Positions 1 through 64,000 of a stretch of 64,000 bases of DNA are shown piece after piece. Source of the DNA: an uncultured Bacteroidales bacterium (GTDB taxonomy: Bacteria; Bacteroidota; Bacteroidia; Bacteroidales; JAGOPY01); contig CAZUDV010000014.1 in NCBI GenBank assembly GCA_964619555.1, positions 22,658 to 86,657 of the forward strand. The letters run 5' to 3'. The first letter of the stretch is position 1, and each line of letters begins with the position of its first letter. Under the pieces are notes generated by a model that did no database searches, was not told where the DNA came from, and worked only from the letters and a program-made list of their open reading frames with translations. The translations under genes were made by a program, and so were the position numbers.

Positions 1-626
1 CGGATCTTCTGGGCAATTTGGGTATATATTTCCGGCTGTGTGAACTTCATGCTGAGGTCTTCCAGCTCCTTTTTTACCCGGTAAAGTCCAAGCCTGTGGG
101 CAATCGGACTGTAAAGATGGATGACTTCATTAATATACCGGGTTTGATAGTCAGGCGGAAGTTTTTCGATCATCCTGAGATCCCTGAGCCGGTGGGCCAG
201 TTTCAGAAGTATCACCCGGATATCATCGATCACGGCAAGGAACAGTTTCCGGAAGGTATCTGACTGGAGCGAGACCTTATCCGTGGGCAGATCGCTGATG
301 CGGGCATAGCCGATCACGAGGCCGGCAATGACCGGCCCGAATTGCTTTCGGATGGTATCAGGGTCCACAAGTTGAAGGGTCAGCATATCGTGAAACATTG
401 CCGCGATGACCGAGTTAAGTCCCAGGCCCATTTCTTCAATGGCAATCCGGGCAATGGAGAGCGAGTGGGTAATAAGTAAATCTCCCGAGAAGTGCATTCG
501 CTCTCCATATATTTCCAAAGAGAACTTGAATGCCTTATCCAGCAATTGCAATTCATCTTCTTTCAATACTCCCTGGGAGACTGAAAGCAGGATGTCATAT
601 TTAGCTTTTATCAACTGGAGGTCCAC
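1..626 (-). CDS. RelA/SpoT-family (p)ppGpp synthetase/hydrolase, N-terminal part (runs off window start)
   Basis: Manual translation from GTG at 626, absent from the ORF track: VDLQLIK...THSLSIARI...AAMFHD...DIRVILLKLAHRL...YSPIAHRLGLYRVKKELEDL, the typical RSH HD-domain pattern. Confidence 0.88.
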   Translation of the reverse strand, partial: MDLQLIKAKYDILLSVSQGVLKEDELQLLDKAFKFSLEIYGERMHFSGDLLITHSLSIARIAIEEMGLGLNSVIAAMFHDMLTLQLVDPDTIRKQFGPVIAGLVIGYARISDLPTDKVSLQSDTFRKLFLAVIDDIRVILLKLAHRLRDLRMIEKLPPDYQTRYINEVIHLYSPIAHRLGLYRVKKELEDLSMKFTQPEIYTQIAQKI

Positions 627-630
627 CGAT

Positions 631-1647
631 TCAGAAGCTGTCCTTATCCTTGTCTGTTATGCCTTTCTTTGGTTTGGTAACAGGGGTGTCAGCAATGGAA
701 TCCCGCATTCGTGTGTCGGCTTTGATATTCTGGTAGCGTTGGTAATCCATGATGCCAAGATTACCGTTTTTAAAGGCTTCTGCAATAGCTTTCGGTATTT
801 CGGCTTCTGCCTGGATCAGGTTAGCCCGTGATTCCTCAGCTTTAGCCCGCATTTCCTGTTCACGGGCTACTGCCATGGCCCTGCGCTCTTCTGCGCGTGC
901 CTGTGCGATATTCTTATCCGCGTTGGCCTGGTCCATTTGCAGAACGGCCCCGATATTTTTTCCGACATCGATATCGGCTATATCGATGGAAAGGATCTCG
1001 AAAGCCGTACCGGAGTCGAGTCCTTTGTCAAGAACGAGTTTGGAGATACTGTCGGGGTTTTCGAGGACTGATTTATGGGATTGGGCGGAGCCGATGGAAG
1101 AAACGATACCCTCTCCAACCCTGGCCAGCACGGTCTCTTCACCGGCGCCTCCCACCAGTTGTTTGATGTTGGCACGGACGGTCACCCTGGCCTTGGCAAT
1201 AAGCTGTATTCCATCCTTGGCCACGGCTGTGACGGAAGGTGTATCGATGACTTTCGGGTTCACCGACATTTTTACGGCTTCCAGCACATCGCGGCCCGCC
1301 AGGTCAATGGCAGTGGCAGTTTTGAAATCCAGGTTCATATTGGCTTTATCGGCGGAAATCAATGCATTAACTACCCGTGTGACATTGCCTCCGGCCAGAA
1401 AATGAGCCTCAAGGGCATTCCGGCTGAGGGAAAGACCGGCTTTTGTAGCTGCAATAAGACTATTCACGATGATCGTTACCGGTACTTTCCTCCACCTCAT
1501 AATGACCAGTTGCAGGAGCGATATCCTGACCCCGGAAACCAGTGCCTTGAACCATATCCCAACCGGGATGAAATAAAAAATCAGCCAGATGGCAAATATG
1601 GCGCCCAGTCCGATCGCAACTATAACAAAAACCTGTGAATTACCCAT
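631..1647 (-). CDS. floA: Flotillin-like protein FloA (YqfA family)
   Basis: N-terminal [53 protein letters not shown]; adjacent to nfeD. Confidence 0.93.
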
Positions 1648-1652
1648 GATGA

Positions 1653-2120
1653 TTATTCTTTTCGTTTAACAAAAATCTTATTATGATCAATTTTTATGAT
1701 CTCTATTTCGGTATGCTGGTCGATAAAATCGCCGGTTGTGGCTACCTCAAAGTATTCCCCGTTGATGATGGCCTTACCCATTGGCGCAAGCCTGGAAACG
1801 GTTTTACCCGTATCCCCTGTTTTGACGGTTGATTGATCGACAAGGTTTACTTTGCTGTCAATGGCGGAAGACAACATAAGTTTTTTCCAGGTCTTGCCTC
1901 GTAATGACAATACAAGTACCAGCACTGTCATAACAAATGTGCCGGCCAGCACAAGGTGGCCGGCTATAAGCCCGTACATGGCATATGTTTGCCACACTCC
2001 GATGGCAACGAGGATGAATCCGATGACCCCGGCAAAACCAAAACCAGGAATTACCAGGACTTCCAGGACCATAAAGATCAGGCCCAGGACAATAAAGGTA
2101 AGGATCAGTAGCCAATGCAT
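1653..2120 (-). CDS. NfeD-family membrane protein (short form, C-terminal OB fold)
   Basis: Three TM helices with EVLVIPGFG, then [17 protein letters not shown]; canonical partner of floA. Confidence 0.88.
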
Positions 2121-2124
2121 AGTA

Positions 2125-2397
2125 TTAACTTATGGTAACAGTCAGATCCCGGTCAGTCATTTCATCGTGCATCGGTTTAAGCACTTCAAATGAACCCGTT
2201 TGAACGCCACATTTACCGTTGAAATGGGCGATCAGCGCACATTGTTCAGCCTGGATCGGATCGTGTCCGCAAACTTCAATAAGCGTTTCGATGACAAAAT
2301 CGAATGTATTGAAGTCATCATTAAAAAGGATCAGTTCTTTTTGTTCGGCTACACTTTCCTGATCTTTATGCAGAGGTTTTATCTTTTCCTTGACCAT
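2125..2397 (-). CDS. clpS: ATP-dependent Clp protease adaptor ClpS
   Basis: LILFNDDFNTFDFVIETL...AEQCALIAHFNGKC; start trimmed to MVKEK (ATG at 2397). Confidence 0.9.
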   Translation of the reverse strand: MVKEKIKPLHKDQESVAEQKELILFNDDFNTFDFVIETLIEVCGHDPIQAEQCALIAHFNGKCGVQTGSFEVLKPMHDEMTDRDLTVTIS

Positions 2398-2486
2398 TCT
2401 TATTTCCAGGATAAACGCACAACTCAACTTACAGAGAACGAAAATAATAAATTTTTCGCATTTTTGCATTCGATTTTACGGCAAAG

Positions 2487-3131
2487 ATGAAAAACTGCAA
2501 TTTCGACCGGCTGATAGAAGATATCAGGGCCAGATTGAGCGGACCGCTGCCCGGTTTGGAATCGCAGATGCGGATGGCAACGATGCGCCGTATTATACAT
2601 GACGGACAGGTGAAAATACCACCCGATGCCCGCATGGCAGGTGTTTTGGTCCTGTTTTATCCGTGGGACGGAGAGATCTTCATCCCTTTCATCAAACGGA
2701 ATGAGTATCCGGGAGTTCACAGCGGCCAGGTGTCGTTTCCCGGGGGGGCACAGGAGGAAGGGGATTCTGATCTTTACGCTACAGCCTTAAGGGAAACAGA
2801 GGAGGAGATAGGCGTAAGCCGCCAAATGGTCCATGTGATCGGGCAGATGACGAATCTATATATACCGCCGAGTAATTTTAATGTGACACCCGTGGTGGGA
2901 TTCGTAGAAAACCGTCCCCGGTTCACGCCCGATCCCGGGGAAGTCGAACGGATCATTGAAATCCCGGTCAGTACTCTATTGAGGCACGATACCATTACGG
3001 AAAAACAGATCACGATATTTCCTGATATCCGGCTTCGTGTCCCCTGCTTTTTTTATAATGAAGAAGTGATCTGGGGAGCCACAGCGATGATGCTTAGTGA
3101 ATTGATCGAGGTCATCAGGCCTCGATCCTGA
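2487..3131 (+). CDS. Nudix hydrolase, CoA pyrophosphatase-like
   Basis: HSGQVSFPGG...ALRETEEEIG Nudix box and C-terminal IWGATA. Confidence 0.9.
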   Translation: MKNCNFDRLIEDIRARLSGPLPGLESQMRMATMRRIIHDGQVKIPPDARMAGVLVLFYPWDGEIFIPFIKRNEYPGVHSGQVSFPGGAQEEGDSDLYATALRETEEEIGVSRQMVHVIGQMTNLYIPPSNFNVTPVVGFVENRPRFTPDPGEVERIIEIPVSTLLRHDTITEKQITIFPDIRLRVPCFFYNEEVIWGATAMMLSELIEVIRPRS

Positions 3132-3531
3132 TTTCATGGGTGATGCTGGCACCCGCCCTGAGCAAAGCAGAAACGCCGCAATACCTCTCCCGGGAAAGAT
3201 TGACCGCCTTCTCCACCTTTTCAGGGTCGATATCCTGGCCTTTCAATTCATAAATCATATGGATCTTATGATAATATTTCGGATGTTCCTCCGTCAACTC
3301 CCCTTCCACGGATACATTGAAGACTTCCGGCTCAATCCTCATTTTTTTAAGAATAGAAATCACATCCATAGCCGTACAACCTGCCAGTGACACCAGTGTC
3401 AATTGTTTCGGTCGCGGCCCCAGATTCTGGCCACCGACATCCGGTTCTGCGTCCAGCATTATTTTAAATCCATTGACATCGGCTTCGAATGCCATGTCCT
3501 TTTTCCATCTGCAATCAATCTTGTTAATCAT
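3115..3531 (-). CDS. OsmC-family protein
   Basis: GPRPKQL...LAGCTAMDV...RYCGVS two-cysteine OsmC/YhfA pattern. Confidence 0.88.
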   Translation of the reverse strand: MINKIDCRWKKDMAFEADVNGFKIMLDAEPDVGGQNLGPRPKQLTLVSLAGCTAMDVISILKKMRIEPEVFNVSVEGELTEEHPKYYHKIHMIYELKGQDIDPEKVEKAVNLSRERYCGVSALLRAGASITHEIRIEA

Positions 3532-3597
3532 ATCTGTTTTTTTCGTAAAGATAATGATGATTCCGATTGAACCTGTGAGGTCACCTGTGAGGTGACC

Positions 3598-4653
3598 TCA
3601 CAGGTTGAACCAGAATCCTCCCGGAATAATCCCGGCACTGAAGGAATCTGCAACACTGCCATCCGCTGAATTGAACCTGTAAATCCTCCCGTTCTGAGCA
3701 TAGTCCAGGGGATCGGATGCAAAAATCATATCCGATACCGGATCATATCCCATGGCATAAAACATGACGCCGGTCGGGATAAAAGGGGTTGATATTACTC
3801 CTGGAGTCTCAACCGAAAATCTGTATATACCATCGGGCAGCGCATAAAACAAAGTCTTGCCATCATCGGAAATAATCAGGTTATCCGGATGTTTATCCGA
3901 TTCCTGGAAAGGGTATTCCTCGATAATTTGCCGAGTTGACGGATCAATCCAAACCAGCTTTCCGGGTGTGTCCGTCAGCGGTTCTGGAAATCCATTCCAC
4001 CCGCGTCCTGAACAAAGGACCCATAAATAACCATTATGATCGGAAACAATGCCGGAAGGCCTGTGCCCAACATGAATCTGTCCATAAATTTCCTTATCAT
4101 TCACATTCACATATGAAATAACACTGTCCACTCCATAGCCCCCGGTATTGATCGCAAACAGATATTCCCCCGAAAGGACCATTTCATCCGGACCGGTTCC
4201 CGCGGGCCACTGATCTACTATCGAGAAGTCGGATAGACTTATCACTTTGATCGAATTATCCCAGCAGGAAACATAAGCTTTATCTCCATCCAGGGTGATG
4301 TACCTGGGCAAGGTAATGCTGTCGATAGTGGCAACGGATTTAAAATCCGGCATGGAAACCACCTCCACGGTATTACTGTTGTTAACTGCAATCAGGGCAT
4401 AATCAGCACTCAATGCCATTGATTGAACTATGTTTCCAAGAGGCCGTCCGTTTGCCCCTTCAAAAAGGTCCGCACTGACTTCCCCTGTCTGCCGGTTATA
4501 TGCGAGCACACTCCCGGTCCCTCCCTGGAAAGGCCCTTCATTCGTGATAAAAATACTGTCTTTCCATATACCCGAAGGCCCGTCGTTCTCTTCTTTGTTA
4601 CAAGAGACAAGAATAATTAAAACCGTCAACCATAAATAAAACGTCTTTTTCAT
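3598..4653 (-). CDS. Surface beta-propeller lipoprotein (YncE/DUF5074, BtuG-like cobalamin-binding protein)
   Basis: Lipobox LVSC after MKKT start (4653), FITNEG, VNNSNTVEV, DPLDYAQNG; downstream of a TonB receptor under a B12 riboswitch. Confidence 0.8.
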   Translation of the reverse strand: MKKTFYLWLTVLIILVSCNKEENDGPSGIWKDSIFITNEGPFQGGTGSVLAYNRQTGEVSADLFEGANGRPLGNIVQSMALSADYALIAVNNSNTVEVVSMPDFKSVATIDSITLPRYITLDGDKAYVSCWDNSIKVISLSDFSIVDQWPAGTGPDEMVLSGEYLFAINTGGYGVDSVISYVNVNDKEIYGQIHVGHRPSGIVSDHNGYLWVLCSGRGWNGFPEPLTDTPGKLVWIDPSTRQIIEEYPFQESDKHPDNLIISDDGKTLFYALPDGIYRFSVETPGVISTPFIPTGVMFYAMGYDPVSDMIFASDPLDYAQNGRIYRFNSADGSVADSFSAGIIPGGFWFNL

Positions 4654-4724
4654 CTTTTCTAAGTAGTTAGTGAGTAAAATATTGTAATAAAATCCAGATA
4701 TTCTTCCAATCCCTGAGTTTAAAG

Positions 4725-6629
4725 TCAACGACTGACCACGGTCACAACAATGGTTCCCATCAGGTTAAATCCCGGCATCGGCCTGTAAGGGACAACCTGG
4801 TATTCCTCCGCTGCCAGGTTATTCAGATTAACCTGGAAGGTCACGGGCAATCCGTGGATTACCTGAATATTCTTGCTGAGTATACCATCGATAAGGAAAT
4901 AAGAAGGCAGGTAGCTTTCGTTATCCTTAGTGGTATACACTTTCCCTGTAAAATTCCCCCTCAGGGTGAGTTGAAATCCCTTCCATCCTGCCCCGGCTTT
5001 TAACATCATACGATGCAGAGGAGTGTAGATGATCTGCTTCCTGTACGAAGCATCATACTCCGAGATTTTCTTTTCATTGGTCGAAACGGTCATTGAATAA
5101 GATCCGGTTAAACTCAGGATCAATTGATGAATTTGAATGGTTTCACTGACAGCGACCTCCAATCCGCGCGACCAGACCTTCTGGGCATTTTCTACAGACC
5201 AAAAACCAGCCCCGGGCTGCCATAAAATCCAGTTGTTCACCCATGATGTATAACCCGTTAAGGAAATTTCCGAATTAAGAATGTCTGAACCTGACCTGAC
5301 ATTGATACCGGCTTCCAGGTTGTAGCTGGATTCAGGATCCAGGTCAGGTTTCCCCCCGGGTTGCCAGAACCGCTCATTCAATGTGGGAGCCCTGAAATTC
5401 CTTGAAAAACTGAATCTGCCCGAGATAAATTTCCATATTCTGCCGGTAGCTCCAACCGAATAAAGGAATGGCACCTTATAACCTGTCAGGAATTCCTGCC
5501 TGGCATTCAGGCTCAGTCTCCAGTCAGAGTTGGAAAACTTCTGCATCCATGATAAATAAATAGCCATATTTTGCTGATCCTCAGGAGATTCATAAAATTC
5601 CAGATCGGCATATTCAAACGAATAACTAGTCCCGGCGAAAAATGCAACAGATGGGGTGAATTCCCATTGGCTTTCCACCACTCCTGTAACGGTCTGGCTC
5701 CTGATCACGGAATAAACATCAGTCTTTGGGTCGACATAACGGGTGTATTCGTTAAAATAAGCCGTTTTGGCTTCTATGGTATTTCTGGGATTAAAATCTT
5801 TCCAGACCAGCATGGTACGCCATGACCGGTCCAGTTGTTCAGCATCCGAATAAAACTCAGTCAAAGTCGGTGGTATTTCCCTGTCTGCATATTGGAACCA
5901 GGCACTCCCCATCAAATATTGGTCATGAGGAAGCCGGACTGCCAGATCCTGTAAAAATCCGGATTTGAAATAACCGGCATGGGCCAGGTTTTCATCATCC
6001 CCGGAAAGATCCGTATAAGGAAAATCGTTTTTGGAATCATTGATATTGAATGAAGTATGGGAGAAAATTCTATTCGAAGAATAATTCAGGTCGATATCAC
6101 CGGAAAAGTTGGCAAATGAACCGGCCGACAATCCGATATTCCCATCCCACCTGGCCGTATCGAAGGAAGGCCTGTTGTTGAGATGCACCCCCCCGCCGAT
6201 GGCCCCGCTTCCGTAAATCGGGCTCGCACCGCCGTATAAAACCGAAATATCCCTGAAAAAACTTCCCTGGATCAGGGAGAGGTCAACATAGCCGATATTA
6301 GGTGGCGACAGCCGAATGCCATTCCAAAGCAGGCTGCTGTGATTGGCCGACGTACCCCGGATAGAAAGGGTGCTTAGTGTCCCCTGTCCATAGTTGCGGA
6401 CATAAGAGGTCGTAAAACCAGTCAGGAGTTCCGACAGCGTACCTCCCGGATTCTCGCGTCGGGTAAGGGAATCGAGCCTGCAGATAGTCTGTCCCTGTGA
6501 ATACAGGCTCAGGCGCTCTGAAACTACTTCGACATCTTTTAACAGCATAACAGTATCTGCGACCGGGTCCTGCGGCAGTCCCCTGAAAAAAGTCCCGAAT
6601 AAGAGCATCAATGCAATCGCAATACGCAT
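4725..6629 (-). CDS. TonB-dependent receptor, probable cobalamin transporter (BtuB-like)
   Basis: Plug-domain motifs (SIRGTSANHS, YGSGAIGG), FRAPTLNE, C-terminal PMPG; preceded by a cobalamin riboswitch. Confidence 0.88.
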   Translation of the reverse strand: MRIAIALMLLFGTFFRGLPQDPVADTVMLLKDVEVVSERLSLYSQGQTICRLDSLTRRENPGGTLSELLTGFTTSYVRNYGQGTLSTLSIRGTSANHSSLLWNGIRLSPPNIGYVDLSLIQGSFFRDISVLYGGASPIYGSGAIGGGVHLNNRPSFDTARWDGNIGLSAGSFANFSGDIDLNYSSNRIFSHTSFNINDSKNDFPYTDLSGDDENLAHAGYFKSGFLQDLAVRLPHDQYLMGSAWFQYADREIPPTLTEFYSDAEQLDRSWRTMLVWKDFNPRNTIEAKTAYFNEYTRYVDPKTDVYSVIRSQTVTGVVESQWEFTPSVAFFAGTSYSFEYADLEFYESPEDQQNMAIYLSWMQKFSNSDWRLSLNARQEFLTGYKVPFLYSVGATGRIWKFISGRFSFSRNFRAPTLNERFWQPGGKPDLDPESSYNLEAGINVRSGSDILNSEISLTGYTSWVNNWILWQPGAGFWSVENAQKVWSRGLEVAVSETIQIHQLILSLTGSYSMTVSTNEKKISEYDASYRKQIIYTPLHRMMLKAGAGWKGFQLTLRGNFTGKVYTTKDNESYLPSYFLIDGILSKNIQVIHGLPVTFQVNLNNLAAEEYQVVPYRPMPGFNLMGTIVVTVVSR

Positions 6630-6730
6630 GGTATTTTTTTCTTAAACAGCCAATCCGGATTAGAAAGCGAAAAGTGGAGATGATCCCTTTCAGCCTGACT
6701 TCTGACCCGGAAGCCTGTGAAAAATGCTGC

Positions 6731-6917
6731 GACGGCAGGTTTTCTGACTTACCCCTTCATCCGGAAGCCTTCCCGGTCGCTTGAACGATCCAGTGGCAGA
6801 GAGTTTTCCGGAGACGTTGGCCATGCATGGCCAGGGTTTACAGCAGCGGGCACTGTCCGGGATTTTCACCCGGTTCCCTATTATGCCCCGGATTCGCATG
6901 AATCCGGGACCACCGTT
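6731..6917 (-). ncRNA. Cobalamin (B12) riboswitch
   Basis: Minus strand reads AATAGGGAA-CCGGGTGAAAATCCCGG-GCCCGCTGCTGTAA...GCCACTG...GGGAAGG...AGTCAGAAAACCTGCC (B12 box). It lies upstream of the TonB receptor, with a TATATTTG -7 motif at 6925-6932. Boundaries approximate. Confidence 0.92.
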
Positions 6918-7059
6918 GCAATCGCAAATATAAAGGTTCGTCAGAAAAAAATAACAGTTCCTGAAATATTTTATTAACCGGTTTATTAATGATATTTTTT
7001 AAATTTACCGCCTTGTAATAATTGAAGATTAGATTCGTTAAAAAATAGATTTCAACGGG

Positions 7060-7239
7060 ATGAAAAAAATTATCAGACTTATAATAATACTTGTTGTGCT
7101 AAGCTCCGTTGCCGGAATTACAACATCATGCTCCATCTTCAACGAATCCCATACTCAGCACCAGGCTTATATGAAGCATAAAAAGCCCTTGCCTAAAAAA
7201 TATATCATTAATAACGGATATAAACCCATCGCCAAGTAA
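7060..7239 (+). CDS. Small 59-aa putative lipoprotein (not in ORF track)
   Basis: MKKIIRLIIILVVLSSVAGITTSC-SIFNESH...KPIAK*: basic N-terminus, hydrophobic core, lipobox-like TSC. Confidence 0.6.
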   Translation: MKKIIRLIIILVVLSSVAGITTSCSIFNESHTQHQAYMKHKKPLPKKYIINNGYKPIAK

Positions 7240-7268
7240 TTCAGGTAATTATAGACCTGAAAAGGCCC

Positions 7269-8900
7269 CTATTCCTCCTCCATAAATGGGTAACGATAGT
7301 CTTCAGGAGGGTTGAAGTTTTCTTTGATAGTTCTTGGGGAAACCCATCTCAGCAGGTTCAGGTATGAACCGGATTTATCGTTGGTACCGGAAGCTCTTGC
7401 CCCGCCAAATGGTTGTTGACCTACGACAGCCCCGGTAGGTTTATCATTGATGTAGAAATTCCCGGCTGCATTCACCAGTTTTTTAGTAGTGTAGTCAATG
7501 ACATACCGGTCCTGGGCAAAGATAGAGCCCGTCAGGGCATAAGGTGAAGTTTTATCGAGGATTTCCAGAGTCTGTTCATATTGTTCATCTTCATAAACAT
7601 ATAAGGTCAGGATCGGGCCGAATAACTCCTCGCACATGGTTATATACCTGGGATTTTTTGTCAGGATGACAGTAGGTTCGATAAAGTAACCTACCGATTT
7701 GTCATACACTCCGCCGGCAATGATCTCTGCTTCCGGATCGGCTTTGGCCCTATCGATGTATCCGGCCAGCTTATCAAAGGAGGCCTCATCGATGACGGCA
7801 TTAATGAAATTGCGGAAATCCTCTACTCCACCCATCCGGAATGATCGGAGGTCGGCCAGCATCTTCTCCCTGATCTCAGGCCAGAGGCTTTCTGGTATAT
7901 AGGCCCTGGATGCCGCAGAACATTTTTGTCCCTGGTATTCAAATGCTCCCCGTGTGAGCGCGGTTACCACAGGGTTGATCTTTGCCGATGAATGGACCAT
8001 CACAAAATCTTTACCTCCGGTTTCACCGACGATTTTGGGAAAAGTATTGTGCAGGGCGACATTCTCGCCGATTGCCTTCCATATCTTGTTAAAAACTTCG
8101 CTGGATCCGGTAAAATGTACTCCGACAAATTCCGGGTGAGTTGACATGATCTTACCTCCGACCGCTCCTTCGACCATGATCATATTGATGACACCAGCGG
8201 GCAGGCCTGCTTCCCTGAAAATTTCCATAAGCACACCGGCGGAGTAAATTTGAGTATTCGCCGGTTTCCAGACGACCACATTTCCCATCAGTGCCGGGGC
8301 TGAAGGCAGGTTTCCGGCAATAGAGGTAAAGTTGAAAGGGGTTACTGCATACACAAAACCTTCCAGCGGTCGCCATTCCATTTTATTCCAGGTGCCATGA
8401 GAAGAAACAGGCTGATCTTTATAGATTTCAGTCATGAAATGGACGTTGAACCGAAGGAAGTCAGCCATTTCGCACGCAGCATCAATTTCAGCCTGGTAGG
8501 CATTTTTCGACTGGCCCAACATAGTGGCTGCATTCAGTTTAGCCCGGAATGGCCCGCTAATCAGGTCGGCTGCTTTTAGAAAGATGGCTGCCCGCTGGTC
8601 CCAGGTCAGGGACTGCCATTTCGGGCGGATGGCCAGTGCAGCATTGATGGCCTGGTGAACGTGCTCCCCGGTTCCTTTATGATAATATCCAATCGTGTGC
8701 TGATGATCATGGGGAGGCGCCATTCTGATCCGGTCACCGGTAAGGACCTCTTCGCCACCTATAAACATTGGAATTTCAATTTCCCTGGAACGAAGTTCCG
8801 AGATCATAGCTTTCAGGGCTGCCCTCTCGGGAGTACCGGGAGCATAAGAAAGCACCGGCTCATTGAACGGGACCGGTGCTTTGTAAAATCCTTTTGACAT
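7269..8900 (-). CDS. pruA: L-glutamate gamma-semialdehyde (P5C) dehydrogenase
   Basis: EIDAACEMADFLRFN, GETGGKDF, FEYQGQKCSA, EELFGP, GQQPFGGARASGTNDK; TACTTTTG promoter motif at 8936-8943. Confidence 0.95.
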   Translation of the reverse strand: MSKGFYKAPVPFNEPVLSYAPGTPERAALKAMISELRSREIEIPMFIGGEEVLTGDRIRMAPPHDHQHTIGYYHKGTGEHVHQAINAALAIRPKWQSLTWDQRAAIFLKAADLISGPFRAKLNAATMLGQSKNAYQAEIDAACEMADFLRFNVHFMTEIYKDQPVSSHGTWNKMEWRPLEGFVYAVTPFNFTSIAGNLPSAPALMGNVVVWKPANTQIYSAGVLMEIFREAGLPAGVINMIMVEGAVGGKIMSTHPEFVGVHFTGSSEVFNKIWKAIGENVALHNTFPKIVGETGGKDFVMVHSSAKINPVVTALTRGAFEYQGQKCSAASRAYIPESLWPEIREKMLADLRSFRMGGVEDFRNFINAVIDEASFDKLAGYIDRAKADPEAEIIAGGVYDKSVGYFIEPTVILTKNPRYITMCEELFGPILTLYVYEDEQYEQTLEILDKTSPYALTGSIFAQDRYVIDYTTKKLVNAAGNFYINDKPTGAVVGQQPFGGARASGTNDKSGSYLNLLRWVSPRTIKENFNPPEDYRYPFMEEE

Positions 8901-8987
8901 GGCCTTTAATCTTTAAAATATTTGTTTTCAGGCCACAAAAGTACTAATTTATTTGGAATGATTCCAAATAGCATGAACCGATTGGCT

Positions 8988-9746
8988 TTAATTCTTCAAC
9001 TCGCCTGATTTATACTTTTCTTTCGTCAGCAAAGCGCCCTTTTCATCATATGATTCCCAAATCCCGTCCTTTTTCCCGTAAACATATTCACCTGTTTGCC
9101 GGAGTGTCCCATTTTCATAAAACTCTCTGTAATTCCCGTGCAACTGGTCCATAACATAAAATTTTTCCGACTTGACTTTCCCGTTTGCAAAAAAGGATAC
9201 CGACTTCCCATCAAATTTACCTTCACGGTATCGGTACTTTGCCACCAGGTGTCCTTCCGAATCGTACCATTTGGTTATGCTGTCGCGAAGATCATTCTTA
9301 AACCAGGCTTCCTCCTGCAATTTTCCATTGTCGTAATAAGTCTTGAAGGAGCCATCCAGTTTGTTCTTCAGATAGTGCTTTTCGGTGACCATCCGGCCAT
9401 TCCGGCCGAAAGTCTTGTAAACCCCATTCAATCGGTTATCCTGGTAGGTCGTGAGGCTAATAAGCGACCCTCTCGTATCGATCTCGATGACTATACCATT
9501 TTTTCTGCCATTCGAGTATTGTTCCACTTTCTTTAACAATCCAGTAGGCTGATACGTGAGCCAGGTCCCATCCTTTTTGCCATCAATATAATTTCCCTCT
9601 GCTGAAAGATCGCCGACCTTCTCGACAAAGTAACCATTCTTGAGTGAGTCCTGGGATTCATTCTGCCCGGCAGTATCCATTGTAAAACCAATTACACAAC
9701 TGATCGTAATAAAAAGGCCACTCAGTAAAGGAAAATAACTTTTCAT
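8988..9746 (-). CDS. MORN-variant repeat (YwqK-like) exported protein
   Basis: Signal peptide and repeated G.Y..G.K.G.W..YY.NG.L units. Confidence 0.85.
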   Translation of the reverse strand: MKSYFPLLSGLFITISCVIGFTMDTAGQNESQDSLKNGYFVEKVGDLSAEGNYIDGKKDGTWLTYQPTGLLKKVEQYSNGRKNGIVIEIDTRGSLISLTTYQDNRLNGVYKTFGRNGRMVTEKHYLKNKLDGSFKTYYDNGKLQEEAWFKNDLRDSITKWYDSEGHLVAKYRYREGKFDGKSVSFFANGKVKSEKFYVMDQLHGNYREFYENGTLRQTGEYVYGKKDGIWESYDEKGALLTKEKYKSGELKN

Positions 9747-9813
9747 TGATAGAAGTTTTAAAGGTTAACTGCAAAGTTAGTAAAGAAAACGTAAGCCGGC
9801 CGGGTCAGCTGCT

Positions 9814-11115
9814 TTACACGACAGAACCGTGGAGGTCAAAATAATCAGCTTTATCAATTCTGACCCTATAATATTGACCTATATCCAGTTGATATTGAGA
9901 GGAGATCAGTATTTCATTATCCACCTCAGGGGAGTCGAATTCTGACCTTCCGATGAAATAATCCCCTTCTCTTCTATCGATGATTACTTTAAATATGCTA
10001 CCGACTTTTTCGAGATTTTTTCCAAGCGAAATTTCCTGCTGAATTTCCATGATTTCTTCCAGCCTGGATTGTTTGATATCATCAGGGACATTGTCGGGAA
10101 GGTAGAATGCCGAAGTTTTTTCTTCCGGAGAATAGGTAAAAACGCCCAGCCGGTCAAACCTCTGGGATCTAACAAATTCCTTCAATTCATCGAAGCAGGC
10201 TTCTGTTTCATAGGGAAACCCAACGATCAGAGTGGTCCGCAGCGCTATTCCGGGTACCTTTTCCCGGATAGCATCCAGCAGTTGTAGGGACCTGTCGCGG
10301 CTTATGCCCCGGTTCATCGACCGGAGCATGATATCATTGATATGTTGCAGAGGTATATCCAGATACTTGCATATCTTGGGTTGCCGTCGCATGATATCGA
10401 GTATCTCCAGGGGAAAATCGGCAGGATAGGCATAATGAAGCCGGATCCACTCCAGACCTTCAATTTTGCATAATTCATCCAGTAGAACAGCCATTTTCCG
10501 CTCCTTATAAAGATCCATGCCATAATAAGTCAGATCCTGGGCTATGAGCATGATTTCTTTCACACCAGAAGCGGTAAGATGCGTTACTTCGCGGACGATC
10601 TCTTCAACCGGTCTTGAAATATGTTTACCGCGGATGAGCGGAATGGCGCAGAAGGCACACTTTTTATTGCACCCTTCCGAGATTTTCACATAGGCATAAT
10701 GCGAAGGGGTTGTCAATATTCGTTCGCCGACCAGTTCTTTACGGTAATCCACGCCCAGGTCGCTGAGAATGAGAGGGAGTTCATTTACTCCATAAAAACC
10801 ATCGACTTCAAGGAGTTCGGCTTCAAGTTCCTTACGATAGCGCTGCGAGAGGCAGCCCATTACGAACACTTTCTCCACCAATCCTTTCCTCTTGGCATTG
10901 GCATAGTGCAATATCGTATTGATGGATTCCTCCTTGGCATCATTGATGAATCCGCATGTATTCACCACGACCACTTCGGATGGGGCATCGGATTCATGGA
11001 CCACATCGACATCACCGGCTCTGAGCTGGCCCATAAGGACCTCAGAATCAACCAGGTTCTTTGAGCACCCGAGTGTGATGATATTGACCTTATGCCGTTG
11101 CCGCCTGGTTTTCAC
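9814..11115 (-). CDS. rimO: Ribosomal protein S12 methylthiotransferase RimO
   Basis: TLGCSKNLVDSE, NTCGFI, radical-SAM CNKKCAFC, C-terminal TRAM domain (DSPEVD). Confidence 0.95.
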   Translation of the reverse strand: MKTRRQRHKVNIITLGCSKNLVDSEVLMGQLRAGDVDVVHESDAPSEVVVVNTCGFINDAKEESINTILHYANAKRKGLVEKVFVMGCLSQRYRKELEAELLEVDGFYGVNELPLILSDLGVDYRKELVGERILTTPSHYAYVKISEGCNKKCAFCAIPLIRGKHISRPVEEIVREVTHLTASGVKEIMLIAQDLTYYGMDLYKERKMAVLLDELCKIEGLEWIRLHYAYPADFPLEILDIMRRQPKICKYLDIPLQHINDIMLRSMNRGISRDRSLQLLDAIREKVPGIALRTTLIVGFPYETEACFDELKEFVRSQRFDRLGVFTYSPEEKTSAFYLPDNVPDDIKQSRLEEIMEIQQEISLGKNLEKVGSIFKVIIDRREGDYFIGRSEFDSPEVDNEILISSQYQLDIGQYYRVRIDKADYFDLHGSVV

Positions 11116-12065
11116 TCTCCGAAAAGGCTGTCCACGAACTCAAAGCGGTTGAAAACCTGCAAATCGCCGATCTTCTCCCCTATTCCAATGTATTTCACAG
11201 GCACCTTGAATTGATCTGATATTCCGATCACCACTCCGCCCTTGGCAGTGCCGTCGAGTTTGGTAAGGGCCAGGGCATTGACTTCAGTGGCTGCGGTAAA
11301 TTGCCTGGCCTGTTCGATGGCGTTCTGGCCGGTGCTGGCATCCAGCACCAGCAGCACTTCGTGCGGTGCTTCCGGTACGACCTTTTGAATTACTCGGCGA
11401 ATCTTGGACAATTCATTCATCAGGTTGATCTTATTGTGCAACCGGCCTGCCGTATCGATGATCACAACATCCGTCCCCTGGGCATGGGCCGATTTCACCA
11501 CATCGAATGCTACTGCCGCCGGATCGGCATTCATACCTTGTGAAATAATGGGCACACCTGCCCTCTCAGCCCAGATCCCGAGCTGGTCCACCGCCGCTGC
11601 GCGAAATGTGTCAGCCGCACCCAGCACTACTGATTTACCGGCATTTTTGAACTGGTAAGCCAGTTTCCCGATCGTAGTCGTCTTACCGACTCCGTTGACT
11701 CCGACGACCATAATGACATAAGGTTTCGGGAGGTTCGGGGAGTCGAAATCAAAACCATCCTCCAGTTCATTTTCCTGTAACAGGCCGGCGATTTCTTCCT
11801 TGAGGATCCGGTTCAATTCTTCCGTGCCAAGAAATTTATCACGGGCGACCCTGGCCTGGACCCGTTCGATGATCCGCAAAGTTGTTTCCACACCTACATC
11901 CGATGTGACCAGGATTTCCTCCAGGTTGTCGAGGACCTCATCATCGACCCTGGATTTACCGGCAACAGCCCTTGTGATCCTGGAAAAAACACTCTGGCGG
12001 GTCTTGTCCAGTCCTTTATCAAGGCTTTCTTTTTTCTCCTTGCTGAAAAATGAAAAAATACCCAT
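11112..12065 (-). CDS. ftsY: Signal recognition particle receptor FtsY
   Basis: [32 protein letters not shown]. Confidence 0.97.
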
Positions 12066-12087
12066 AAGCGTTAGACTTGTCGGGAAT

Positions 12088-12121
12088 AAAAAAAGCTCTT
12101 CCCGGCAGGAAAAGCTTTTTT
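12088..12121. terminator. Hairpin with A/T tails between DUF4295 and ftsY
   Basis: AAAAAAAGCTCTTCC-CGGCA-GGAAAAGCTTTTTT imperfect inverted repeat. Confidence 0.55.
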
Positions 12122-12144
12122 ACCCGATTTGGTAAAACAAACCG

Positions 12145-12297
12145 TTATTTCTTGCCGGTCAGGTTTTTCACCTGGTCGTTCGGCATAATGGATTCTTCGA
12201 AAACGTAAGCACCCGTTTTAGGTGATTTGACCATGCGGATGAATTTGGTGTATTCCTTTCCCTGGGTCTGCAGGGTTGCGATAACTTTCTTTGCCAT
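12145..12297 (-). CDS. DUF4295-family small protein (50 aa, not in ORF track)
   Basis: MAKKVIATLQTQGKEYTKFIRMVKSPKTGAYVFEE...; usual Bacteroidota position between rpmG and ftsY. Confidence 0.88.
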   Translation of the reverse strand: MAKKVIATLQTQGKEYTKFIRMVKSPKTGAYVFEESIMPNDQVKNLTGKK

Positions 12298-12306
12298 GGT
12301 GCGGTA

Positions 12307-12495
12307 CTATTTAATTTCTTTGTGAACTGTATACTTTTTCAATACCGGGTTGTATTTCTTCAATTCAAGCCTTTCCGGGGTATTTTTCTTGTTCTTGGTG
12401 GTCACGTACCTGGAAGTGCCTGGCAATCCACTGTTCTTGTGCTCGGTGCATTCCAGGATAACCTGTACCCTCTGATCTTTCGATTTCTTAGCCAT
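12307..12495 (-). CDS. rpmG: 50S ribosomal protein L33
   Basis: [12 protein letters not shown]...[23 protein letters not shown]...HKEIK; own TATCTTTG -7 motif at 12525-12532. Confidence 0.97.
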
Positions 12496-12581
12496 CGGTA
12501 TTACCTCTTTTAAATTTTGGGCTGCAAAGATAGCATTTTATTTCAAAATAAACCATTACTTTAGCAAAATTTCCCTTTCTT

Positions 12582-13484
12582 TTGAACTGGACCTTATATA
12601 TCAAGGGATTCAAAGCTTTTCTGAGACTCGAAAAGTCATTGTCCGACAACTCCATTGAGGCCTATGAACGGGATGTGGAAAAGCTGACCCAATACCTGGA
12701 ATATCATCATCTGGATTTACAACCGAAGGATATTTCATTGAACATCCTGCAGGATTTCGTCAAGTGGATCAATGGGCTCGGTATCGGTGCTACGACTCAG
12801 GCCCGCGTGATTTCCGGTTTACGGACATTTTTTAAGTATCTTCTCCTGGAAAACGAGATAAAGCATAATCCGGCGGAATTGCTGGAATCTCCCCGGACAG
12901 GCAGGCATCTCCCGGACACCCTGAGCCCGGATGAGATCAATAAGATCATTGATACCATTGATCTCAGCACCCCTGAGGGCGAACGTAATAAGACCATGCT
13001 GGAAGTGCTCTACGGATGTGGCCTTCGGGTAAGTGAACTGGTCAATCTGAAAATCTCAGATCTGCATTTCGGTGACGGATTCATCTCCGTCATCGGCAAG
13101 GGGAATAAACAAAGACTTGTACCGATCGGCGAGAGAGCCGTGAAACAGATCGGCATTTACCGGAATATGGTCCGCTGTCACATCGAAATAAAAAAGGGAA
13201 ATGAAGATTATCTATTCCTCTCGAAAAGGGGAATGAAAATCACCCGGGTGATGGTGTTTTATATTATCAAGGACCTGGCCATGAAAGCCGGCATCAGGAA
13301 AACGATCAGCCCGCATACATTCCGGCATTCCTTTGCGACGCATCTGATCGAAGGCGGGGCGGACCTGAGAGCAGTACAGGAGATGCTTGGTCATGCATCG
13401 ATCACCACCACTGAGATTTATACCCACCTGGACAGGGATTTTCTAAGAAGCAACATTTTGCAGTACCACCCAAGGGGGAAGTAA
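12582..13484 (+). CDS. xerD: Site-specific tyrosine recombinase XerD
   Basis: LYGCGLRVSEL, GKGNKQR, SPHTFRHSFATHL, QEMLGH, TTEIYTH; host-like composition. Confidence 0.88.
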   Translation: MNWTLYIKGFKAFLRLEKSLSDNSIEAYERDVEKLTQYLEYHHLDLQPKDISLNILQDFVKWINGLGIGATTQARVISGLRTFFKYLLLENEIKHNPAELLESPRTGRHLPDTLSPDEINKIIDTIDLSTPEGERNKTMLEVLYGCGLRVSELVNLKISDLHFGDGFISVIGKGNKQRLVPIGERAVKQIGIYRNMVRCHIEIKKGNEDYLFLSKRGMKITRVMVFYIIKDLAMKAGIRKTISPHTFRHSFATHLIEGGADLRAVQEMLGHASITTTEIYTHLDRDFLRSNILQYHPRGK

Positions 13485-13530
13485 TGACTGGGGGCAAAAA
13501 AATATTCGGAAATTGAAAATCGAAAATTCC

Positions 13531-13989
13531 TTAGAATTCCTCGATTTCTCCTCTTTCGTTCACCAGTACGCCCCAGTTAACGGCAATCAGATCGCCTTCA
13601 GAGAAGAAAAAGTCGATCATGGCATCATCGTATGACACCCGCCTTTCGCCGGACGTTTCCATTTCAACTTCTGCCAGTTCATACCCTTTGCTTCCCATCA
13701 GGGCGATGATATCCTGCTCGTTCATTTCGAATATCTTCTTTCCGAACATTAAGGATTCGGGATTTTCCGTCTCGATACAGGATACGACCGACTTCTCCTT
13801 GCCTTCGAAGAAAACGGTCACACCCAGCTCCCAGTAATAGAGCACTACAGTATTGAACCCGTCAATATCTTCGATATTCTCTACATCCTCAGGTTGTCCG
13901 ATGAAGGTAATAACTTTTTCAGAAGTCTCACCAAAATGAATTTCCCCATAACCTTTTTTAGGCTCGATATCGAGCGTCAAAACTTTCAT
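13531..13989 (-). CDS. Hypothetical acidic protein
   Basis: 152-aa ORF immediately downstream of the SDR gene with host-like composition; no motif recognised. Confidence 0.7.
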   Translation of the reverse strand: MKVLTLDIEPKKGYGEIHFGETSEKVITFIGQPEDVENIEDIDGFNTVVLYYWELGVTVFFEGKEKSVVSCIETENPESLMFGKKIFEMNEQDIIALMGSKGYELAEVEMETSGERRVSYDDAMIDFFFSEGDLIAVNWGVLVNERGEIEEF

Positions 13990-13995
13990 AATAAT

Positions 13996-14802
13996 TTATT
14001 TAAATGGTGAATCCGTTTCTTTGGCCATATGGTTGTAGACCATTTTGTCCATAAAGAAAGGAAAAAATTTGTTCAGGAGCACGGTCATTTTGCCCTGTGA
14101 AGTCATGATCAGGATCTTTTTTCTGGCATTTATTCCATTAACGATCCGGCGGGCTACTTCTTCAGCACTCATCATGTTGCCTTCATCGCGCGGGGAATCA
14201 CCCTGCTGCGACCCGTCGGCCGCCAGGGCGGTTTTCCGGATATTGGAAGCGGTAAAACCGGGACAGGCGATCATCACATGCAAGCCTGTTCTCAGGTTCT
14301 CGATCCGGAGGGTTTCCAGGAACCCCTGCATGGCAAATTTGGATGCAGAATAGCCTGTCCGTCCCGGAAGGCCTTTAAAACCAGCGATTGATGACACTCC
14401 CACCACTGATCCCCTGGATTTTAAAAGATAAGGCAAAGCGTACCTGGTGCAGAACACGGTGCCCCAAAAGTTGATATTCATCAATTTCCGGATAACATTT
14501 AAGTCCGTTTCCTTAAATAATGCCCGCATGGAAATACCTGCATTATTGATCAGGACGTCAATTTTCCCAAATTTATCCGTGGTAGCCTGGATCAGATTGG
14601 TGCAATCCTGCTCGATACTGACATCGGTAGGTACCGCCAATGCCCTGGCATTAATTGATTCCAGCTCTTTGACGAGCTCCTCCAGTTTATCTTTCGACCT
14701 CGCGGCGAGAACAACGGAAGCCCCCCGTGAGGCCAGCTCATAAGCCAGTGCCTTGCCAATCCCCGAAGATGCCCCTGTTATGATGACAACTTTGTCCTTC
14801 AT
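13996..14802 (-). CDS. Short-chain dehydrogenase/reductase
   Basis: TGASSGIG, NNAG, YSASK catalytic motif. Confidence 0.93.
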   Translation of the reverse strand: MKDKVVIITGASSGIGKALAYELASRGASVVLAARSKDKLEELVKELESINARALAVPTDVSIEQDCTNLIQATTDKFGKIDVLINNAGISMRALFKETDLNVIRKLMNINFWGTVFCTRYALPYLLKSRGSVVGVSSIAGFKGLPGRTGYSASKFAMQGFLETLRIENLRTGLHVMIACPGFTASNIRKTALAADGSQQGDSPRDEGNMMSAEEVARRIVNGINARKKILIMTSQGKMTVLLNKFFPFFMDKMVYNHMAKETDSPFK

Positions 14803-14913
14803 TTACAGCAGATAATAACGCAATGATAGAATATTTTTTTCGAATCCGTTCAATTTTAAATGTTAAGAAATCAAAAAAACCAGGCAGCCATTTAATAAAA
14901 ATGAAAAAAGATG

Positions 14914-14921
14914 TACTTTTG
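14914..14921 (+). promoter_or_regulatory. Bacteroidota sigma-A -7 element for the tRNA gene
   Basis: TACTTTTG matches TAnnTTTG, ending 12 nt before the tRNA 5' end. Confidence 0.7.
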
Positions 14922-14933
14922 CACCCTCTAATT

Positions 14934-15007
14934 GGCGAGGTAGCTCAGGTGGTTAGAGCGTCGGATTCATAACCCGAAGGTCGAGGGTTCAACTCCCTCT
15001 CTCGCTA
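14934..15007 (+). tRNA. tRNA-Met (CAT), probably elongator; integration target
   Basis: GGCGAGG acceptor, GCTC/GAGC D-stem, TCGGA-TTCATAA-CCCGA anticodon arm, GAGGG-TTCAACT-CCCTC T-arm, TCTCGCT-A; CCA not encoded. Ile2 identity not excluded. Confidence 0.95.
14966..14982 (+). repeat. attL core (anticodon loop to variable loop of tRNA-Met)
   Basis: TTCATAACCCGAAGGTC, identical to 61312-61328. Confidence 0.93.
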
Positions 15008-15016
15008 CTCCGCGAC

Positions 15017-15041
15017 AGCCCTGCATTGCAGGGCTTTTTTT
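15017..15041 (+). terminator. Intrinsic terminator after tRNA-Met (element-supplied copy)
   Basis: AGCCCTGC-ATT-GCAGGGCT followed by a T run. Confidence 0.85.
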
Positions 15042-15058
15042 GTTCCTGATGTCTTCTG

Positions 15059-15083
15059 TGGAGTAAGGAAATGGAGTAAGGAA
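15059..15083 (+). repeat. Two TGGAGTAAGGAA direct repeats, putative integrase arm-type sites (left end)
   Basis: Copies at 15059-15070 and 15072-15083; three more at the right end. Confidence 0.8.
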
Positions 15084-15112
15084 AATTTTCATTTTTTTCA
15101 TAAATTCATTCC

Positions 15113-16411
15113 TTACGCATCTTCAAAAAGTCTGAAACCCTTCATCATTTTTACGGATTCAATTTGCGCCAAATAGTGCCTTTGAACTACATCTGTACTA
15201 CTATGATCACTCACGATACTACTCATTGCCAAACCGTATTTTGATTCCATTTTAGTGATGTATGTCGTGCGCAAATCTTTGAAGCACTTCGATTCGTCGA
15301 TCCCAGCCTTCCTCTTGAAATGTGTAAAGCCTTTAGTGATAATACCGTGAACCGTATTTCGTGATAACTCAGGCGCAATAATATATTGATTGCTACCTTG
15401 CTTGTCGTCGTAACTGCATTCTTGGTCAAAGACTTTTTTAAGTTCGTTGATAACTGGTATTCTTTTAATTCTTTTATTCCTTTGATCATTATTCCCAAGA
15501 ATTTTATTGACTTTTTGGTTTTCAACCCTAAGTAGCAATATACCATCTTCAAGAACTACATCCTCGTATTTTAGCTCCACTAATTCACCTAACCTTAAAC
15601 ACGTATACAAACCAAGTTTAAACGCTGTTGGTAACCATTCCCTAAATAAATTGCGTTCCCAATCGCTGTCATAACCATTTTCGTATGTGGTATAGTCCAA
15701 AATCTTTTCAAATTCTTCTTGTGAAAAAATGACTGGGTCATAATAAACTGTTTGCTGCTTCATCTTTAAAAATGGGTTATTAATATTTAAGTTTTCGTTA
15801 TTTATCATATGATTATAAAATCCACGGAGTGATGCAATCATATTGTTGTAGGATTTAGGTGAAAATTTCTTTCGGTTCATATAACCAAAAAAAGCATTCA
15901 AGTGAATTTCAGTAATTTGATCTATTCTAAGAGTATTCAGATTGACCATTCCAGCAGTACTTTCCAAAAAATACCTGAAATGTCTTTTAAAATCATCGAC
16001 AGTTTTTTTGCTAACCTTTCTCGATGCTTCAAAATCATAAAATCCCCCTTGCGTTTTGAATGTTATATACCTTTCCATCTGATAGGTTAGAAGGTACTTA
16101 ACCTGATCAGGAGCATCGTCAGTATTCAGGTTATTTAAATTATAGCCGCTGGTCTTTAACTGCTCGATGAATTCCATTCGAATCTTATCAACCTCTTGGA
16201 TATCTTTGGTTTTAAGAGCCATAGTTTTACAAACACGGTGAGTACCTTCAACGTGGACTTTAAGCTTAAACACCTGCTTTTCATACGGATGGTCACAATC
16301 AGGAAATGGCTTCAGGTACCCATCTTTGATGTTCGAATATCTCTTGCATTTATTGCAATAGACATATAATCCTGTTCTTTTATATTTTTCAGGAATCCTG
16401 AGCCCCTTCAT
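15113..16411 (-). CDS. Tyrosine integrase with SAM-like core-binding domain
   Basis: YTCLRLGEL (Arg I), FKDLRTTY (HxxR variant), DHSSTDVVQRHY (His/Tyr); transcribed toward attL. Confidence 0.9.
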   Translation of the reverse strand: MKGLRIPEKYKRTGLYVYCNKCKRYSNIKDGYLKPFPDCDHPYEKQVFKLKVHVEGTHRVCKTMALKTKDIQEVDKIRMEFIEQLKTSGYNLNNLNTDDAPDQVKYLLTYQMERYITFKTQGGFYDFEASRKVSKKTVDDFKRHFRYFLESTAGMVNLNTLRIDQITEIHLNAFFGYMNRKKFSPKSYNNMIASLRGFYNHMINNENLNINNPFLKMKQQTVYYDPVIFSQEEFEKILDYTTYENGYDSDWERNLFREWLPTAFKLGLYTCLRLGELVELKYEDVVLEDGILLLRVENQKVNKILGNNDQRNKRIKRIPVINELKKVFDQECSYDDKQGSNQYIIAPELSRNTVHGIITKGFTHFKRKAGIDESKCFKDLRTTYITKMESKYGLAMSSIVSDHSSTDVVQRHYLAQIESVKMMKGFRLFEDA

Positions 16412-16745
16412 ATCCTATTTCTTTCAAAAATTTATTAGGGTTGAAGTGCACTATTGTCGATTTATCAGACTCAGTGTTAATTTCCAGAAGAAAATAATTC
16501 GTAATATCCTCACTATCATAGGCTTTATAATAGTCAAGCCACTTGTCCTTGTACAGGTGTTTTAAATGTTCAATAATTGGTTCTTCAAATGCTTTCCTGA
16601 ACTCATATTCTATGACCACATTTTTATTTAGCAGGGAAAAAATCTTTATTCCGTGATCAAGGCACCACCTCGCAGCGGCATCTTTAGTGCTGATTTTAAG
16701 TTTTTCAGCGACTTCAGCGAGTGTTAGATAAGTAATTCCACACAT
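16389..16745 (-). CDS. Excisionase-like HTH protein
   Basis: YLTLAEVAEKLKIST N-terminal HTH, overlapping the integrase start; start trimmed to ATG 16745 (track start 16778). Confidence 0.65.
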   Translation of the reverse strand: MCGITYLTLAEVAEKLKISTKDAAARWCLDHGIKIFSLLNKNVVIEYEFRKAFEEPIIEHLKHLYKDKWLDYYKAYDSEDITNYFLLEINTESDKSTIVHFNPNKFLKEIGYEGAQDS

Positions 16746-17547
16746 ATTTTTAATAACATCAATAAAAAAGATTAGCATCCTGAATCATTCGGTTCCTTTA
16801 CATATGAAAATGATCCTTTGAACTAATCTTCACAAATTGAAGGGGTCTACCTCATTTTTTCTATCGACCCAGAGGTTTATTAAAACCGATCCCAAGACTT
16901 AAAAAAGCTTTGGAATCGGGCCTACCATAAATATAAGAATTTTTTTTGAAAAAGGCAAATCGGAATGGCAGATTTTCTGGCCCTTTTAGAAGTTTTTCGA
17001 ATTATAATTTGCAAAGTTTTTTATGATACGGTTTCGATCAAAATACAGTCAAAAAAGGGGCTGAAATATTGGGTTAAAAAATTCCAAAATATTTTTTGCG
17101 TTTTTGGGCTTGAAATGGGAATGAGGTCGAAATATCCAGAAAAAAGTTCCAAGATTTTTTCGAAGGTAGGGACACTCAAGATATTGGTACCCGTATATAA
17201 CTGTATATCAATACGATAGGGCAGGGATACCCCTGTTGGCGGGGGAAGGGGGGCATAAGCCCTCATTGAATTTCTTCCGAATAATCCAAAATAAAACCGT
17301 GTTGATTTGAGCACGGCACAAGATTAAAGCGCTTTAGTATCACCACTTAATAACCATTCGCCCCGCCATCACAAACAACATCACTCACAAAATGCCCGCC
17401 AGATAAGCCTTCCCTGAGCCCATTCAGCAAAATATCCAGCAAATTCGGTAACTTGATGCAATAAATGTGGCGTAAAGCCAGCAATAACAAGCTGTTTGGT
17501 GGATTATACGGTTTTGTGGAATTCGGTAATTTCAGCCCCAAAATGCA

Positions 17548-18816
17548 TCATTCTTCCAGCTTCCCCTGTTCTTCCGCTTCACCCAGCAGTTTCATTTGAT
17601 CGTTCAGTCCATCGCTGGCTATGCCGCTAACACGTCCCCAAAAGCCCAGAACGGATTGTTTCGCCAATAGTATATGAGATTCACGCTCGGCAAACCTTTT
17701 AAGCGCGGCTTCCTTTTCGGATGCAACGCTGCGATCCATTTTGCGGAATGCGTCCAGAATGCCCGTAATGTGGTTCACGAAATCATTGGATAGCAGGTAG
17801 TCATAAAGCATTTCCATCTTGGAGCCCTTGTTCTGTTGGCTCACAAGAGCGGCGGATACTTTGATCATACCGTCCCGAAGCAACATTACGACATCAGGCA
17901 GGTAATCAAACGAACATACCCAGACGCCATCCCTGAAGTGGGTATTTTGGTTATCCTTCGGCATTGTTCTTGTCACCAACACCAGTACATCCGCTTTGGA
18001 AGCTCTACCATCATCCTTTAATTTCCCGATCCAAGCATCGGCAAAATTTTGGGTTTCCTTCCGCTCATACAAGATAACACCTGACGGTTGACCAATGTTG
18101 TTTTTGACGATCTGGATCACGTCCGCCCCACGCATTCCGCTCGGAACATCGCTGATTTCATCAATGGGGAATGCAGCTTTAAGAAAATCGCGCATTTCGA
18201 TCTCTTTGACTTCCCCAGCCATCTTCTGGCTCCCTTGTTCCAGTTTGGTCTGGGCATCCAGTAGTTGTTGCTTCAAATTGGCAATGAGCCTATCCTGCTT
18301 TTGTATTTCATCTTTGGTTTTATCGGCTTCCGCTTTTTTGATCTTCTCCCGTTCTTCAGCCAAGTCATCATTGAGCTTCTTTTGGTACGTGGCTTCCAGT
18401 TCCTCTTTTAATCCATCCTTCTCCCGTTGCAGTTTTGCCAGATCAGCCCTTGTCTTGTTCAACTCCTTTAACTGGTTGTTTTTCAGGTTTAATTCATCTT
18501 CCAGCGTTTTGACCTGTTCGGACTTTTCTTCATCGATTTGCTTTCGCAACGTCTTTTCCATTGCCGATTTTTCAGCCGACAGCTTCAGCTTAACGGCAGC
18601 ATCCACTTGGGTTTGAATGTCCTCTATTGCCTTCTGGACTTCATCCTGAGCCCTCTGGATGGCTTTTTCTTTCTCTTGATATTCAATATCCTTTTGAGCT
18701 ATTTTGGCTTCATATTCCATTTTTAGTTGATCCTGAACTTGGTGGAACAATACGTCGCTTACGTTGATGATTGCCCCGCATTCGGGGCATTTGATGGTAT
18801 TGGGTTGGGCTTCCAT
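17548..18816 (-). CDS. DUF2130-family protein (Zn ribbon, coiled coil, nuclease-like C-terminus)
   Basis: IKCPECG, long coiled coil, QGSQK..GEV.E, FPIDEISDVPSG..GADVIQ, WIGKLKDD. Confidence 0.82.
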   Translation of the reverse strand: MEAQPNTIKCPECGAIINVSDVLFHQVQDQLKMEYEAKIAQKDIEYQEKEKAIQRAQDEVQKAIEDIQTQVDAAVKLKLSAEKSAMEKTLRKQIDEEKSEQVKTLEDELNLKNNQLKELNKTRADLAKLQREKDGLKEELEATYQKKLNDDLAEEREKIKKAEADKTKDEIQKQDRLIANLKQQLLDAQTKLEQGSQKMAGEVKEIEMRDFLKAAFPIDEISDVPSGMRGADVIQIVKNNIGQPSGVILYERKETQNFADAWIGKLKDDGRASKADVLVLVTRTMPKDNQNTHFRDGVWVCSFDYLPDVVMLLRDGMIKVSAALVSQQNKGSKMEMLYDYLLSNDFVNHITGILDAFRKMDRSVASEKEAALKRFAERESHILLAKQSVLGFWGRVSGIASDGLNDQMKLLGEAEEQGKLEE

Positions 18817-18972
18817 ATTATAGTAATAAGGTTAGGGTTTTGTGTAATCATAAAAAAAGGAAAGCATCAAGTTTATCTTGATGCTTCATCCCTATCATTC
18901 ACATTGAAAACACAAATGGCAAAGCTAATTTACAAAACTTTTTTGGATTTTTCTAAGATTATTTTTCATAAG

Positions 18973-21921
18973 CTAATCTTTTACACACCTTACCGATAAA
19001 CCAATATAATTCCAAAAAACCAAAGTGCTTATAGAAGCAACATCGGTTATCATCCTATTCATAAAAGATAATTGTGATGAATTAGTTGATGTCCAATAGT
19101 CACCGCAACTGCCAATTAAATTGAAAGTTCCCCCAGTTCCTCTACCCCCGCCACCAAAAGCCGTGAAACCACTTTCATTGGTTGCCCCAGTATTAGGGGG
19201 ATTCCAATGATCTAAACCAAATTCCTTCATCTTTCCACCTGCAACATTTTCACCGCCAAGATAGGTAATAAGTATCGACCATTCTTCACTGGCAGGAAGA
19301 TGCCATCCTTGTTGGCATATACCTTGAATGCCTTCTTCCGTCGAATATTGCATCATTTCATCCCATTGGTACAATCCACCGTATACATCACAATTCGATT
19401 GACTATTGTTATAGCAATATTTTTCAATAATGGAATTATTACTCTGTTCTGTCGCACCGCTTAACTGTGTTCCGATATTTAAATTTTCTCCCATCCAACA
19501 TTGCGTTCCTATTAACACAGTCGCATACTTTCGACCGTCCCGATCATCTGTTAGTGAATCCCCGCAAGCCCACGTGTTACAAACGGTAGTTGATTGGTTA
19601 AGGGCAGTGGCAGTTGAGTTAGCTGATGCATTAAACGCCCAGACATATCGACTGTAAATTGTTCCGCACGTTAAACCAGTTTCCAGCATTGAAGTATCAG
19701 TACCGACATCTGTTGCTGTTGAGTAGTTATTCTCCGTGTTCCATTTATATCCCGTAGCTCCTGATACAGGATGCCAATTCCAGATGATTTGATTTGTGGA
19801 TGACGTGTGTGTTCCTTCTATTGGTGATTGAAGTGTGTTATCTTTAATACATCTGACAGAAAAACCGTGATATTTAGCGATCTCATAACGGTTCACGCCT
19901 ACACTATCGTGGTAAAGTCTTCGAACCCAAGTACTCGTTGGATCATCTTCTAATGATTCCCAAAAGTATACGTAATCACCAACCCCATAAAAATTCGTAT
20001 TCTGACTACGGACACCACCTGCAATTGCAGTGAAACCACTTTCATTGGTTGCCCCAGTATTAGGGGGATTCCAATGATCTAAACCAAATTCCTTCATCTT
20101 TCCACCTGCAACATTTTCACCGCCAAGATAGGTAATAAGTATCGACCATTCTTCACTGGCAGGAAGATGCCATCCTTGTTGGCATATACCTTGAATGCCT
20201 TCTTCCGTCGAATATTGCATCATTTCATCCCATTGGTACAATCCACCGTATACATCACAATTCGATTGACTATTGTTATAGCAATATTTTTCAATAATGG
20301 AATTATTACTCTGTTCTGTCGCACCGCTTAACTGTGTTCCGATATTTAAATTTTCTCCCATCCAACATTGCGTTCCTATTAGAATTGTCGCATACTTTTG
20401 ACCATCGCGTGTATCTGTTATGGAATCCCCACAAGTCCAAGTGCCACAATCCGTTGTTGAAGTTGATAAGAGGGTGGGATATGAATTTGCCCCACCATTA
20501 TACGCCCAAACATATCTTGTATATAATGAATCACAAACAAGCCCAGTTTCTGTGTATGATGTATCTGTGCCTAAATCAATGGCTGTTGAGTAATCACTGG
20601 TTGTGTTGAATTTATAACCAGTGGCTTCTGATACGGGTAGCCAGTTCCAAATGATTTGGTTTGATGATGGAATATGGGTTCCTGAGGTTGGAGATGATAA
20701 TGCCATATCTTTTATGCAGCGAACAGATAATCCGTGAGCGCGAGCTGAATAATCTTGGGTATATGCCGTATCTGAATCAAAAGTTAAATTAAAAGGATTA
20801 TAGACCCCAACTGGATTTATAGAACTTGTCCAATAAGTCCCTGTAACACTACCAATTGGAGCTCCCCCCAAATACGGATGCCTATTTCCTGCAAGTACTA
20901 ATTTTAACACAGAACCGAAAGCCCCATTTGCATTTATAGAACCCCAAGTCGCAATTTCTTCATCCATTTCCGTCTTTGTTGGTAAACGAAATCCAGTAGG
21001 ACAAGGATTATTGATCCCCGTTAATCCCTGCCATAATAAATCATTTTGTGGAACTCGCCAGTCCAAAGGATCAGTAACAGTTGTTATAAACAGAGAATGA
21101 TTTGGGTCATCAGTGGGTGAAGTAACATCCGTGGTGCCGTTAACTGGTGTTCCATTTGTTTGACTTGACCAGCTTATTAATTCGTGCCCGTCAGCCAATC
21201 TACCCCATTGGAAAAGAGAGCCATAAGCCAAGTAATCGTCAACTGAAGTTGCTGCTTGGCTGGCTCCAAGATTGCGATCTAACCACATTTTTCCAGTAAC
21301 AGGGTTTGTTATTTCGCAGTAGGTATTACCATAATTGTCAACGATATTGCAATTTGGGGTACAATCGTCGGTCGATAGGTTTAATTGAGTTGCAGGTGAT
21401 ACTCCACATAAATCATATGCCCAAACATATCTTGTGTAAGCTGTTCCGCAGGTCAAGCCTGTTTCGACATAGCTTGTGTCTTCACCTAAATCTATACCAT
21501 TATCAAAATCATTATCTGAATTCCATCTATAATAGACAGGCTTGAGGTAGTACGAAGTCGGATCACTTGCCCATTTCCAAGTGATTTCCGTTAATGAAGA
21601 AATGCTGGTTGCGGAATCTGGAGAAATTGGAGTAGAACAAAGACGGATATTTCTCCATACACCTAAAGTGTAAATAGATATTGTTGGTGATCCATATTCA
21701 CCACAGTTGGTGCAAAACACGCTCAGTCCTTCCGCGGGATTGGGTATGGCTGAGCGTTCAGAAATGTTCATTCTTGGGAGTAATACTCCTTTAGACGTGG
21801 ATTGTATATCAAGCATCGCCGATGAATCTGGAAGTGAACCATTTGTGTTGATGGCAACTTGTGATGTTGCATTGATGCTCATTAATATCAAAATAGGAAT
21901 AAGGTATTTGTTGGCTTTCAT
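18973..21921 (-). CDS. Secreted protein with three FISUMP (Fib_succ_major) domains separated by FN3-like repeats
   Basis: Signal peptide from MKANK (21921), PDSSAMLDIQSTSKGVLLPRM, three units ending SVRC(I/V)KD, WMGENLNIG/YGGLYQW/GWHLP motifs, spacers with YTRYVWAY. Confidence 0.88.
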   Translation of the reverse strand: MKANKYLIPILILMSINATSQVAINTNGSLPDSSAMLDIQSTSKGVLLPRMNISERSAIPNPAEGLSVFCTNCGEYGSPTISIYTLGVWRNIRLCSTPISPDSATSISSLTEITWKWASDPTSYYLKPVYYRWNSDNDFDNGIDLGEDTSYVETGLTCGTAYTRYVWAYDLCGVSPATQLNLSTDDCTPNCNIVDNYGNTYCEITNPVTGKMWLDRNLGASQAATSVDDYLAYGSLFQWGRLADGHELISWSSQTNGTPVNGTTDVTSPTDDPNHSLFITTVTDPLDWRVPQNDLLWQGLTGINNPCPTGFRLPTKTEMDEEIATWGSINANGAFGSVLKLVLAGNRHPYLGGAPIGSVTGTYWTSSINPVGVYNPFNLTFDSDTAYTQDYSARAHGLSVRCIKDMALSSPTSGTHIPSSNQIIWNWLPVSEATGYKFNTTSDYSTAIDLGTDTSYTETGLVCDSLYTRYVWAYNGGANSYPTLLSTSTTDCGTWTCGDSITDTRDGQKYATILIGTQCWMGENLNIGTQLSGATEQSNNSIIEKYCYNNSQSNCDVYGGLYQWDEMMQYSTEEGIQGICQQGWHLPASEEWSILITYLGGENVAGGKMKEFGLDHWNPPNTGATNESGFTAIAGGVRSQNTNFYGVGDYVYFWESLEDDPTSTWVRRLYHDSVGVNRYEIAKYHGFSVRCIKDNTLQSPIEGTHTSSTNQIIWNWHPVSGATGYKWNTENNYSTATDVGTDTSMLETGLTCGTIYSRYVWAFNASANSTATALNQSTTVCNTWACGDSLTDDRDGRKYATVLIGTQCWMGENLNIGTQLSGATEQSNNSIIEKYCYNNSQSNCDVYGGLYQWDEMMQYSTEEGIQGICQQGWHLPASEEWSILITYLGGENVAGGKMKEFGLDHWNPPNTGATNESGFTAFGGGGRGTGGTFNLIGSCGDYWTSTNSSQLSFMNRMITDVASISTLVFWNYIGLSVRCVKD
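19163..19514. repeat. 352-bp direct repeat, copy A (FISUMP domain 3)
   Basis: Identical by eye to 20030-20381 (offset 867). Confidence 0.92.
20030..20381. repeat. 352-bp direct repeat, copy B (FISUMP domain 2)
   Basis: Identical by eye to 19163-19514. Confidence 0.92.
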
Positions 21922-22080
21922 AGCATTTCGCTTAGGTTTGTGAATAAAATTCGTCACAATATTTGGCTTAGAATTCCCCACTTACCCACCTTACCTATAT
22001 TAAGGTTTACCGTACCACTTGACCGATTAACCGTAAAATTCCCAGAAAAATAAATGGTGAAACGAATCTTGGAAGGAAGA

Positions 22081-25000
22081 TTAATCCCCCACAATCGGCA
22101 GCACGATCTCCACAATGGTTCCAGTCTGGCTGGGTTCCATCTTGCTTTTATCCGTGAGCTTTACGGAATATTTGGTGGTTTTGTCCGATTTGGCAAATAG
22201 TTCTATGCGTCTTTGGGTGATCCCCATTGCTTTGTCCAATCGCGCCGAGTTGTCCCGTTTGGCTGAAAGCGACTTCTCGATGCCCACTCCGTTATCTTCA
22301 ATGATGCATTTGAGCGATTGGGTATCCATATCGGAGAATGTGATGGATAACTGACCATCGTTGGTTGGAATGGGCGATATGCCGTGCTTGATGGCGTTTT
22401 CAACCATTGGCTGGATCAACATCGATGGAATGGATATGTCGGCGGGATGCGTTCCCGTTTTGTTGGTGATCTCATATTCAAATTTGTTGGCGTACCTAAC
22501 CTGCTCCAACTTCAGGTAAGAATCCAGATAAGCCATTTCTTCTTCCAGCGTGATCACCTTTTTGGAAGCCAACGCGAAGGTCTGGCGGATCATATTGGAA
22601 AAATCGGATAACAGTTTAATGCCCTTGGTGGCATCCCGCTCCATAATGTACCGTTGCAAGGAGTTCAATACATTAAACACAAAATGGGGATTCATCTGGG
22701 CTTGCAATGCCTTCATTTCCAGTTCCGCGATCTCCAATTCAACCTTGGCTTTGTTCCTGATGTGCCGTAAGCGGTAATAAAAGATCAGCCATATGGCAAG
22801 TCCAATAATCAATGCCACCAGTGAAATGAACCACCACGCTTGCCAATAGGGTGGCTTTATGGTAAATTCCATCAATGTCTGCGTCTGTTCCTGCTGGCTG
22901 TTCAGGTTATATGCTTTGACAATGAAGCTGTATTTGCCAGAGGGAAGGTTGGTGTAAACGGCTTTCCTTTCCGCTCCAGCATCTTTAAATGATTTATCGA
23001 AGCCTTCCAATTGAACGCTGAAACGGTCTTTATTGGGATTGAGCAGGTTTACGCTGTTATAATAAAATGTAAGGCTATTTGAACTGTATGGGAATTTCCA
23101 TCCATTCGCGTTGGCGGGTGATTGCAAGGGATCGTTAAAGATGTAGATTGAATCCGTGGTTTCCAGTTTGGATAGCATAAGGGTGGGTTTTGTGCCGCTG
23201 GACTTCATTATGGCTTTTGCATCAACCTTTACCAGATTGTTTTGGGATGCCAGCCAGATATTGCCATCATCATCAAGGATTGGGCTTGTCAAACCGAAAT
23301 CCGAATAACCTTCAGCCGTGGAAAAATAGCGAATATCATTTTTGCCAGTTGCATAGAGTTCAGGCAGATCGATCAGCAACATCCCTTTGTTGGTGCCCAC
23401 ATAGAGATTGTTCAGCTTGTCGCAGATCATCCAGATGAAATTCCTTCCATATGAGTCATACAAGGAATCCAGCCGATGTCTTATGATGAAGCTGTCAGCG
23501 GATATGGAGCCAATGCCAATTTCTCCCGTGTTGGTAGAAAACACGATGTTTCCATCCTGATCTTGGCATATGTCGGAAACGTTATCTGGGAGCTCTGGAG
23601 CGGCTTCGTTTAGATGGATGATGGTGGTGCCATTATAAAGATAAAGTCCGCCGTAGATGCTGGAAAATAGCATTCCAGAAGGCGTGGGAAGCATCTTTGA
23701 TATAGCCTTGGGCAGAACGGAATTATTGGAATGAAACTTTTGTATGGAAAGTTCTTCTGCCAGATTGGGATCATTGATGATGTAAAGGCTATCAATCCAA
23801 TAACTGCTGCAAAACAGGTCATTACCCTTATCAAAGCTGATCGCTCCATACCTGATGCTGGGCGTAAAGCCTTTAATGATCCTTTTGTGATCCTCGGAAA
23901 ATTTCATAAATCCAACCGTGGTGCTTGCCCATAGATTATTGTTTTGATCATTGGCAATCATAAAGAATTCTGGCAGTAGCCAAAGTGGCGTACTTTTAAT
24001 GGCTACTCCTTTATAGAACCTCTTGATGATTTCCTTGATCAACTCGCCAGAAGAAGACTCCAACACCAAGTCAATGGGCAGGCTTTGGAAATCATCAGGA
24101 TTGCCCCAAAGGATCAAATCCTTAAAAACAAGGTAAAGAGAACCAGAATGATAAAACAATTGTCGAAAATCCCTATCCTTATCCAAAAAACCACGCATTG
24201 AGTAATTGGTGAAAATCTCCTTTGGTTTGGCAACCAGTCCGTTTTTTTCGGTGGCAATGAATAGGATGTCGGAATTTGGGTCGAAAAGCACGTAGTTGGT
24301 CTTGATGTCTTCCAATCCAAGGTGGGCGGTATAATCAATAAGACTTTGACCATCATAACGTAAAATGCCAGAAGCGATGGAACCAAACAAGGGAAACCAG
24401 ATGTTTCCATCGGAATCCTCGCACATATTAAAAACCAATCCCGTTCTTGAAAGGTGTATATTGCGTTTGGTTTCAATTTCATTGGTCGTGAACTGATTGC
24501 CCCAAATGGTATCCCCTTTTGAAGTGACCAGAGCCGTGGTGATGTTATGCAATGGCTTACCGTCTGGGGAAGGTTCGGTCAATCGCACCAGCTTCTTTGT
24601 TTCAGGATAAAACTTCAGCGCAAAATCCTTGAAGGGGAAAACGTAAACAAAGCCCTTGCTTTCCAAAAACCATAGGATTTCGTGTTCTTCATCCATTTTG
24701 CCGTTGGACTTGCCATAGAAATCCATCCGACCGTCTTTCAGCGTGTAAAAGCCATCATCGGCTCCGATGAACATTGTTTCATACGTTTTGGAATAATATA
24801 ATCGGCGGATGAAATTGCTGTGTAAGCCATCTTTCGTGGTGAAGCTGGTGAATGTTTTGCCGTCATATTTTGTCGCCCCGCCATCGTAACAGGCAAACCA
24901 GAAATTGCCGTGTCCATCTTGGGTGATGGCTCGAACATCATTGGAAGCCAATCCTTCCTTCTTGGTAATCGTATGGAAATCCAATCCGTCAAATATGGCA

Positions 25001-25170
25001 ACCCCAGCATCCGTTCCAATCCATAACCTTCCAATGCTATCCTGATATAGGCAGTTCACCTGATTGGAAGGCAATCCATCATCCACGGTGTACGTGCGGG
25101 TGTAATACTGTTGGGCTACTCCCAGTATGGGGATGACGACAAAAACCAGATATGTGAGGATGCGTTTCAA
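22081..25170 (-). CDS. LytS-type sensor histidine kinase with periplasmic beta-propeller (Reg_prop) and Y_Y_Y domains
   Basis: DGLPSNQV repeats, YTNLPSGKYSF, PPYWQAWWF TM, LQAQMNPHFVFNVLNS, QPMVENAIKHG, EDNGVG. Confidence 0.92.
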   Translation of the reverse strand: MKRILTYLVFVVIPILGVAQQYYTRTYTVDDGLPSNQVNCLYQDSIGRLWIGTDAGVAIFDGLDFHTITKKEGLASNDVRAITQDGHGNFWFACYDGGATKYDGKTFTSFTTKDGLHSNFIRRLYYSKTYETMFIGADDGFYTLKDGRMDFYGKSNGKMDEEHEILWFLESKGFVYVFPFKDFALKFYPETKKLVRLTEPSPDGKPLHNITTALVTSKGDTIWGNQFTTNEIETKRNIHLSRTGLVFNMCEDSDGNIWFPLFGSIASGILRYDGQSLIDYTAHLGLEDIKTNYVLFDPNSDILFIATEKNGLVAKPKEIFTNYSMRGFLDKDRDFRQLFYHSGSLYLVFKDLILWGNPDDFQSLPIDLVLESSSGELIKEIIKRFYKGVAIKSTPLWLLPEFFMIANDQNNNLWASTTVGFMKFSEDHKRIIKGFTPSIRYGAISFDKGNDLFCSSYWIDSLYIINDPNLAEELSIQKFHSNNSVLPKAISKMLPTPSGMLFSSIYGGLYLYNGTTIIHLNEAAPELPDNVSDICQDQDGNIVFSTNTGEIGIGSISADSFIIRHRLDSLYDSYGRNFIWMICDKLNNLYVGTNKGMLLIDLPELYATGKNDIRYFSTAEGYSDFGLTSPILDDDGNIWLASQNNLVKVDAKAIMKSSGTKPTLMLSKLETTDSIYIFNDPLQSPANANGWKFPYSSNSLTFYYNSVNLLNPNKDRFSVQLEGFDKSFKDAGAERKAVYTNLPSGKYSFIVKAYNLNSQQEQTQTLMEFTIKPPYWQAWWFISLVALIIGLAIWLIFYYRLRHIRNKAKVELEIAELEMKALQAQMNPHFVFNVLNSLQRYIMERDATKGIKLLSDFSNMIRQTFALASKKVITLEEEMAYLDSYLKLEQVRYANKFEYEITNKTGTHPADISIPSMLIQPMVENAIKHGISPIPTNDGQLSITFSDMDTQSLKCIIEDNGVGIEKSLSAKRDNSARLDKAMGITQRRIELFAKSDKTTKYSVKLTDKSKMEPSQTGTIVEIVLPIVGD

Positions 25171-25173
25171 ACG

Positions 25174-25935
25174 TCAGGTAGGCTTTGGTCTTTTTAGAAG
25201 CTTGTTCACCAAATCGCCTTGGTTGCGGTGGGATACTTCCAATTCCTTCCCATTGTCGAGTATCAGTATGTTTCCTGCCGACTTATCAAAGGTTCTGGCG
25301 TGACCAAGGTTCACCAGATAACTCTTGTGTATGCGGAAGAAATACTCCATAGGCAGGACTTCTTCCAGCCATTGAAGGGTTTTGCTGATCAGCAAGGGTT
25401 TGCCAGAGATCGTGTGAATTTTGGCATAGTTACCTTCACCCTCGCAATAAACGATCTCCTTGCAGGACATCAATTCATATCCGTTTGCTGTGGGAATGGC
25501 AATCTTGTTGGTATCGTAATTCGGCTGAAGGTTTGCCAACAAGGTTTCAATTTGTTTCAGGGAAACATCCTGCGCTTTCCGTTGCTCAAGCCGTTTCAAC
25601 GAATCACGGATTTCAATGGGCTGAACGGGTTTTAGCAGGTAATCCAATGCGGCACATTTGACCGCTTGAATGCCGTATTGGGCGTAAGCGGTGGTGAAGA
25701 TCACGTCAAAGTTGATCACCTCGAAGTATTTGAAAAGCTCAAAGCCATTTTCGGTGGGCATTTCAATATCCAGAAAGACCAGATCGGGTTTGAGCTTCTT
25801 GATCTTTTCGGCTCCTTCCTTTACATTATTAGCTGTTTCAACCACCCTGATCTTATCACTCAGAAATTCTTGTATGACCAGTTTCAGCGATACAATGGCA
25901 TTTGGTTCGTCGTCAATGATAATCGCGGTGTACAT
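25174..25935 (-). CDS. LytTR-family response regulator
   Basis: IIDDE, FLDIEMP, DYLLKP, FFRIHKSYLVN. Confidence 0.95.
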   Translation of the reverse strand: MYTAIIIDDEPNAIVSLKLVIQEFLSDKIRVVETANNVKEGAEKIKKLKPDLVFLDIEMPTENGFELFKYFEVINFDVIFTTAYAQYGIQAVKCAALDYLLKPVQPIEIRDSLKRLEQRKAQDVSLKQIETLLANLQPNYDTNKIAIPTANGYELMSCKEIVYCEGEGNYAKIHTISGKPLLISKTLQWLEEVLPMEYFFRIHKSYLVNLGHARTFDKSAGNILILDNGKELEVSHRNQGDLVNKLLKRPKPT

Positions 25936-26017
25936 ATGTTTTTTATGGTAAAGGTCGGTTATTGGTGGTGGAACATATGCTTGGCTTATTTAACGTATAG
26001 AATGGATTATTTTGCGT

Positions 26018-26422
26018 TCATATATCCGTGCTGCGGTAAAAGAAATAAAAGAAGACAATCACCTGCTTCCTTTCCAGCCCATCAGCCCTTCCTATCCTTT
26101 TTCCAGACCTGTCATAAACATATTCCCCGTCAAATCGTCCCACCCTTTTGCCGCTTCCGTCGTATAGGTAATCGTCACTAACGCTTCCAATCCTCACACC
26201 ACTGGCATTGTAGACATATTGATCATCAAACCTGCCGATCCTCTTGCCGCTGGCATCGTAGATGTAATCATCGCTGATCCTGCCGATTCTCGATCCAGAG
26301 CCGTCATACACATAGTCATCATCGAAACGAGCAATCCGCTTGCCTGATGCGTCAAAGAAATATTGGGAGAAGCCAATTGTAGTGATGAAAAAGGATAATA
26401 TTATGATGATTAACCTGATCAT
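26018..26422 (-). CDS. Exported beta-hairpin repeat (beta-flower-like) protein
   Basis: Signal peptide plus about six 15-aa units DDYxYDxSGxRIGRx. Confidence 0.75.
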   Translation of the reverse strand: MIRLIIIILSFFITTIGFSQYFFDASGKRIARFDDDYVYDGSGSRIGRISDDYIYDASGKRIGRFDDQYVYNASGVRIGSVSDDYLYDGSGKRVGRFDGEYVYDRSGKRIGRADGLERKQVIVFFYFFYRSTDI

Positions 26423-27352
26423 CTATTTATCATTCTTGAATAATTTGAAACTCACCTGATAGCGATAGAACTCAATGTTTTTGGTCACCGATAAAGCCCT
26501 ACGGATACGCAGATCATCTTCCAAGGCTATGATGATCCCTTTTATGGTTTGTCCTTCTTCCGCCAGTTCATCTTGCACATAGCCCATATAGCGCTGAATC
26601 TGACCCACCACATTGTCGCTTACACGTCCTTTTTTAAGCTCAATGACCAGCAATTCCCTTTTATCCTTGGATATAGCAAGAATATCAATATTGCCTGTAT
26701 CTGTGGGGTATTGCTGTCCAAATAGCTCCCCATCCTCGAAGATGTCATACTTTTTACCCAGTTCGGTATGATGCCAATTTTTGATCAGGAAATCTTCCAG
26801 ATGCTTTTCAAGAGCGAATACCGATGGGTCTTCCACCGTTTCATCCGTTGATATTAACTTGGGTGGGCGGTTGCCAGCCAGCAATGCTTCCAATTCATCT
26901 GCATAATTGGAAATGGTTATAACCGTACCTCTTGACAGAACCGATCTTTGAAAGGCATCGCTCATATCAGTCCTGTCAAGCATCTTTGGATACCACCTAA
27001 CGGTGCGACGATGGGGTAAAATCTGATCACGATGATAGGAATAATCATCCAGCACTTCCCCAACCATATAGGAACCTTTTCCGTCTGGACATAAAACAAT
27101 ATCACCAATGGCGATGTTTTTGCTTACAGTCCAAAGGCTTCCACACGCCAATCCAGCTGCCACTTTTGATTTATCTGGGTTGGCTTTCAGGTACACAGGA
27201 ATGTATGCCTTGTTAAAGTCCCGCCAATCATCGGGAAGCTTTCCAGTCAGGTCTTCATAGATATCGTAGTCCGCCCCGATGAAGTTCCCTTTGAAACATT
27301 CTTCTGCGTGCCTGTTTTTGGTGCCAAGGATGATTCTGAAATATTTTTTCAT
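26423..27352 (-). CDS. NucS/DUF91-like PD-(D/E)XK endonuclease with N-terminal sensor-like domain
   Basis: FALEKHLEDFL, IDILA...LLVIELKK, VGQIQRY; N-terminal GDIVLCP...HRRTVRW resembles domains fused to Mrr-like nucleases. Confidence 0.78.
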   Translation of the reverse strand: MKKYFRIILGTKNRHAEECFKGNFIGADYDIYEDLTGKLPDDWRDFNKAYIPVYLKANPDKSKVAAGLACGSLWTVSKNIAIGDIVLCPDGKGSYMVGEVLDDYSYHRDQILPHRRTVRWYPKMLDRTDMSDAFQRSVLSRGTVITISNYADELEALLAGNRPPKLISTDETVEDPSVFALEKHLEDFLIKNWHHTELGKKYDIFEDGELFGQQYPTDTGNIDILAISKDKRELLVIELKKGRVSDNVVGQIQRYMGYVQDELAEEGQTIKGIIIALEDDLRIRRALSVTKNIEFYRYQVSFKLFKNDK

Positions 27353-27371
27353 ATTAAGTTCATCGTTTTGT

Positions 27372-27626
27372 TTATTCTTTCGTATTTCCTTTTTCGAATA
27401 CCTTTAAATCGGGATTCAACAATTCGGTTACGGGAATATCCAATAGCGTGGCAATCTGGTATAAGGTTTCCAAGCTGGGCTGGTGCTTGTTGGTCACATA
27501 ATTGCTCACGCTTGCCTTGGTCATTCCAAGCTTGTCCGCCAGCCACTGGTTTTTGATGCCCCTTTCCTTCAGGACTTCACCAATTTTATTTAACCGTTTG
27601 GGTTCCATTTTCATCCAAAAGGACAA
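27372..27626 (-). CDS. XRE-family HTH transcriptional regulator
   Basis: LNKIGEVLKERGIKNQWLADKLG...NKHQPSLETLYQIA; real start probably a few codons downstream of the track start. Confidence 0.9.
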   Translation of the reverse strand: MSFWMKMEPKRLNKIGEVLKERGIKNQWLADKLGMTKASVSNYVTNKHQPSLETLYQIATLLDIPVTELLNPDLKVFEKGNTKE

Positions 27627-27692
27627 AGTTAATTTATTTTATATCATTTGTCAAATATAATTTGGATAATTCAAAATTTTTTCGTATATTTG
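27624..27692. promoter_or_regulatory. Back-to-back Bacteroidota promoters for the xre gene (-) and radC (+)
   Basis: Plus: TTTG 27661-27664, 20-nt spacer, TATATTTG 27685-27692. Minus: TTTG (caaa 27652-27655), 20-nt spacer, TAACTTTG (27624-27631). Confidence 0.75.
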
Positions 27693-27732
27693 TATATATA
27701 ACAAACACATTGACAATACATTAAACCGTATT

Positions 27733-28200
27733 TTGATGGCAAACCTTTCCACAACCCTCTCCCTGAAAGTTTCCGAAGTTGAAATTAACTATAAAAACAA
27801 GGTAAAGGCATCCGACAGGGTGAAAATTGCAGGTTCAAAGGATGCGTATGACGTGCTATGCCAGTTATGGAGCGACAAAATTGAGTATGTGGAAGAATTT
27901 TACATCCTCTTGCTCAACAAGGCTAATCGCGTATTGGGCTTTGCCAAGATATCCGAGGGCGGCACGTCGGGAACCGTGGCGGATGCGAAAAGGATTTACC
28001 AGAACGCGTTGAAGGCAAATGCTTGCAGCATAATACTTTCCCATAACCACCCCAGCGGCAACACCAACCCTTCCGAAGCGGACATAGCTTTAACTCGCAA
28101 GATGAAGGAAGCTGGCTCATTTTTGGACATTGCCGTTCTTGACCACGTCATTGTAACGACCGAAGGTTATTATTCCTTTGCAGATGAAGGCTTGTTATAA
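27733..28200 (+). CDS. RadC-like JAB/MPN domain protein
   Basis: EEFYILLLN, ISEGGTSGT, SHNHPSG...PSEAD, LDHVIV, YYSFADEG. Confidence 0.92.
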   Translation: MMANLSTTLSLKVSEVEINYKNKVKASDRVKIAGSKDAYDVLCQLWSDKIEYVEEFYILLLNKANRVLGFAKISEGGTSGTVADAKRIYQNALKANACSIILSHNHPSGNTNPSEADIALTRKMKEAGSFLDIAVLDHVIVTTEGYYSFADEGLL

Positions 28201-28212
28201 ATCACAGAACCA

Positions 28213-28596
28213 ATGAACACCCATATGACCCAGTTTGAAACCCAGTTAACAGACCTTCTCCCTGACTTTAAGCTGTCAGACCCTTTGCCAGCCGAAACCG
28301 ACAACCGTAGCTATTTTGGCACCAAACATACCACGGCAAGAACTTATCGCACCGCTGACGGCACATTGATTCAGGATTCGGGAATCCGCCATTTTTATGT
28401 GAGCAGCTTAATGTATAAAGATAATCCAGCAATGGAGAGTTTCAGGTATATGATCATCTGGACATTTGCCACGGCGCGGGGGTATCGTTGCAAATATTTC
28501 AACAAGATTGAATTAAATAAGGTATTCCTTTCAGGAAAGACGGATGAACTGCTTCTGGATAACCTGCAACGTGCCATTGCCAAAGGAACCATTTGA
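28213..28596 (+). CDS. Hypothetical protein
   Basis: 127-aa ORF co-oriented 12 nt after radC. Confidence 0.6.
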   Translation: MNTHMTQFETQLTDLLPDFKLSDPLPAETDNRSYFGTKHTTARTYRTADGTLIQDSGIRHFYVSSLMYKDNPAMESFRYMIIWTFATARGYRCKYFNKIELNKVFLSGKTDELLLDNLQRAIAKGTI

Positions 28597-28620
28597 ATTT
28601 AAACATTAAACCCAAAGCAA

Positions 28621-28941
28621 ATGAACCATATAACCTACTCCCAGATCATCAGCTTGCAAAAGGCTTATAATGTTACCGAAATTCAGGAGCAGATCAACTC
28701 AGGTTTATGCTGGCGAATGGAAGGCAGCGTTGGCAGGTTTGCAATGGACTGTCTTGAAGCTGGCGTCTGTATGTTGCCCCTTACGGCACATTACGATTAT
28801 TACGGGAACAGGGTTCCTTCAAGGGTTGACCTGAAAAGCGGAACCAAGGGCACGTTTCAGAATGCCGTCAGGTTCTGGGAACAGGTAATGAATGGTGATT
28901 TTGACACGGTTGAATGGCTGGAATTTACTTTTTGTTGTTGA
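28621..28941 (+). CDS. Hypothetical protein (mobile-element type)
   Basis: 106-aa ORF with A-rich leader; WRMEGSVGR...DYYGNRVP; no function assignable. Confidence 0.65.
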   Translation: MNHITYSQIISLQKAYNVTEIQEQINSGLCWRMEGSVGRFAMDCLEAGVCMLPLTAHYDYYGNRVPSRVDLKSGTKGTFQNAVRFWEQVMNGDFDTVEWLEFTFCC

Positions 28942-28944
28942 TCA

Positions 28945-29397
28945 TTAATCCCACCTGCTCAAATCCCCAAACCAAGTGATAGCTCTACCGTGTATCCAAA
29001 GGCTGACAATAAAAGCTAAAAATGCTGCCAGATAACCAGCATCAATCCCAAGCATACCAATAATCCACAACGGTAGTGCCCAGAATAAGCCCAACACAAC
29101 CAATATAAGATCAGATATGACTGGTATGGCTAAGCCAATAGCCAGAATAACTGGAATCAGGATTATGCCCCAAAAGAACCACTGTAACCCCAACCAATAA
29201 GCTAAAAGGATAGCTCCAGCAATTGCCACATAGGCAAGCTCATAGCTTAGGATTCTTGCCATCCGTTCATTATAATTGGCTTGGACGAATCCTGATCGAA
29301 TTTTTTTGATTGAGTTTGGCATATGATAACTGTTGAATTTATGAATCAGATCGTTGCACCATAGGTTGAATGGAACTAAACTGTTGTGGTTTATCAT
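28945..29397 (-). CDS. Hypothetical multi-pass membrane protein
   Basis: About four hydrophobic segments; start may be internal (MPNSIKK). Confidence 0.65.
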   Translation of the reverse strand: MINHNSLVPFNLWCNDLIHKFNSYHMPNSIKKIRSGFVQANYNERMARILSYELAYVAIAGAILLAYWLGLQWFFWGIILIPVILAIGLAIPVISDLILVVLGLFWALPLWIIGMLGIDAGYLAAFLAFIVSLWIHGRAITWFGDLSRWD

Positions 29398-29786
29398 TCG
29401 AAATATATTCCCGTAACCCCAATGATGTTATCCAGAACACATTTGACCTTGTTCTCAATGCCATATATTTTGCCATCCGCCGCCCACATCGGCATAATGC
29501 CGTCCATAACTCCAGCCAAATACATCCGCGCAATTCTACTCTGCAATTTGGGACAAGTGGACACCGTGCAGGGATCGGTTATATCCACCAAGGGGCTGAA
29601 TGGGTAGTCAAACAGAATCCTGACCATATCATCCGAGCATTCCAACCCCAATTGCCGCAACAATTTCTTGCGTTTCAATTGAAGCCATTGGTATTCCTTT
29701 TCGGTGGTTCCGCCATCCATCGCAATCTTCTCTTGATGTTGGATGATCTCCCTTACAGCTTTGCGAAGGCGGACGGCACTTATCAT
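29394..29786 (-). CDS. Hypothetical protein
   Basis: 130-aa ORF preceded by a consensus promoter (29867-29898) and a leader hairpin. Confidence 0.6.
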   Translation of the reverse strand: MISAVRLRKAVREIIQHQEKIAMDGGTTEKEYQWLQLKRKKLLRQLGLECSDDMVRILFDYPFSPLVDITDPCTVSTCPKLQSRIARMYLAGVMDGIMPMWAADGKIYGIENKVKCVLDNIIGVTGIYFE

Positions 29787-29938
29787 AGGATGGTTTTATG
29801 AATGAAAAACACCAACATTGTCGTTTATGTTGGTGTGCATTTCAGGCTTTTATGTGTTGGTTATAACAAAGATACGGAAAATTTTTGGATTTGCCAAAGG
29901 CTTTTTTATAGTTGGACAAGCTTTGCATCGGTTGATAA

Positions 29939-29969
29939 TTTGCTAATTCACGCAACTTTCCTACATTTG
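29939..29969 (+). promoter_or_regulatory. Promoter of the type I R-M operon
   Basis: TTTG 29939-29942, 19-nt spacer, TACATTTG 29962-29969. Confidence 0.7.
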
Positions 29970-29988
29970 TTCTTCAACCTAAAAAGCT

Positions 29989-32307
29989 ATGCCATATTCG
30001 GAATCAGATACGCGGGCAAATTTTATTGATCCTCTGCTGAACGAATGTGGCTGGAAAGCGGAAAATATCCAACGTGAATATTATTTTACCGATGGACGCA
30101 GAATCCTGAACAATAAGCGGGGAAAACGGAAATTTGTGGATTATCTGCTAAAGCACCGTAATGTTAACCTTGCCATTATTGAAGCCAAAAGCTCCGAAAA
30201 ACACCCTACCCAAGGCTTGCAGCAAGCCATTGACTATGCTAATGACCTGAATGTTCGGTTTGTTTATTCATCCAACGGGCTAAAACATTACGAATTCGAT
30301 ATTACGGCTGGAAAAGGGGATTATGTTGACCGATTTCCGTCACCCGATAATCTGTATAAAAGGGTAGTAGTTAATAAAACCGTTGAACAGGAAAAACTGA
30401 TCATACAGCCCTTGGATAATTCTGGTAGTAACCAGCCCCGTTATTACCAGATCATTGCCGTTAACAAAGCCATAGAAGCCATTTCAGCGGGCAAGAAACG
30501 GATTTTATTGACGCTGGCTACTGGCACTGGCAAGACTTTTATCGCCTACCAGATCGTTTTTAAATTGTTCCAGAGCCGATGGAATCTCGACGGTGCGGAT
30601 CGCCGCCCAAAGGTGCTATTTCTGGCTGACCGAAACATCCTTGCAGACCAAGCCATCAATATCTTCAACCCTTTCGAAAAGGATTTAGTTAAAATTAACG
30701 GTGAAGAAATTCGCAAACGTAACGGAATCGTTCCAACTAATGCCAATATTTTCTTTGCCATCTATCAAGCCATTGCCGAAAGGGAGAACATTGGTGGTTA
30801 TTATCAAAAATACCCCAAGGATTTCTTCGATCTTATAATCGTCGACGAATGTCATCGCGGTTCAGCCAATGAAGAAGGCTCGTGGCGGGCTATTTTGGAA
30901 TATTTCAGCAGTGCGGTACAACTGGGTATGACCGCTACACCAAAGCGTAACGATAACGTGGATACCTACCAGTATTTTGGCAATCCTGTCTACGAATATT
31001 CTTTAAAGAAAGGCATAGAAGACGGCTTCCTGACCCCGTATAAGGTAAAACGAATTACTACCAACATTGATGAATACATCGTTTCTAAAGAAGACCGTGT
31101 GGTTCAGGGGGAACATCAACAAGCGGTGTACGAGCTAACCGACTTTGAAAGAAAGATTATCATCCCTGCCAGAACGGAGCTTATTGCCAGAACCATTCTG
31201 GAACATATATCTCTGATGGATAAAACCATTGTCTTTTGCGTGGATCAGCAGCACGCCTTGACAATGCGGGATATGATCAATAAATATAAAGCCATATCGG
31301 ATAAACATTATTGTGTCCGTATCACCAGTGATGAAGGAGATATCGGCAAACAACTTCTGGAACGATTTAGGGATAACGATAAGGACATCCCCGTTATCTG
31401 TACCACAAGCCAGATGCTTACCACGGGGGTGGATGCAAGAAACGTTCGTAATATTGTTCTGGTGCGGAATATTCTGTCTATGGTTGAATTTAAACAGATC
31501 ATCGGCAGGGGAACACGCTTGTTTGAAGGCAAAGATTATTTCACAATCATCGACTTCACGGGTGCCAGCAACTTGTTTTATGATCCCGAATGGGACGGCA
31601 TAACGGAAATTGAAGAAGAACCCATTGACATCACAGAAATAGGGGGAGAAGTAAATGAGCCAAAACCCAAACCCCCTAAACCGCCGCAGCCACCTGAACC
31701 ACCACCACCGCCACCACCGCCAAAAGTTGTCGTGGAACTGTCAAATGGTCGAAAATTAAAGATCACAAATGTTGAAATCCGTTACATAGGGGCTGATGGT
31801 AAGCCGTTAACGGCGAAGGAATTCCTTGAAAAACTGATCGGCTTCATACCAGAACTATATTCCAGTGAAGAAGACTTCAGGCGATTGTGGGCTAATCCTG
31901 ATACCCGCGAACAGATATTGCTACAATTGGAACAGGAAGGCTTCGATAGTGAACAACTGGACACATTGCGTGAAATGTTAAGTGCCAAAGATTGCGATAT
32001 ATTTGACGTAATAGCCTACCTAACGTATAGCTCTGAAATGCTGACACGCCACCAACGGGTAGAAATAGCCGAAAGCGATAGGTTCTTCGACGTTTACCAG
32101 AATTTAAGAGCAAAGGATTTCCTGCATTTCGTGCTAAAACGCTATGAAAAAGACGACATTCAGGAACTGCGGCGGGATAAGATCAGCGAATTGATTAAAC
32201 TGAATAATTTGGGAACCCCTATCGAAGCGGCACACGTATTTGGTGGGGCGGATAAATTGATCGAAGCTTTTTACAAATTACAGGAAACACTTTATAGGGC
32301 TATCTAA
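29989..32307 (+). CDS. hsdR: Type I restriction endonuclease subunit R (EcoAI/EcoEI-like)
   Basis: VDYLL...IIEAK nuclease motif, ATGTGKT, DECHRG, TATP, LTTGVDA, QIIGRGTR. Confidence 0.93.
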   Translation: MPYSESDTRANFIDPLLNECGWKAENIQREYYFTDGRRILNNKRGKRKFVDYLLKHRNVNLAIIEAKSSEKHPTQGLQQAIDYANDLNVRFVYSSNGLKHYEFDITAGKGDYVDRFPSPDNLYKRVVVNKTVEQEKLIIQPLDNSGSNQPRYYQIIAVNKAIEAISAGKKRILLTLATGTGKTFIAYQIVFKLFQSRWNLDGADRRPKVLFLADRNILADQAINIFNPFEKDLVKINGEEIRKRNGIVPTNANIFFAIYQAIAERENIGGYYQKYPKDFFDLIIVDECHRGSANEEGSWRAILEYFSSAVQLGMTATPKRNDNVDTYQYFGNPVYEYSLKKGIEDGFLTPYKVKRITTNIDEYIVSKEDRVVQGEHQQAVYELTDFERKIIIPARTELIARTILEHISLMDKTIVFCVDQQHALTMRDMINKYKAISDKHYCVRITSDEGDIGKQLLERFRDNDKDIPVICTTSQMLTTGVDARNVRNIVLVRNILSMVEFKQIIGRGTRLFEGKDYFTIIDFTGASNLFYDPEWDGITEIEEEPIDITEIGGEVNEPKPKPPKPPQPPEPPPPPPPPKVVVELSNGRKLKITNVEIRYIGADGKPLTAKEFLEKLIGFIPELYSSEEDFRRLWANPDTREQILLQLEQEGFDSEQLDTLREMLSAKDCDIFDVIAYLTYSSEMLTRHQRVEIAESDRFFDVYQNLRAKDFLHFVLKRYEKDDIQELRRDKISELIKLNNLGTPIEAAHVFGGADKLIEAFYKLQETLYRAI

Positions 32308-33014
32308 TGAAACCATCGACACAATACGAACATTTTGTTGCGGAGTATTATAAAGCCAAGGGGTATAAAGTACAAGTAACCCCCGAATCAAATGATTATG
32401 GTGTGGATGTTATCCTAACGAAAGGAAAAGAAAAGATAGCAGTCCAAGCTAAGATGTATGGTGGTTCGACCCGAAAAGTAAATCGGAAATGTTTTATGGA
32501 ACTGCACGGTGCAAAATCAGTATTTGATTGTACAAAAGCAATAATGGTTACGGACGGTGAAATATTGCCTGATGCACAAGAAGTCGCTACAAAGCTGGGG
32601 ATTGAAATTGTATTCCTGCCGTTTACACCTGATCAGGTGATGAAAGAGGTAAAAGAGCCCGAAACCAAACGATCTGTATCTAATTTAAATGATTTTGAAG
32701 TTATCTGGCGCGAATTTGTTATGCCATTAAAAGGAAAAACAATTGTTGGCGAAACAGGTTTGGCTAATAAAATAGTTAAAGTAGACTTTTCAGGTGTAAC
32801 ACGTATCACTAAAAATGGCAAATCAAATACTATTCCTATTGAACCTTTTAAATGGGCAATTAACAGGATTTTGAACAAAGGTACCGTGACCCGTGATGAA
32901 ATCAATCAGGAATTTGTCGGCAGGTTGTCATCTGGCACAATACTCATTCTATCCCAAATACCAATTTTTACTACACTTACTAATCCATTGAGAATCGTAA
33001 AAAAGAAGCTTTAA
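32307..33014 (+). CDS. Mrr-like restriction endonuclease with additional C-terminal domain
   Basis: YEHFVAEYY..KGY, DYGVDV, IAVQAK (Mrr_cat D...QxK); TAATG overlap with hsdR. Confidence 0.82.
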   Translation: MKPSTQYEHFVAEYYKAKGYKVQVTPESNDYGVDVILTKGKEKIAVQAKMYGGSTRKVNRKCFMELHGAKSVFDCTKAIMVTDGEILPDAQEVATKLGIEIVFLPFTPDQVMKEVKEPETKRSVSNLNDFEVIWREFVMPLKGKTIVGETGLANKIVKVDFSGVTRITKNGKSNTIPIEPFKWAINRILNKGTVTRDEINQEFVGRLSSGTILILSQIPIFTTLTNPLRIVKKKL

Positions 33015-34499
33015 ATGTCTGACCTACAACCCAAAATAGATCGAATAACCGATATTCTGCGTCGTGATGACGGGATTAGCGGGGCGATGCATTACACGCA
33101 GCAGATTTCGTGGATATTGTTCCTGAAATTCCTGAACGATTACGAAGACAATAAAGCTGCCGATGCCAAGCTGGACGGTAAAAAATATGAATACGTCATT
33201 GATCCCCCCCACCGCTGGAATGTATGGGCTTGTCCAAAGGGTTCGGATGGAAAACTGGATGTGAAGAAGGCGTTAACAGGTGATGACCTAACCCTTTACG
33301 TAACCGAACAGTTATTTCCATATCTGAAAGGGTTTAAAAATGGCGGTACCGATCTGAAAAGCATTCGCTACAAAATCGGAGCCATATTTGAATATATGGA
33401 TTATCGTGTTGCCAGCGGGCATACCTTGCGTGAAGTGCTGGATATCATAGATACCTTGAATTTCCAAAGCCAAACTGAACTGTTTGAGCTAAGCCATATC
33501 TATGAAAGCCTGTTGCAAAATATGGGCGATGACGGCGGCAACGCTGGTGAGTTTTACACGCCACGACCAGTGATCAGGGCAATGGTGGAAGCGGTTGATC
33601 CCAAGGTGGGTCAGACCATATACGACGGGGCAGCAGGAAGCTGTGGCTTCTTGGTTCAGGCATATGAATATATGACGGCACCTGAAAAGCGTAAAAACCT
33701 TAAAACAGATGATTGGCGGAAGCTTCAGACCACCACTTTCTATGGCAACGAGAAGACCCCTTTGGCATATGTGATGGGGGTAATGAATATGATCCTGCAC
33801 GGGATCGAATCGCCAAACCTCTATAAACAGAACTCATTAACGAAAGACATACGGGATATTCAGGAGAAAGACCGTTATGACGTCATCCTTGCAAATCCAC
33901 CATTTGGGGGAAAGGAAAAAAGCCAAATTCAGCAAAATTTCCCCGTTCCCAGCAATGCCACGGAGTTATTGTTCCTGCAACACTTTATGAAAAATCTGAA
34001 GGTTGGTGGCAGAGCGGGAATAATCGTTCCAGAAGGGGTGCTGTTTCAAACCAATAACGCATTTACTGCCGTTAAAAAAGAGTTGTTGGAAAATTTCAAC
34101 CTGCATACCATTGTCAGCTTGCCGTCAGGTGTGTTTTTACCGTATTCTGGTGTCAAAACCAATTTCATCATTTTTGATCGCACGGGATCAACTTCTGAAA
34201 TATGGTATTATGAAGTAAACCCACCTTTCAGGCTCACCAAGAATAAGCCCATTGCTACGGAGCACCTTCAGGAATTCACGGGACTATTCAAAAAGAGAGC
34301 CATTACGGATAATAGCTGGATTGTTAAAGTTGATAATGTGAAGGACTATGACCTGTCGGCTAAAAACCCTAATAAGCAGCAGGATATTGCCCACCTTCCA
34401 CCCGCCGATATAATGGCAAAACTCAAAGCCAACGATGCTGAAATATCGGATTTGTTGTCGGAAATAGAAAAGATAATGGGAGAAGGATATGGGGAATAA
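33015..34499 (+). CDS. hsdM: Type I N6-adenine methyltransferase subunit M
   Basis: GEFYTPR, YDGAAGSCGFL, ILANPPF, IIVPEGVLF. Confidence 0.95.
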   Translation: MSDLQPKIDRITDILRRDDGISGAMHYTQQISWILFLKFLNDYEDNKAADAKLDGKKYEYVIDPPHRWNVWACPKGSDGKLDVKKALTGDDLTLYVTEQLFPYLKGFKNGGTDLKSIRYKIGAIFEYMDYRVASGHTLREVLDIIDTLNFQSQTELFELSHIYESLLQNMGDDGGNAGEFYTPRPVIRAMVEAVDPKVGQTIYDGAAGSCGFLVQAYEYMTAPEKRKNLKTDDWRKLQTTTFYGNEKTPLAYVMGVMNMILHGIESPNLYKQNSLTKDIRDIQEKDRYDVILANPPFGGKEKSQIQQNFPVPSNATELLFLQHFMKNLKVGGRAGIIVPEGVLFQTNNAFTAVKKELLENFNLHTIVSLPSGVFLPYSGVKTNFIIFDRTGSTSEIWYYEVNPPFRLTKNKPIATEHLQEFTGLFKKRAITDNSWIVKVDNVKDYDLSAKNPNKQQDIAHLPPADIMAKLKANDAEISDLLSEIEKIMGEGYGE

Positions 34500-35679
34500 A
34501 TTACCAGAAGGCTGGGCTGTCAAACGGTTTGAAGACGTTTGTCTTAAAATAACAGACGGCTCGCATTTTTCTCCAAAAACAGTAGAAAATGGATATGATT
34601 ATATAACTGTCAAGGATATTGATGGAAATGGGAATATTGATTTTATACATTCAAAAAAAATTTCGAAAGAGGATTATCATTCACTTGTAAAGAATGATTG
34701 CTCACCTGTAAAAGGAGATATTCTTTTTTCTAAAGATGGAACAGTTGGAAAGGTTGCATTAATTGATTTTGAAAAGCAGTTTGTTGTTCTATCATCGCTT
34801 GCGATTATTCGTCCTAATCCTTCAATAGTTATCCCTGAATATCTTAAATATTTGTTAGCTTCACCTACGATTTTAGACGGATTCATTGGATTAAAGGCAG
34901 GTGCTGCGATAAAAAGAATAGTATTAAAAACGATTAAGAATTTTCATATCCCAATAGCCCCGCTTCCAGAGCAGTACCGCATTGTAGCCCAACTGAACAG
35001 GCTATTTGAGCGAATAGACAGAGCCATAGCCCTTGTTGAACAGAACATCACCAGCGCCCAGCATTTAATGGCGAGCGTGTTGAATGATGTATTTGAAAAC
35101 ACTGAATGGGAAATGGTTCCCTTTCATTCTGTGGTGTCAAATAATGCGAAAACGGTTGTACCATTGCCAGACGAACAATACAATATCATCGGCTTAGAAA
35201 ACATTTCAAAAGATACTGGAAGATTAATTGATTTTCGTCCAATGCTCGGACGGGAAAGTAGAAGCAGCAAAGTAATTTTTTCGCAAGGGTCAGTTCTTTA
35301 TGGAAAACTTCGACCATATTTAAACAAGGTTTATGTCGCCGAATTTGATGGAATTGCCACAACGGAAATTCTGCCGTTTAAACCTGAAAAGACCAAATTA
35401 TTGCCTGCATTTTTAGGGGCATATCTCAGAAGTCCGCGTTTTTTAACGACGGTAAATAAGAATTGTGCTGGTGCGCGTATGCCAAGGGTTACAACAAAAT
35501 TCTGGAACACCGTATTAGTTCCATTGCCAGATTTGGAAATACAAAGCCAAGTCATTAAGTATTTGGAATCAGTTGATATAGAACAAAACAGGCTTGTCGA
35601 AAAACAACAGGTTCAATTATTGGAATTAAAAGCCTTGAAATCCAGCCTGCTTGACGCGGCGTTTAGGGGGGAGTTGTAA
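34489..35679 (+). CDS. hsdS: Type I specificity subunit S
   Basis: LPEGW, two TRDs, conserved PLPEQYRIV / PDLEIQ spacers, SLLDAAFRGEL end. Confidence 0.93.
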   Translation: MGNKLPEGWAVKRFEDVCLKITDGSHFSPKTVENGYDYITVKDIDGNGNIDFIHSKKISKEDYHSLVKNDCSPVKGDILFSKDGTVGKVALIDFEKQFVVLSSLAIIRPNPSIVIPEYLKYLLASPTILDGFIGLKAGAAIKRIVLKTIKNFHIPIAPLPEQYRIVAQLNRLFERIDRAIALVEQNITSAQHLMASVLNDVFENTEWEMVPFHSVVSNNAKTVVPLPDEQYNIIGLENISKDTGRLIDFRPMLGRESRSSKVIFSQGSVLYGKLRPYLNKVYVAEFDGIATTEILPFKPEKTKLLPAFLGAYLRSPRFLTTVNKNCAGARMPRVTTKFWNTVLVPLPDLEIQSQVIKYLESVDIEQNRLVEKQQVQLLELKALKSSLLDAAFRGEL

Positions 35680-35824
35680 TCGCCACTTCAATTCATAACC
35701 ACCACCTTAAAAATATATAGATAAAGCTCTACCGCTTTAAAAGCGGGGTGGCGTCTTTATCCCATTGTACATATTTAGTTGAAGGCTATTATTTGGTACC
35801 TTTGCTTACATTATCAAGACATCT

Positions 35825-36955
35825 ATGGAAAACTATCTTGCATTTTTAGATGAATCAGGTGGACACGGATTTGATTTTTCGAAGGAAGGCACTCCGACCC
35901 ATTTTGTTGTTTGTGCCGTCATCATCGAAGAATCTAAATTGGAGCAGGTCAAAAAAGATTTTGAAAGAATAAAATCCTACTATTTTCCGATCAGTGAGCT
36001 TAAATCATCTAAAATAGGTTCAAATGATGCTATTCGCACGAAGATAATTAGTGAGATTAAAGGATTGGATTTCAGGTATTTTCATCTTGTAGTCGACAAA
36101 CGGGAGATATACTCTGATTCAGGATTGCAATACAAGGAAATATTTTACAAATTCCTATATGGTCTTTTATATAACAATTTGTACAGAACTATACGGAACC
36201 TATCTGTTTACGCTGATCAAATGGTATCCCAAGATTTCTTAATCGGTTTCAAACAATATGTTGAACAGAACCATATGTCAGATTTATTTCATCAAAGTAT
36301 CCAATTTAGTAGATCAAAATCGACAATTTTACTTCAGCTTGCTGATTTTATTGGTGGCACCCTTTTTAGATATTATTCCGACAAATCACCTATTGATATC
36401 AATCAGGAATTAGTTGAAAAAAAATTGGGTGAAGTTGTCTGGCCTGCAAAATACCAACCATACACCGTTGATGAAGAAGATATTGATGATGAATACAAAG
36501 AAGTAATTTCGGAACTTGCCCTGCTGAGAATTAAAAACTATTTGGTGCGCAATCGTAATAATAGTGACCCGCTAACAGTAAAGCGAAAATTATTTGTAAA
36601 CTATTTGCGTATGGTGTTTTTATACAACAATAAGACACGATTTATTTATACAGATGAAATCATCAAACATATTGAAAACAATACAGGAGATAGAATAAAG
36701 GAACAATATTTCAGGCAACAAATTGTCGGGCCTCTCCGAACCGAAGGGCTGCTTATCTCCAGTAATGTTAATGGTTATAAAATCCCCTGCTCCAAAGCTG
36801 ATATCTATACTTTCTTCAATTTATTCAGCAAGGTTATCAATCCTATGGTTCATCGGTTACAGCTTTCATACGAAGCATTATATCAAGCCACAAATGGCAA
36901 ATTTGATGTTTTGGATCATCCTGAATATGAATATCTAAAAAAGTTAATTCAATAG
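35825..36955 (+). CDS. DUF3800-domain (RNase H-like fold) protein with C-terminal extension
   Basis: AFLDESG, ELKSS, VYAD, LQLADF motifs; own TACCTTTG -7 motif at 35797-35804. Confidence 0.82.
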   Translation: MENYLAFLDESGGHGFDFSKEGTPTHFVVCAVIIEESKLEQVKKDFERIKSYYFPISELKSSKIGSNDAIRTKIISEIKGLDFRYFHLVVDKREIYSDSGLQYKEIFYKFLYGLLYNNLYRTIRNLSVYADQMVSQDFLIGFKQYVEQNHMSDLFHQSIQFSRSKSTILLQLADFIGGTLFRYYSDKSPIDINQELVEKKLGEVVWPAKYQPYTVDEEDIDDEYKEVISELALLRIKNYLVRNRNNSDPLTVKRKLFVNYLRMVFLYNNKTRFIYTDEIIKHIENNTGDRIKEQYFRQQIVGPLRTEGLLISSNVNGYKIPCSKADIYTFFNLFSKVINPMVHRLQLSYEALYQATNGKFDVLDHPEYEYLKKLIQ

Positions 36956-37001
36956 ATTAAAAGTAATAACTAAAATATAAACCATTACATTCCAATGAAA
37001 T

Positions 37002-38480
37002 ATGCAATTCGGATTAAATGAAAATGGAGATCGAATCAAGGCTAAAGAAACTGGTCAACGAGCGAAATGTCCGTATTGTGGTGGAGTATTAATATCAAAA
37101 TGTGGAGAACATTATATTAATCATTGGCAGCATTCACGTGATAAGGATTGTGATCCTTGGGCAGAACACGAAACGGAATGGCATTTGAAATGGAAATCCA
37201 AATTTCCTGAAAGTTGGCGCGAGGTAGTTATGCACAACTTTGGCGAAAAGCATATCGCCGATATTCAAACACCCTCTGGCTTGGTGATAGAATTCCAAAA
37301 TTCCTCTATTTCATCTGACACAATAAGGATTAGGGAGAACTTCTATCAAAATATGATATGGGTTATCAATGCCTTACCGTTTAAAAGCAATTTTGATATA
37401 CGAAGTGTTGTAAATTCAAAACTTAGGATGCTTGAATCAAATTCTGATTATGAAATTACAAGAAACGAAAATGCATTTAACGATGAAATTAAAAGGTTGA
37501 ATAATGAGATTAACAAAAATGAACAGGATTCAAAAAATAAAAGCCATTCAATTAGTTATTATGAAGGGCAAGTCGAAAAGCTGCGACAATTAAAAGAATC
37601 CACGGATAAATTTGCTCATTCAGTTATCAAACATTGGATGAATAACGAATATTTCTATGAAAGTCTAACAAATGAAATCACTCGAAATATTGATAGTAAA
37701 ATAAAGGCAGAGCTTATACAAATACCTATCTCTATTGATAAATCGCAAAGCCAGATGGAAGAATATGGGCAGAGGATATCAGAAATTGTAAATTTTAAAG
37801 ATTTCGAGTATCAACACACAATATATAAGATCATTCCCTACGAAAGGGTTGATTCAAAAAATTATAAGAATAAAATAGCCATATTGAAAGAAACAAAAGA
37901 TTCCTTCTTCCCGAATATTCATCATTTTAATTCAGAGCAGGAGTTGAAAAATTTTCTTTTTCGACACAATAACTATGACTTTGCATTTGATCCAAGTGGC
38001 ACTTTGGAGTCACTTGATGGAAATATTTCGGCAGAAAGAGCAGCAATTGGTGAGTTGAGCGAGAGGTTAATAGAGTTGACGAAAATAATTTCAGACCAAA
38101 TACATCAGAATATTTTAGAACGAATTGCCGAGATAGAAAATGCGCTCAGAAACCTTAATTTGGAATTAAAAAGGACATTAACGCAAACGACTAATTTAAT
38201 AGCAAAACGAAACGAAATTACTAAAAATCACCCCATTGAAATCCAGAAAATGAAAGAAAAGATTGAACGGGATGTAAAAAATGAACGAAAATATATAATG
38301 GCAGGCAACAAAGGTGTATATAGTTATAAGTGGAATCACGAAAGAAAGAGTTGGACAGCAGCTAACTGTGAAATATATTTTGATTTTGGGGATCATCTTT
38401 TTAAAGTAATCAAAGAAGGCGTATTTAAGAAGATTGGTACAAAAGAATTTTTATCAACACATTTAATTGACACAACGTAG
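37002..38480 (+). CDS. CoiA-like nuclease with a large coiled-coil insertion
   Basis: AKCPYCGG..KCG...HWQH, ETEWH..WK, HIADI...VIEFQNS, RENFY.NMIWV, then about 300 aa of mainly heptad sequence, then YKW...IYFDFG. Confidence 0.78.
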   Translation: MQFGLNENGDRIKAKETGQRAKCPYCGGVLISKCGEHYINHWQHSRDKDCDPWAEHETEWHLKWKSKFPESWREVVMHNFGEKHIADIQTPSGLVIEFQNSSISSDTIRIRENFYQNMIWVINALPFKSNFDIRSVVNSKLRMLESNSDYEITRNENAFNDEIKRLNNEINKNEQDSKNKSHSISYYEGQVEKLRQLKESTDKFAHSVIKHWMNNEYFYESLTNEITRNIDSKIKAELIQIPISIDKSQSQMEEYGQRISEIVNFKDFEYQHTIYKIIPYERVDSKNYKNKIAILKETKDSFFPNIHHFNSEQELKNFLFRHNNYDFAFDPSGTLESLDGNISAERAAIGELSERLIELTKIISDQIHQNILERIAEIENALRNLNLELKRTLTQTTNLIAKRNEITKNHPIEIQKMKEKIERDVKNERKYIMAGNKGVYSYKWNHERKSWTAANCEIYFDFGDHLFKVIKEGVFKKIGTKEFLSTHLIDTT

Positions 38481-38605
38481 AGTTGAAAAATATTGGTCAG
38501 GTATAAAATTGGGCACTCTTTGCCCCAAATTTGGGCAAATGGTGAGCCTCAATTTGCAAAATTGTGAAAGATGGATTAGGCCAGCCAACGAACGTTTGCG
38601 CGTGT

Positions 38606-39118
38606 CTATCGGTCTAAAAACGGGCAAAAATCCACCATTCCATCCATTTCCACCACTTCATATTCTTTCCCGTCATCGTCCTTGTAAAAAGTCGAATCAA
38701 ATTCAGCCCCAGCCCGCATTAGAAGGAGTAGTTCATCCGCCAGCCTTTCCAGCAAGATTCTTTTATTAAAGGGTTTGCCGTCCAAAATATAGCAGCGGTT
38801 AACCTCTTGCTCAGAGTTAGTTTCATTGGAGCGATATTCAGCATATAGTTTCAAGCCCAGATACGGATGGTCAGGATCGGACATCAGATGACGCGTTGCC
38901 ACCAAACCATTGGCTTCTTCCAAAAGTTTGCTAAACGCCTTATTTCTGGCGACCTTCACATCAGGATCAGTTTCAAGGTACTGGTATGTGTGGGTATGCT
39001 TGCTCTCTGGGTGGTGTTCCACTGGCTCAAAAATCAGTTCGTTCTCAACCGTATAGGCTGTTATGATGATTTGGGGGTTATTGTTAAGCGGGCGATTGTG
39101 GGATGTGTCGGACATCAT
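38606..39118 (-). CDS. Hypothetical protein (unannotated paralog family, member 1)
   Basis: 170-aa ORF sharing motifs with 55467-56375 and 56365-57027. Confidence 0.68.
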   Translation of the reverse strand: MMSDTSHNRPLNNNPQIIITAYTVENELIFEPVEHHPESKHTHTYQYLETDPDVKVARNKAFSKLLEEANGLVATRHLMSDPDHPYLGLKLYAEYRSNETNSEQEVNRCYILDGKPFNKRILLERLADELLLLMRAGAEFDSTFYKDDDGKEYEVVEMDGMVDFCPFLDR

Positions 39119-39303
39119 TATGAAATTTGGATTACTTATTTCATATAAATAGTTGGTGGGTGGGGAAAGGCAGGTAAAAAGGTAAATTGTGCCAACAAAT
39201 GCAAATAATTTTCAGATTGGGTTATTGGTGGTTATTATTTACCTTTAGCCTTCTAATTACAGAGTTTGATATCATTGATTATTAACCAAAAACACAATTA
39301 ACT

Positions 39304-39741
39304 ATGGGTGAAATTAGCAGCAACACGAACTTGGCATCGGAATATTATGTTCTTTCCTGCCTGTATAGAATCGGAGCCGATGCCTATTTGACATTGGGCA
39401 ATAAAAAATCTGTGGATATCATTGTTAAAAAGCCGCACAGATTGATTACCATCGATGTTAAGGGCTTAAAAGGCACGACAAATTTCCCAATCGATAATTG
39501 GACAGAAAGCAGCGAGAATCATTATTTGGTCTTTGTCACATACAACGATAAGATAACCGACACAACTATCTTACCTGATGTATACATTGTGCCTTCAATG
39601 GAAATTGAAACCGCATACGACGAATTAAAAGGAAGATCAATGGTGTATGTAAATCCAAAAGGCAACAGAAAAGTGGTTGAATTGGGCAGGTTGAAAAAGC
39701 TGGCTGATCGCTATAAAAATAACTGGCATCCTTTTCTCTGA
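39304..39741 (+). CDS. Small PD-(D/E)XK-fold nuclease-like protein
   Basis: ASEYYV...L, KSVDIIV...TIDVKG pattern. Confidence 0.68.
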   Translation: MGEISSNTNLASEYYVLSCLYRIGADAYLTLGNKKSVDIIVKKPHRLITIDVKGLKGTTNFPIDNWTESSENHYLVFVTYNDKITDTTILPDVYIVPSMEIETAYDELKGRSMVYVNPKGNRKVVELGRLKKLADRYKNNWHPFL

Positions 39742-39798
39742 GCAGTTTGCTGATAAAAGTTAAAGTCAACCTTACTTATTTCATTGAAATAATTTAAC

Positions 39799-41064
39799 GT
39801 GTATATGCTTCCCCCCAACGAACTTAAAAAAGAGCTGCTCGAACTGGCAAAAATCCAGTTATACATCGACAGCCACGGCGGTAATGAAAAGAATGGGGCT
39901 CTGTGCGATGATCATCTTGCCCGTGGGTTGAAAATCCTGCACCATTTTGGTCTTCCAACCACCGATGAATATGTTGAATTGCTATTCGTGTATAAAATGC
40001 CTACGGATGCCGATTTGAATAACACCATCAGAAAACTCATAATAGCCGCGCAAGTTCATCTATCCGCACCCATCAAAACAGATGTCCAGATTCTCGAAGA
40101 AGCCGTGAAGGAAGACAAACCCTATGATGTTGTATTTGGAGAATTGGGAATTACCGATCATATTTATTCCCAGTTCGTATACCACCATATCCTTCGAACC
40201 AAACGTGATTCCCCAGCAGCCGTTCTGGAAGCATTGCGCAAGGCTGATACCCCCAGAACAATGAACCTTCTGGGCATTGTTGCGTTGGCAAAGGCATTGG
40301 GAGAAGATGAAAAGAAAATGATGGAAGAACTCTACGGTATGGGTATCAAATATCTAAATGAGTATTTGGCAGCTTACCGCGTGGAAGATGAAAAGTCAAA
40401 GCACCACTTTAGCCAACTGAACGAGTTCTTGAACGACCTGATGGGTGGGTATGAGTTCAAATCGCTGGATGAAAAGTTTGGCACCCTCACCCATTACCTG
40501 ATGAACTATCTCTACTTGTCGGTGGGCGCAAAAGCATACAGAATCATAGAACTTGAAATATATTACCACGATCCCGTCAACCATCCCGATCCTTATGTCC
40601 ATAAGGCACCAGAACAACTTTCGGTTGGCAGGTGGTATTATAACGGGATGGGCGTGGATATCACCTTTGGCGATTTGGAAAGGGGCATTTATGGCGGAAT
40701 ATTGATCAGGGGAATCAGGACGATTGAAAACAGCCCAAGGTATATAAGCGGAACCATAAACGTGTTAAGGGAGATATTCAATAATCTGGGTGATATCACG
40801 GAAGGGGATTATGGTTTTTTCATTCGTGAAATGGAAGATGGGATTGTGAAGGAAGAAGAACCCACCCGTTCCACCCGCATCGGGCTAACCAAAAAGAAAG
40901 ACGATACGGATAATTATGCCGAAAAGGATTATCGGTATCTTGTCGAGGTGAACCTTCTGCATAAGTTCAAGGACAAAGAGAAAGTGGTCAGGAAGTTGTT
41001 GTCCATTGGGAAAATAAAGAGCGATGATGCAAAGGAGATAATGGGGTATAACATAAGCGAATAA
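39799..41064 (+). CDS. Protein with unknown helical N-terminus fused to a methylpurine-DNA-glycosylase (MPG/AAG)-like domain
   Basis: C-terminal YRIIELEIY...HPDPYVH...GILIRGI...RIGL...YRY parallels MPG RIVETEAY...DPA.H...LIRA...RIGI...WRF. Confidence 0.68.
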   Translation: MYMLPPNELKKELLELAKIQLYIDSHGGNEKNGALCDDHLARGLKILHHFGLPTTDEYVELLFVYKMPTDADLNNTIRKLIIAAQVHLSAPIKTDVQILEEAVKEDKPYDVVFGELGITDHIYSQFVYHHILRTKRDSPAAVLEALRKADTPRTMNLLGIVALAKALGEDEKKMMEELYGMGIKYLNEYLAAYRVEDEKSKHHFSQLNEFLNDLMGGYEFKSLDEKFGTLTHYLMNYLYLSVGAKAYRIIELEIYYHDPVNHPDPYVHKAPEQLSVGRWYYNGMGVDITFGDLERGIYGGILIRGIRTIENSPRYISGTINVLREIFNNLGDITEGDYGFFIREMEDGIVKEEEPTRSTRIGLTKKKDDTDNYAEKDYRYLVEVNLLHKFKDKEKVVRKLLSIGKIKSDDAKEIMGYNISE

Positions 41065-41913
41065 ATGATAACCGACAGCCAAACCAATAAGCTCTACTTT
41101 GCTGACTGTATAGAAGATAAGCAGCCAGCATTCTTCCCCCGATTCAAATCTGTTTTGGATAAATGCAAGATTGATTACACTCTCCTTCCCCACACCAAAG
41201 ACATCTGGGCGAGGGATTATATGCCCATTCAGGTTGATACAGATAAATTCATCCAGTTTGTATATTATCCTGACTACCTTCAGTTCAAGAAATATATTAA
41301 CCGCATTTCGGACGGTAAAGCCATTTGTAGAGAGATCGGAATTAATGTCGTTGACTCCGACATCGTTATTGATGGCGGCAACGTGGTTAAGACTTCTGAT
41401 AAGGTGATTATGACCGACAAGGTTTTTTATGAAAATCCCAGATACGATAGGAATCGAAAGATGCTGATAAAGGAACTTGGAGAATTGTTTCAGGTGGATA
41501 AGGTAATTTTCATCCCTCAACAACCACACGACTTCACGGGACACGCCGACGGAATGGTTCGTTTTCTTGACGACAACACCGTGATCATTAATGATTACTC
41601 GAAAGAAGACCAAGCCTTTAAAAAAGCCTTCCTAATTGCTTTAGATAACGCAGGGCTGGATTATATTGAGATACCATACAATCCATACGGAAACAAAAAG
41701 AACAGCCAAGCGAATGGCATATACATTAATTACCTTCAAATGGAAGGCGTGGTGATCCTGCCCTTATTTGGTCTGGATGAAGATGATGAAGTTGTCAAAC
41801 GGTTTGAAGAACTCTTTGATAGTTATACCATTGAAACCATTAACAGCAATGAAATAGCCAATGAAGGCGGGATTTTGAACTGCATAAGTTGGAATATTAA
41901 AATTGATATATAA
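41065..41913 (+). CDS. Agmatine deiminase / peptidyl-arginine deiminase (PPAD) family protein, cytoplasmic
   Basis: DIWARDY, DGGN, GHADGMVRF, YINY, GGILNC: catalytic Asp/His/Asp/Cys present; no signal peptide. Confidence 0.88.
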   Translation: MITDSQTNKLYFADCIEDKQPAFFPRFKSVLDKCKIDYTLLPHTKDIWARDYMPIQVDTDKFIQFVYYPDYLQFKKYINRISDGKAICREIGINVVDSDIVIDGGNVVKTSDKVIMTDKVFYENPRYDRNRKMLIKELGELFQVDKVIFIPQQPHDFTGHADGMVRFLDDNTVIINDYSKEDQAFKKAFLIALDNAGLDYIEIPYNPYGNKKNSQANGIYINYLQMEGVVILPLFGLDEDDEVVKRFEELFDSYTIETINSNEIANEGGILNCISWNIKIDI

Positions 41914-41932
41914 CCACCTAAAAATTAAAAGT

Positions 41933-42139
41933 ATGCCAACAGTATTACAAGGCGCAGTCATCGTCAAAAAAGACGGTCTACGGATTTCCTACAAGCAGAA
42001 ATGTGAAAAATGCGGTACAATAAGGAATGGTTCAATAAACACCACCGTTCCATCGCGTTCTTCCTCGAAATACACATCAAATTTTAGATGCTCGAAATGT
42101 GGTAATAACCAGAAAATTGAAATTCAGGGTGGACTATAA
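41933..42139 (+). CDS. Small Zn-ribbon protein (68 aa)
   Basis: CEKC...CSKC; ATG 41933 after an A-rich leader. Confidence 0.68.
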   Translation: MPTVLQGAVIVKKDGLRISYKQKCEKCGTIRNGSINTTVPSRSSSKYTSNFRCSKCGNNQKIEIQGGL

Positions 42140-42794
42140 TAAAACACCAGAAGCCTTTTTTGCTGAATTACTTGCACTAACCGAGCAGCAATTCAAGCAA
42201 AGCCCAGCCTACCAAAAACAGGTAAAACGTCGGCTAAAATGGAACTATGCCGTCTGCGCTACCCCTATTGCCAAGCATAAAGGGATAATATTTGGCATTA
42301 ACTGGGGCGGCAGTGATGGATATAAACCCCAGTCCAAATACCCGACTGGAAAAGACATTGCGGAATATCCATTCATCATCAGGAATCGCAAATCTTTAAC
42401 CCAGCATTTGGGCTTGGATTTTACAGAATTGAACTTCAACTACACCAACCTCTGTTTTTTTCGAACGCCTACTTCATACATTCTCGAAGAAGAAGATTTT
42501 ATTCTGTCGCTTTTTCCGTTTGAAAAGTATGTCAGGTATATCAATCCACCTTGGTTGCTTTCCATTGGGTTGAAAAACATAGAAATCCTTAACGATCTGG
42601 GGCTGTTGGCAAATAAGAAATGGCTCTATGATAAACAGAATAAGTTTTCAGGATTTTCTGGAAAGCTTTGGGATTGGAACATTTTTGCCGTTCCCCACCC
42701 AAATGCACACCTGCCACGTGAATCAAGAGCAGTTATTTGGGAGAAGGTTATTAATGAAATGAATGCGGAAGGATGTTTGATTAAATGGCAATAA
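42099..42794 (+). CDS. Uracil-DNA-glycosylase-superfamily-like protein
   Basis: IIFGINWGG (motif A-like), YTNLCFFRT, VPHPN (motif B-like); real start may be GTG 42129. Confidence 0.62.
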   Translation: MVITRKLKFRVDYNKTPEAFFAELLALTEQQFKQSPAYQKQVKRRLKWNYAVCATPIAKHKGIIFGINWGGSDGYKPQSKYPTGKDIAEYPFIIRNRKSLTQHLGLDFTELNFNYTNLCFFRTPTSYILEEEDFILSLFPFEKYVRYINPPWLLSIGLKNIEILNDLGLLANKKWLYDKQNKFSGFSGKLWDWNIFAVPHPNAHLPRESRAVIWEKVINEMNAEGCLIKWQ

Positions 42795-42806
42795 ATCATC
42801 AAGGAT

Positions 42807-43478
42807 ATGAAAGAAAGAAAGACATCCACGCCCTTAATAAATGAACTTTTTGATCTACTTGATGATTGGCGTCATCTACCTTCATACCAACTTGAACGTC
42901 GAGCAGATATCTTCTTCGCGCTATACCTGAAGGAAATATTAAAGAAAAAATATGGGAAAGCTATAAAGTTGGTCATTCCAGAATTCCCTTTAAGGGTTGG
43001 TGATTATGATCCCGAAAATAAACACCCTTATGCATCGTACAAGATTGATTATGTTGCCATAGCCAAAAATGATAAAGATGTTTATCTTATTGAATTAAAG
43101 ACAGATCAGTCCTATCGGAGAACAAAGCAAGATAAATATTTAGCAAAAGCCAAGGGATTTAATATTCCAAAGGTGGTTGATGATATTATAAGTATTTACG
43201 GAGCTACAAACAACAGATACAAAGGAAAATACGATCATCTTATTTCCAAACTTGTCCAATTAGGTTGGGTCTGTCGAAAAGGTAATGAAATAAAAACAAT
43301 TGCAAAGGATTATAGCGTAAGCGTTGTTTATATTCAACCAGTGAATACAGCAAACCAGTCAAATGTGATCTCGTTTTCAGAAGTCGAGTCTTATTTAAAG
43401 GAAACTGATCTATTAACAAAGCGTTTTGTAAAATCATTAAAAAAGTGGAAAAACAAACCTGATGGAAAATCAATATGA
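42807..43478 (+). CDS. PD-(D/E)XK nuclease-like protein
   Basis: YQLERRAD, PEFPL, KIDYV...YLIELKTD. Confidence 0.7.
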   Translation: MKERKTSTPLINELFDLLDDWRHLPSYQLERRADIFFALYLKEILKKKYGKAIKLVIPEFPLRVGDYDPENKHPYASYKIDYVAIAKNDKDVYLIELKTDQSYRRTKQDKYLAKAKGFNIPKVVDDIISIYGATNNRYKGKYDHLISKLVQLGWVCRKGNEIKTIAKDYSVSVVYIQPVNTANQSNVISFSEVESYLKETDLLTKRFVKSLKKWKNKPDGKSI

Positions 43479-43490
43479 TGGATAATTTGA

Positions 43491-44477
43491 ATGGCTATGT
43501 ATGGAATTAACGATTTAAAGAAGCGGATCATCAGCACCGACACTCACGTCGAGTGCCCCGTCAAAGGTTGCACCGAACGTGTCGAAAGGCAGCGGCAGCA
43601 TTTCCGCCGTGAAGAAAGATTCAAATGCGCCGTGCACAACATCTACATTTCACCCACAACCTTTGAATACGAAACGGAATTCGATAACCTGTTATGGACG
43701 GACGATTCCGACAAAGACCGTTTCAGCCGAATCAAACAAGTCAAACGCGAAAGCAGGATTGCACGGGAGAACAGCGAGGATGCCGTTACGTGGAACGTTT
43801 TCAGGTATCTGGAAAGAAATGATCTGCTTTCTGGCTATCTATCCACTCTGTCTGAGCAGGATCACGGCACATCCGAACTCATATTATGGTCAAACTCCCC
43901 CAGACAGGACGGTTCGTTTGATTTGCTGGACAGGGCTCGTATGGAATTTGGCGAACAACCCAACAGGGGCAGCGAACCCGACATTATTGTTCTAACGGAC
44001 AAAGCCTTGTTCTTCATTGAAGCAAAGGTTCTGGCGGGCAATGATACATCTGGTGATGGCGATACCTTGCAACGGCACCTTACTGAACCAAAAAGATATG
44101 TTTCTGGTTGGGGAAACTGGTATTCTTCCATCTTCAAAAGCGATTACGCAACGGTGATTGTCCACCAGAAATATGAACTGATGCGCTTCTGGTTACTGGG
44201 CACTTGGATGGCTGAAAGGCTAAATGTGCCTTTCCACCTGATCAACCTTGTGTTGAAGGAGCGGGAGCTTAACATTGAAAAGGAGTTCGGACGGAATATT
44301 CTGCAAAACGAACAGAGGATATTCAAGAGGATATGCTGGGAAAATATTTACGAATTTGTGACTAATTCGGGGATATCAAATGAAGAAACAACGAAATTTA
44401 TAGGGTATTTCAATAACAAAGCCCTTGGCTATGATAGCAACGGGGAGTTGATCAAAGCATTTTGCATTAATGATTAA
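43491..44477 (+). CDS. Restriction-endonuclease-like protein (PGN_0703-like) with N-terminal Cys/His cluster
   Basis: CPVKGC...C..H, SEDAVTWNVF, SEPDIIV...FFIEAK, YELMR. Confidence 0.68.
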   Translation: MAMYGINDLKKRIISTDTHVECPVKGCTERVERQRQHFRREERFKCAVHNIYISPTTFEYETEFDNLLWTDDSDKDRFSRIKQVKRESRIARENSEDAVTWNVFRYLERNDLLSGYLSTLSEQDHGTSELILWSNSPRQDGSFDLLDRARMEFGEQPNRGSEPDIIVLTDKALFFIEAKVLAGNDTSGDGDTLQRHLTEPKRYVSGWGNWYSSIFKSDYATVIVHQKYELMRFWLLGTWMAERLNVPFHLINLVLKERELNIEKEFGRNILQNEQRIFKRICWENIYEFVTNSGISNEETTKFIGYFNNKALGYDSNGELIKAFCIND

Positions 44478-44480
44478 ACA

Positions 44481-45206
44481 GTGCTGGTAATGAAGAACTA
44501 CAATGAAAACTTGGAAAAAATCTTAACCGCTGTATTTGGTGGAATTGGAACGATTGCAATTTTTATTAACCTTCATTTAAAAGGTTATGGTGCTGAAAAT
44601 TGGTTAGATGCAATAAAAGATATTGCTGGTTTAGTTGTGGTAATAGCAGTGTTTTTGGTTGCAAATAACATATTCAGAAATTTAATTAAAAAAAAGAGTT
44701 TTGGTTTTAATGAAAAGTTTGAAGAATACCTATTAGAATGGAGTAAAGCGAATAAATATCTAATAGATACTTCAGAAATCAATGTGCCAAAGGGCAATGA
44801 AAAGAAAAGAAGCATACAAATGATCTGCAAACATTCTGATATGTTAAAAGGCAATGATGCCAGTATATCTTCAAATAGGAAAGGCTCATTCCTTTATTTG
44901 CCAAAAAGCGAAGAATTGGGAGATAAAACACTTTCAGAAGGTAACACCATTGAGTTTAAGATTAATAAATCAATGTTTGAAGCAAATAAAGAAATTTTTG
45001 ATGACTATGAAAACCGCAAGAAAGGTATTGCTGATGATATCGGAAAAGCCATCAAAATTGCTTTTGCTGAAATTAAAATAACAGTTGAAGGTAAAGATGA
45101 TCGGATAGTTGTTAACTTTTCAAATCTTGAAAAAACCGAAGATAATGCAAAAAAATTGATAGATATCGTAGAATTTACAAAAACATTATTCTTGGCAATA
45201 GCATAA
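44481..45206 (+). CDS. Hypothetical protein with two N-terminal TM helices
   Basis: Two hydrophobic segments followed by a soluble domain; starts 3 nt after the upstream stop. Confidence 0.7.
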   Translation: MLVMKNYNENLEKILTAVFGGIGTIAIFINLHLKGYGAENWLDAIKDIAGLVVVIAVFLVANNIFRNLIKKKSFGFNEKFEEYLLEWSKANKYLIDTSEINVPKGNEKKRSIQMICKHSDMLKGNDASISSNRKGSFLYLPKSEELGDKTLSEGNTIEFKINKSMFEANKEIFDDYENRKKGIADDIGKAIKIAFAEIKITVEGKDDRIVVNFSNLEKTEDNAKKLIDIVEFTKTLFLAIA

Positions 45207-45688
45207 TGGACTTCCTAACATCCATCCCTTCCGAATATTACCTCTATGCAGGGCTCGCGGTATTGTTGCTGGGCATCATCCTTGGCTTTACAAAAACCAT
45301 AACCGTATACCGTGACTATGCCGACCTGACCAAGACATTTATGCTGGTTCTTGCACCCGTCGGACTGTTTTATTTGCTGGGAGATAAGATCAACGAGAAT
45401 ATTTTGTTGAACATCTTGTTTGTCATTGAAGGTATTATTTTAATCTGGATTCTTGTAACCACATATCTGGATAACAGGAACATCTTGAAAACATTGCTGG
45501 CATTCATCACCAAAGTGCCGTTGAGCATCATATTTGCATTTTATCTCATAAATCTTGTGGCACCGATGCGATCCGACAGGGGCAAGCGAAGCCAGACCAG
45601 AGGATTCGCCGCCGTGATAATGATCTTTCTTGCCCCGATCCTGTATGGCTTGGTCAGGAATAAAGAATGGTCAGCAAAGAAGCCATAG
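45206..45688 (+). CDS. Hypothetical multi-pass membrane protein
   Basis: About five TM segments; TAATG overlap with the upstream gene. Confidence 0.72.
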   Translation: MDFLTSIPSEYYLYAGLAVLLLGIILGFTKTITVYRDYADLTKTFMLVLAPVGLFYLLGDKINENILLNILFVIEGIILIWILVTTYLDNRNILKTLLAFITKVPLSIIFAFYLINLVAPMRSDRGKRSQTRGFAAVIMIFLAPILYGLVRNKEWSAKKP

Positions 45689-45903
45689 CGGTGGGATAAA
45701 TGATGCAAAATATACATCCATATTCCTTCATATAAAGCCCGCTGATCTATTTCAGCATTCAGATATATACGTGACCCATTAGCCACCAAAAGCCCGTCAG
45801 AAAGCCTGAAATCGCATTATTTGGGCAATTAAATGGCACCATCCTATTGGTGGCAATGATTTTCATATCTTTAAACCTTATAAATCCCTAATCCCGTTGT
45901 CTT

Positions 45904-46584
45904 ATGATGGCTGTGAATATAATCAAGCAAGAGTTGGAAGTATACAAGAAGCTTATCGCTTCTGCAGAATATGACGAATTATATAAGTGGGAAGCGTTGA
46001 AAAACTTTCAGGACACGTGGGATATTGACGCTGACGATTTCAAAACAATGTATGACAATAGCTTTGGCAGTAAAGAAAACAGCAATCTCTGGGCAAATCC
46101 CCACTGGTTCCCCAAAGCTGTTATGCTCCACTTCATTGACCACGACAAGGAAAGGGTTCGCCAGATGTTCCGTGATCTATACAATGAAGATGAAAACATT
46201 GACACGCGGTTCGAAAGATTCGTATATCACTGCGACAGGGTCAGGGAAGAAGTCTTTGAATACGACCCGCGGATGATCAACCATTTCCACGATGGTCAAA
46301 GAATGGTATCACTGTATCTGGCATTCCGCTACCCCGATAAATACGCCATCTATAAATATACCGAGTTTAAAACGTTTATGGAACTTGTCAAAGCCACCGA
46401 CATCCCCAGAACTGGCGAGTACGAAAGGTTCTTCAAAGTGGTCAGGACGATTTACAACATCATTACCAAGGATGAAGAACTGGTCAAATTGCACAATGCG
46501 GTATTAACTGACCATTGCTACAAAGGCGAAACGCTGATGCTTGCGCAGGATTTCATATTCAGGACGGCAAGACGTTATATGTAA
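45904..46584 (+). CDS. Stand-alone domain resembling N-termini of some McrB-like restriction NTPases
   Basis: ELYKWEALKNFQDTWDIDADDFKTM...VRQMFRDLYNE...SLYLAFRYPDKYAIYK; family link is from recall only; no P-loop present. Confidence 0.55.
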   Translation: MMAVNIIKQELEVYKKLIASAEYDELYKWEALKNFQDTWDIDADDFKTMYDNSFGSKENSNLWANPHWFPKAVMLHFIDHDKERVRQMFRDLYNEDENIDTRFERFVYHCDRVREEVFEYDPRMINHFHDGQRMVSLYLAFRYPDKYAIYKYTEFKTFMELVKATDIPRTGEYERFFKVVRTIYNIITKDEELVKLHNAVLTDHCYKGETLMLAQDFIFRTARRYM

Positions 46585-46595
46585 TTACTTATTAT

Positions 46596-47015
46596 ATGAC
46601 AGCACAAGCGGCAGAAGAAATCACATACAAGGGAAAGAAATATTATATGGCGACAGAGCCATTGGAACAGTACCTTGAAGGCTTGAAAGACAAACCTGCG
46701 CTCATTGCGCCCAATACAGCTTGCTGGCGTGGGTATTACGGCACTTGGAAAGTAAAATACGGTAAACTATACTTGATTGATTTGGTTTGCTATGCGGAAG
46801 AATACAAGGAAATGGGGATGGAATATCTTTTCCCTGATCAAAAGGTGGTATTTGCCGAATGGTTCACAGGCGAAATTCGGATTCCACAGGGTGAAATGCT
46901 GGAATATGTTCATATGGGTTATGAGTCTGTGTTCGAAAACGATTTATATCTGAAGTTTGATAAAGGGGTCGTGGTGGATGAATGGGTCGTAGATAATCGG
47001 ATTGAAAACAATTAA
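46596..47015 (+). CDS. Conserved-looking hypothetical protein
   Basis: MTAQ start at 46596; TACWRGY.GTW....KLYL, FAEWFTGEIRIPQG, HMGYES. Confidence 0.72.
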   Translation: MTAQAAEEITYKGKKYYMATEPLEQYLEGLKDKPALIAPNTACWRGYYGTWKVKYGKLYLIDLVCYAEEYKEMGMEYLFPDQKVVFAEWFTGEIRIPQGEMLEYVHMGYESVFENDLYLKFDKGVVVDEWVVDNRIENN

Positions 47016-47030
47016 GACTAAAGAGAAGCA

Positions 47031-47846
47031 ATGGAAGATGCTGGCAACAATAAACTCATTCTGGGAGCCATTATCGGCGATATCATTGGTTCGGTCTATG
47101 AATTCCATAACGTCAGGTCAACTGACTTTGAAATGTTTGGCGCGGGAACGGATTTCACCGATGACAGCGTGCTGACCATTGCCACGATGGATAGCATACT
47201 TAATGGGATTGATTATGTTACGGCTTACCAGTCTTACGGTAGGAAATATCCCAATAGGGGCTACGGTGGTTATTTTCAATCTTGGATTCACGCCGATCAA
47301 CCAAAGCCTTACAACAGTTATGGAAATGGATCGGCAATGCGGGTGAGCCCAGTTGGTTGGGCTTATGATAAGCTGGAAGAAGTTTTGGAACAGGCGAAAC
47401 GAAGCGCGGAAGTGACGCATAACCATCCCGAAGGGATCAAAGGGGCTCAGGCAACCGCTGCTGCTGTGTTTATGGCACGGACTGGTTCCAGCAAGGCTGA
47501 CATCAAAAAGTACATACAGGAAACATTTGGCTACGATCTGGAAAGACGCATTGATGATATCCGACCAGTATATAGGTTCAACGAAACCTGCCAGCAAACA
47601 GTTCCCGAAGCCTTGATAGCCTTTCTGGAAAGCGAAGATTACGAAAGCGCCATCAGGCTGGCAATATCCATTGGGGGCGATAGCGACACGGTTGCGTGCA
47701 TCACGGGCGGGATCGCCGAAGCGTTTTATAAGGAAGTTCCTGAGTGGATTGTTGAGAAGGCATTGGATTTACTGCCAGAGGATGTAATAAAATTGATAGG
47801 GGAATTTTCTAATAGATTTAAAAATTCCAATCATAGGAAGGGCTGA
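47031..47846 (+). CDS. ADP-ribosylglycohydrolase (DraG/ARH family)
   Basis: GAIIGDIIGS, FTDDS, GNGSAMRVSP, THNHPEG, GGDSDT. Confidence 0.93.
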   Translation: MEDAGNNKLILGAIIGDIIGSVYEFHNVRSTDFEMFGAGTDFTDDSVLTIATMDSILNGIDYVTAYQSYGRKYPNRGYGGYFQSWIHADQPKPYNSYGNGSAMRVSPVGWAYDKLEEVLEQAKRSAEVTHNHPEGIKGAQATAAAVFMARTGSSKADIKKYIQETFGYDLERRIDDIRPVYRFNETCQQTVPEALIAFLESEDYESAIRLAISIGGDSDTVACITGGIAEAFYKEVPEWIVEKALDLLPEDVIKLIGEFSNRFKNSNHRKG

Positions 47847-47970
47847 CTGAACAAATGACAAGCCAACTCAAGTAATTATAACTCATACACATTATAGAGT
47901 TGTAAAATATGGATTATATATATTATCTTTAATGCTAATTAACCAGATTCCTTTATTCAAATTATTTTAA

Positions 47971-48396
47971 ATGTTCAATTTATTTAAAAACAAATCAGTG
48001 GTAAAAGTCGAAAATGCTTTTTCGACATCATCCATTAACCAAAAACTTTCTGTCATTAATTTATTAATTGGCGTTACGGGTTGTGATTCTGCGCAAAATT
48101 CAGATGAATTGAATTGTATAAACAAGTATGTTAAAATCCTGAATGTAACGAGTGGTCAATGTATGCAACGGCTTCAACAATTTGGTATGCAAGGTGTCAT
48201 AGATGATCTCAAAGGACTGACGTCTTATCAAAAAGAAATTTTATTTCGAATTTGTCTTGAAGCCGCTTATGTTGATGAAGATGCTAACCGCACGGAACAA
48301 TTCTTTATGGAGCAAAATCTAATGAACATTGGTTTAAGTGTGGCAGAACAAAAGCAAATACTTAGGAATGTTGCTGCAACAGGTGATTTTTTATAA
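47971..48396 (+). CDS. TerB-like helical protein
   Basis: Two pseudo-repeats (VTGCD...DELNCI; AAYVDED...TEQFFM...IGLS) matching the TerB A..DG....E layout. Confidence 0.5.
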   Translation: MFNLFKNKSVVKVENAFSTSSINQKLSVINLLIGVTGCDSAQNSDELNCINKYVKILNVTSGQCMQRLQQFGMQGVIDDLKGLTSYQKEILFRICLEAAYVDEDANRTEQFFMEQNLMNIGLSVAEQKQILRNVAATGDFL

Positions 48397-48457
48397 TTGA
48401 TTTATTTAACCATTGAGTATTTAACAGCCGAAAAAACAATCCAAATTACTGATTCAT

Positions 48458-49216
48458 ATGGAAAAGGCATACAGCGATTATGAACTTAACCAAACGGCTA
48501 ATCGAATTATTAAACGAGTTGATGATATAGCAAAATCTATGTCCTCAATGATGGGGGCTAATTCATTTGGCTCATCGCCAAATATGGGAAATATCTTTCA
48601 AAAGGTTGGCGAATACCCTATTGATTTTGCCAAAGAATTCTATAGATCAAATATTAACGATTTACGTTATATCAAATCCAAAGTTGGCTCATTTGATGAA
48701 ACTTATAAAGAATTATCGGATGGGGTGGTTATGACCGTAGTTGGTTTGGTAAAATTCCCCGTTTCATTTGCCAGATTGATGACAGCAGCAGGTGATATTA
48801 AAAGCCAGAAGAACAGTCCTGAATTACTAAAAGCCAGAAGGAATCTAACCGAAGGTGCTCAATTATTATCTGAAGTAGCACAACAAGATATCAGTATCGA
48901 AGTTAAAACTGCCATTAATAGTCTACAAAATGACATAAAAGCCATTGAGAAAAAACTTGACCCTTCTTCTGGATGTTATATTGCCACCAGCATTTATAAG
49001 GATTATGACCACCCAAATGTATTAACATTAAGATGTTTTCGTGATATGTATCTTTCCAAATCTGTCGCTGGCAATGCTATGATACGGATATATTATTTTC
49101 TTTCACCCAGTATGATTTCTCTTTTCAGAAATAAATACATAAATTATGCCACTAAATTCATTTTGGATTATTTCACCAAACATATCAATAAAGTAGAATA
49201 TGGAAAATCCAAGTAA
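48458..49216 (+). CDS. Helical protein with C-terminal CFI-box-CTERM domain
   Basis: GCYIATSIY...V.TLRCFRD.YL....G...I..YY..SP. Confidence 0.8.
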   Translation: MEKAYSDYELNQTANRIIKRVDDIAKSMSSMMGANSFGSSPNMGNIFQKVGEYPIDFAKEFYRSNINDLRYIKSKVGSFDETYKELSDGVVMTVVGLVKFPVSFARLMTAAGDIKSQKNSPELLKARRNLTEGAQLLSEVAQQDISIEVKTAINSLQNDIKAIEKKLDPSSGCYIATSIYKDYDHPNVLTLRCFRDMYLSKSVAGNAMIRIYYFLSPSMISLFRNKYINYATKFILDYFTKHINKVEYGKSK

Positions 49217-49589
49217 AATTTTTGAGAAATTACTCGCTATGGTTGAAGAACGGGTGTTTAATTATCACGCCGAATCACTTTGTGAAGAAATTGGGCTGAT
49301 ATTATCACCCATTGATGATTCTCACATAACATTCAAGGACGGAAGTGGATCAATAATGGGAGAACTTGTTTTCGGATTTGCTGGCAGACTAATTAAAGTT
49401 GTCGTGAAGCCATCCAAAGAGGTCTACCAAATTTGGGCACATTTGAGCAAATCATTACCAGACTATCAGTATATGGGAATCACTGGAATTGCAGATAGCG
49501 TATCCAAGAACACCAGAATTATGTTGAAAAACAATATTTTAACGGGCAGACTTATAAGTATCTACCATAGGGATTTGACACCTTATTAA
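49200..49589 (+). CDS. Hypothetical protein
   Basis: 129-aa ORF overlapping the upstream stop. Confidence 0.62.
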   Translation: MENPSKIFEKLLAMVEERVFNYHAESLCEEIGLILSPIDDSHITFKDGSGSIMGELVFGFAGRLIKVVVKPSKEVYQIWAHLSKSLPDYQYMGITGIADSVSKNTRIMLKNNILTGRLISIYHRDLTPY

Positions 49590-49631
49590 TCTTATGCATT
49601 TTATCAATAGTTTTATATAAAAATTTCAACT

Positions 49632-49988
49632 ATGGGAATCTTTGACATATTCAAGCAATCCAGTGAACCAATTGATGTGCGTTCAATCAGCGATGAAGAC
49701 ATTAGAACCAGACGTTATCACAATAAAGTGATTACTTTGGTAGGTATAGTGACTTTACAGAAGCAAATTATTGTTGATTTCAATTACCCTGGAATAAACT
49801 TTGATGAAACAAATAAGGTAACTATATCAGATATGGTCGGTGCTGCTAAAGGATTTTTACTTCATACGAATAAAACATTATATAATGGAAAGGTAATCGT
49901 TACAGGGAAAATGGAGGTTGATAATCTACCTAAGCCAAAATATTCAATAACGATTGATAATAAATCTAATATGAAATTTTATATGTAA
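49632..49988 (+). CDS. Hypothetical protein (possible OB-fold)
   Basis: MGIFDIFK N-terminus; YHNKVITLVGIV...KVIVTGK beta-rich pattern. Confidence 0.6.
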   Translation: MGIFDIFKQSSEPIDVRSISDEDIRTRRYHNKVITLVGIVTLQKQIIVDFNYPGINFDETNKVTISDMVGAAKGFLLHTNKTLYNGKVIVTGKMEVDNLPKPKYSITIDNKSNMKFYM

Positions 49989-50021
49989 TAAAGCAGATAT
50001 TTTAATACCAAAATTGAAGTT

Positions 50022-50891
50022 ATGGAATCACAAAAAGAAAAATGGATTAATATTTTCAGAAATTCAAACTATTCTGATTTAATGGAGGAAACCCCAAATT
50101 ATATAGAGGTAGTTAATGATTTTCTTGTTCCTGATAAAATTAACGCTGACCTATTTCGTGCGAATATTGAAGTAATGGATGTTGGGATGCTGGAATTATA
50201 TCAGGGTCAATATGAACCCACCCCGAATATAGAACGGTTTATTTACTATACCCATAGACCAATGGGTTATCCTTTATGGTTTCTTGCCGCATATCCCGAT
50301 GTTGCTGAATGGTTTACTGCTAATATTAAAGATAATATGAATCTTTTTTATACTGCCACGGATACGAATGAGGAATATTTTAAAGATGAATCAAATTTTG
50401 ACAATGACAAATTCAAAACTAATATTTTACGAAAATTAATTTCATATTATATAAAGACTGTCAATAATTCACTTGAATGTTCGAAAAATCCTACAACTTT
50501 AGAAACAATATCAGGTTCGATTTTGGGAGATAGTATGCTCCCCTCGGATATGAAAGCGCTAATGTTAGTAAATGATGGTGAAAATGAAATGAAATTAAAT
50601 AATTCTACTGGCGCTTTACAAAAATTTTCCCAGGCGATCTCAATTCATCCAACAGCAAGAGCATATTGTTTGAGGGGGAATGTATATTTTGATGACAAGG
50701 ACTTTAATAAAGCCCTGAATGATTATAATTCTTGTATAAATATTGATGATTCTTTTGCACCTGCGTATTTGGGTCGTGCTGCAATTAGAATGTCGAATGG
50801 TAATAGGACAGGAGCGTGTGCGGATTTAAAAAAAGCCTATGAATTGGGTATGAATGACGCATACGATCTTTACAGAAAACTTTGTCTTTGA
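50022..50891 (+). CDS. Protein with C-terminal TPR repeats
   Basis: ALQKFSQAI, AYCLRGNVY...ALNDY, AYLGRA...GACADLKKAYELG. Confidence 0.82.
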   Translation: MESQKEKWINIFRNSNYSDLMEETPNYIEVVNDFLVPDKINADLFRANIEVMDVGMLELYQGQYEPTPNIERFIYYTHRPMGYPLWFLAAYPDVAEWFTANIKDNMNLFYTATDTNEEYFKDESNFDNDKFKTNILRKLISYYIKTVNNSLECSKNPTTLETISGSILGDSMLPSDMKALMLVNDGENEMKLNNSTGALQKFSQAISIHPTARAYCLRGNVYFDDKDFNKALNDYNSCINIDDSFAPAYLGRAAIRMSNGNRTGACADLKKAYELGMNDAYDLYRKLCL

Positions 50892-50947
50892 AATTATTAT
50901 TAACTATGGTGCGATTTTATTATTATATTACTTAAATCTATTGATAT

Positions 50948-51253
50948 ATGTTAATATTAGGTGAATCTGGAAAATTGGAATTAATTGATGATTACAGTGA
51001 CTCTGTTAGGACAATTGCTACGGATGTTAAGTATGCAGAACCTAATGATTTTGAAGACGAATATACTCTTATTCTTTACAATAGTGGGAAAGTTGAATTA
51101 AGGTTTTCGAGGGATGGCTCATTGTTGACTACAGTTGCAAATACCAAAGCATTAAAGGTTGGATGGATGACAAATGACGCAATTTTTGTTGAATTTGATG
51201 GTGGGAAAAGCACTCTCTATTCAAAAAAAGGTGTTTTTATTTGTCAACTATGA
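50948..51253 (+). CDS. Hypothetical beta-rich protein
   Basis: 101-aa ORF with repeated ..SGK(L/V)EL / GGKSTL hairpin units. Confidence 0.58.
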   Translation: MLILGESGKLELIDDYSDSVRTIATDVKYAEPNDFEDEYTLILYNSGKVELRFSRDGSLLTTVANTKALKVGWMTNDAIFVEFDGGKSTLYSKKGVFICQL

Positions 51254-51760
51254 TGATGAAACAGGTTGGGGGATGAAAATTCCACCAACACCCCCCCCAA
51301 AAATTCACCCCCCCCCTTTTATTATCAAGGGTTTGGGGCATATTTCTGAACCAGTTTACCTTCCACGAACGGATAATGGTCATAAACATAAGCCATCAAA
51401 CTATTTTGCGAAAATTTTAAACGCTTCATTATTAATCAATTAACAGTTTTCCCAATTTCTTTCATAGCCTACCAACTTTTTCACGAAAAACGGGAATGAA
51501 CCATCATTCAATTGTGCAAAATATATTATGTAATAAATTGATAATTAGCGTTTTAAATTTGGTTTTTCCAAAAATTATTCGGATATTTGCACCAGTTCTT
51601 TTTTCATAAATTGTAAGGTTGATCTGGCTGGGTTGCGCAGCCGAAGAATGGGGGCACTTTTTGAATTGCTTAGCCGCCCATTGACCCACGGTTTTTTAAC
51701 ATTTTTCCGTGGGAAGCAACAAATTCCGCCGAATATTATGGCTGGTGAATTTATTAAGCG

Positions 51761-51810
51761 GGAACCCCACAATCATTACAGCAATGATCGAAATGGGGTT
51801 CCTCTTTTTC
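51761..51810 (+). terminator. Long hairpin with T tail ending a hairpin cluster
   Basis: GGAACCCCA (51761-51769) / TGGGGTTCC (51794-51802) with inner ATCATT/AATGAT, followed by TCTTTTT. Confidence 0.6.
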
Positions 51811-51847
51811 ATAAATAGACTTTACATTTTTTGCTTCCAGCCTATAT

Positions 51848-54049
51848 TTATACTGTAGGGGTCATCTTCACCCGATCACGCATTCTGGGCAGGTAATCTG
51901 GGTCGTCCAGATGATTGCCAGAATCGTTAAAAGGAGAATGCCACGGTTCATTGATATAGTTTGGATACATCCCGTTATGATAGCCTTCAGAACCCGACAG
52001 GGTGAATATCTTGCTACGTTTGCTTACGACATACGTGGTGATTTTCTTCTTTCCCTTTCGGAATTTGATATATCCACGGTCATTTAACTGCTTTGTCACG
52101 CTTGGCACGTTGATCCGTTTGCCGTACTGCGAAAAATGGGACAAGAGCAAAGATACCAGTTCCAAACTGCCGATTTGGAATTCTTCCGCCTTGTCCGCGG
52201 GTTGATCCAGATATTCATCGATGATCAGGTCAACATCGGATTGCTGTATGTAATCCTCGTTCAATTGCTTTAGCAGTTCAATATCCGACGGTTCGAATGA
52301 GTATTTGAAGCCGCTTTCAAACAGGTGGTATGCTTCCATAAACAGATCATCCAGATCGACTACCGCTAACTTTTGCTTATCGATATCAGCCAATTCGATG
52401 GGGATTATCCTGCGGTTCTTTTGCTCACGCACCACGCTCAGGTTATTGCCTGAGCCAGCGAAGGAGCAACGGCGTTTGATGGTGCTGATCCTTCGGTCGT
52501 ATTTGCGGCGGGTGGTCAGTTCCTTATTGCTCAGGATGGTTTTGAAGGTTTTTTCAGCTTCATATGTTCGACCGTCCATTTCATCATCTATGACCAGCAG
52601 GGATTGGCTCATAACCACTTTAAAGTCATCGTCGAATGACAGCGAATGCTCCACACGGTACTTTTGCAGGGCTTCAGGCAAGGTATACTTTCGTAGCATT
52701 GTTGTCTTGCCAATTCCCTGTTCAACCGATAACAGCGTCAGGAAAAATTCATTGGCGTATTCACCGTCCAATGCTTGGGCAACCATACCAACATACCATT
52801 TCTTTAAAAAATGCAGCACCGCGCTTTTGTCGATGTTTGGGTTTTTCAAGATCAGGCAGTCCAGCCATCGTTCAAAGGTGCCAGATGGGTTTCGATGCCT
52901 GTTGGCTTCAATGTAATCACGGACGGGGTGAACTTCGGTAATGTGAGTGCATTTAGCAACTTCTTCGAAGTTTGCACGGGGAATTTCCCTGCCGAAATGC
53001 TTTTTCATATCGACGAACAATGTATTATAAACCCTTTCGTCCACGACAACATCGTTGAAGGTCAGGTCTTGTACAAATGAGTCGAATCGCAGCCCTATCC
53101 CGTTGAGATAGTCCAAGATGTCATCTGAATTTACTCGTTGCGTCCTTCCTTCCACTTGGAATCCGTATTCGGGCAATAGCCTGACGGTGGTGCGGTAATC
53201 ATTATTGCCTTCCAGTACCTGCAACACTTGGAAGTGGTTGTAGGGCTTTTCTGATATAAAATCAGTTGATGTCGAGAAACAGAAGAAGACCCGTGAATCC
53301 TTGAAGTAATACCCAGAATGGCTGGCGACTGAGCCATCCCGAAGAAGATAGACTTTTTCATCATCTTCCCTGACCACCGACCAATCGTGTTTTTCGAACA
53401 GTTCTATGATACTATATTGCTCGTTGAACGCATTGATGGCTGGGATACTGTATTTGTAGGGGTTATCATCCTTCTTGGGGAAATACCGTGTCAGGCTTCT
53501 TGCAGTTTCCAATAAGAAGTTGCGTTCCTGTGGCGTGATCACTGGGATATCCACGGTCAGGTTCTTCAGGTAGAAGGTTCCCTGCAATACCTTGTTATTT
53601 ATGGCATTAGTGCAGAAGTAGCCCCCCTCGCCACGGGTTTCGATGATAACCGATTTATCCGAATGCAGGGCAAGCTTTTGGTTGGGCTCGATCTGTGCAT
53701 CAGGACAGCAATATATGATATGGTATCCTTGATTGGGGGTGGTTTGGATGATCAGCCGATCCAGCAGGTCTTTGGGGATCAAGGCTGCGTATTCATCCCA
53801 TATGGTCTTTTTGGGATCATTCTTGACATCCACATCAATGATCTCCACATTGCCGCTTATGATCCCGCAGATGACCCCAACGGATCCTTGGTTCAGGTAG
53901 TGGGAATGCCAGTAATCTACTGGTGCCTTTTCGTGTTGGAATTCCGTCCATTGTTGGAATGGTATCTTTTGGGAAGACACGGGAATGATGGACAGAGGGA
54001 AGTTATCCGTTGGTGTTTGTTCGTGTGGTGTTTCATATGCTGTACTCAT
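51848..54049 (-). CDS. Bifunctional primase-polymerase (PrimPol) fused to a VirE/VapE-like P-loop helicase domain
   Basis: KIPF..W..FQ, GVICG, IIDVDVK, TPNQGYH, IETRGEGGY; C-terminal QGIGKTT, VIDDEM, RRKYDR, SFAGSGN, RRIIPI. Confidence 0.87.
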   Translation of the reverse strand: MSTAYETPHEQTPTDNFPLSIIPVSSQKIPFQQWTEFQHEKAPVDYWHSHYLNQGSVGVICGIISGNVEIIDVDVKNDPKKTIWDEYAALIPKDLLDRLIIQTTPNQGYHIIYCCPDAQIEPNQKLALHSDKSVIIETRGEGGYFCTNAINNKVLQGTFYLKNLTVDIPVITPQERNFLLETARSLTRYFPKKDDNPYKYSIPAINAFNEQYSIIELFEKHDWSVVREDDEKVYLLRDGSVASHSGYYFKDSRVFFCFSTSTDFISEKPYNHFQVLQVLEGNNDYRTTVRLLPEYGFQVEGRTQRVNSDDILDYLNGIGLRFDSFVQDLTFNDVVVDERVYNTLFVDMKKHFGREIPRANFEEVAKCTHITEVHPVRDYIEANRHRNPSGTFERWLDCLILKNPNIDKSAVLHFLKKWYVGMVAQALDGEYANEFFLTLLSVEQGIGKTTMLRKYTLPEALQKYRVEHSLSFDDDFKVVMSQSLLVIDDEMDGRTYEAEKTFKTILSNKELTTRRKYDRRISTIKRRCSFAGSGNNLSVVREQKNRRIIPIELADIDKQKLAVVDLDDLFMEAYHLFESGFKYSFEPSDIELLKQLNEDYIQQSDVDLIIDEYLDQPADKAEEFQIGSLELVSLLLSHFSQYGKRINVPSVTKQLNDRGYIKFRKGKKKITTYVVSKRSKIFTLSGSEGYHNGMYPNYINEPWHSPFNDSGNHLDDPDYLPRMRDRVKMTPTV

Positions 54050-54227
54050 TTTGTTTCACATTTTTCTCTTGCTTATTCATTTCCCGCAATCTTCTATGCA
54101 ATAGCCATTTGGTGTAAGTGGTTATGCGCATAAACTCGCTGCTGGCTTCCGCTTCAAGTTTTTTATAGAAATCTTCGTCCAGCGTAAGATTCAACTTGAT
54201 CTTTTTTTGTTTTTCTGATTTTTTCAT
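54033..54227 (-). CDS. Ribbon-helix-helix (CopG-like) regulator
   Basis: IKLNLTLDEDFYKKLEAEA...ITTYTKWLL; overlaps the replicase start. Confidence 0.62.
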   Translation of the reverse strand: MKKSEKQKKIKLNLTLDEDFYKKLEAEASSEFMRITTYTKWLLHRRLREMNKQEKNVKQNEYSI

Positions 54228-54374
54228 TTGAATTAATTTTTATCAGCTTATTATTTTGGACACTGGGTGTCCCTTTTGCAATAAATAGTCATTAGTTGCC
54301 GAAAGGAAAGAGTTGTTGCCAAAAATTTTCTTTTTTTCTACTTTTTTCTATTATTCATTGGTTTATTTTGTCAA

Positions 54375-54515
54375 AGGTGGACAGGTGGACAGGCAAAAAA
54401 AGGCATTTAAACAGGAATTGAAACAGTGACAGTGGAAAATCAGTTAACTGAAAATTGACTGTCACTGTTCCGTATGTTTAAAAGTGGCTTGTCACCCTGT
54501 CCACCCTGTCCACCT
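54375..54515. repeat. 141-bp nested inverted-repeat structure, candidate replication origin
   Basis: AGGTGGACAGGTGGACAGG / CCTGTCCACCCTGTCCACCT, TTTAAACA / TGTTTAAA, AACAGTGACAGT / ACTGTCACTGTT and central TCAGTTAACTGA, all centred at about 54445. Confidence 0.8.
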
Positions 54516-54533
54516 ATGATAATTATATCATAA

Positions 54534-54770
54534 TTATCTGGCGGTGGCGTTCTTTCTTTTTATCCTCAGATCATCCAACTTCACGTATTCTTTTAGAAAC
54601 GCGTCCGAAAGATAGGTGCGTTCTACACGCCGCTTTTCGTACAATTTCATTGACGCCCAGTTTGGATTCCTTGGATTATCAACATACTTGTCAGGTGGAT
54701 CAAAGAATTGTGCAATCAGACGTGGAGTGAAACCTAATCGAATTAAATCGGTGTAAAAATAATACTCCAT
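54534..54770 (-). CDS. Hypothetical protein
   Basis: 78-aa ORF with A-rich leader; GFT...I..F..PPD....NP....MKLY. Confidence 0.55.
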   Translation of the reverse strand: MEYYFYTDLIRLGFTPRLIAQFFDPPDKYVDNPRNPNWASMKLYEKRRVERTYLSDAFLKEYVKLDDLRIKRKNATAR

Positions 54771-55010
54771 AATATTGTTATTTAAATCTTATTCCCCACA
54801 ACCCAACGGGCTTTCCGTCGGCACTTGGCTATATGTGGGCTTTTTTAACCAAGTAGGATAAATATGCACAAAAAAATCGAGAAAACCAAATTTTTAGGCA
54901 AAAATAATTAACTTAATTTCCTGAATATCAGTTCGTAAAAAAGTTTGCAGAATTGACGTAACATAAAAGGTTATATATGAATAAATTAACATTCGTAAAA
55001 TATTTGGCAT

Positions 55011-55364
55011 ATGGACACAAATTCATCAACTTTTGAAATGGCATTGCGGGAATTACTAATCCCGATCATCGAACAAGCCGTTAACTCGGCGATGGAAAAG
55101 TACTTCATCGCCTACGTAGAGAACCACCCACCAGAACCCGACATAATTGATCTTAATGGCGTGGTAGGATATCTTGGGCTTAAACGATCCACCCTCTATA
55201 CGATGACCAGCCGAAAGGAGATACCTTATTATAAAGTAGGGCGGAAATTACTGTTCAAAAAGTCGGAACTGGATCGGTGGGTAAAGGAAGGTAAACGGAA
55301 GACAAGTAGGGAGATTGAAAAGGAAGCGGCAAATTACATAACCCGTAGTAGGCGCAGTTACTGA
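55011..55364 (+). CDS. Excisionase-family HTH DNA-binding protein
   Basis: VVGYLGLKRSTLYTMTSRKEIPYYKVGRKLLFKKSELDRW. Confidence 0.9.
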   Translation: MDTNSSTFEMALRELLIPIIEQAVNSAMEKYFIAYVENHPPEPDIIDLNGVVGYLGLKRSTLYTMTSRKEIPYYKVGRKLLFKKSELDRWVKEGKRKTSREIEKEAANYITRSRRSY

Positions 55365-55397
55365 AAACTTATGCTGATATTTACCTTAGCTATGCAA

Positions 55398-55430
55398 TAA
55401 AAAACCCCGTTGCCAACAACAACAACGGGG
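55398..55430 (-). terminator. Intrinsic terminator between convergent genes
   Basis: CCCCGTTG (55405-55412) / CAACGGGG (55423-55430) preceded by an A run on the plus strand. Confidence 0.7.
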
Positions 55431-55466
55431 CAAAACAACACAAAACGGCAAACGAGAATAGTGCTA

Positions 55467-56375
55467 TTAAGCTACATTTGGATGATTGTGCCAAATTCGG
55501 TTAATCAGATAACCCTTAGGGTTATTGGTGTCCGCGATCTTATGAGCCACAATATGTTCGGGCACAATGATGGGCTGGCAGATTCTAAAGTTGGAGCCAG
55601 TTAAGTTGTTCCCGTAGGAATCAGGCTCAACGTCAGCATCGATTCCTTCTACCGAAACCTCAACAACAACGAACTCTCCGTTGACGTGCAGCTTTTCGGT
55701 GGCAACATCAAACAATACATCCTTGTTGGAGTAAAGTCGGATATACCCGTCAGGTTCCGCCATTATTCCATTTATTTGGATATGCGGATAATTATTCTTC
55801 ACCGTAGGGTAGAATAAGGACTCCAACGGCTTCACATAAGGAGTGTTCAGGATGGAGATGATGTGACCAGCATCATTCCTTGTCTGGCAGATTTCGTCCA
55901 CCACGGAATAACCATAATTCTGGCAAAGCAGGAGTTCCCTATCAAGGGCATCCAAATGTACTGTTGGAGTTTCAGAAATACCTGACTCCATCATTACATA
56001 GGAATGTCCGCTGTGGTGGTCAATGCAATTTAGGGTAAGGGACAATTCTCTCCCAATTTCTGGCTTTTCGGGATCGATTGGAGCGAAATGATCGAACTCA
56101 ATGCCATTGATCTGGTAGTTCTCGTTCGCTAAGTGGTGCAGTTGCTCATATTGCTTTAATGCTTCTACACGGGCATTAATGGCTTTGGGTGCAGGATGGA
56201 AATGATATTCCACCAAATGAACACGTTGTGAATTGCCATCGGATTCCACATTTTTGATATGGGCAACGACGGAGTAGGAGATGTTCTTTTCGGCTGTAGC
56301 AACAGCGGGTGAGGTTTCCCCCAAAATTGTTCTGCTTTCCATACTTGAAGGTATTAAGGATTGTTTACTTTTCAA
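55467..56375 (-). CDS. Hypothetical protein (unannotated paralog family, member 2, with C-terminal extension)
   Basis: 302-aa ORF; ISYSV...KAINARVEA...CID...LDALDRELLL. Confidence 0.7.
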   Translation of the reverse strand: MKSKQSLIPSSMESRTILGETSPAVATAEKNISYSVVAHIKNVESDGNSQRVHLVEYHFHPAPKAINARVEALKQYEQLHHLANENYQINGIEFDHFAPIDPEKPEIGRELSLTLNCIDHHSGHSYVMMESGISETPTVHLDALDRELLLCQNYGYSVVDEICQTRNDAGHIISILNTPYVKPLESLFYPTVKNNYPHIQINGIMAEPDGYIRLYSNKDVLFDVATEKLHVNGEFVVVEVSVEGIDADVEPDSYGNNLTGSNFRICQPIIVPEHIVAHKIADTNNPKGYLINRIWHNHPNVA

Positions 56376-57027
56376 TTACTGGCATCCATCTGATGTCCAA
56401 TGGGAAATCTTCGGAATCAGCATAAGGTTTGGTCTTTTTGCTGAGCCTTGGGGATATTTGAATGCCTTGGTAGTCGAAGAAGATCATTTCGTCGTCACCC
56501 ATTGTGAGAGTTACGGGCTCAACCTTGCCCAGAGAATACTCATACCTTTCATACATATTGTATTCTTCAGCCATTTCCGTGATGGCATCAAAGGTGGAAA
56601 CCTTGCCAACGCCATCACTTACTAAAGTCTTACCGATGCCTTGGTCGTCAATGCAATACACCTTTATATACATAATGGATATATTGCGCTCTTTCTTTGC
56701 CACCAGTTCTTCTTGGGTGTCGATGTGGTATTCGCAAAGCTTGCCTTCGATCAGGGCGTCCTGCTGAAGCTGGTAGGCATAGGCGAAAGCTTTACGCCTT
56801 GCGTCAAGAGCTTTGGCTTCTTTGAAGGTCTTTTCGGTGTTGACGATAAGGGATGCTCTCCCATTTTCGTCCTTGCGGAAGATTTCCAGTTTTACCATAT
56901 AAGATATATGGCAGTTGTTCTTACTTGAAACGTTGTCCTTTTTGTCTGTGGAGTAATTGGCACCTTGTGCCGTTACTTCCTGTGGAGTTGAATTTTTCAT
57001 TACTTTTTGTTTTTGATTAATATTCAT
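56365..57027 (-). CDS. Hypothetical protein (unannotated paralog family, member 3)
   Basis: 220-aa ORF; ISYMV...KALDARRKAF...CID...ITEMAEEY. Confidence 0.7.
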   Translation of the reverse strand: MNINQKQKVMKNSTPQEVTAQGANYSTDKKDNVSSKNNCHISYMVKLEIFRKDENGRASLIVNTEKTFKEAKALDARRKAFAYAYQLQQDALIEGKLCEYHIDTQEELVAKKERNISIMYIKVYCIDDQGIGKTLVSDGVGKVSTFDAITEMAEEYNMYERYEYSLGKVEPVTLTMGDDEMIFFDYQGIQISPRLSKKTKPYADSEDFPLDIRWMPVIEK

Positions 57028-57029
57028 TT

Positions 57030-57308
57030 TTAAATTCTTTTGTATTTGTTGGTGCTTTCCAGAGCGGCATACACATCCGATTCATAAAATCTGACTCTGG
57101 AGTTTCCACGAAAAGCTGAAATCTTCCCATTCTTTACCCATTTATTCAAGGTCGCCAATGATATCCGCAATATTGCCGCCGTTTCCTGTCTTGTGAGTAA
57201 CCTACCTTTTTTATTACTATAAGATTCAGGAAGGAGCTCTTTCACGGCTTCCATAACCAGCCTTTTTAGTTCTTCAGGTGACATTGATATTAATATTGTG
57301 TTTTGCAT
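57030..57308 (-). CDS. Excisionase-family HTH DNA-binding protein
   Basis: LLTRQETAAILRISLATLNKWVKNG...VRFYESDV; start trimmed to ATG 57308; TATCTTTG -7 motif at 57331-57338. Confidence 0.88.
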   Translation of the reverse strand: MQNTILISMSPEELKRLVMEAVKELLPESYSNKKGRLLTRQETAAILRISLATLNKWVKNGKISAFRGNSRVRFYESDVYAALESTNKYKRI

Positions 57309-57419
57309 ATCTTGGGTAAAAAATCTGCCCCAAAGATACGAATAAATTTTGACGTAACAAAATGATATACAGTGTTTTATGACGAGTAGAATTCGAGGTA
57401 GAATTTTTTTGAAATAAGA

Positions 57420-57446
57420 AAAGACCATTCAAATTGAATGGTCTTT
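57420..57446. terminator. Perfect 11-bp hairpin downstream of the RteC-domain gene
   Basis: AAAGACCATTC-AAATT-GAATGGTCTTT. Confidence 0.65.
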
Positions 57447-57515
57447 AACTGATGATATATGAAATGTTCAAATACTTAGGAGTATTGACGATAAATTCTA
57501 TTCAGTAATTTAATT

Positions 57516-58433
57516 CTATAAGTCCTTTGACTTCGTTATTTCGATATGCTGGTCAAACAGTTTATCCAGTTTCTTCACAAACCGATTAGTCTTCACATTA
57601 TTCATTCTTTTACTAAGCCTATCGTCAAATAGATCAATTTTAAAGTCGTCAAAATTGAAAAAGGTTTTAAAATATTCGGCAAGCTTAATTCGTGGGAGTT
57701 TTTTGCCTTCCAAATCAGTTATGCAATTAGCCAAATCAAGTGCTGTGATCAATTCAACGAAATCTATTGCCGTTCCATTCCACTTTACATTGGTTGATGA
57801 AATATTTTTTATATGGTCTTTGGGAACGTCTAATATTGAACTACTAAAAATATTAAGTACCCGAACTTCATTATTTATTGTAACCTTTTGTTTATAGGAC
57901 TCTATTAATATCTGATTTAGATAATGCCCGAAACGATGTTCAATATTTTTTAAGAGTATTTCAATGTTTTCAAAGAAGAATATTAAATAAGTAACCTTGA
58001 ACATACTCATAAAGATGAAAGGAAAGCTTTGGTGTATTTTCTCTCTTAATGAAGTATCCTCTTGGAATATTTTTTTATCAAGGTAATAATGTAATAAACA
58101 AATATATGTTTCAGTGACGACAGATTGTTTTCTTTCTTCATTTTCGGATTTAAGGACTTCCACAAGTAAAGCAATTTCAATGTTTTTCTTAATCTTTACC
58201 AATATATTGTTTTCATCTTCCAGAAGGCTTGTTTGAATCGCGGTATCATCAAACTTTAGCTCATTTAACATTTTTTGCCTTTCGAATGAAGTGTCTTCTC
58301 TATCAATATATTTTAGAACCCTCTTACGATCATCATCCTGATACCAAGATGACACCGCCGATTGAAGCACTTCTTTATAGGAATCTATAGTAAAGGCTTC
58401 ATATAAATCTATTATGCTTTCTGCTAATCCCAT
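57516..58433 (-). CDS. Protein with C-terminal RteC-like domain
   Basis: VKWNGTAIDFVELITALDLANCI...KLAEYFKTFFN...RFVKKL matches the RteC W.G...D.VELI.AL signature. Confidence 0.72.
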   Translation of the reverse strand: MGLAESIIDLYEAFTIDSYKEVLQSAVSSWYQDDDRKRVLKYIDREDTSFERQKMLNELKFDDTAIQTSLLEDENNILVKIKKNIEIALLVEVLKSENEERKQSVVTETYICLLHYYLDKKIFQEDTSLREKIHQSFPFIFMSMFKVTYLIFFFENIEILLKNIEHRFGHYLNQILIESYKQKVTINNEVRVLNIFSSSILDVPKDHIKNISSTNVKWNGTAIDFVELITALDLANCITDLEGKKLPRIKLAEYFKTFFNFDDFKIDLFDDRLSKRMNNVKTNRFVKKLDKLFDQHIEITKSKDL

Positions 58434-58637
58434 AACGTATCAAATTCTACTTAATGGTTAGACAATTAGATGTTAAAATTAACTAATTTCATTTCAGATA
58501 TTTATGACAAATAAAACAAATAACATTTCTCCTTATTATAATATTCTGTAGCTCTCTGATACCAGTCTTTTCCCGCATATATATTTTGTTTATTCGAAAA
58601 TATTTCGTAAATTGCATATTGATTCAAACCCTGAAAT

Positions 58638-59204
58638 ATGCAACACGTCGCCCTATACGTTCGAGTGTCCCAATCCAGCCAAACAGTTATCAATCAGCGC
58701 ATTCGATTGATTGAGTTTGCCGAACGAAATGGTTATACCTATGATATATATGAGGAAGTGGAATCAACCCGCAAAACCCGCCCAGTCAAACAAGCATTGC
58801 TGGCAAAACTCAGGGCAGGCGAATATGATGCCGTCGTGGTTTTCAAACTGGATCGGTGGGCTCGTTCCAGCACTGAATTAATACTCGACACAAAAGAGCT
58901 TCTCGATAAGGGCATAGGATTCATCAGCATATCTGATAACATTGATTTCGGCTCCGCCGCTGGTCGGCTCCAGTTCCAAATTCTATCCGCTTTTGCCGAA
59001 TTTGAGCGTGAGTTGATCCGTGAACGCACGCTTGAAGGGCTTTACCGTGCCAAGATGCAGGGCAAGAAGGCTGGCAGACCCAAAGGATCAAAAGATTCCG
59101 TGAAAAGGAAACGGGCAGGATATATCTTGCGTGAAGCCAAAAAACGGCAGAAGGTGGAATCTGATAACGGCATACACAAATCCATAGAAAGTTATTTAAA
59201 CTGA
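58638..59204 (+). CDS. Small serine recombinase (resolvase family)
   Basis: ALYVRVS, VVFKLDRWARS, FAEFERELIRERTLEGL, GRP; inverted repeat TGCATATT/AATATGCA (58613-58642) overlaps the start. Confidence 0.93.
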   Translation: MQHVALYVRVSQSSQTVINQRIRLIEFAERNGYTYDIYEEVESTRKTRPVKQALLAKLRAGEYDAVVVFKLDRWARSSTELILDTKELLDKGIGFISISDNIDFGSAAGRLQFQILSAFAEFERELIRERTLEGLYRAKMQGKKAGRPKGSKDSVKRKRAGYILREAKKRQKVESDNGIHKSIESYLN

Positions 59205-59567
59205 CCACCAAACCTCCCCCATATAATTATGGCAAACCTTTTTCGGTCTAAACCCCAATAAACCTCCCCCCAAATAAATACCCCGAAATAAACGGACGGT
59301 TATTTTGTTCTAACATACTACCATCAGCACGCTTCCCAGAATGATAAATACTTATCACTTTAATATTTATAAACTGGCTAACCTATTGCTTTCCACCACT
59401 TTTTTCACTATATTTGAGCCATTACAAGGGTCAGCCATCACTTTTTCGGTAAATCTTTCTCTGCCCCTGTCTGCCAATATCCTTCATCAAACTGGCGGTG
59501 ATCCCTTTAAAGATATCATTATACCATACGTCAGGTCTTTATGTGGTCTTTCTAATAAACCAAACCA

Positions 59568-60587
59568 ATGAAAAACCTTTACATCATTTTTATTGCGCTG
59601 CTTTTGGCAAGCGGCGCAATGGCACAGACAAAGCAGCCCTGCTCCACCTGCCTGCCAGAGGGCATTATATTCACTACTCAAGCCCAGATTGATAGCTTCC
59701 CAATGAACTACCCTAATTGTAATGAGATTGATGGTTACGTAACAATCAGCGGCGATAATATAATTAATCTGGATAGCTTAATTAATGTTACTCAAATTGG
59801 AGGATTTCTCGAAATTGGATATGCTTTTATGAAGCCTGATGATGGGTGGGTATGCGCTGGTAATCCAAATTTGATGAACATCCAAGGATTGCAAAACCTA
59901 ACAATCGTCGGTGGATTCTTGCAGATATTTGGTAACAGTGTTTTAACTGAATTGACAGGACTTGAAAGTTTAACAACTATAGGTGGTTCTCTTTTCATTG
60001 GAGCAATTCTTCCCCAAGGCTGGGGAGTATTACCTTGTGGTAATGCTATTGAAGATTTAACGGCTTTAAGTAATTTAGAATCAATAAATGGAGAGCTTAT
60101 TATTGAATCAAATTCCCTATCATCTTTAGAAGGATTAAACAATATTGATACAAGTACAATTACTTATTTAAGAATTTTTGGGAATTCCAATCTATCACAT
60201 TGCGAAATTCAGAATATTTGTGATTATCTAAATGCTGCTAATGGAAATGCATATATTGGCTATAATGCTTCAGGCTGTGACTCTGAGCAGGAAGTTGTAG
60301 AAGCTTGTGAATCTACTGATGTGAATGAATATCCTTTAACGCAAGATATGGATATTTTTCCTAATCCCTCCTCAACAAACACCATCGCCATTGAACTCCC
60401 CAGCACAACCACGCCACAAAAGAACACTACCCTGACCATCTTTAATATCAACGGTCAGGTTATATCACAGCGCCAGATCACGGAACCATTAATAAATATG
60501 GATATATCTGGGTTGAGCCAAGGGGTTTATTTTGTGAAGGTGGTGAGCAATGATGGGGTGAGCGTGGAGAAGTTTGTGAAGCAATAG
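59568..60587 (+). other. T9SS C-terminal-sorting-domain protein with receptor-L-domain-like repeats
   Basis: Signal peptide, TTQAQIDSF, repeated L.GL..L..IGG.L.I, C-terminal IFPNP...IFNINGQ...GVYFVKV...KFVK. Confidence 0.87.
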
Positions 60588-60695
60588 ATTAGAAATCTGA
60601 AAATAAGTTTCTTACTTTTCGGTTATGAAAATTTGTCTATGAACTCAATTTGATAACACAATCGTTCGTGGAAATTTCAGAAACATTTTGAAACT

Positions 60696-61154
60696 ATGGA
60701 ATCATTGAAAAGAAAAAGATTCCTGCAATCATTTCTTGGTGCATTGGGGGCAAAACAAATAATATGGACTTCACAAGATGATAATTCAATATTTGGGACT
60801 GTTATTTATGACGAAACTGACCCAGACGAAAGACAGGACTTTGTTTGGCATATGACAGAGAATAACGTGCCAAATGACACTATTATAGACCTACTGACGT
60901 ACTTGACCACTAAAAGTCTAATTGACAATGACCATCTAATAGTTCCCGTAGCAGAAATTGAAATTCCTGATATTGACGATGAAACCAGGGATAAACTTTT
61001 TGACGAGTTGTTTAGAGTGTCTGTTGATATGATAGATAGCGGAAAAGAAACTGACTTTTACTTCATCCACCAATGTAATGAGAATAATAAAGAACCACCA
61101 ACACCACAAAAGCAATGGTGGATGACCACACTGTTCAGGTGGAGAAATTTGTGA
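60696..61154 (+). CDS. Hypothetical acidic protein; 3' end appears chimeric
   Basis: 152-aa ORF whose last about 25 codons overlie an out-of-frame T9SS-CTD-like remnant. Confidence 0.6.
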   Translation: MESLKRKRFLQSFLGALGAKQIIWTSQDDNSIFGTVIYDETDPDERQDFVWHMTENNVPNDTIIDLLTYLTTKSLIDNDHLIVPVAEIEIPDIDDETRDKLFDELFRVSVDMIDSGKETDFYFIHQCNENNKEPPTPQKQWWMTTLFRWRNL

Positions 61155-61183
61155 AGGAATAGATTCATAAAATAGTTGGTTTT

Positions 61184-61239
61184 TGGAGTAAGGAATGGAG
61201 TAAGGAAGGTCGAAAAAATGGTCTTCGTGGAGTAAGGAA
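61184..61239 (+). repeat. Three TGGAGTAAGGAA direct repeats, putative integrase arm-type sites (right end)
   Basis: Copies at 61184-61195, 61196-61207 and 61228-61239. Confidence 0.8.
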
Positions 61240-61311
61240 AGGCTAAGATATCAAATTTGTATATTGCTGTTATATAGTTAATTATACAATCATAAAATTG
61301 CATATATCTGG

Positions 61312-61353
61312 TTCATAACCCGAAGGTCACGAGTTCAATTCTCGTCCTCGCTA
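61312..61353 (+). pseudogene. attR: displaced 3' half of tRNA-Met
   Basis: TTCATAACCCGAAGGTC-ACGAG-TTCAATT-CTCGT-CCTCGCTA; no 5' half upstream. Confidence 0.92.
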
Positions 61354-61362
61354 CTCCACGAC

Positions 61363-61386
61363 AGCCCCGCATTGCGGGGCTTTTTT
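61363..61386 (+). terminator. Intrinsic terminator following the tRNA remnant
   Basis: AGCCCCGC-ATT-GCGGGGCT plus T run; homologous to 15017-15041. Confidence 0.85.
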
Positions 61387-61534
61387 ATCTTTTTCACTGC
61401 AATTCGATAAACATCTATCACACCACTGATGAACAATCTTCCCGGATATCACCTCTTTGATTCTTGATTTGCTCCGGATGATTGCATTGTTATCCGGAAG
61501 TATTTATTATCTTAGCATTTCCAATTTTAAACTT

Positions 61535-61744
61535 ATGAAATCATACAAATCCGTTAGTGCCTGGTTAAGGTCAAAACCTTCTGAAAAAGAAATTCAAAAG
61601 GTGCTGAATCTGATCAACAGACAAAGCAAAAGTTCCCTTAGAAAGGAATTAAAACAGAAAACGCTCGAATTGCAAAAAATTGCCAAAATTCAGGAGAATT
61701 TATCGAAAGAAATTGAAGAGATAAATCAGCGATTGGTGCGCTAA
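61535..61744 (+). CDS. Small basic coiled-coil hypothetical protein
   Basis: MKSYKSVSAWL... (ATG 61535), followed by the hairpin TATAGCCCC...GGGGCTATA. Confidence 0.5.
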   Translation: MKSYKSVSAWLRSKPSEKEIQKVLNLINRQSKSSLRKELKQKTLELQKIAKIQENLSKEIEEINQRLVR

Positions 61745-62124
61745 TTCAACTAGACTCGCTATAATATAGCCCCGTGACTGATATATGGGGCTATAATTAT
61801 TTTAACACAGAGGACTGCGGACTTTTGATCCGTACCATTGGATTCATTTCAATGCAGCCAGACAAAACATGCACCACTAATTAGAATTTCAACAAATATC
61901 GTTCCCTTAGTGATGAATCCGTCAATATAATGTAAGTGGCGGATCAGCGTGTCAGGTGCAAGACGAGAAAGTCAGTGCAAAATCCTGGCCGGCAGTGCAC
62001 GATACCAGTCATAATATTCCCTAAAAAGTACACGTTCCTATCACTTTCTTACAGTACCTTTGTCGTCCCGACGAACATGGAAAAAGCAGCGGTTTTGGTC
62101 GAGGCTTTAACTGCGTAATGTCTT

Positions 62125-63225
62125 ATGAGGCAAAAACTTAACTGGTTAGGCACGTTTCTCCTCGCATGTACCGGAATCGCCGTTACCGGGCAAGTGCCAT
62201 CAGGATATTATAACCCTGCAAGCGGGCTTTCAGGTGCCGCTTTGAAAGCAGCCCTGCATGAGATCATCGACGATCATACACCTTTAAGCTATGGCGCGGT
62301 CACCGACGCCCTGAAAATTACTGATCAGGATACCAACAATTCCGCCAACGTCATCTGTTTTTACACCGGTTGGTCCTACCCGAAAGTCAATTTCGGAAAC
62401 CTAGGCAACGACTGGAACCGGGAGCATATATGGTCGGCATCACATGGCAGTTTTACGGACGATCCCCCGGAATACACCGATCTGCACCATCTCCGGCCAT
62501 GCGATGCATCTGTTAACTCGGCTAAAAGCAACCGGGATTTTTCAGAAGGCGTGTCACAGTATATAGATGGTTCCGGACCAACTGGTTGCTATACAGCCTT
62601 GTATCGATGGGAACCCCGTCATTCAGACAAGGGCGACGTGGCCAGAACGTTATTTTACATGGCTGTACGTTATGAAGGGGACAATAACGAACGAAACCTG
62701 GAACTGGTGAGTTATGTGAACACAGCCACACAATACCAGCCCCTTTACGGCAACCTGGACACTTTGATCCTCTGGCATAACCAGGATCCGGTAGATGATT
62801 GGGAACGGGAACGGAACGACATTATTTATTACAATTACCAGGGGAACCGGAATCCATTCATCGATCATCCGGAATATGCAGAACTCATTTGGGGTGACGA
62901 ACCGGTGAACCATGTAAGCAATCTCTCTGCCAATGATATCTTTCTCAGTTGGGGTGAAGCTTCTGGCAACCTGCTGCCAGACGGTTACCTGGTCAGAAAA
63001 AGTGCCATTAGTTTCGGCAGCATTCCCGACCCTATTGATGGCGTAGAGGTAGAAGAGGATGCAGACAATATCCATGTAGCTTATGGCACAGGTAATTGCA
63101 CTTTCAGAGGCAGTTTACCCGGAATGACTTATTATTTCAGGATCTTCCCATATAAAGGTGAAGGCGAGGCCATCAATTATAAAACGGATGGCCTTATCCA
63201 GGAAGTGGCGATTGAATTGGAATGA
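62125..63225 (+). CDS. Secreted endonuclease I family (His-Me finger) nuclease with FN3-like tail
   Basis: Signal peptide, WNREHIW, TDLHHLRP, VNSAKSN, KGDVARTLFYMAVRY, QGNRNPFIDHP; TACCTTTG -7 motif at 62055-62062. Confidence 0.9.
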   Translation: MRQKLNWLGTFLLACTGIAVTGQVPSGYYNPASGLSGAALKAALHEIIDDHTPLSYGAVTDALKITDQDTNNSANVICFYTGWSYPKVNFGNLGNDWNREHIWSASHGSFTDDPPEYTDLHHLRPCDASVNSAKSNRDFSEGVSQYIDGSGPTGCYTALYRWEPRHSDKGDVARTLFYMAVRYEGDNNERNLELVSYVNTATQYQPLYGNLDTLILWHNQDPVDDWERERNDIIYYNYQGNRNPFIDHPEYAELIWGDEPVNHVSNLSANDIFLSWGEASGNLLPDGYLVRKSAISFGSIPDPIDGVEVEEDADNIHVAYGTGNCTFRGSLPGMTYYFRIFPYKGEGEAINYKTDGLIQEVAIELE

Positions 63226-63268
63226 AGGGAGAACGGTGTTAAAACAATGGTTATACGGTATTAATTAT

Positions 63269-64000
63269 ATGAATTTCCGGAGATTAATAATTAAGATCCT
63301 CATGATACCTGCATCAGGTTTAAGTCCGGTATTGGCCCAGAATGCATGGATCAATGAGTTCCATTACGACAATACCGGAGGTGATGTAGGCGAATTCATA
63401 GAAATTGTTGTGGAAAATGCTGAAAATTATTCCATATCTTCATTCCAGGTTATTTTATATAATGGAGCCGATGGTTTATACTATAGTTCCAAGAGTCTCA
63501 GTGCTTTTAGCCCCGGGAGCATTTTGGGAAATCATTCATTTTATTCCCTGAATTATACTTTGTCAGGCACTGCCATACAAAACGGGGATCCTGACGGCAT
63601 TGCCTTATTGTATAACGGTACATTGATCCCGGGTCAATTCCTGAGTTATGAAGGTGTATTTACTGCCCTGGACGGCCCTGTAGCCGGTACCTCATCCATC
63701 GACATCGGCGTGGACGAAGAACCAGTTCCTGCAGCCGGATTATCCCTTCGCCTGAGTGGATCCGGAACCCAATATTCTGATTTCACCTGGCAGGAACCGG
63801 CGGCCGAAAGTCCCGGGACTATTAACCCAGGACAGGCCCTTACTGGCAATTTCATTGCTAATCCTTTGTTTTTCAACGCTTCAACATATTCAGAATCACA
63901 AATCAATCTTTCGTGGAACCAAAATGCCAACAATAACGATATTTTGCTTGCCTGGAGCAGCACAAATATTTTTGGCATACCAACGGGAACATATACTGTA
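63269..64000 (+). CDS. Secreted protein with N-terminal lamin-tail-like domain (runs off window end)
   Basis: Manual translation from ATG 63269: ...AQNAWINEFHYDNTGGDVGEFIEIVV...LYNG...IQNGDPDGIAL...QFLSYEG; open to 64000. Confidence 0.8.
   Translation, partial: MNFRRLIIKILMIPASGLSPVLAQNAWINEFHYDNTGGDVGEFIEIVVENAENYSISSFQVILYNGADGLYYSSKSLSAFSPGSILGNHSFYSLNYTLSGTAIQNGDPDGIALLYNGTLIPGQFLSYEGVFTALDGPVAGTSSIDIGVDEEPVPAAGLSLRLSGSGTQYSDFTWQEPAAESPGTINPGQALTGNFIANPLFFNASTYSESQINLSWNQNANNNDILLAWSSTNIFGIPTGTYTV

Follow-up and report, generated by a model that had tools for sequence, protein, structure and literature searches.

How does a 46-kb piece of foreign DNA, lodged in the tRNA-Met gene of a Bacteroidales genome, persist and spread when none of its genes resembles known transfer or packaging machinery? 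We analyzed this island within a window of 64,000 nucleotides, the whole stretch of DNA studied, and called its genes with Pfam, NCBIfam, PHROGs and PADLOC (Table 1). The island is probably an integrative, self-replicating and non-self-transmissible element that acts mainly as a carrier of anti-phage defense genes, and it is one member of a widespread defense-island family not described before. A first-pass annotation had interpreted it as a satellite-like or helper-mobilized defense island; the bounded foreign integrative element, its replication module and its defense cargo all held up, whereas the satellite-like or helper-mobilized part, as worded, did not.

Borders, target site and composition

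The att cores reported earlier at a distance of 46,346 bp are exact 17-nt copies within an 80-nt direct repeat of that spacing (14961-15040 and 61307-61386; 84% identical), and the core begins in the anticodon loop of the tRNA. Three congeners (G005, G006 and G008) have native tRNA-Met 3' halves that match the tRNA fragment at attR with 100% identity, so that the 3' half of the attL tRNA-Met, which deviates from the congeners' tRNA, is element-borne. Judged by this comparison of sequences, the attR repeat is the displaced native 3' half together with its terminator. Site-specific recombination thus placed the island in the anticodon-loop/3' half of tRNA-Met, and its own copy rebuilds the tRNA. 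Congeners do not have the island at this site; in G008, what follows the unoccupied tRNA-Met is not an integrase but a TPR histidine kinase and a 130-aa ORF. The integrase arm-type repeat GGAGTAAGGAA occurs five times in the window, always on the plus strand (15060, 15073, 61185, 61197 and 61229) and confined to the two island ends, against an expected count of 0.04; 0 of 100 shuffles attained five copies. GC content is 39.9% in the island versus 47.2% in the genome (2-kb standard deviation, 3.6 points). The initial observation was therefore sound overall, given the precise ends, GC shift, arm repeats and empty congener tRNA-Met. The attP/attB junctions that it proposed to look for were absent from the assembled contigs of four runs from one study, and 0 of 81 related loci showed a terminal overlap indicative of a circle.

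Table 1. Features of the island, with window coordinates
Feature	Coordinates	Strand	Evidence or remark
tRNA-Met(CAT), integration target	14934..15008	+	ARAGORN
attL core, 17 nt, TTCATAACCCGAAGGTC	14966..14982	+	Within 80-nt repeat 14961-15040
Two arm-type repeats GGAGTAAGGAA adjoining attL	15060..15083	+	
Tyrosine integrase, 432 aa	15113..16411	-	Pfam Phage_integrase 2.7e-9 and SAM-like N domains; phrog_1 1.3e-24
129-aa ORF, weak excisionase-type HTH	16389..16778	-	HTH_17 E 0.012, below cut-off
DUF2130 protein, cargo	17548..18816	-	Also in 4 family loci
Cargo: 1002-aa FISUMP surface protein, Y_Y_Y histidine kinase, LytTR response regulator	18973..25935	-	
PDDEXK nuclease (candidate defense family PDC-S02), then HTH_3 regulator	26423..27626	-	
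RadC-like JAB protein	27733..28200	+	Pfam 5.9e-40
Type I restriction-modification: hsdR, inserted Mrr-type endonuclease, hsdM, hsdS	29989..35679	+	Pfam, PADLOC
DUF3800 protein, 492-aa CoiA_N-like, small ORFs, NERD-like 145-aa	35825..39741	+	Weak calls
About 17 mostly family-less genes, tight block	39799..51443	+	
Replicase, 733 aa: PrimPol (AEP) and VapE/D5-type SF3 helicase	51848..54049	-	PHROGs, Pfam
64-aa ORF, conserved replicase partner	54033..54227	-	Overlaps replicase start
Origin-like site	54368..54522	.	Iterons and palindrome, directly upstream of 64-aa ORF/replicase operon
Excisionase-type HTH_17 protein, 117 aa	55011..55364	+	Pfam 3.3e-12; TIGR01764 8.3e-13
Two paralogues, 302 and 220 aa	55467..57027	-	Common N-domain without recognized fold
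Excisionase-type HTH_17 protein, 132 aa	57030..57428	-	Pfam 2.8e-10; TIGR01764 1.1e-7
Possible distant RteC-like regulator, 305 aa	57516..58433	-	ESM Atlas, hhalign
Small serine recombinase (resolvase/invertase type), 188 aa	58638..59204	+	Pfam Resolvase 1.4e-34
Right-end cargo: 76-aa ORF, T9SS-sorted 339-aa protein, 152-aa protein	59341..61154	+	Por_Secre_tail 4e-13
Three arm-type repeats GGAGTAAGGAA adjoining attR	61185..61239	+	
attR core TTCATAACCCGAAGGTC	61312..61328	+	Within 80-nt repeat 61307-61386

Replication, excision and regulatory genes

The predicted PrimPol-VirE replicase proved to be one: an N-terminal PrimPol (AEP) domain (phrog_19930, 2e-40, residues 19-310) is joined to a helicase half (phrog_1313, 2.9e-34, residues 336-639; Pfam VapE-like, 4.2e-22), and the motifs DxD, GxH and GIGKTT are invariant among four relatives. 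Its 64-aa partner forms a cluster found in 62 of the 85 family loci (59 of the 65 with at least 300 nt upstream). The origin-like site consists of inverted GTGGACAGG iterons, two per side, around an inner 24+24-nt palindrome (54422-54469), with four exact iterons versus 0.27 expected. It can be aligned with three relatives (L016, L017 and L019), where it is kept upstream of the replicase. A GACAGG..CCTGTC pair is present in 16 of 66 regions upstream of replicases versus 0 of 825 control windows, and the exact iteron motif is limited to 16 of 66 relatives. Instead of a replication origin, the palindrome may be an operator or oriT.

The integrase, the resolvase, RadC and two excisionase-type HTH genes named in the first-pass annotation were all recovered by the HMM libraries, and no library matched its RHH protein. 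A further xis-like gene, the 129-aa ORF overlapping the integrase start, does resemble HTH_17, but below the cut-off. The proposed RteC-like regulator found matches in ESM Atlas and hhalign but none to Pfam RteC, even at E<=10. Its ESM Atlas language-model score was 0.96 and 28 of 30 matches lay in RteC-bearing sets, with low recognition; against nine RteC ORFs, hhalign aligned 49 C-terminal columns with a probability of 72% and E 3.4e-5. These resemblances weakly suggest a distant RteC-like regulator. The small serine recombinase, 60-82% identical in L016 and L017, could be an invertase instead of a multimer resolvase.

Cargo

The PDDEXK nuclease matches PADLOC PDC-S02 (1.3e-157) and Pfam NucS_C/YhcG_C, and its neighbor matches Pfam HTH_3. 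Genes at 35825..39741 are probably defense cargo. The "about nine" nuclease-type genes counted earlier come down to three firm ones (PDDEXK/PDC-S02, HsdR and Mrr) and three candidates below the cut-off, one CoiA_N-like and two NERD-like. FISUMP proteins are present too in the related elements of genomes G312 and G315. The tight block at 39799..51443 holds a PAD_porph-fold enzyme, an ADP-ribosylglycohydrolase, a CFI-box-CTERM protein and a TPR protein, and no virion or transfer family was matched in it with Pfam, NCBIfam, PHROGs or PADLOC. Its first two genes are adjacent in G315 as well, and the PAD_porph cluster recurs in five family loci. The 302-aa protein near the replicase has a C-terminal ADP-ribosyltransferase-fold domain, and no relaxase resemblance was detected in it or its 220-aa paralogue; these two are the largest family-less proteins of the core.

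A family of related loci

The same replicase turned up at 84 further loci, namely four genome loci (56-69% replicase identity), 79 metagenome loci (51-68%) and one IMG/VR locus (61%), which brings the family to at least 85. The replicase, the small ORF, the iteron/palindrome origin-like site and a slot for a small recombinase are common to the family; of the 26 loci with 5 kb or more of upstream sequence, 21 have a small serine (11) or small tyrosine (12) recombinase there. The cargo is variable and chiefly defensive, and integrases are exchanged too. BREX, seen as BrxA downstream of the replicase, is present in 14 of the 38 loci with enough downstream sequence. The G312 element spans about 37 kb between att-like repeats, and that of G315 at least 28.6 kb, reaching the contig end.

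Search for transfer, virion and helper genes

At HMM-library sensitivity (Pfam, NCBIfam and PHROGs), the island ORFs include no relaxase, coupling protein, T4SS, capsid, portal or terminase, in agreement with the first reading, and a search of the hypothetical proteins for relaxase or TerS gave no match. Sixty gene clusters recur in at least 3 of the 85 loci, and no representative is a transfer or virion gene; the PHROGs search among recurrent family genes covered 46 proteins. An HMM trained on 24 relaxases from the same bacterial order regained 24/24 of its own seeds and had 0 matches at E<=10 in 1091 family ORFs, and MOBV, MOBQ, MOBF, MOBH and MOBT were covered by Pfam scans of island ORFs and cluster representatives. 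About 25 island ORFs match no family, so a transfer function of new fold may be among them. In the host genome (98.1% complete), PF03432, PF12696, PF07863, PF03237, PF03354 and PF05065 had 0 matches: relaxase, coupling protein, T4SS, TraJ, terminase, HK97 capsid family and resident prophage marker were all unmatched. MAG binning often drops plasmids and ICEs, which makes this absence of a helper a soft result.

How the island may move

In the sequence of events that we favor, the RteC-like protein would turn on the HTH_17 directionality factors, a step that is conjecture given the weak RteC link. Together with the integrase, these factors would excise a 46.3-kb circle; the PrimPol-helicase would fire at the iteron palindrome, and the circle would replicate as a plasmid-like episome, its multimers resolved by the small recombinase, before reintegrating at tRNA-Met. 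Since transfer is not island-encoded, passage between cells would have to be passive or parasitic, by vesicles, transformation, transduction or a helper acting in trans.

One alternative is a phage satellite, in which a helper phage induces the island, which replicates and enters the helper's capsids while its defense cargo shields the host population. Like PICI, P4-like, PLE, PICMI and VEIME satellites, the island combines an integrase, a regulator and a primase-replicase module, has an xis-type HTH, carries defense genes and relies on an outside agent for its transfer; defense hotspots are known to be carried by satellites (PMC9122126, PMC10085698). A length of 37-46 kb would suit a full-size tailed-phage head, Flavobacteriia phages hold distant replicase relatives (24-30% identity), and one relative is filed in IMG/VR. 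That contig (L024), however, bears only resolvase, HTH genes, replicase and BREX, with no virion gene, and a single-protein scan of IMG/VR gave no match. The satellite-like label found no positive evidence: terminase, HK97 capsid family and prophage marker were unmatched in the host genome, and TerS, capsid, portal, head-remodeling and late-gene regulator families were unmatched in the island and among recurrent family genes. The island, known from its genes alone and with no recognized packaging or capsid-interference gene, is also 2-6 times larger than described satellites, which are put at 7-20 kb in the summary of PMC13376191 and, for PICIs, at 10-20 kb (10.1101/2020.12.28.424599), and its family's freely varying cargo size would be unexpected under a capsid constraint. 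We regard a satellite as unlikely.

Also doubtful is an NBU-like integrative mobilizable element, moved by helper conjugation through a cryptic new-family relaxase or an oriT recognized in trans. NBU gene order has a primase gene in the core, as in the island. As described for the excision regulon of NBU1/NBU2 and CTnDOT (PMC3809561), a large Bacteroidota-type tyrosine integrase (about 430 aa in the island) targets a tRNA 3' end, and the HTH_17 proteins resemble the small excision proteins Xis2c/Xis2d, alongside the distant RteC-like gene. The palindrome at 54368-54522 is a possible oriT, and the same order contains canonical pairings of a VirE-primase with a relaxase (G142:C68, G090:C76 and G121:C249). 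Those primases, however, are only 25-27% identical to the island replicase and have no PrimPol half; the island has a PrimPol-SF3 helicase fusion where NBUs have a VirE/Toprim primase, and an origin-like site where NBUs are named non-replicating. Unlike NBU/CTnDOT elements, it lacks a Mob relaxase, a tra operon and a coupling protein. PF03432 is absent from the island, its host, the four host MAGs of relatives and the 1091 family ORFs, and only 19 of 151 genomes from this order carry it. The family-less proteins nearest the core are the ADP-ribosyltransferase-fold protein and its paralogue. The helper mobilization proposed earlier is still conjectural, in a host genome without relaxase, coupling protein or TraJ matches.

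That the island is a decayed ICE or prophage, now fixed after losing its transfer or virion genes, is very unlikely. Its size, its many family-less genes and the stop codon that interrupts the G315 replicase would fit decay, but every backbone ORF of the island is intact, as are its two att cores and all five arm repeats, and congeners do not have it at the site. The 84 further loci, with replicases 51-69% identical, retain the replicase module and equally have no recurrent transfer or virion gene, which argues against a decayed ICE or prophage. An integrated virus with structural proteins that have diverged beyond recognition is extremely improbable: the 17 or so co-directional, tightly packed genes and the tailed-phage-range size would suit one, but PHROG structural categories were unmatched, the block carries the enzymes and TPR and CFI-box proteins listed above, and in relatives of 56-69% identity it is not conserved beyond its first gene pair and one small domain.

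Relation to known elements

The best reading of the island is a tycheposon-like element that fits the class of cryptic integrated PrimPol elements. Judged by gene description, it shares with the cargo-carrying tycheposons of Prochlorococcus, as outlined in 10.1101/2020.12.28.424599, a tyrosine recombinase, an excisionase, a primase/VirE-type helicase, a small serine recombinase, insertion at a tRNA flanked by full and partial tRNA copies, variable cargo and an absence of conjugation genes, in their case in a host lineage without conjugation. Unlike them, the island lies in a different phylum and habitat, measures 46 kb, is known here from sequence alone and carries defense genes where theirs serve nutrient acquisition. 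Cryptic integrated PrimPol elements, defined in 2018, likewise have a PrimPol replicase, lie between att repeats, in most cases within tRNA genes, and in the account given there are without conjugation and virion genes (PMC5862659); the term names a category, not the island's own family. Of the seven PrimPol-PV1 families distinguished in that account, RepE/RepS alone is placed in Bacteroidetes (PMC5862659).

Insertion at the tRNA-Met gene

The island entered tRNA-Met(CAT), the single tRNA gene of the window, by site-specific recombination, and its ends and backbone are intact. An 80-nt direct repeat lies at the two boundaries, its copies 84% identical and starting 46,346 bp apart, and contains the exact common core TTCATAACCCGAAGGTC, which starts within the anticodon loop; the first-pass annotation had proposed precise att cores at this distance, and the repeat and core at both ends bear it out. 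Over 43 nt, the tRNA sequence at the right end agrees at every position with the tRNA-Met 3' halves of three congeners (G005, G006, and G008), whereas the 3' half of the intact tRNA-Met at the left end is unlike theirs. The element has therefore put its own copy in place of the tRNA 3' half, a textbook mark of insertion by an integrase. The vacant tRNA-Met site that had been suggested as a check in relatives is found in G008, where a native, undisrupted tRNA-Met gene lies within 3 kb of both the left flank and the endonuclease gene of the right flank; since the interval holds only a TPR histidine kinase gene and a 130-aa ORF, with no integrase, the site is unoccupied there, and the site of G006 resembles it.

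Against 0.04 copies expected, the 64-kb window contains five copies of the 11-mer GGAGTAAGGAA, two just inside attL and three just inside attR, with a single orientation throughout; these are putative arm-type sites of the integrase. The GC content of the element is 39.9%, compared with 47.2% for the 3.86-Mb genome (standard deviation among 2-kb windows, 3.6 points). Outside the element, the left flank encodes a 300-aa XerC/XerD-type tyrosine recombinase that is conserved in congeners.

Coordinates of features in the window and of related features in other genomes and loci (L-numbers, loci with replicase relatives; G000, host genome)
Feature	Position	Strand
XerC/XerD-type tyrosine recombinase	12582-13484	+
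tRNA-Met(CAT)	14934-15008	
80-nt direct repeat, left and right copies	14961-15040; 61307-61386	
att core, left and right	14966-14982; 61312-61328	
300-nt repeat in the FISUMP gene	19148-19447; 20015-20314	
PAD_porph-fold enzyme with its preceding gene	39799-41913	
PAD_porph-fold enzyme with its preceding gene, related locus	L019:7317-8890	
ADP-ribosylglycohydrolase	47031-47846	
101-aa ORF	50948-51253	
Domain of the 101-aa ORF, related loci	L022:7590-8081; L021:5848-6243, 3846-4781; L017:16459-17595	
Replicase, 733 aa	51848-54049	-
Small ORF overlapping the replicase start	54033-54227	-
Composite palindrome	54368-54522	
302-aa and 220-aa paralogues	55467-57027	-
Second low-GC island of the host	G000 contig C17:72000-86095	

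A replication module shared by a family of loci

The element belongs to a family in which the replicase module is conserved together with a cis site. Replicase matches occur in 43 of 301 genomes of the order (E<=1e-10), and all of those outside the host genome are at most 33% identical. Pattern scans of public collections yielded four MAG loci with 56-69% replicase identity, annotated as Bacteroidales, Bacteroidia, Bacteroidetes, and Prolixibacteraceae; 79 metagenome loci are 51-68% identical, and a single IMG/VR contig (61%) carries no virion genes. Phage and plasmid collections gave 246 and 14 records, respectively, all below 60% identity (23-31% among the matches listed) and none covering 80% of the replicase.

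We called 1091 ORFs in 84 related loci and the window's element and clustered them. The replicase is present in 85/85 loci, and an ORF of ~65 aa overlaps its start in 62/85, or in 59 of the 65 with enough upstream sequence. HTH_3 regulators (37/85), a 97-aa ORF (28/85), a serine recombinase (20/85), and a 195-aa tyrosine recombinase (13/85) also recur, as do the BREX genes for BrxA, BrxB, BrxC, and a PglX-like methylase (24, 20, 18, and 14 of the 85 loci). Among the 26 loci that extend at least 5 kb beyond the replicase on its upstream side, 21 have a small recombinase there (serine in 11, tyrosine in 12, both in 2), in a slot ~3-4 kb away that looks like one conserved function filled by nonhomologous enzymes. 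On the downstream side, 38 loci extend 5 kb or more, and 14 of these have BrxA there.

Directly upstream of the operon of small ORF and replicase lies a composite palindrome of ~155 nt, in which two tandem GTGGACAGG repeats per side are arranged in inverted orientation around an inner 24+24-nt palindrome. All four copies of this 9-mer in the window are located here (0.27 expected). The palindrome can be aligned with its counterparts in three relatives, among which the GACAGG and CCTGTC blocks do not vary, and a GACAGG...CCTGTC pair spaced 40-220 nt apart stands upstream of the replicase in 16/66 loci but in 0/825 control windows from the same loci. Satellites and plasmids have iteron origins beside their pri-rep genes, and by this analogy we read the palindrome as a predicted origin of replication; it could instead be an operator or an oriT.

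Two genomes carry related elements of some length: ~37 kb of low-GC DNA in G312, between 18-19-nt repeats of which one is beside the integrase and the other beside a housekeeping gene, and at least 28.6 kb, up to the contig end, in G315. Neither the integrase of locus L016 nor that of L019 matches the one in the window at E 1e-5. No tRNA gene was found near the replicases of L016-L019, L021-L023, and 43 longer loci, which is uninformative, as the window's replicase too has only a tRNA fragment in its vicinity. Because the relatives' integrases are unlike the window's and their elements are not at tRNA genes, the replication module is the stable part of the family, with integration modules and cargo exchanged around it; the relatives thus carry no information on tRNA-Met targeting.

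Search for transfer and packaging genes

The absence of transfer machinery noted on first inspection holds for the element and across the family, and the profile searches of the hypothetical proteins for relaxase and TerS that had been proposed as a check came out negative. Among the element's ORFs, Pfam, NCBIfam, and PHROGs detect no family of relaxases, coupling proteins, T4SS components, terminases, portals, or capsids. Genes for packaging or capsid hijacking (TerS, capsid, scaffold, Sid/Psu-like, or head-tail adaptor) are found neither in the 53 element ORFs scanned with Pfam, NCBIfam, and PHROGs nor among the recurrent clusters of the related loci; ~25 ORFs of the element have no assigned family. 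No PHROG structural or packaging family rises above noise in the element; the sole packaging-type match (terminase small subunit phrog_57, E 2.6e-4) falls within the 132-aa HTH_17 protein, on its HTH. A strict Walker-A/HUH regular expression was uninformative on these ORFs, since it failed to pick up the known GIGKTT of the helicase, and its two HxH matches were at chance level.

At the family level, representatives of all 60 clusters occurring in at least three loci were scanned with Pfam, the unannotated ones also with PHROGs. These clusters consist of defense and DNA modification genes, regulators, and recombinases; relaxase, T4SS, coupling protein, terminase, portal, capsid, and tail are all absent from them. 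An order-specific relaxase HMM, built from 24 relaxases and recovering 24/24 of its own seeds, gave no match at E<=10 to the 1091 ORFs of the 85 loci.

The host itself offers no recognized partner. Six-frame searches of its genome (98.1% complete, 26 contigs) gave 0 matches to PF03432 (Relaxase), PF12696 (TraG-D_C), and PF07863 (CTnDOT TraJ), and likewise 0 to PF03237 (Terminase_6N), PF03354 (TerL_ATPase), and PF05065 (HK97 capsid), while all six profiles had matches in control genomes. PF03432 is found in 0/4 host MAGs of relatives and in 19/151 sampled genomes of the order. Three contigs from other genomes of the order (G142:C68, G090:C76, and G121:C249) show the canonical IME arrangement, in which a distant VirE-type primase (25-27% identity) and a PF03432 relaxase are 2-4 kb apart. 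The host genome also contains a second low-GC island, at a contig end, whose genes encode a 339-aa protein of unknown function, an HTH_17 protein, a 387-aa VapE/DUF3874 protein, a Toprim + CHC2 primase, RadC, an ArdC-N-like protein, and two T9SS-sorted proteins; no relaxase is encoded in its visible part.

The RteC-like ORF and the 302/220-aa paralogues

The 305-aa ORF had been described as an RteC-like regulator. A Pfam RteC match is absent even at E<=10, but a language-model atlas groups the ORF with RteC-bearing clusters (score 0.96, 28/30 matches, of low recognition value), and alignment with nine RteC ORFs of the same order by hhalign (72% probability, E 3.4e-5, 49 columns) covers the conserved C-terminal motif. 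It may therefore be a distant RteC-like protein. PF09357 has 0 matches at E<=1e-3 in the host genome. On another contig, G022:C487, an RteC-like ORF lies 2 kb from a distant VirE-type primase.

The 302-aa and 220-aa proteins, adjacent paralogues encoded between the HTH_17 genes, had seemed the likeliest genes to hide a cryptic relaxase. A word-indexed search of 5.8 billion proteins returned no relatives of the 302-aa and 305-aa proteins but themselves, and an exhaustive profile search yielded 152 relatives of the 302/220-aa family; the 38 of these that were scanned have no Pfam domain, bar one that is fused to Phage_int_SAM_5. The AlphaFold model of the 302-aa protein (pLDDT 84.5) predicts an ADP-ribosyltransferase fold for its C-terminal domain, which matches Tpt1/KptA in Foldseek (E 8.5e-5) and, by VIA, KptA (Z 11.0, rmsd 2.0 over 86 residues) and DarT (Z 7.9). 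The domain may be catalytically degenerate, since the 302-aa protein has FYPT at the position where the family consensus is YHxT. For the N-domain shared by the paralogues (model pLDDT 73.4), the best VIA Z is 4.2 and Foldseek gives no match at E<=0.001, so that no fold is assigned; neither a relaxase nor an HUH fold is among the structural neighbors listed. The ADP-ribosyltransferase-fold domain is also widespread as stand-alone proteins of 100-170 aa.

Excision and a proposed life cycle

Four metagenome runs of one study contain the core, with no RNA run among those listed. One 27-kb contig, in X1, spans attL; the others break inside the tRNA, where the loose ends belong to other tRNA-Met genes. 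Assembled contigs of these four cellular metagenome runs contain no attP or attB junction, and the depths of element and flank contigs (40.5/36.5, 38.9/37.8, and 40.9/37.2) are not readable as copy number. Among 81 related loci, ~50 of them whole contigs, none has a terminal overlap of at least 20 nt that would indicate a circular contig.

In CTnDOT, RteC activates xis2c-xis2d-orf3-exc (PMC3809561). By analogy, the RteC-like protein of the element would activate the HTH_17 directionality factors, leading to excision of a 46.3-kb circle. This circle could replicate in a plasmid-like manner from the palindrome, its multimers would be resolved by the small recombinase, and it would reintegrate. 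Transfer from cell to cell is not encoded by the element; vesicles, transformation, generalized transduction, a helper phage, and a helper conjugative element are all candidates, and none of the present data discriminates among them.

Placement among known mobile elements

Judged from its genes, the element is best filed as a predicted cryptic integrative-replicative, tycheposon-like element of unproven activity that acts as a carrier of defense systems. It fits the cryptic integrated PrimPol-bearing elements, class iii of PMC5862659, in having an AEP/PrimPol replicase and att boundaries and in lacking conjugation and virion homologues; the category is already known. The cargo-carrying tycheposons of Prochlorococcus encode a tyrosine recombinase, Xis, a primase/VirE helicase, and a small serine recombinase; they are bordered by a full tRNA and a partial one, occur in hosts that lack conjugation, and are enriched in vesicles (10.1101/2020.12.28.424599; PMC11876622). 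The element likewise has a tyrosine recombinase, has a full tRNA copy at one end and a partial copy at the other, and contains a primase/VirE helicase module, an excisionase, and a small serine recombinase, a likeness that concerns gene kinds rather than profiles.

Membership in the other classes fails in each case on a hallmark. Integrative mobilizable elements of the NBU type share the site-specific integrase, the att sites, and the tRNA 3'-end target, but their own relaxase (Mob) was not found in the element or the host genome. The satellite-like nature proposed in the first-pass annotation is unsupported: the integrase and the primase/replicase module with its adjacent origin-like site recall PICI, P4-like, PLE, and PICMI satellites, yet no packaging or capsid assembly hijack gene was recognized, and at 46,346 bp (~37 kb in a relative) the element is too large for a class of ~7-20 kb that stays below the helper genome. 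For an ICE of the CTnDOT type, the two HTH_17 genes and the weakly RteC-matching 305-aa ORF may or may not correspond to an RteC activator upstream of an xis2c/xis2d-type excision operon; the T4SS (tra operon) and coupling protein were not found in the element or the host genome. Nor does it qualify as a prophage, as terminase, portal, major capsid, and tail genes were not found in it.

We found no description of this Bacteroidales family in the open-access literature searched. A broader reading, which we consider possible but on balance doubtful, is that the loci represent a widespread, undescribed family of large (~30-46 kb) integrative episomes of environmental Bacteroidales and Bacteroidia, with an invariant core of PrimPol-SF3 helicase, small partner ORF, iteron-palindrome origin, and small recombinase. 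Such episomes would be dedicated shuttles of whole defense systems (BREX, Type I RM, and others), spreading without conjugation or virions of their own, for example in outer membrane vesicles, and would be the Bacteroidota counterpart of tycheposons.

Defense systems and other cargo

The usual explanation of defense islands is that phages, satellites, ICEs, or plasmids carry them as cargo. In the present case, whole defense systems, which in relatives include BREX, RM, and DUF1156/DUF499, ride an apparently self-replicating integrative backbone with no recognizable exit from the cell. If the family is active, it would point to a way of exchanging defense genes without conjugation in anaerobic environmental Bacteroidota, and palindrome, small ORF, and PrimPol-helicase would make up a compact replicon; genetic tools for these organisms are few. 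If it is inactive, this is an ordinary cryptic island. A single island would not surprise a specialist, and the useful lead is the family-level pattern, in which the replicon is conserved, the small recombinase is exchangeable, whole BREX/RM systems are the cargo, and transfer genes are absent.

Scans of the element's ORFs (53-63) with Pfam, NCBIfam, PHROGs, and PADLOC confirmed most of the backbone assigned on first inspection, namely the tyrosine integrase, the PrimPol-VirE replicase (PrimPol + VapE/D5 helicase), the resolvase (a 188-aa serine recombinase), and two excisionase-type HTH_17 proteins, together with RadC. The 129-aa ORF called xis-like does match HTH_17, but below threshold (E 0.012); the reported RHH protein was detected by none of the four resources, and the "about nine" nuclease-type genes reduce to three firm assignments and three below the cutoff. 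The cargo includes a Type I RM system with an inserted Mrr nuclease and a PDDEXK protein assigned to the candidate defense family PDC-S02 (1.3e-157). Further cargo genes encode DUF3800 and DUF2130 proteins, a Y_Y_Y histidine kinase and LytTR regulator pair, a 1002-aa FISUMP protein, a T9SS-sorted protein, an ADP-ribosylglycohydrolase, and a PAD_porph-fold enzyme.

Within the FISUMP gene, a 300-nt direct repeat (98% identical, spacing of 867 nt), parts of which are also present in weaker third copies, looks like a recent internal domain duplication. The PAD_porph-fold enzyme recurs in 5/85 related loci, and in both the window and G315 its gene lies directly 3' of a homologous gene of unknown function (421 aa and 233 aa, respectively), with which it may form a two-gene cargo module. 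Finally, the 101-aa ORF of the island has a small domain in common with IceA2-repeat proteins and the C termini of Endonuclease_NS proteins, and this domain is present in 4/4 genome-derived elements.
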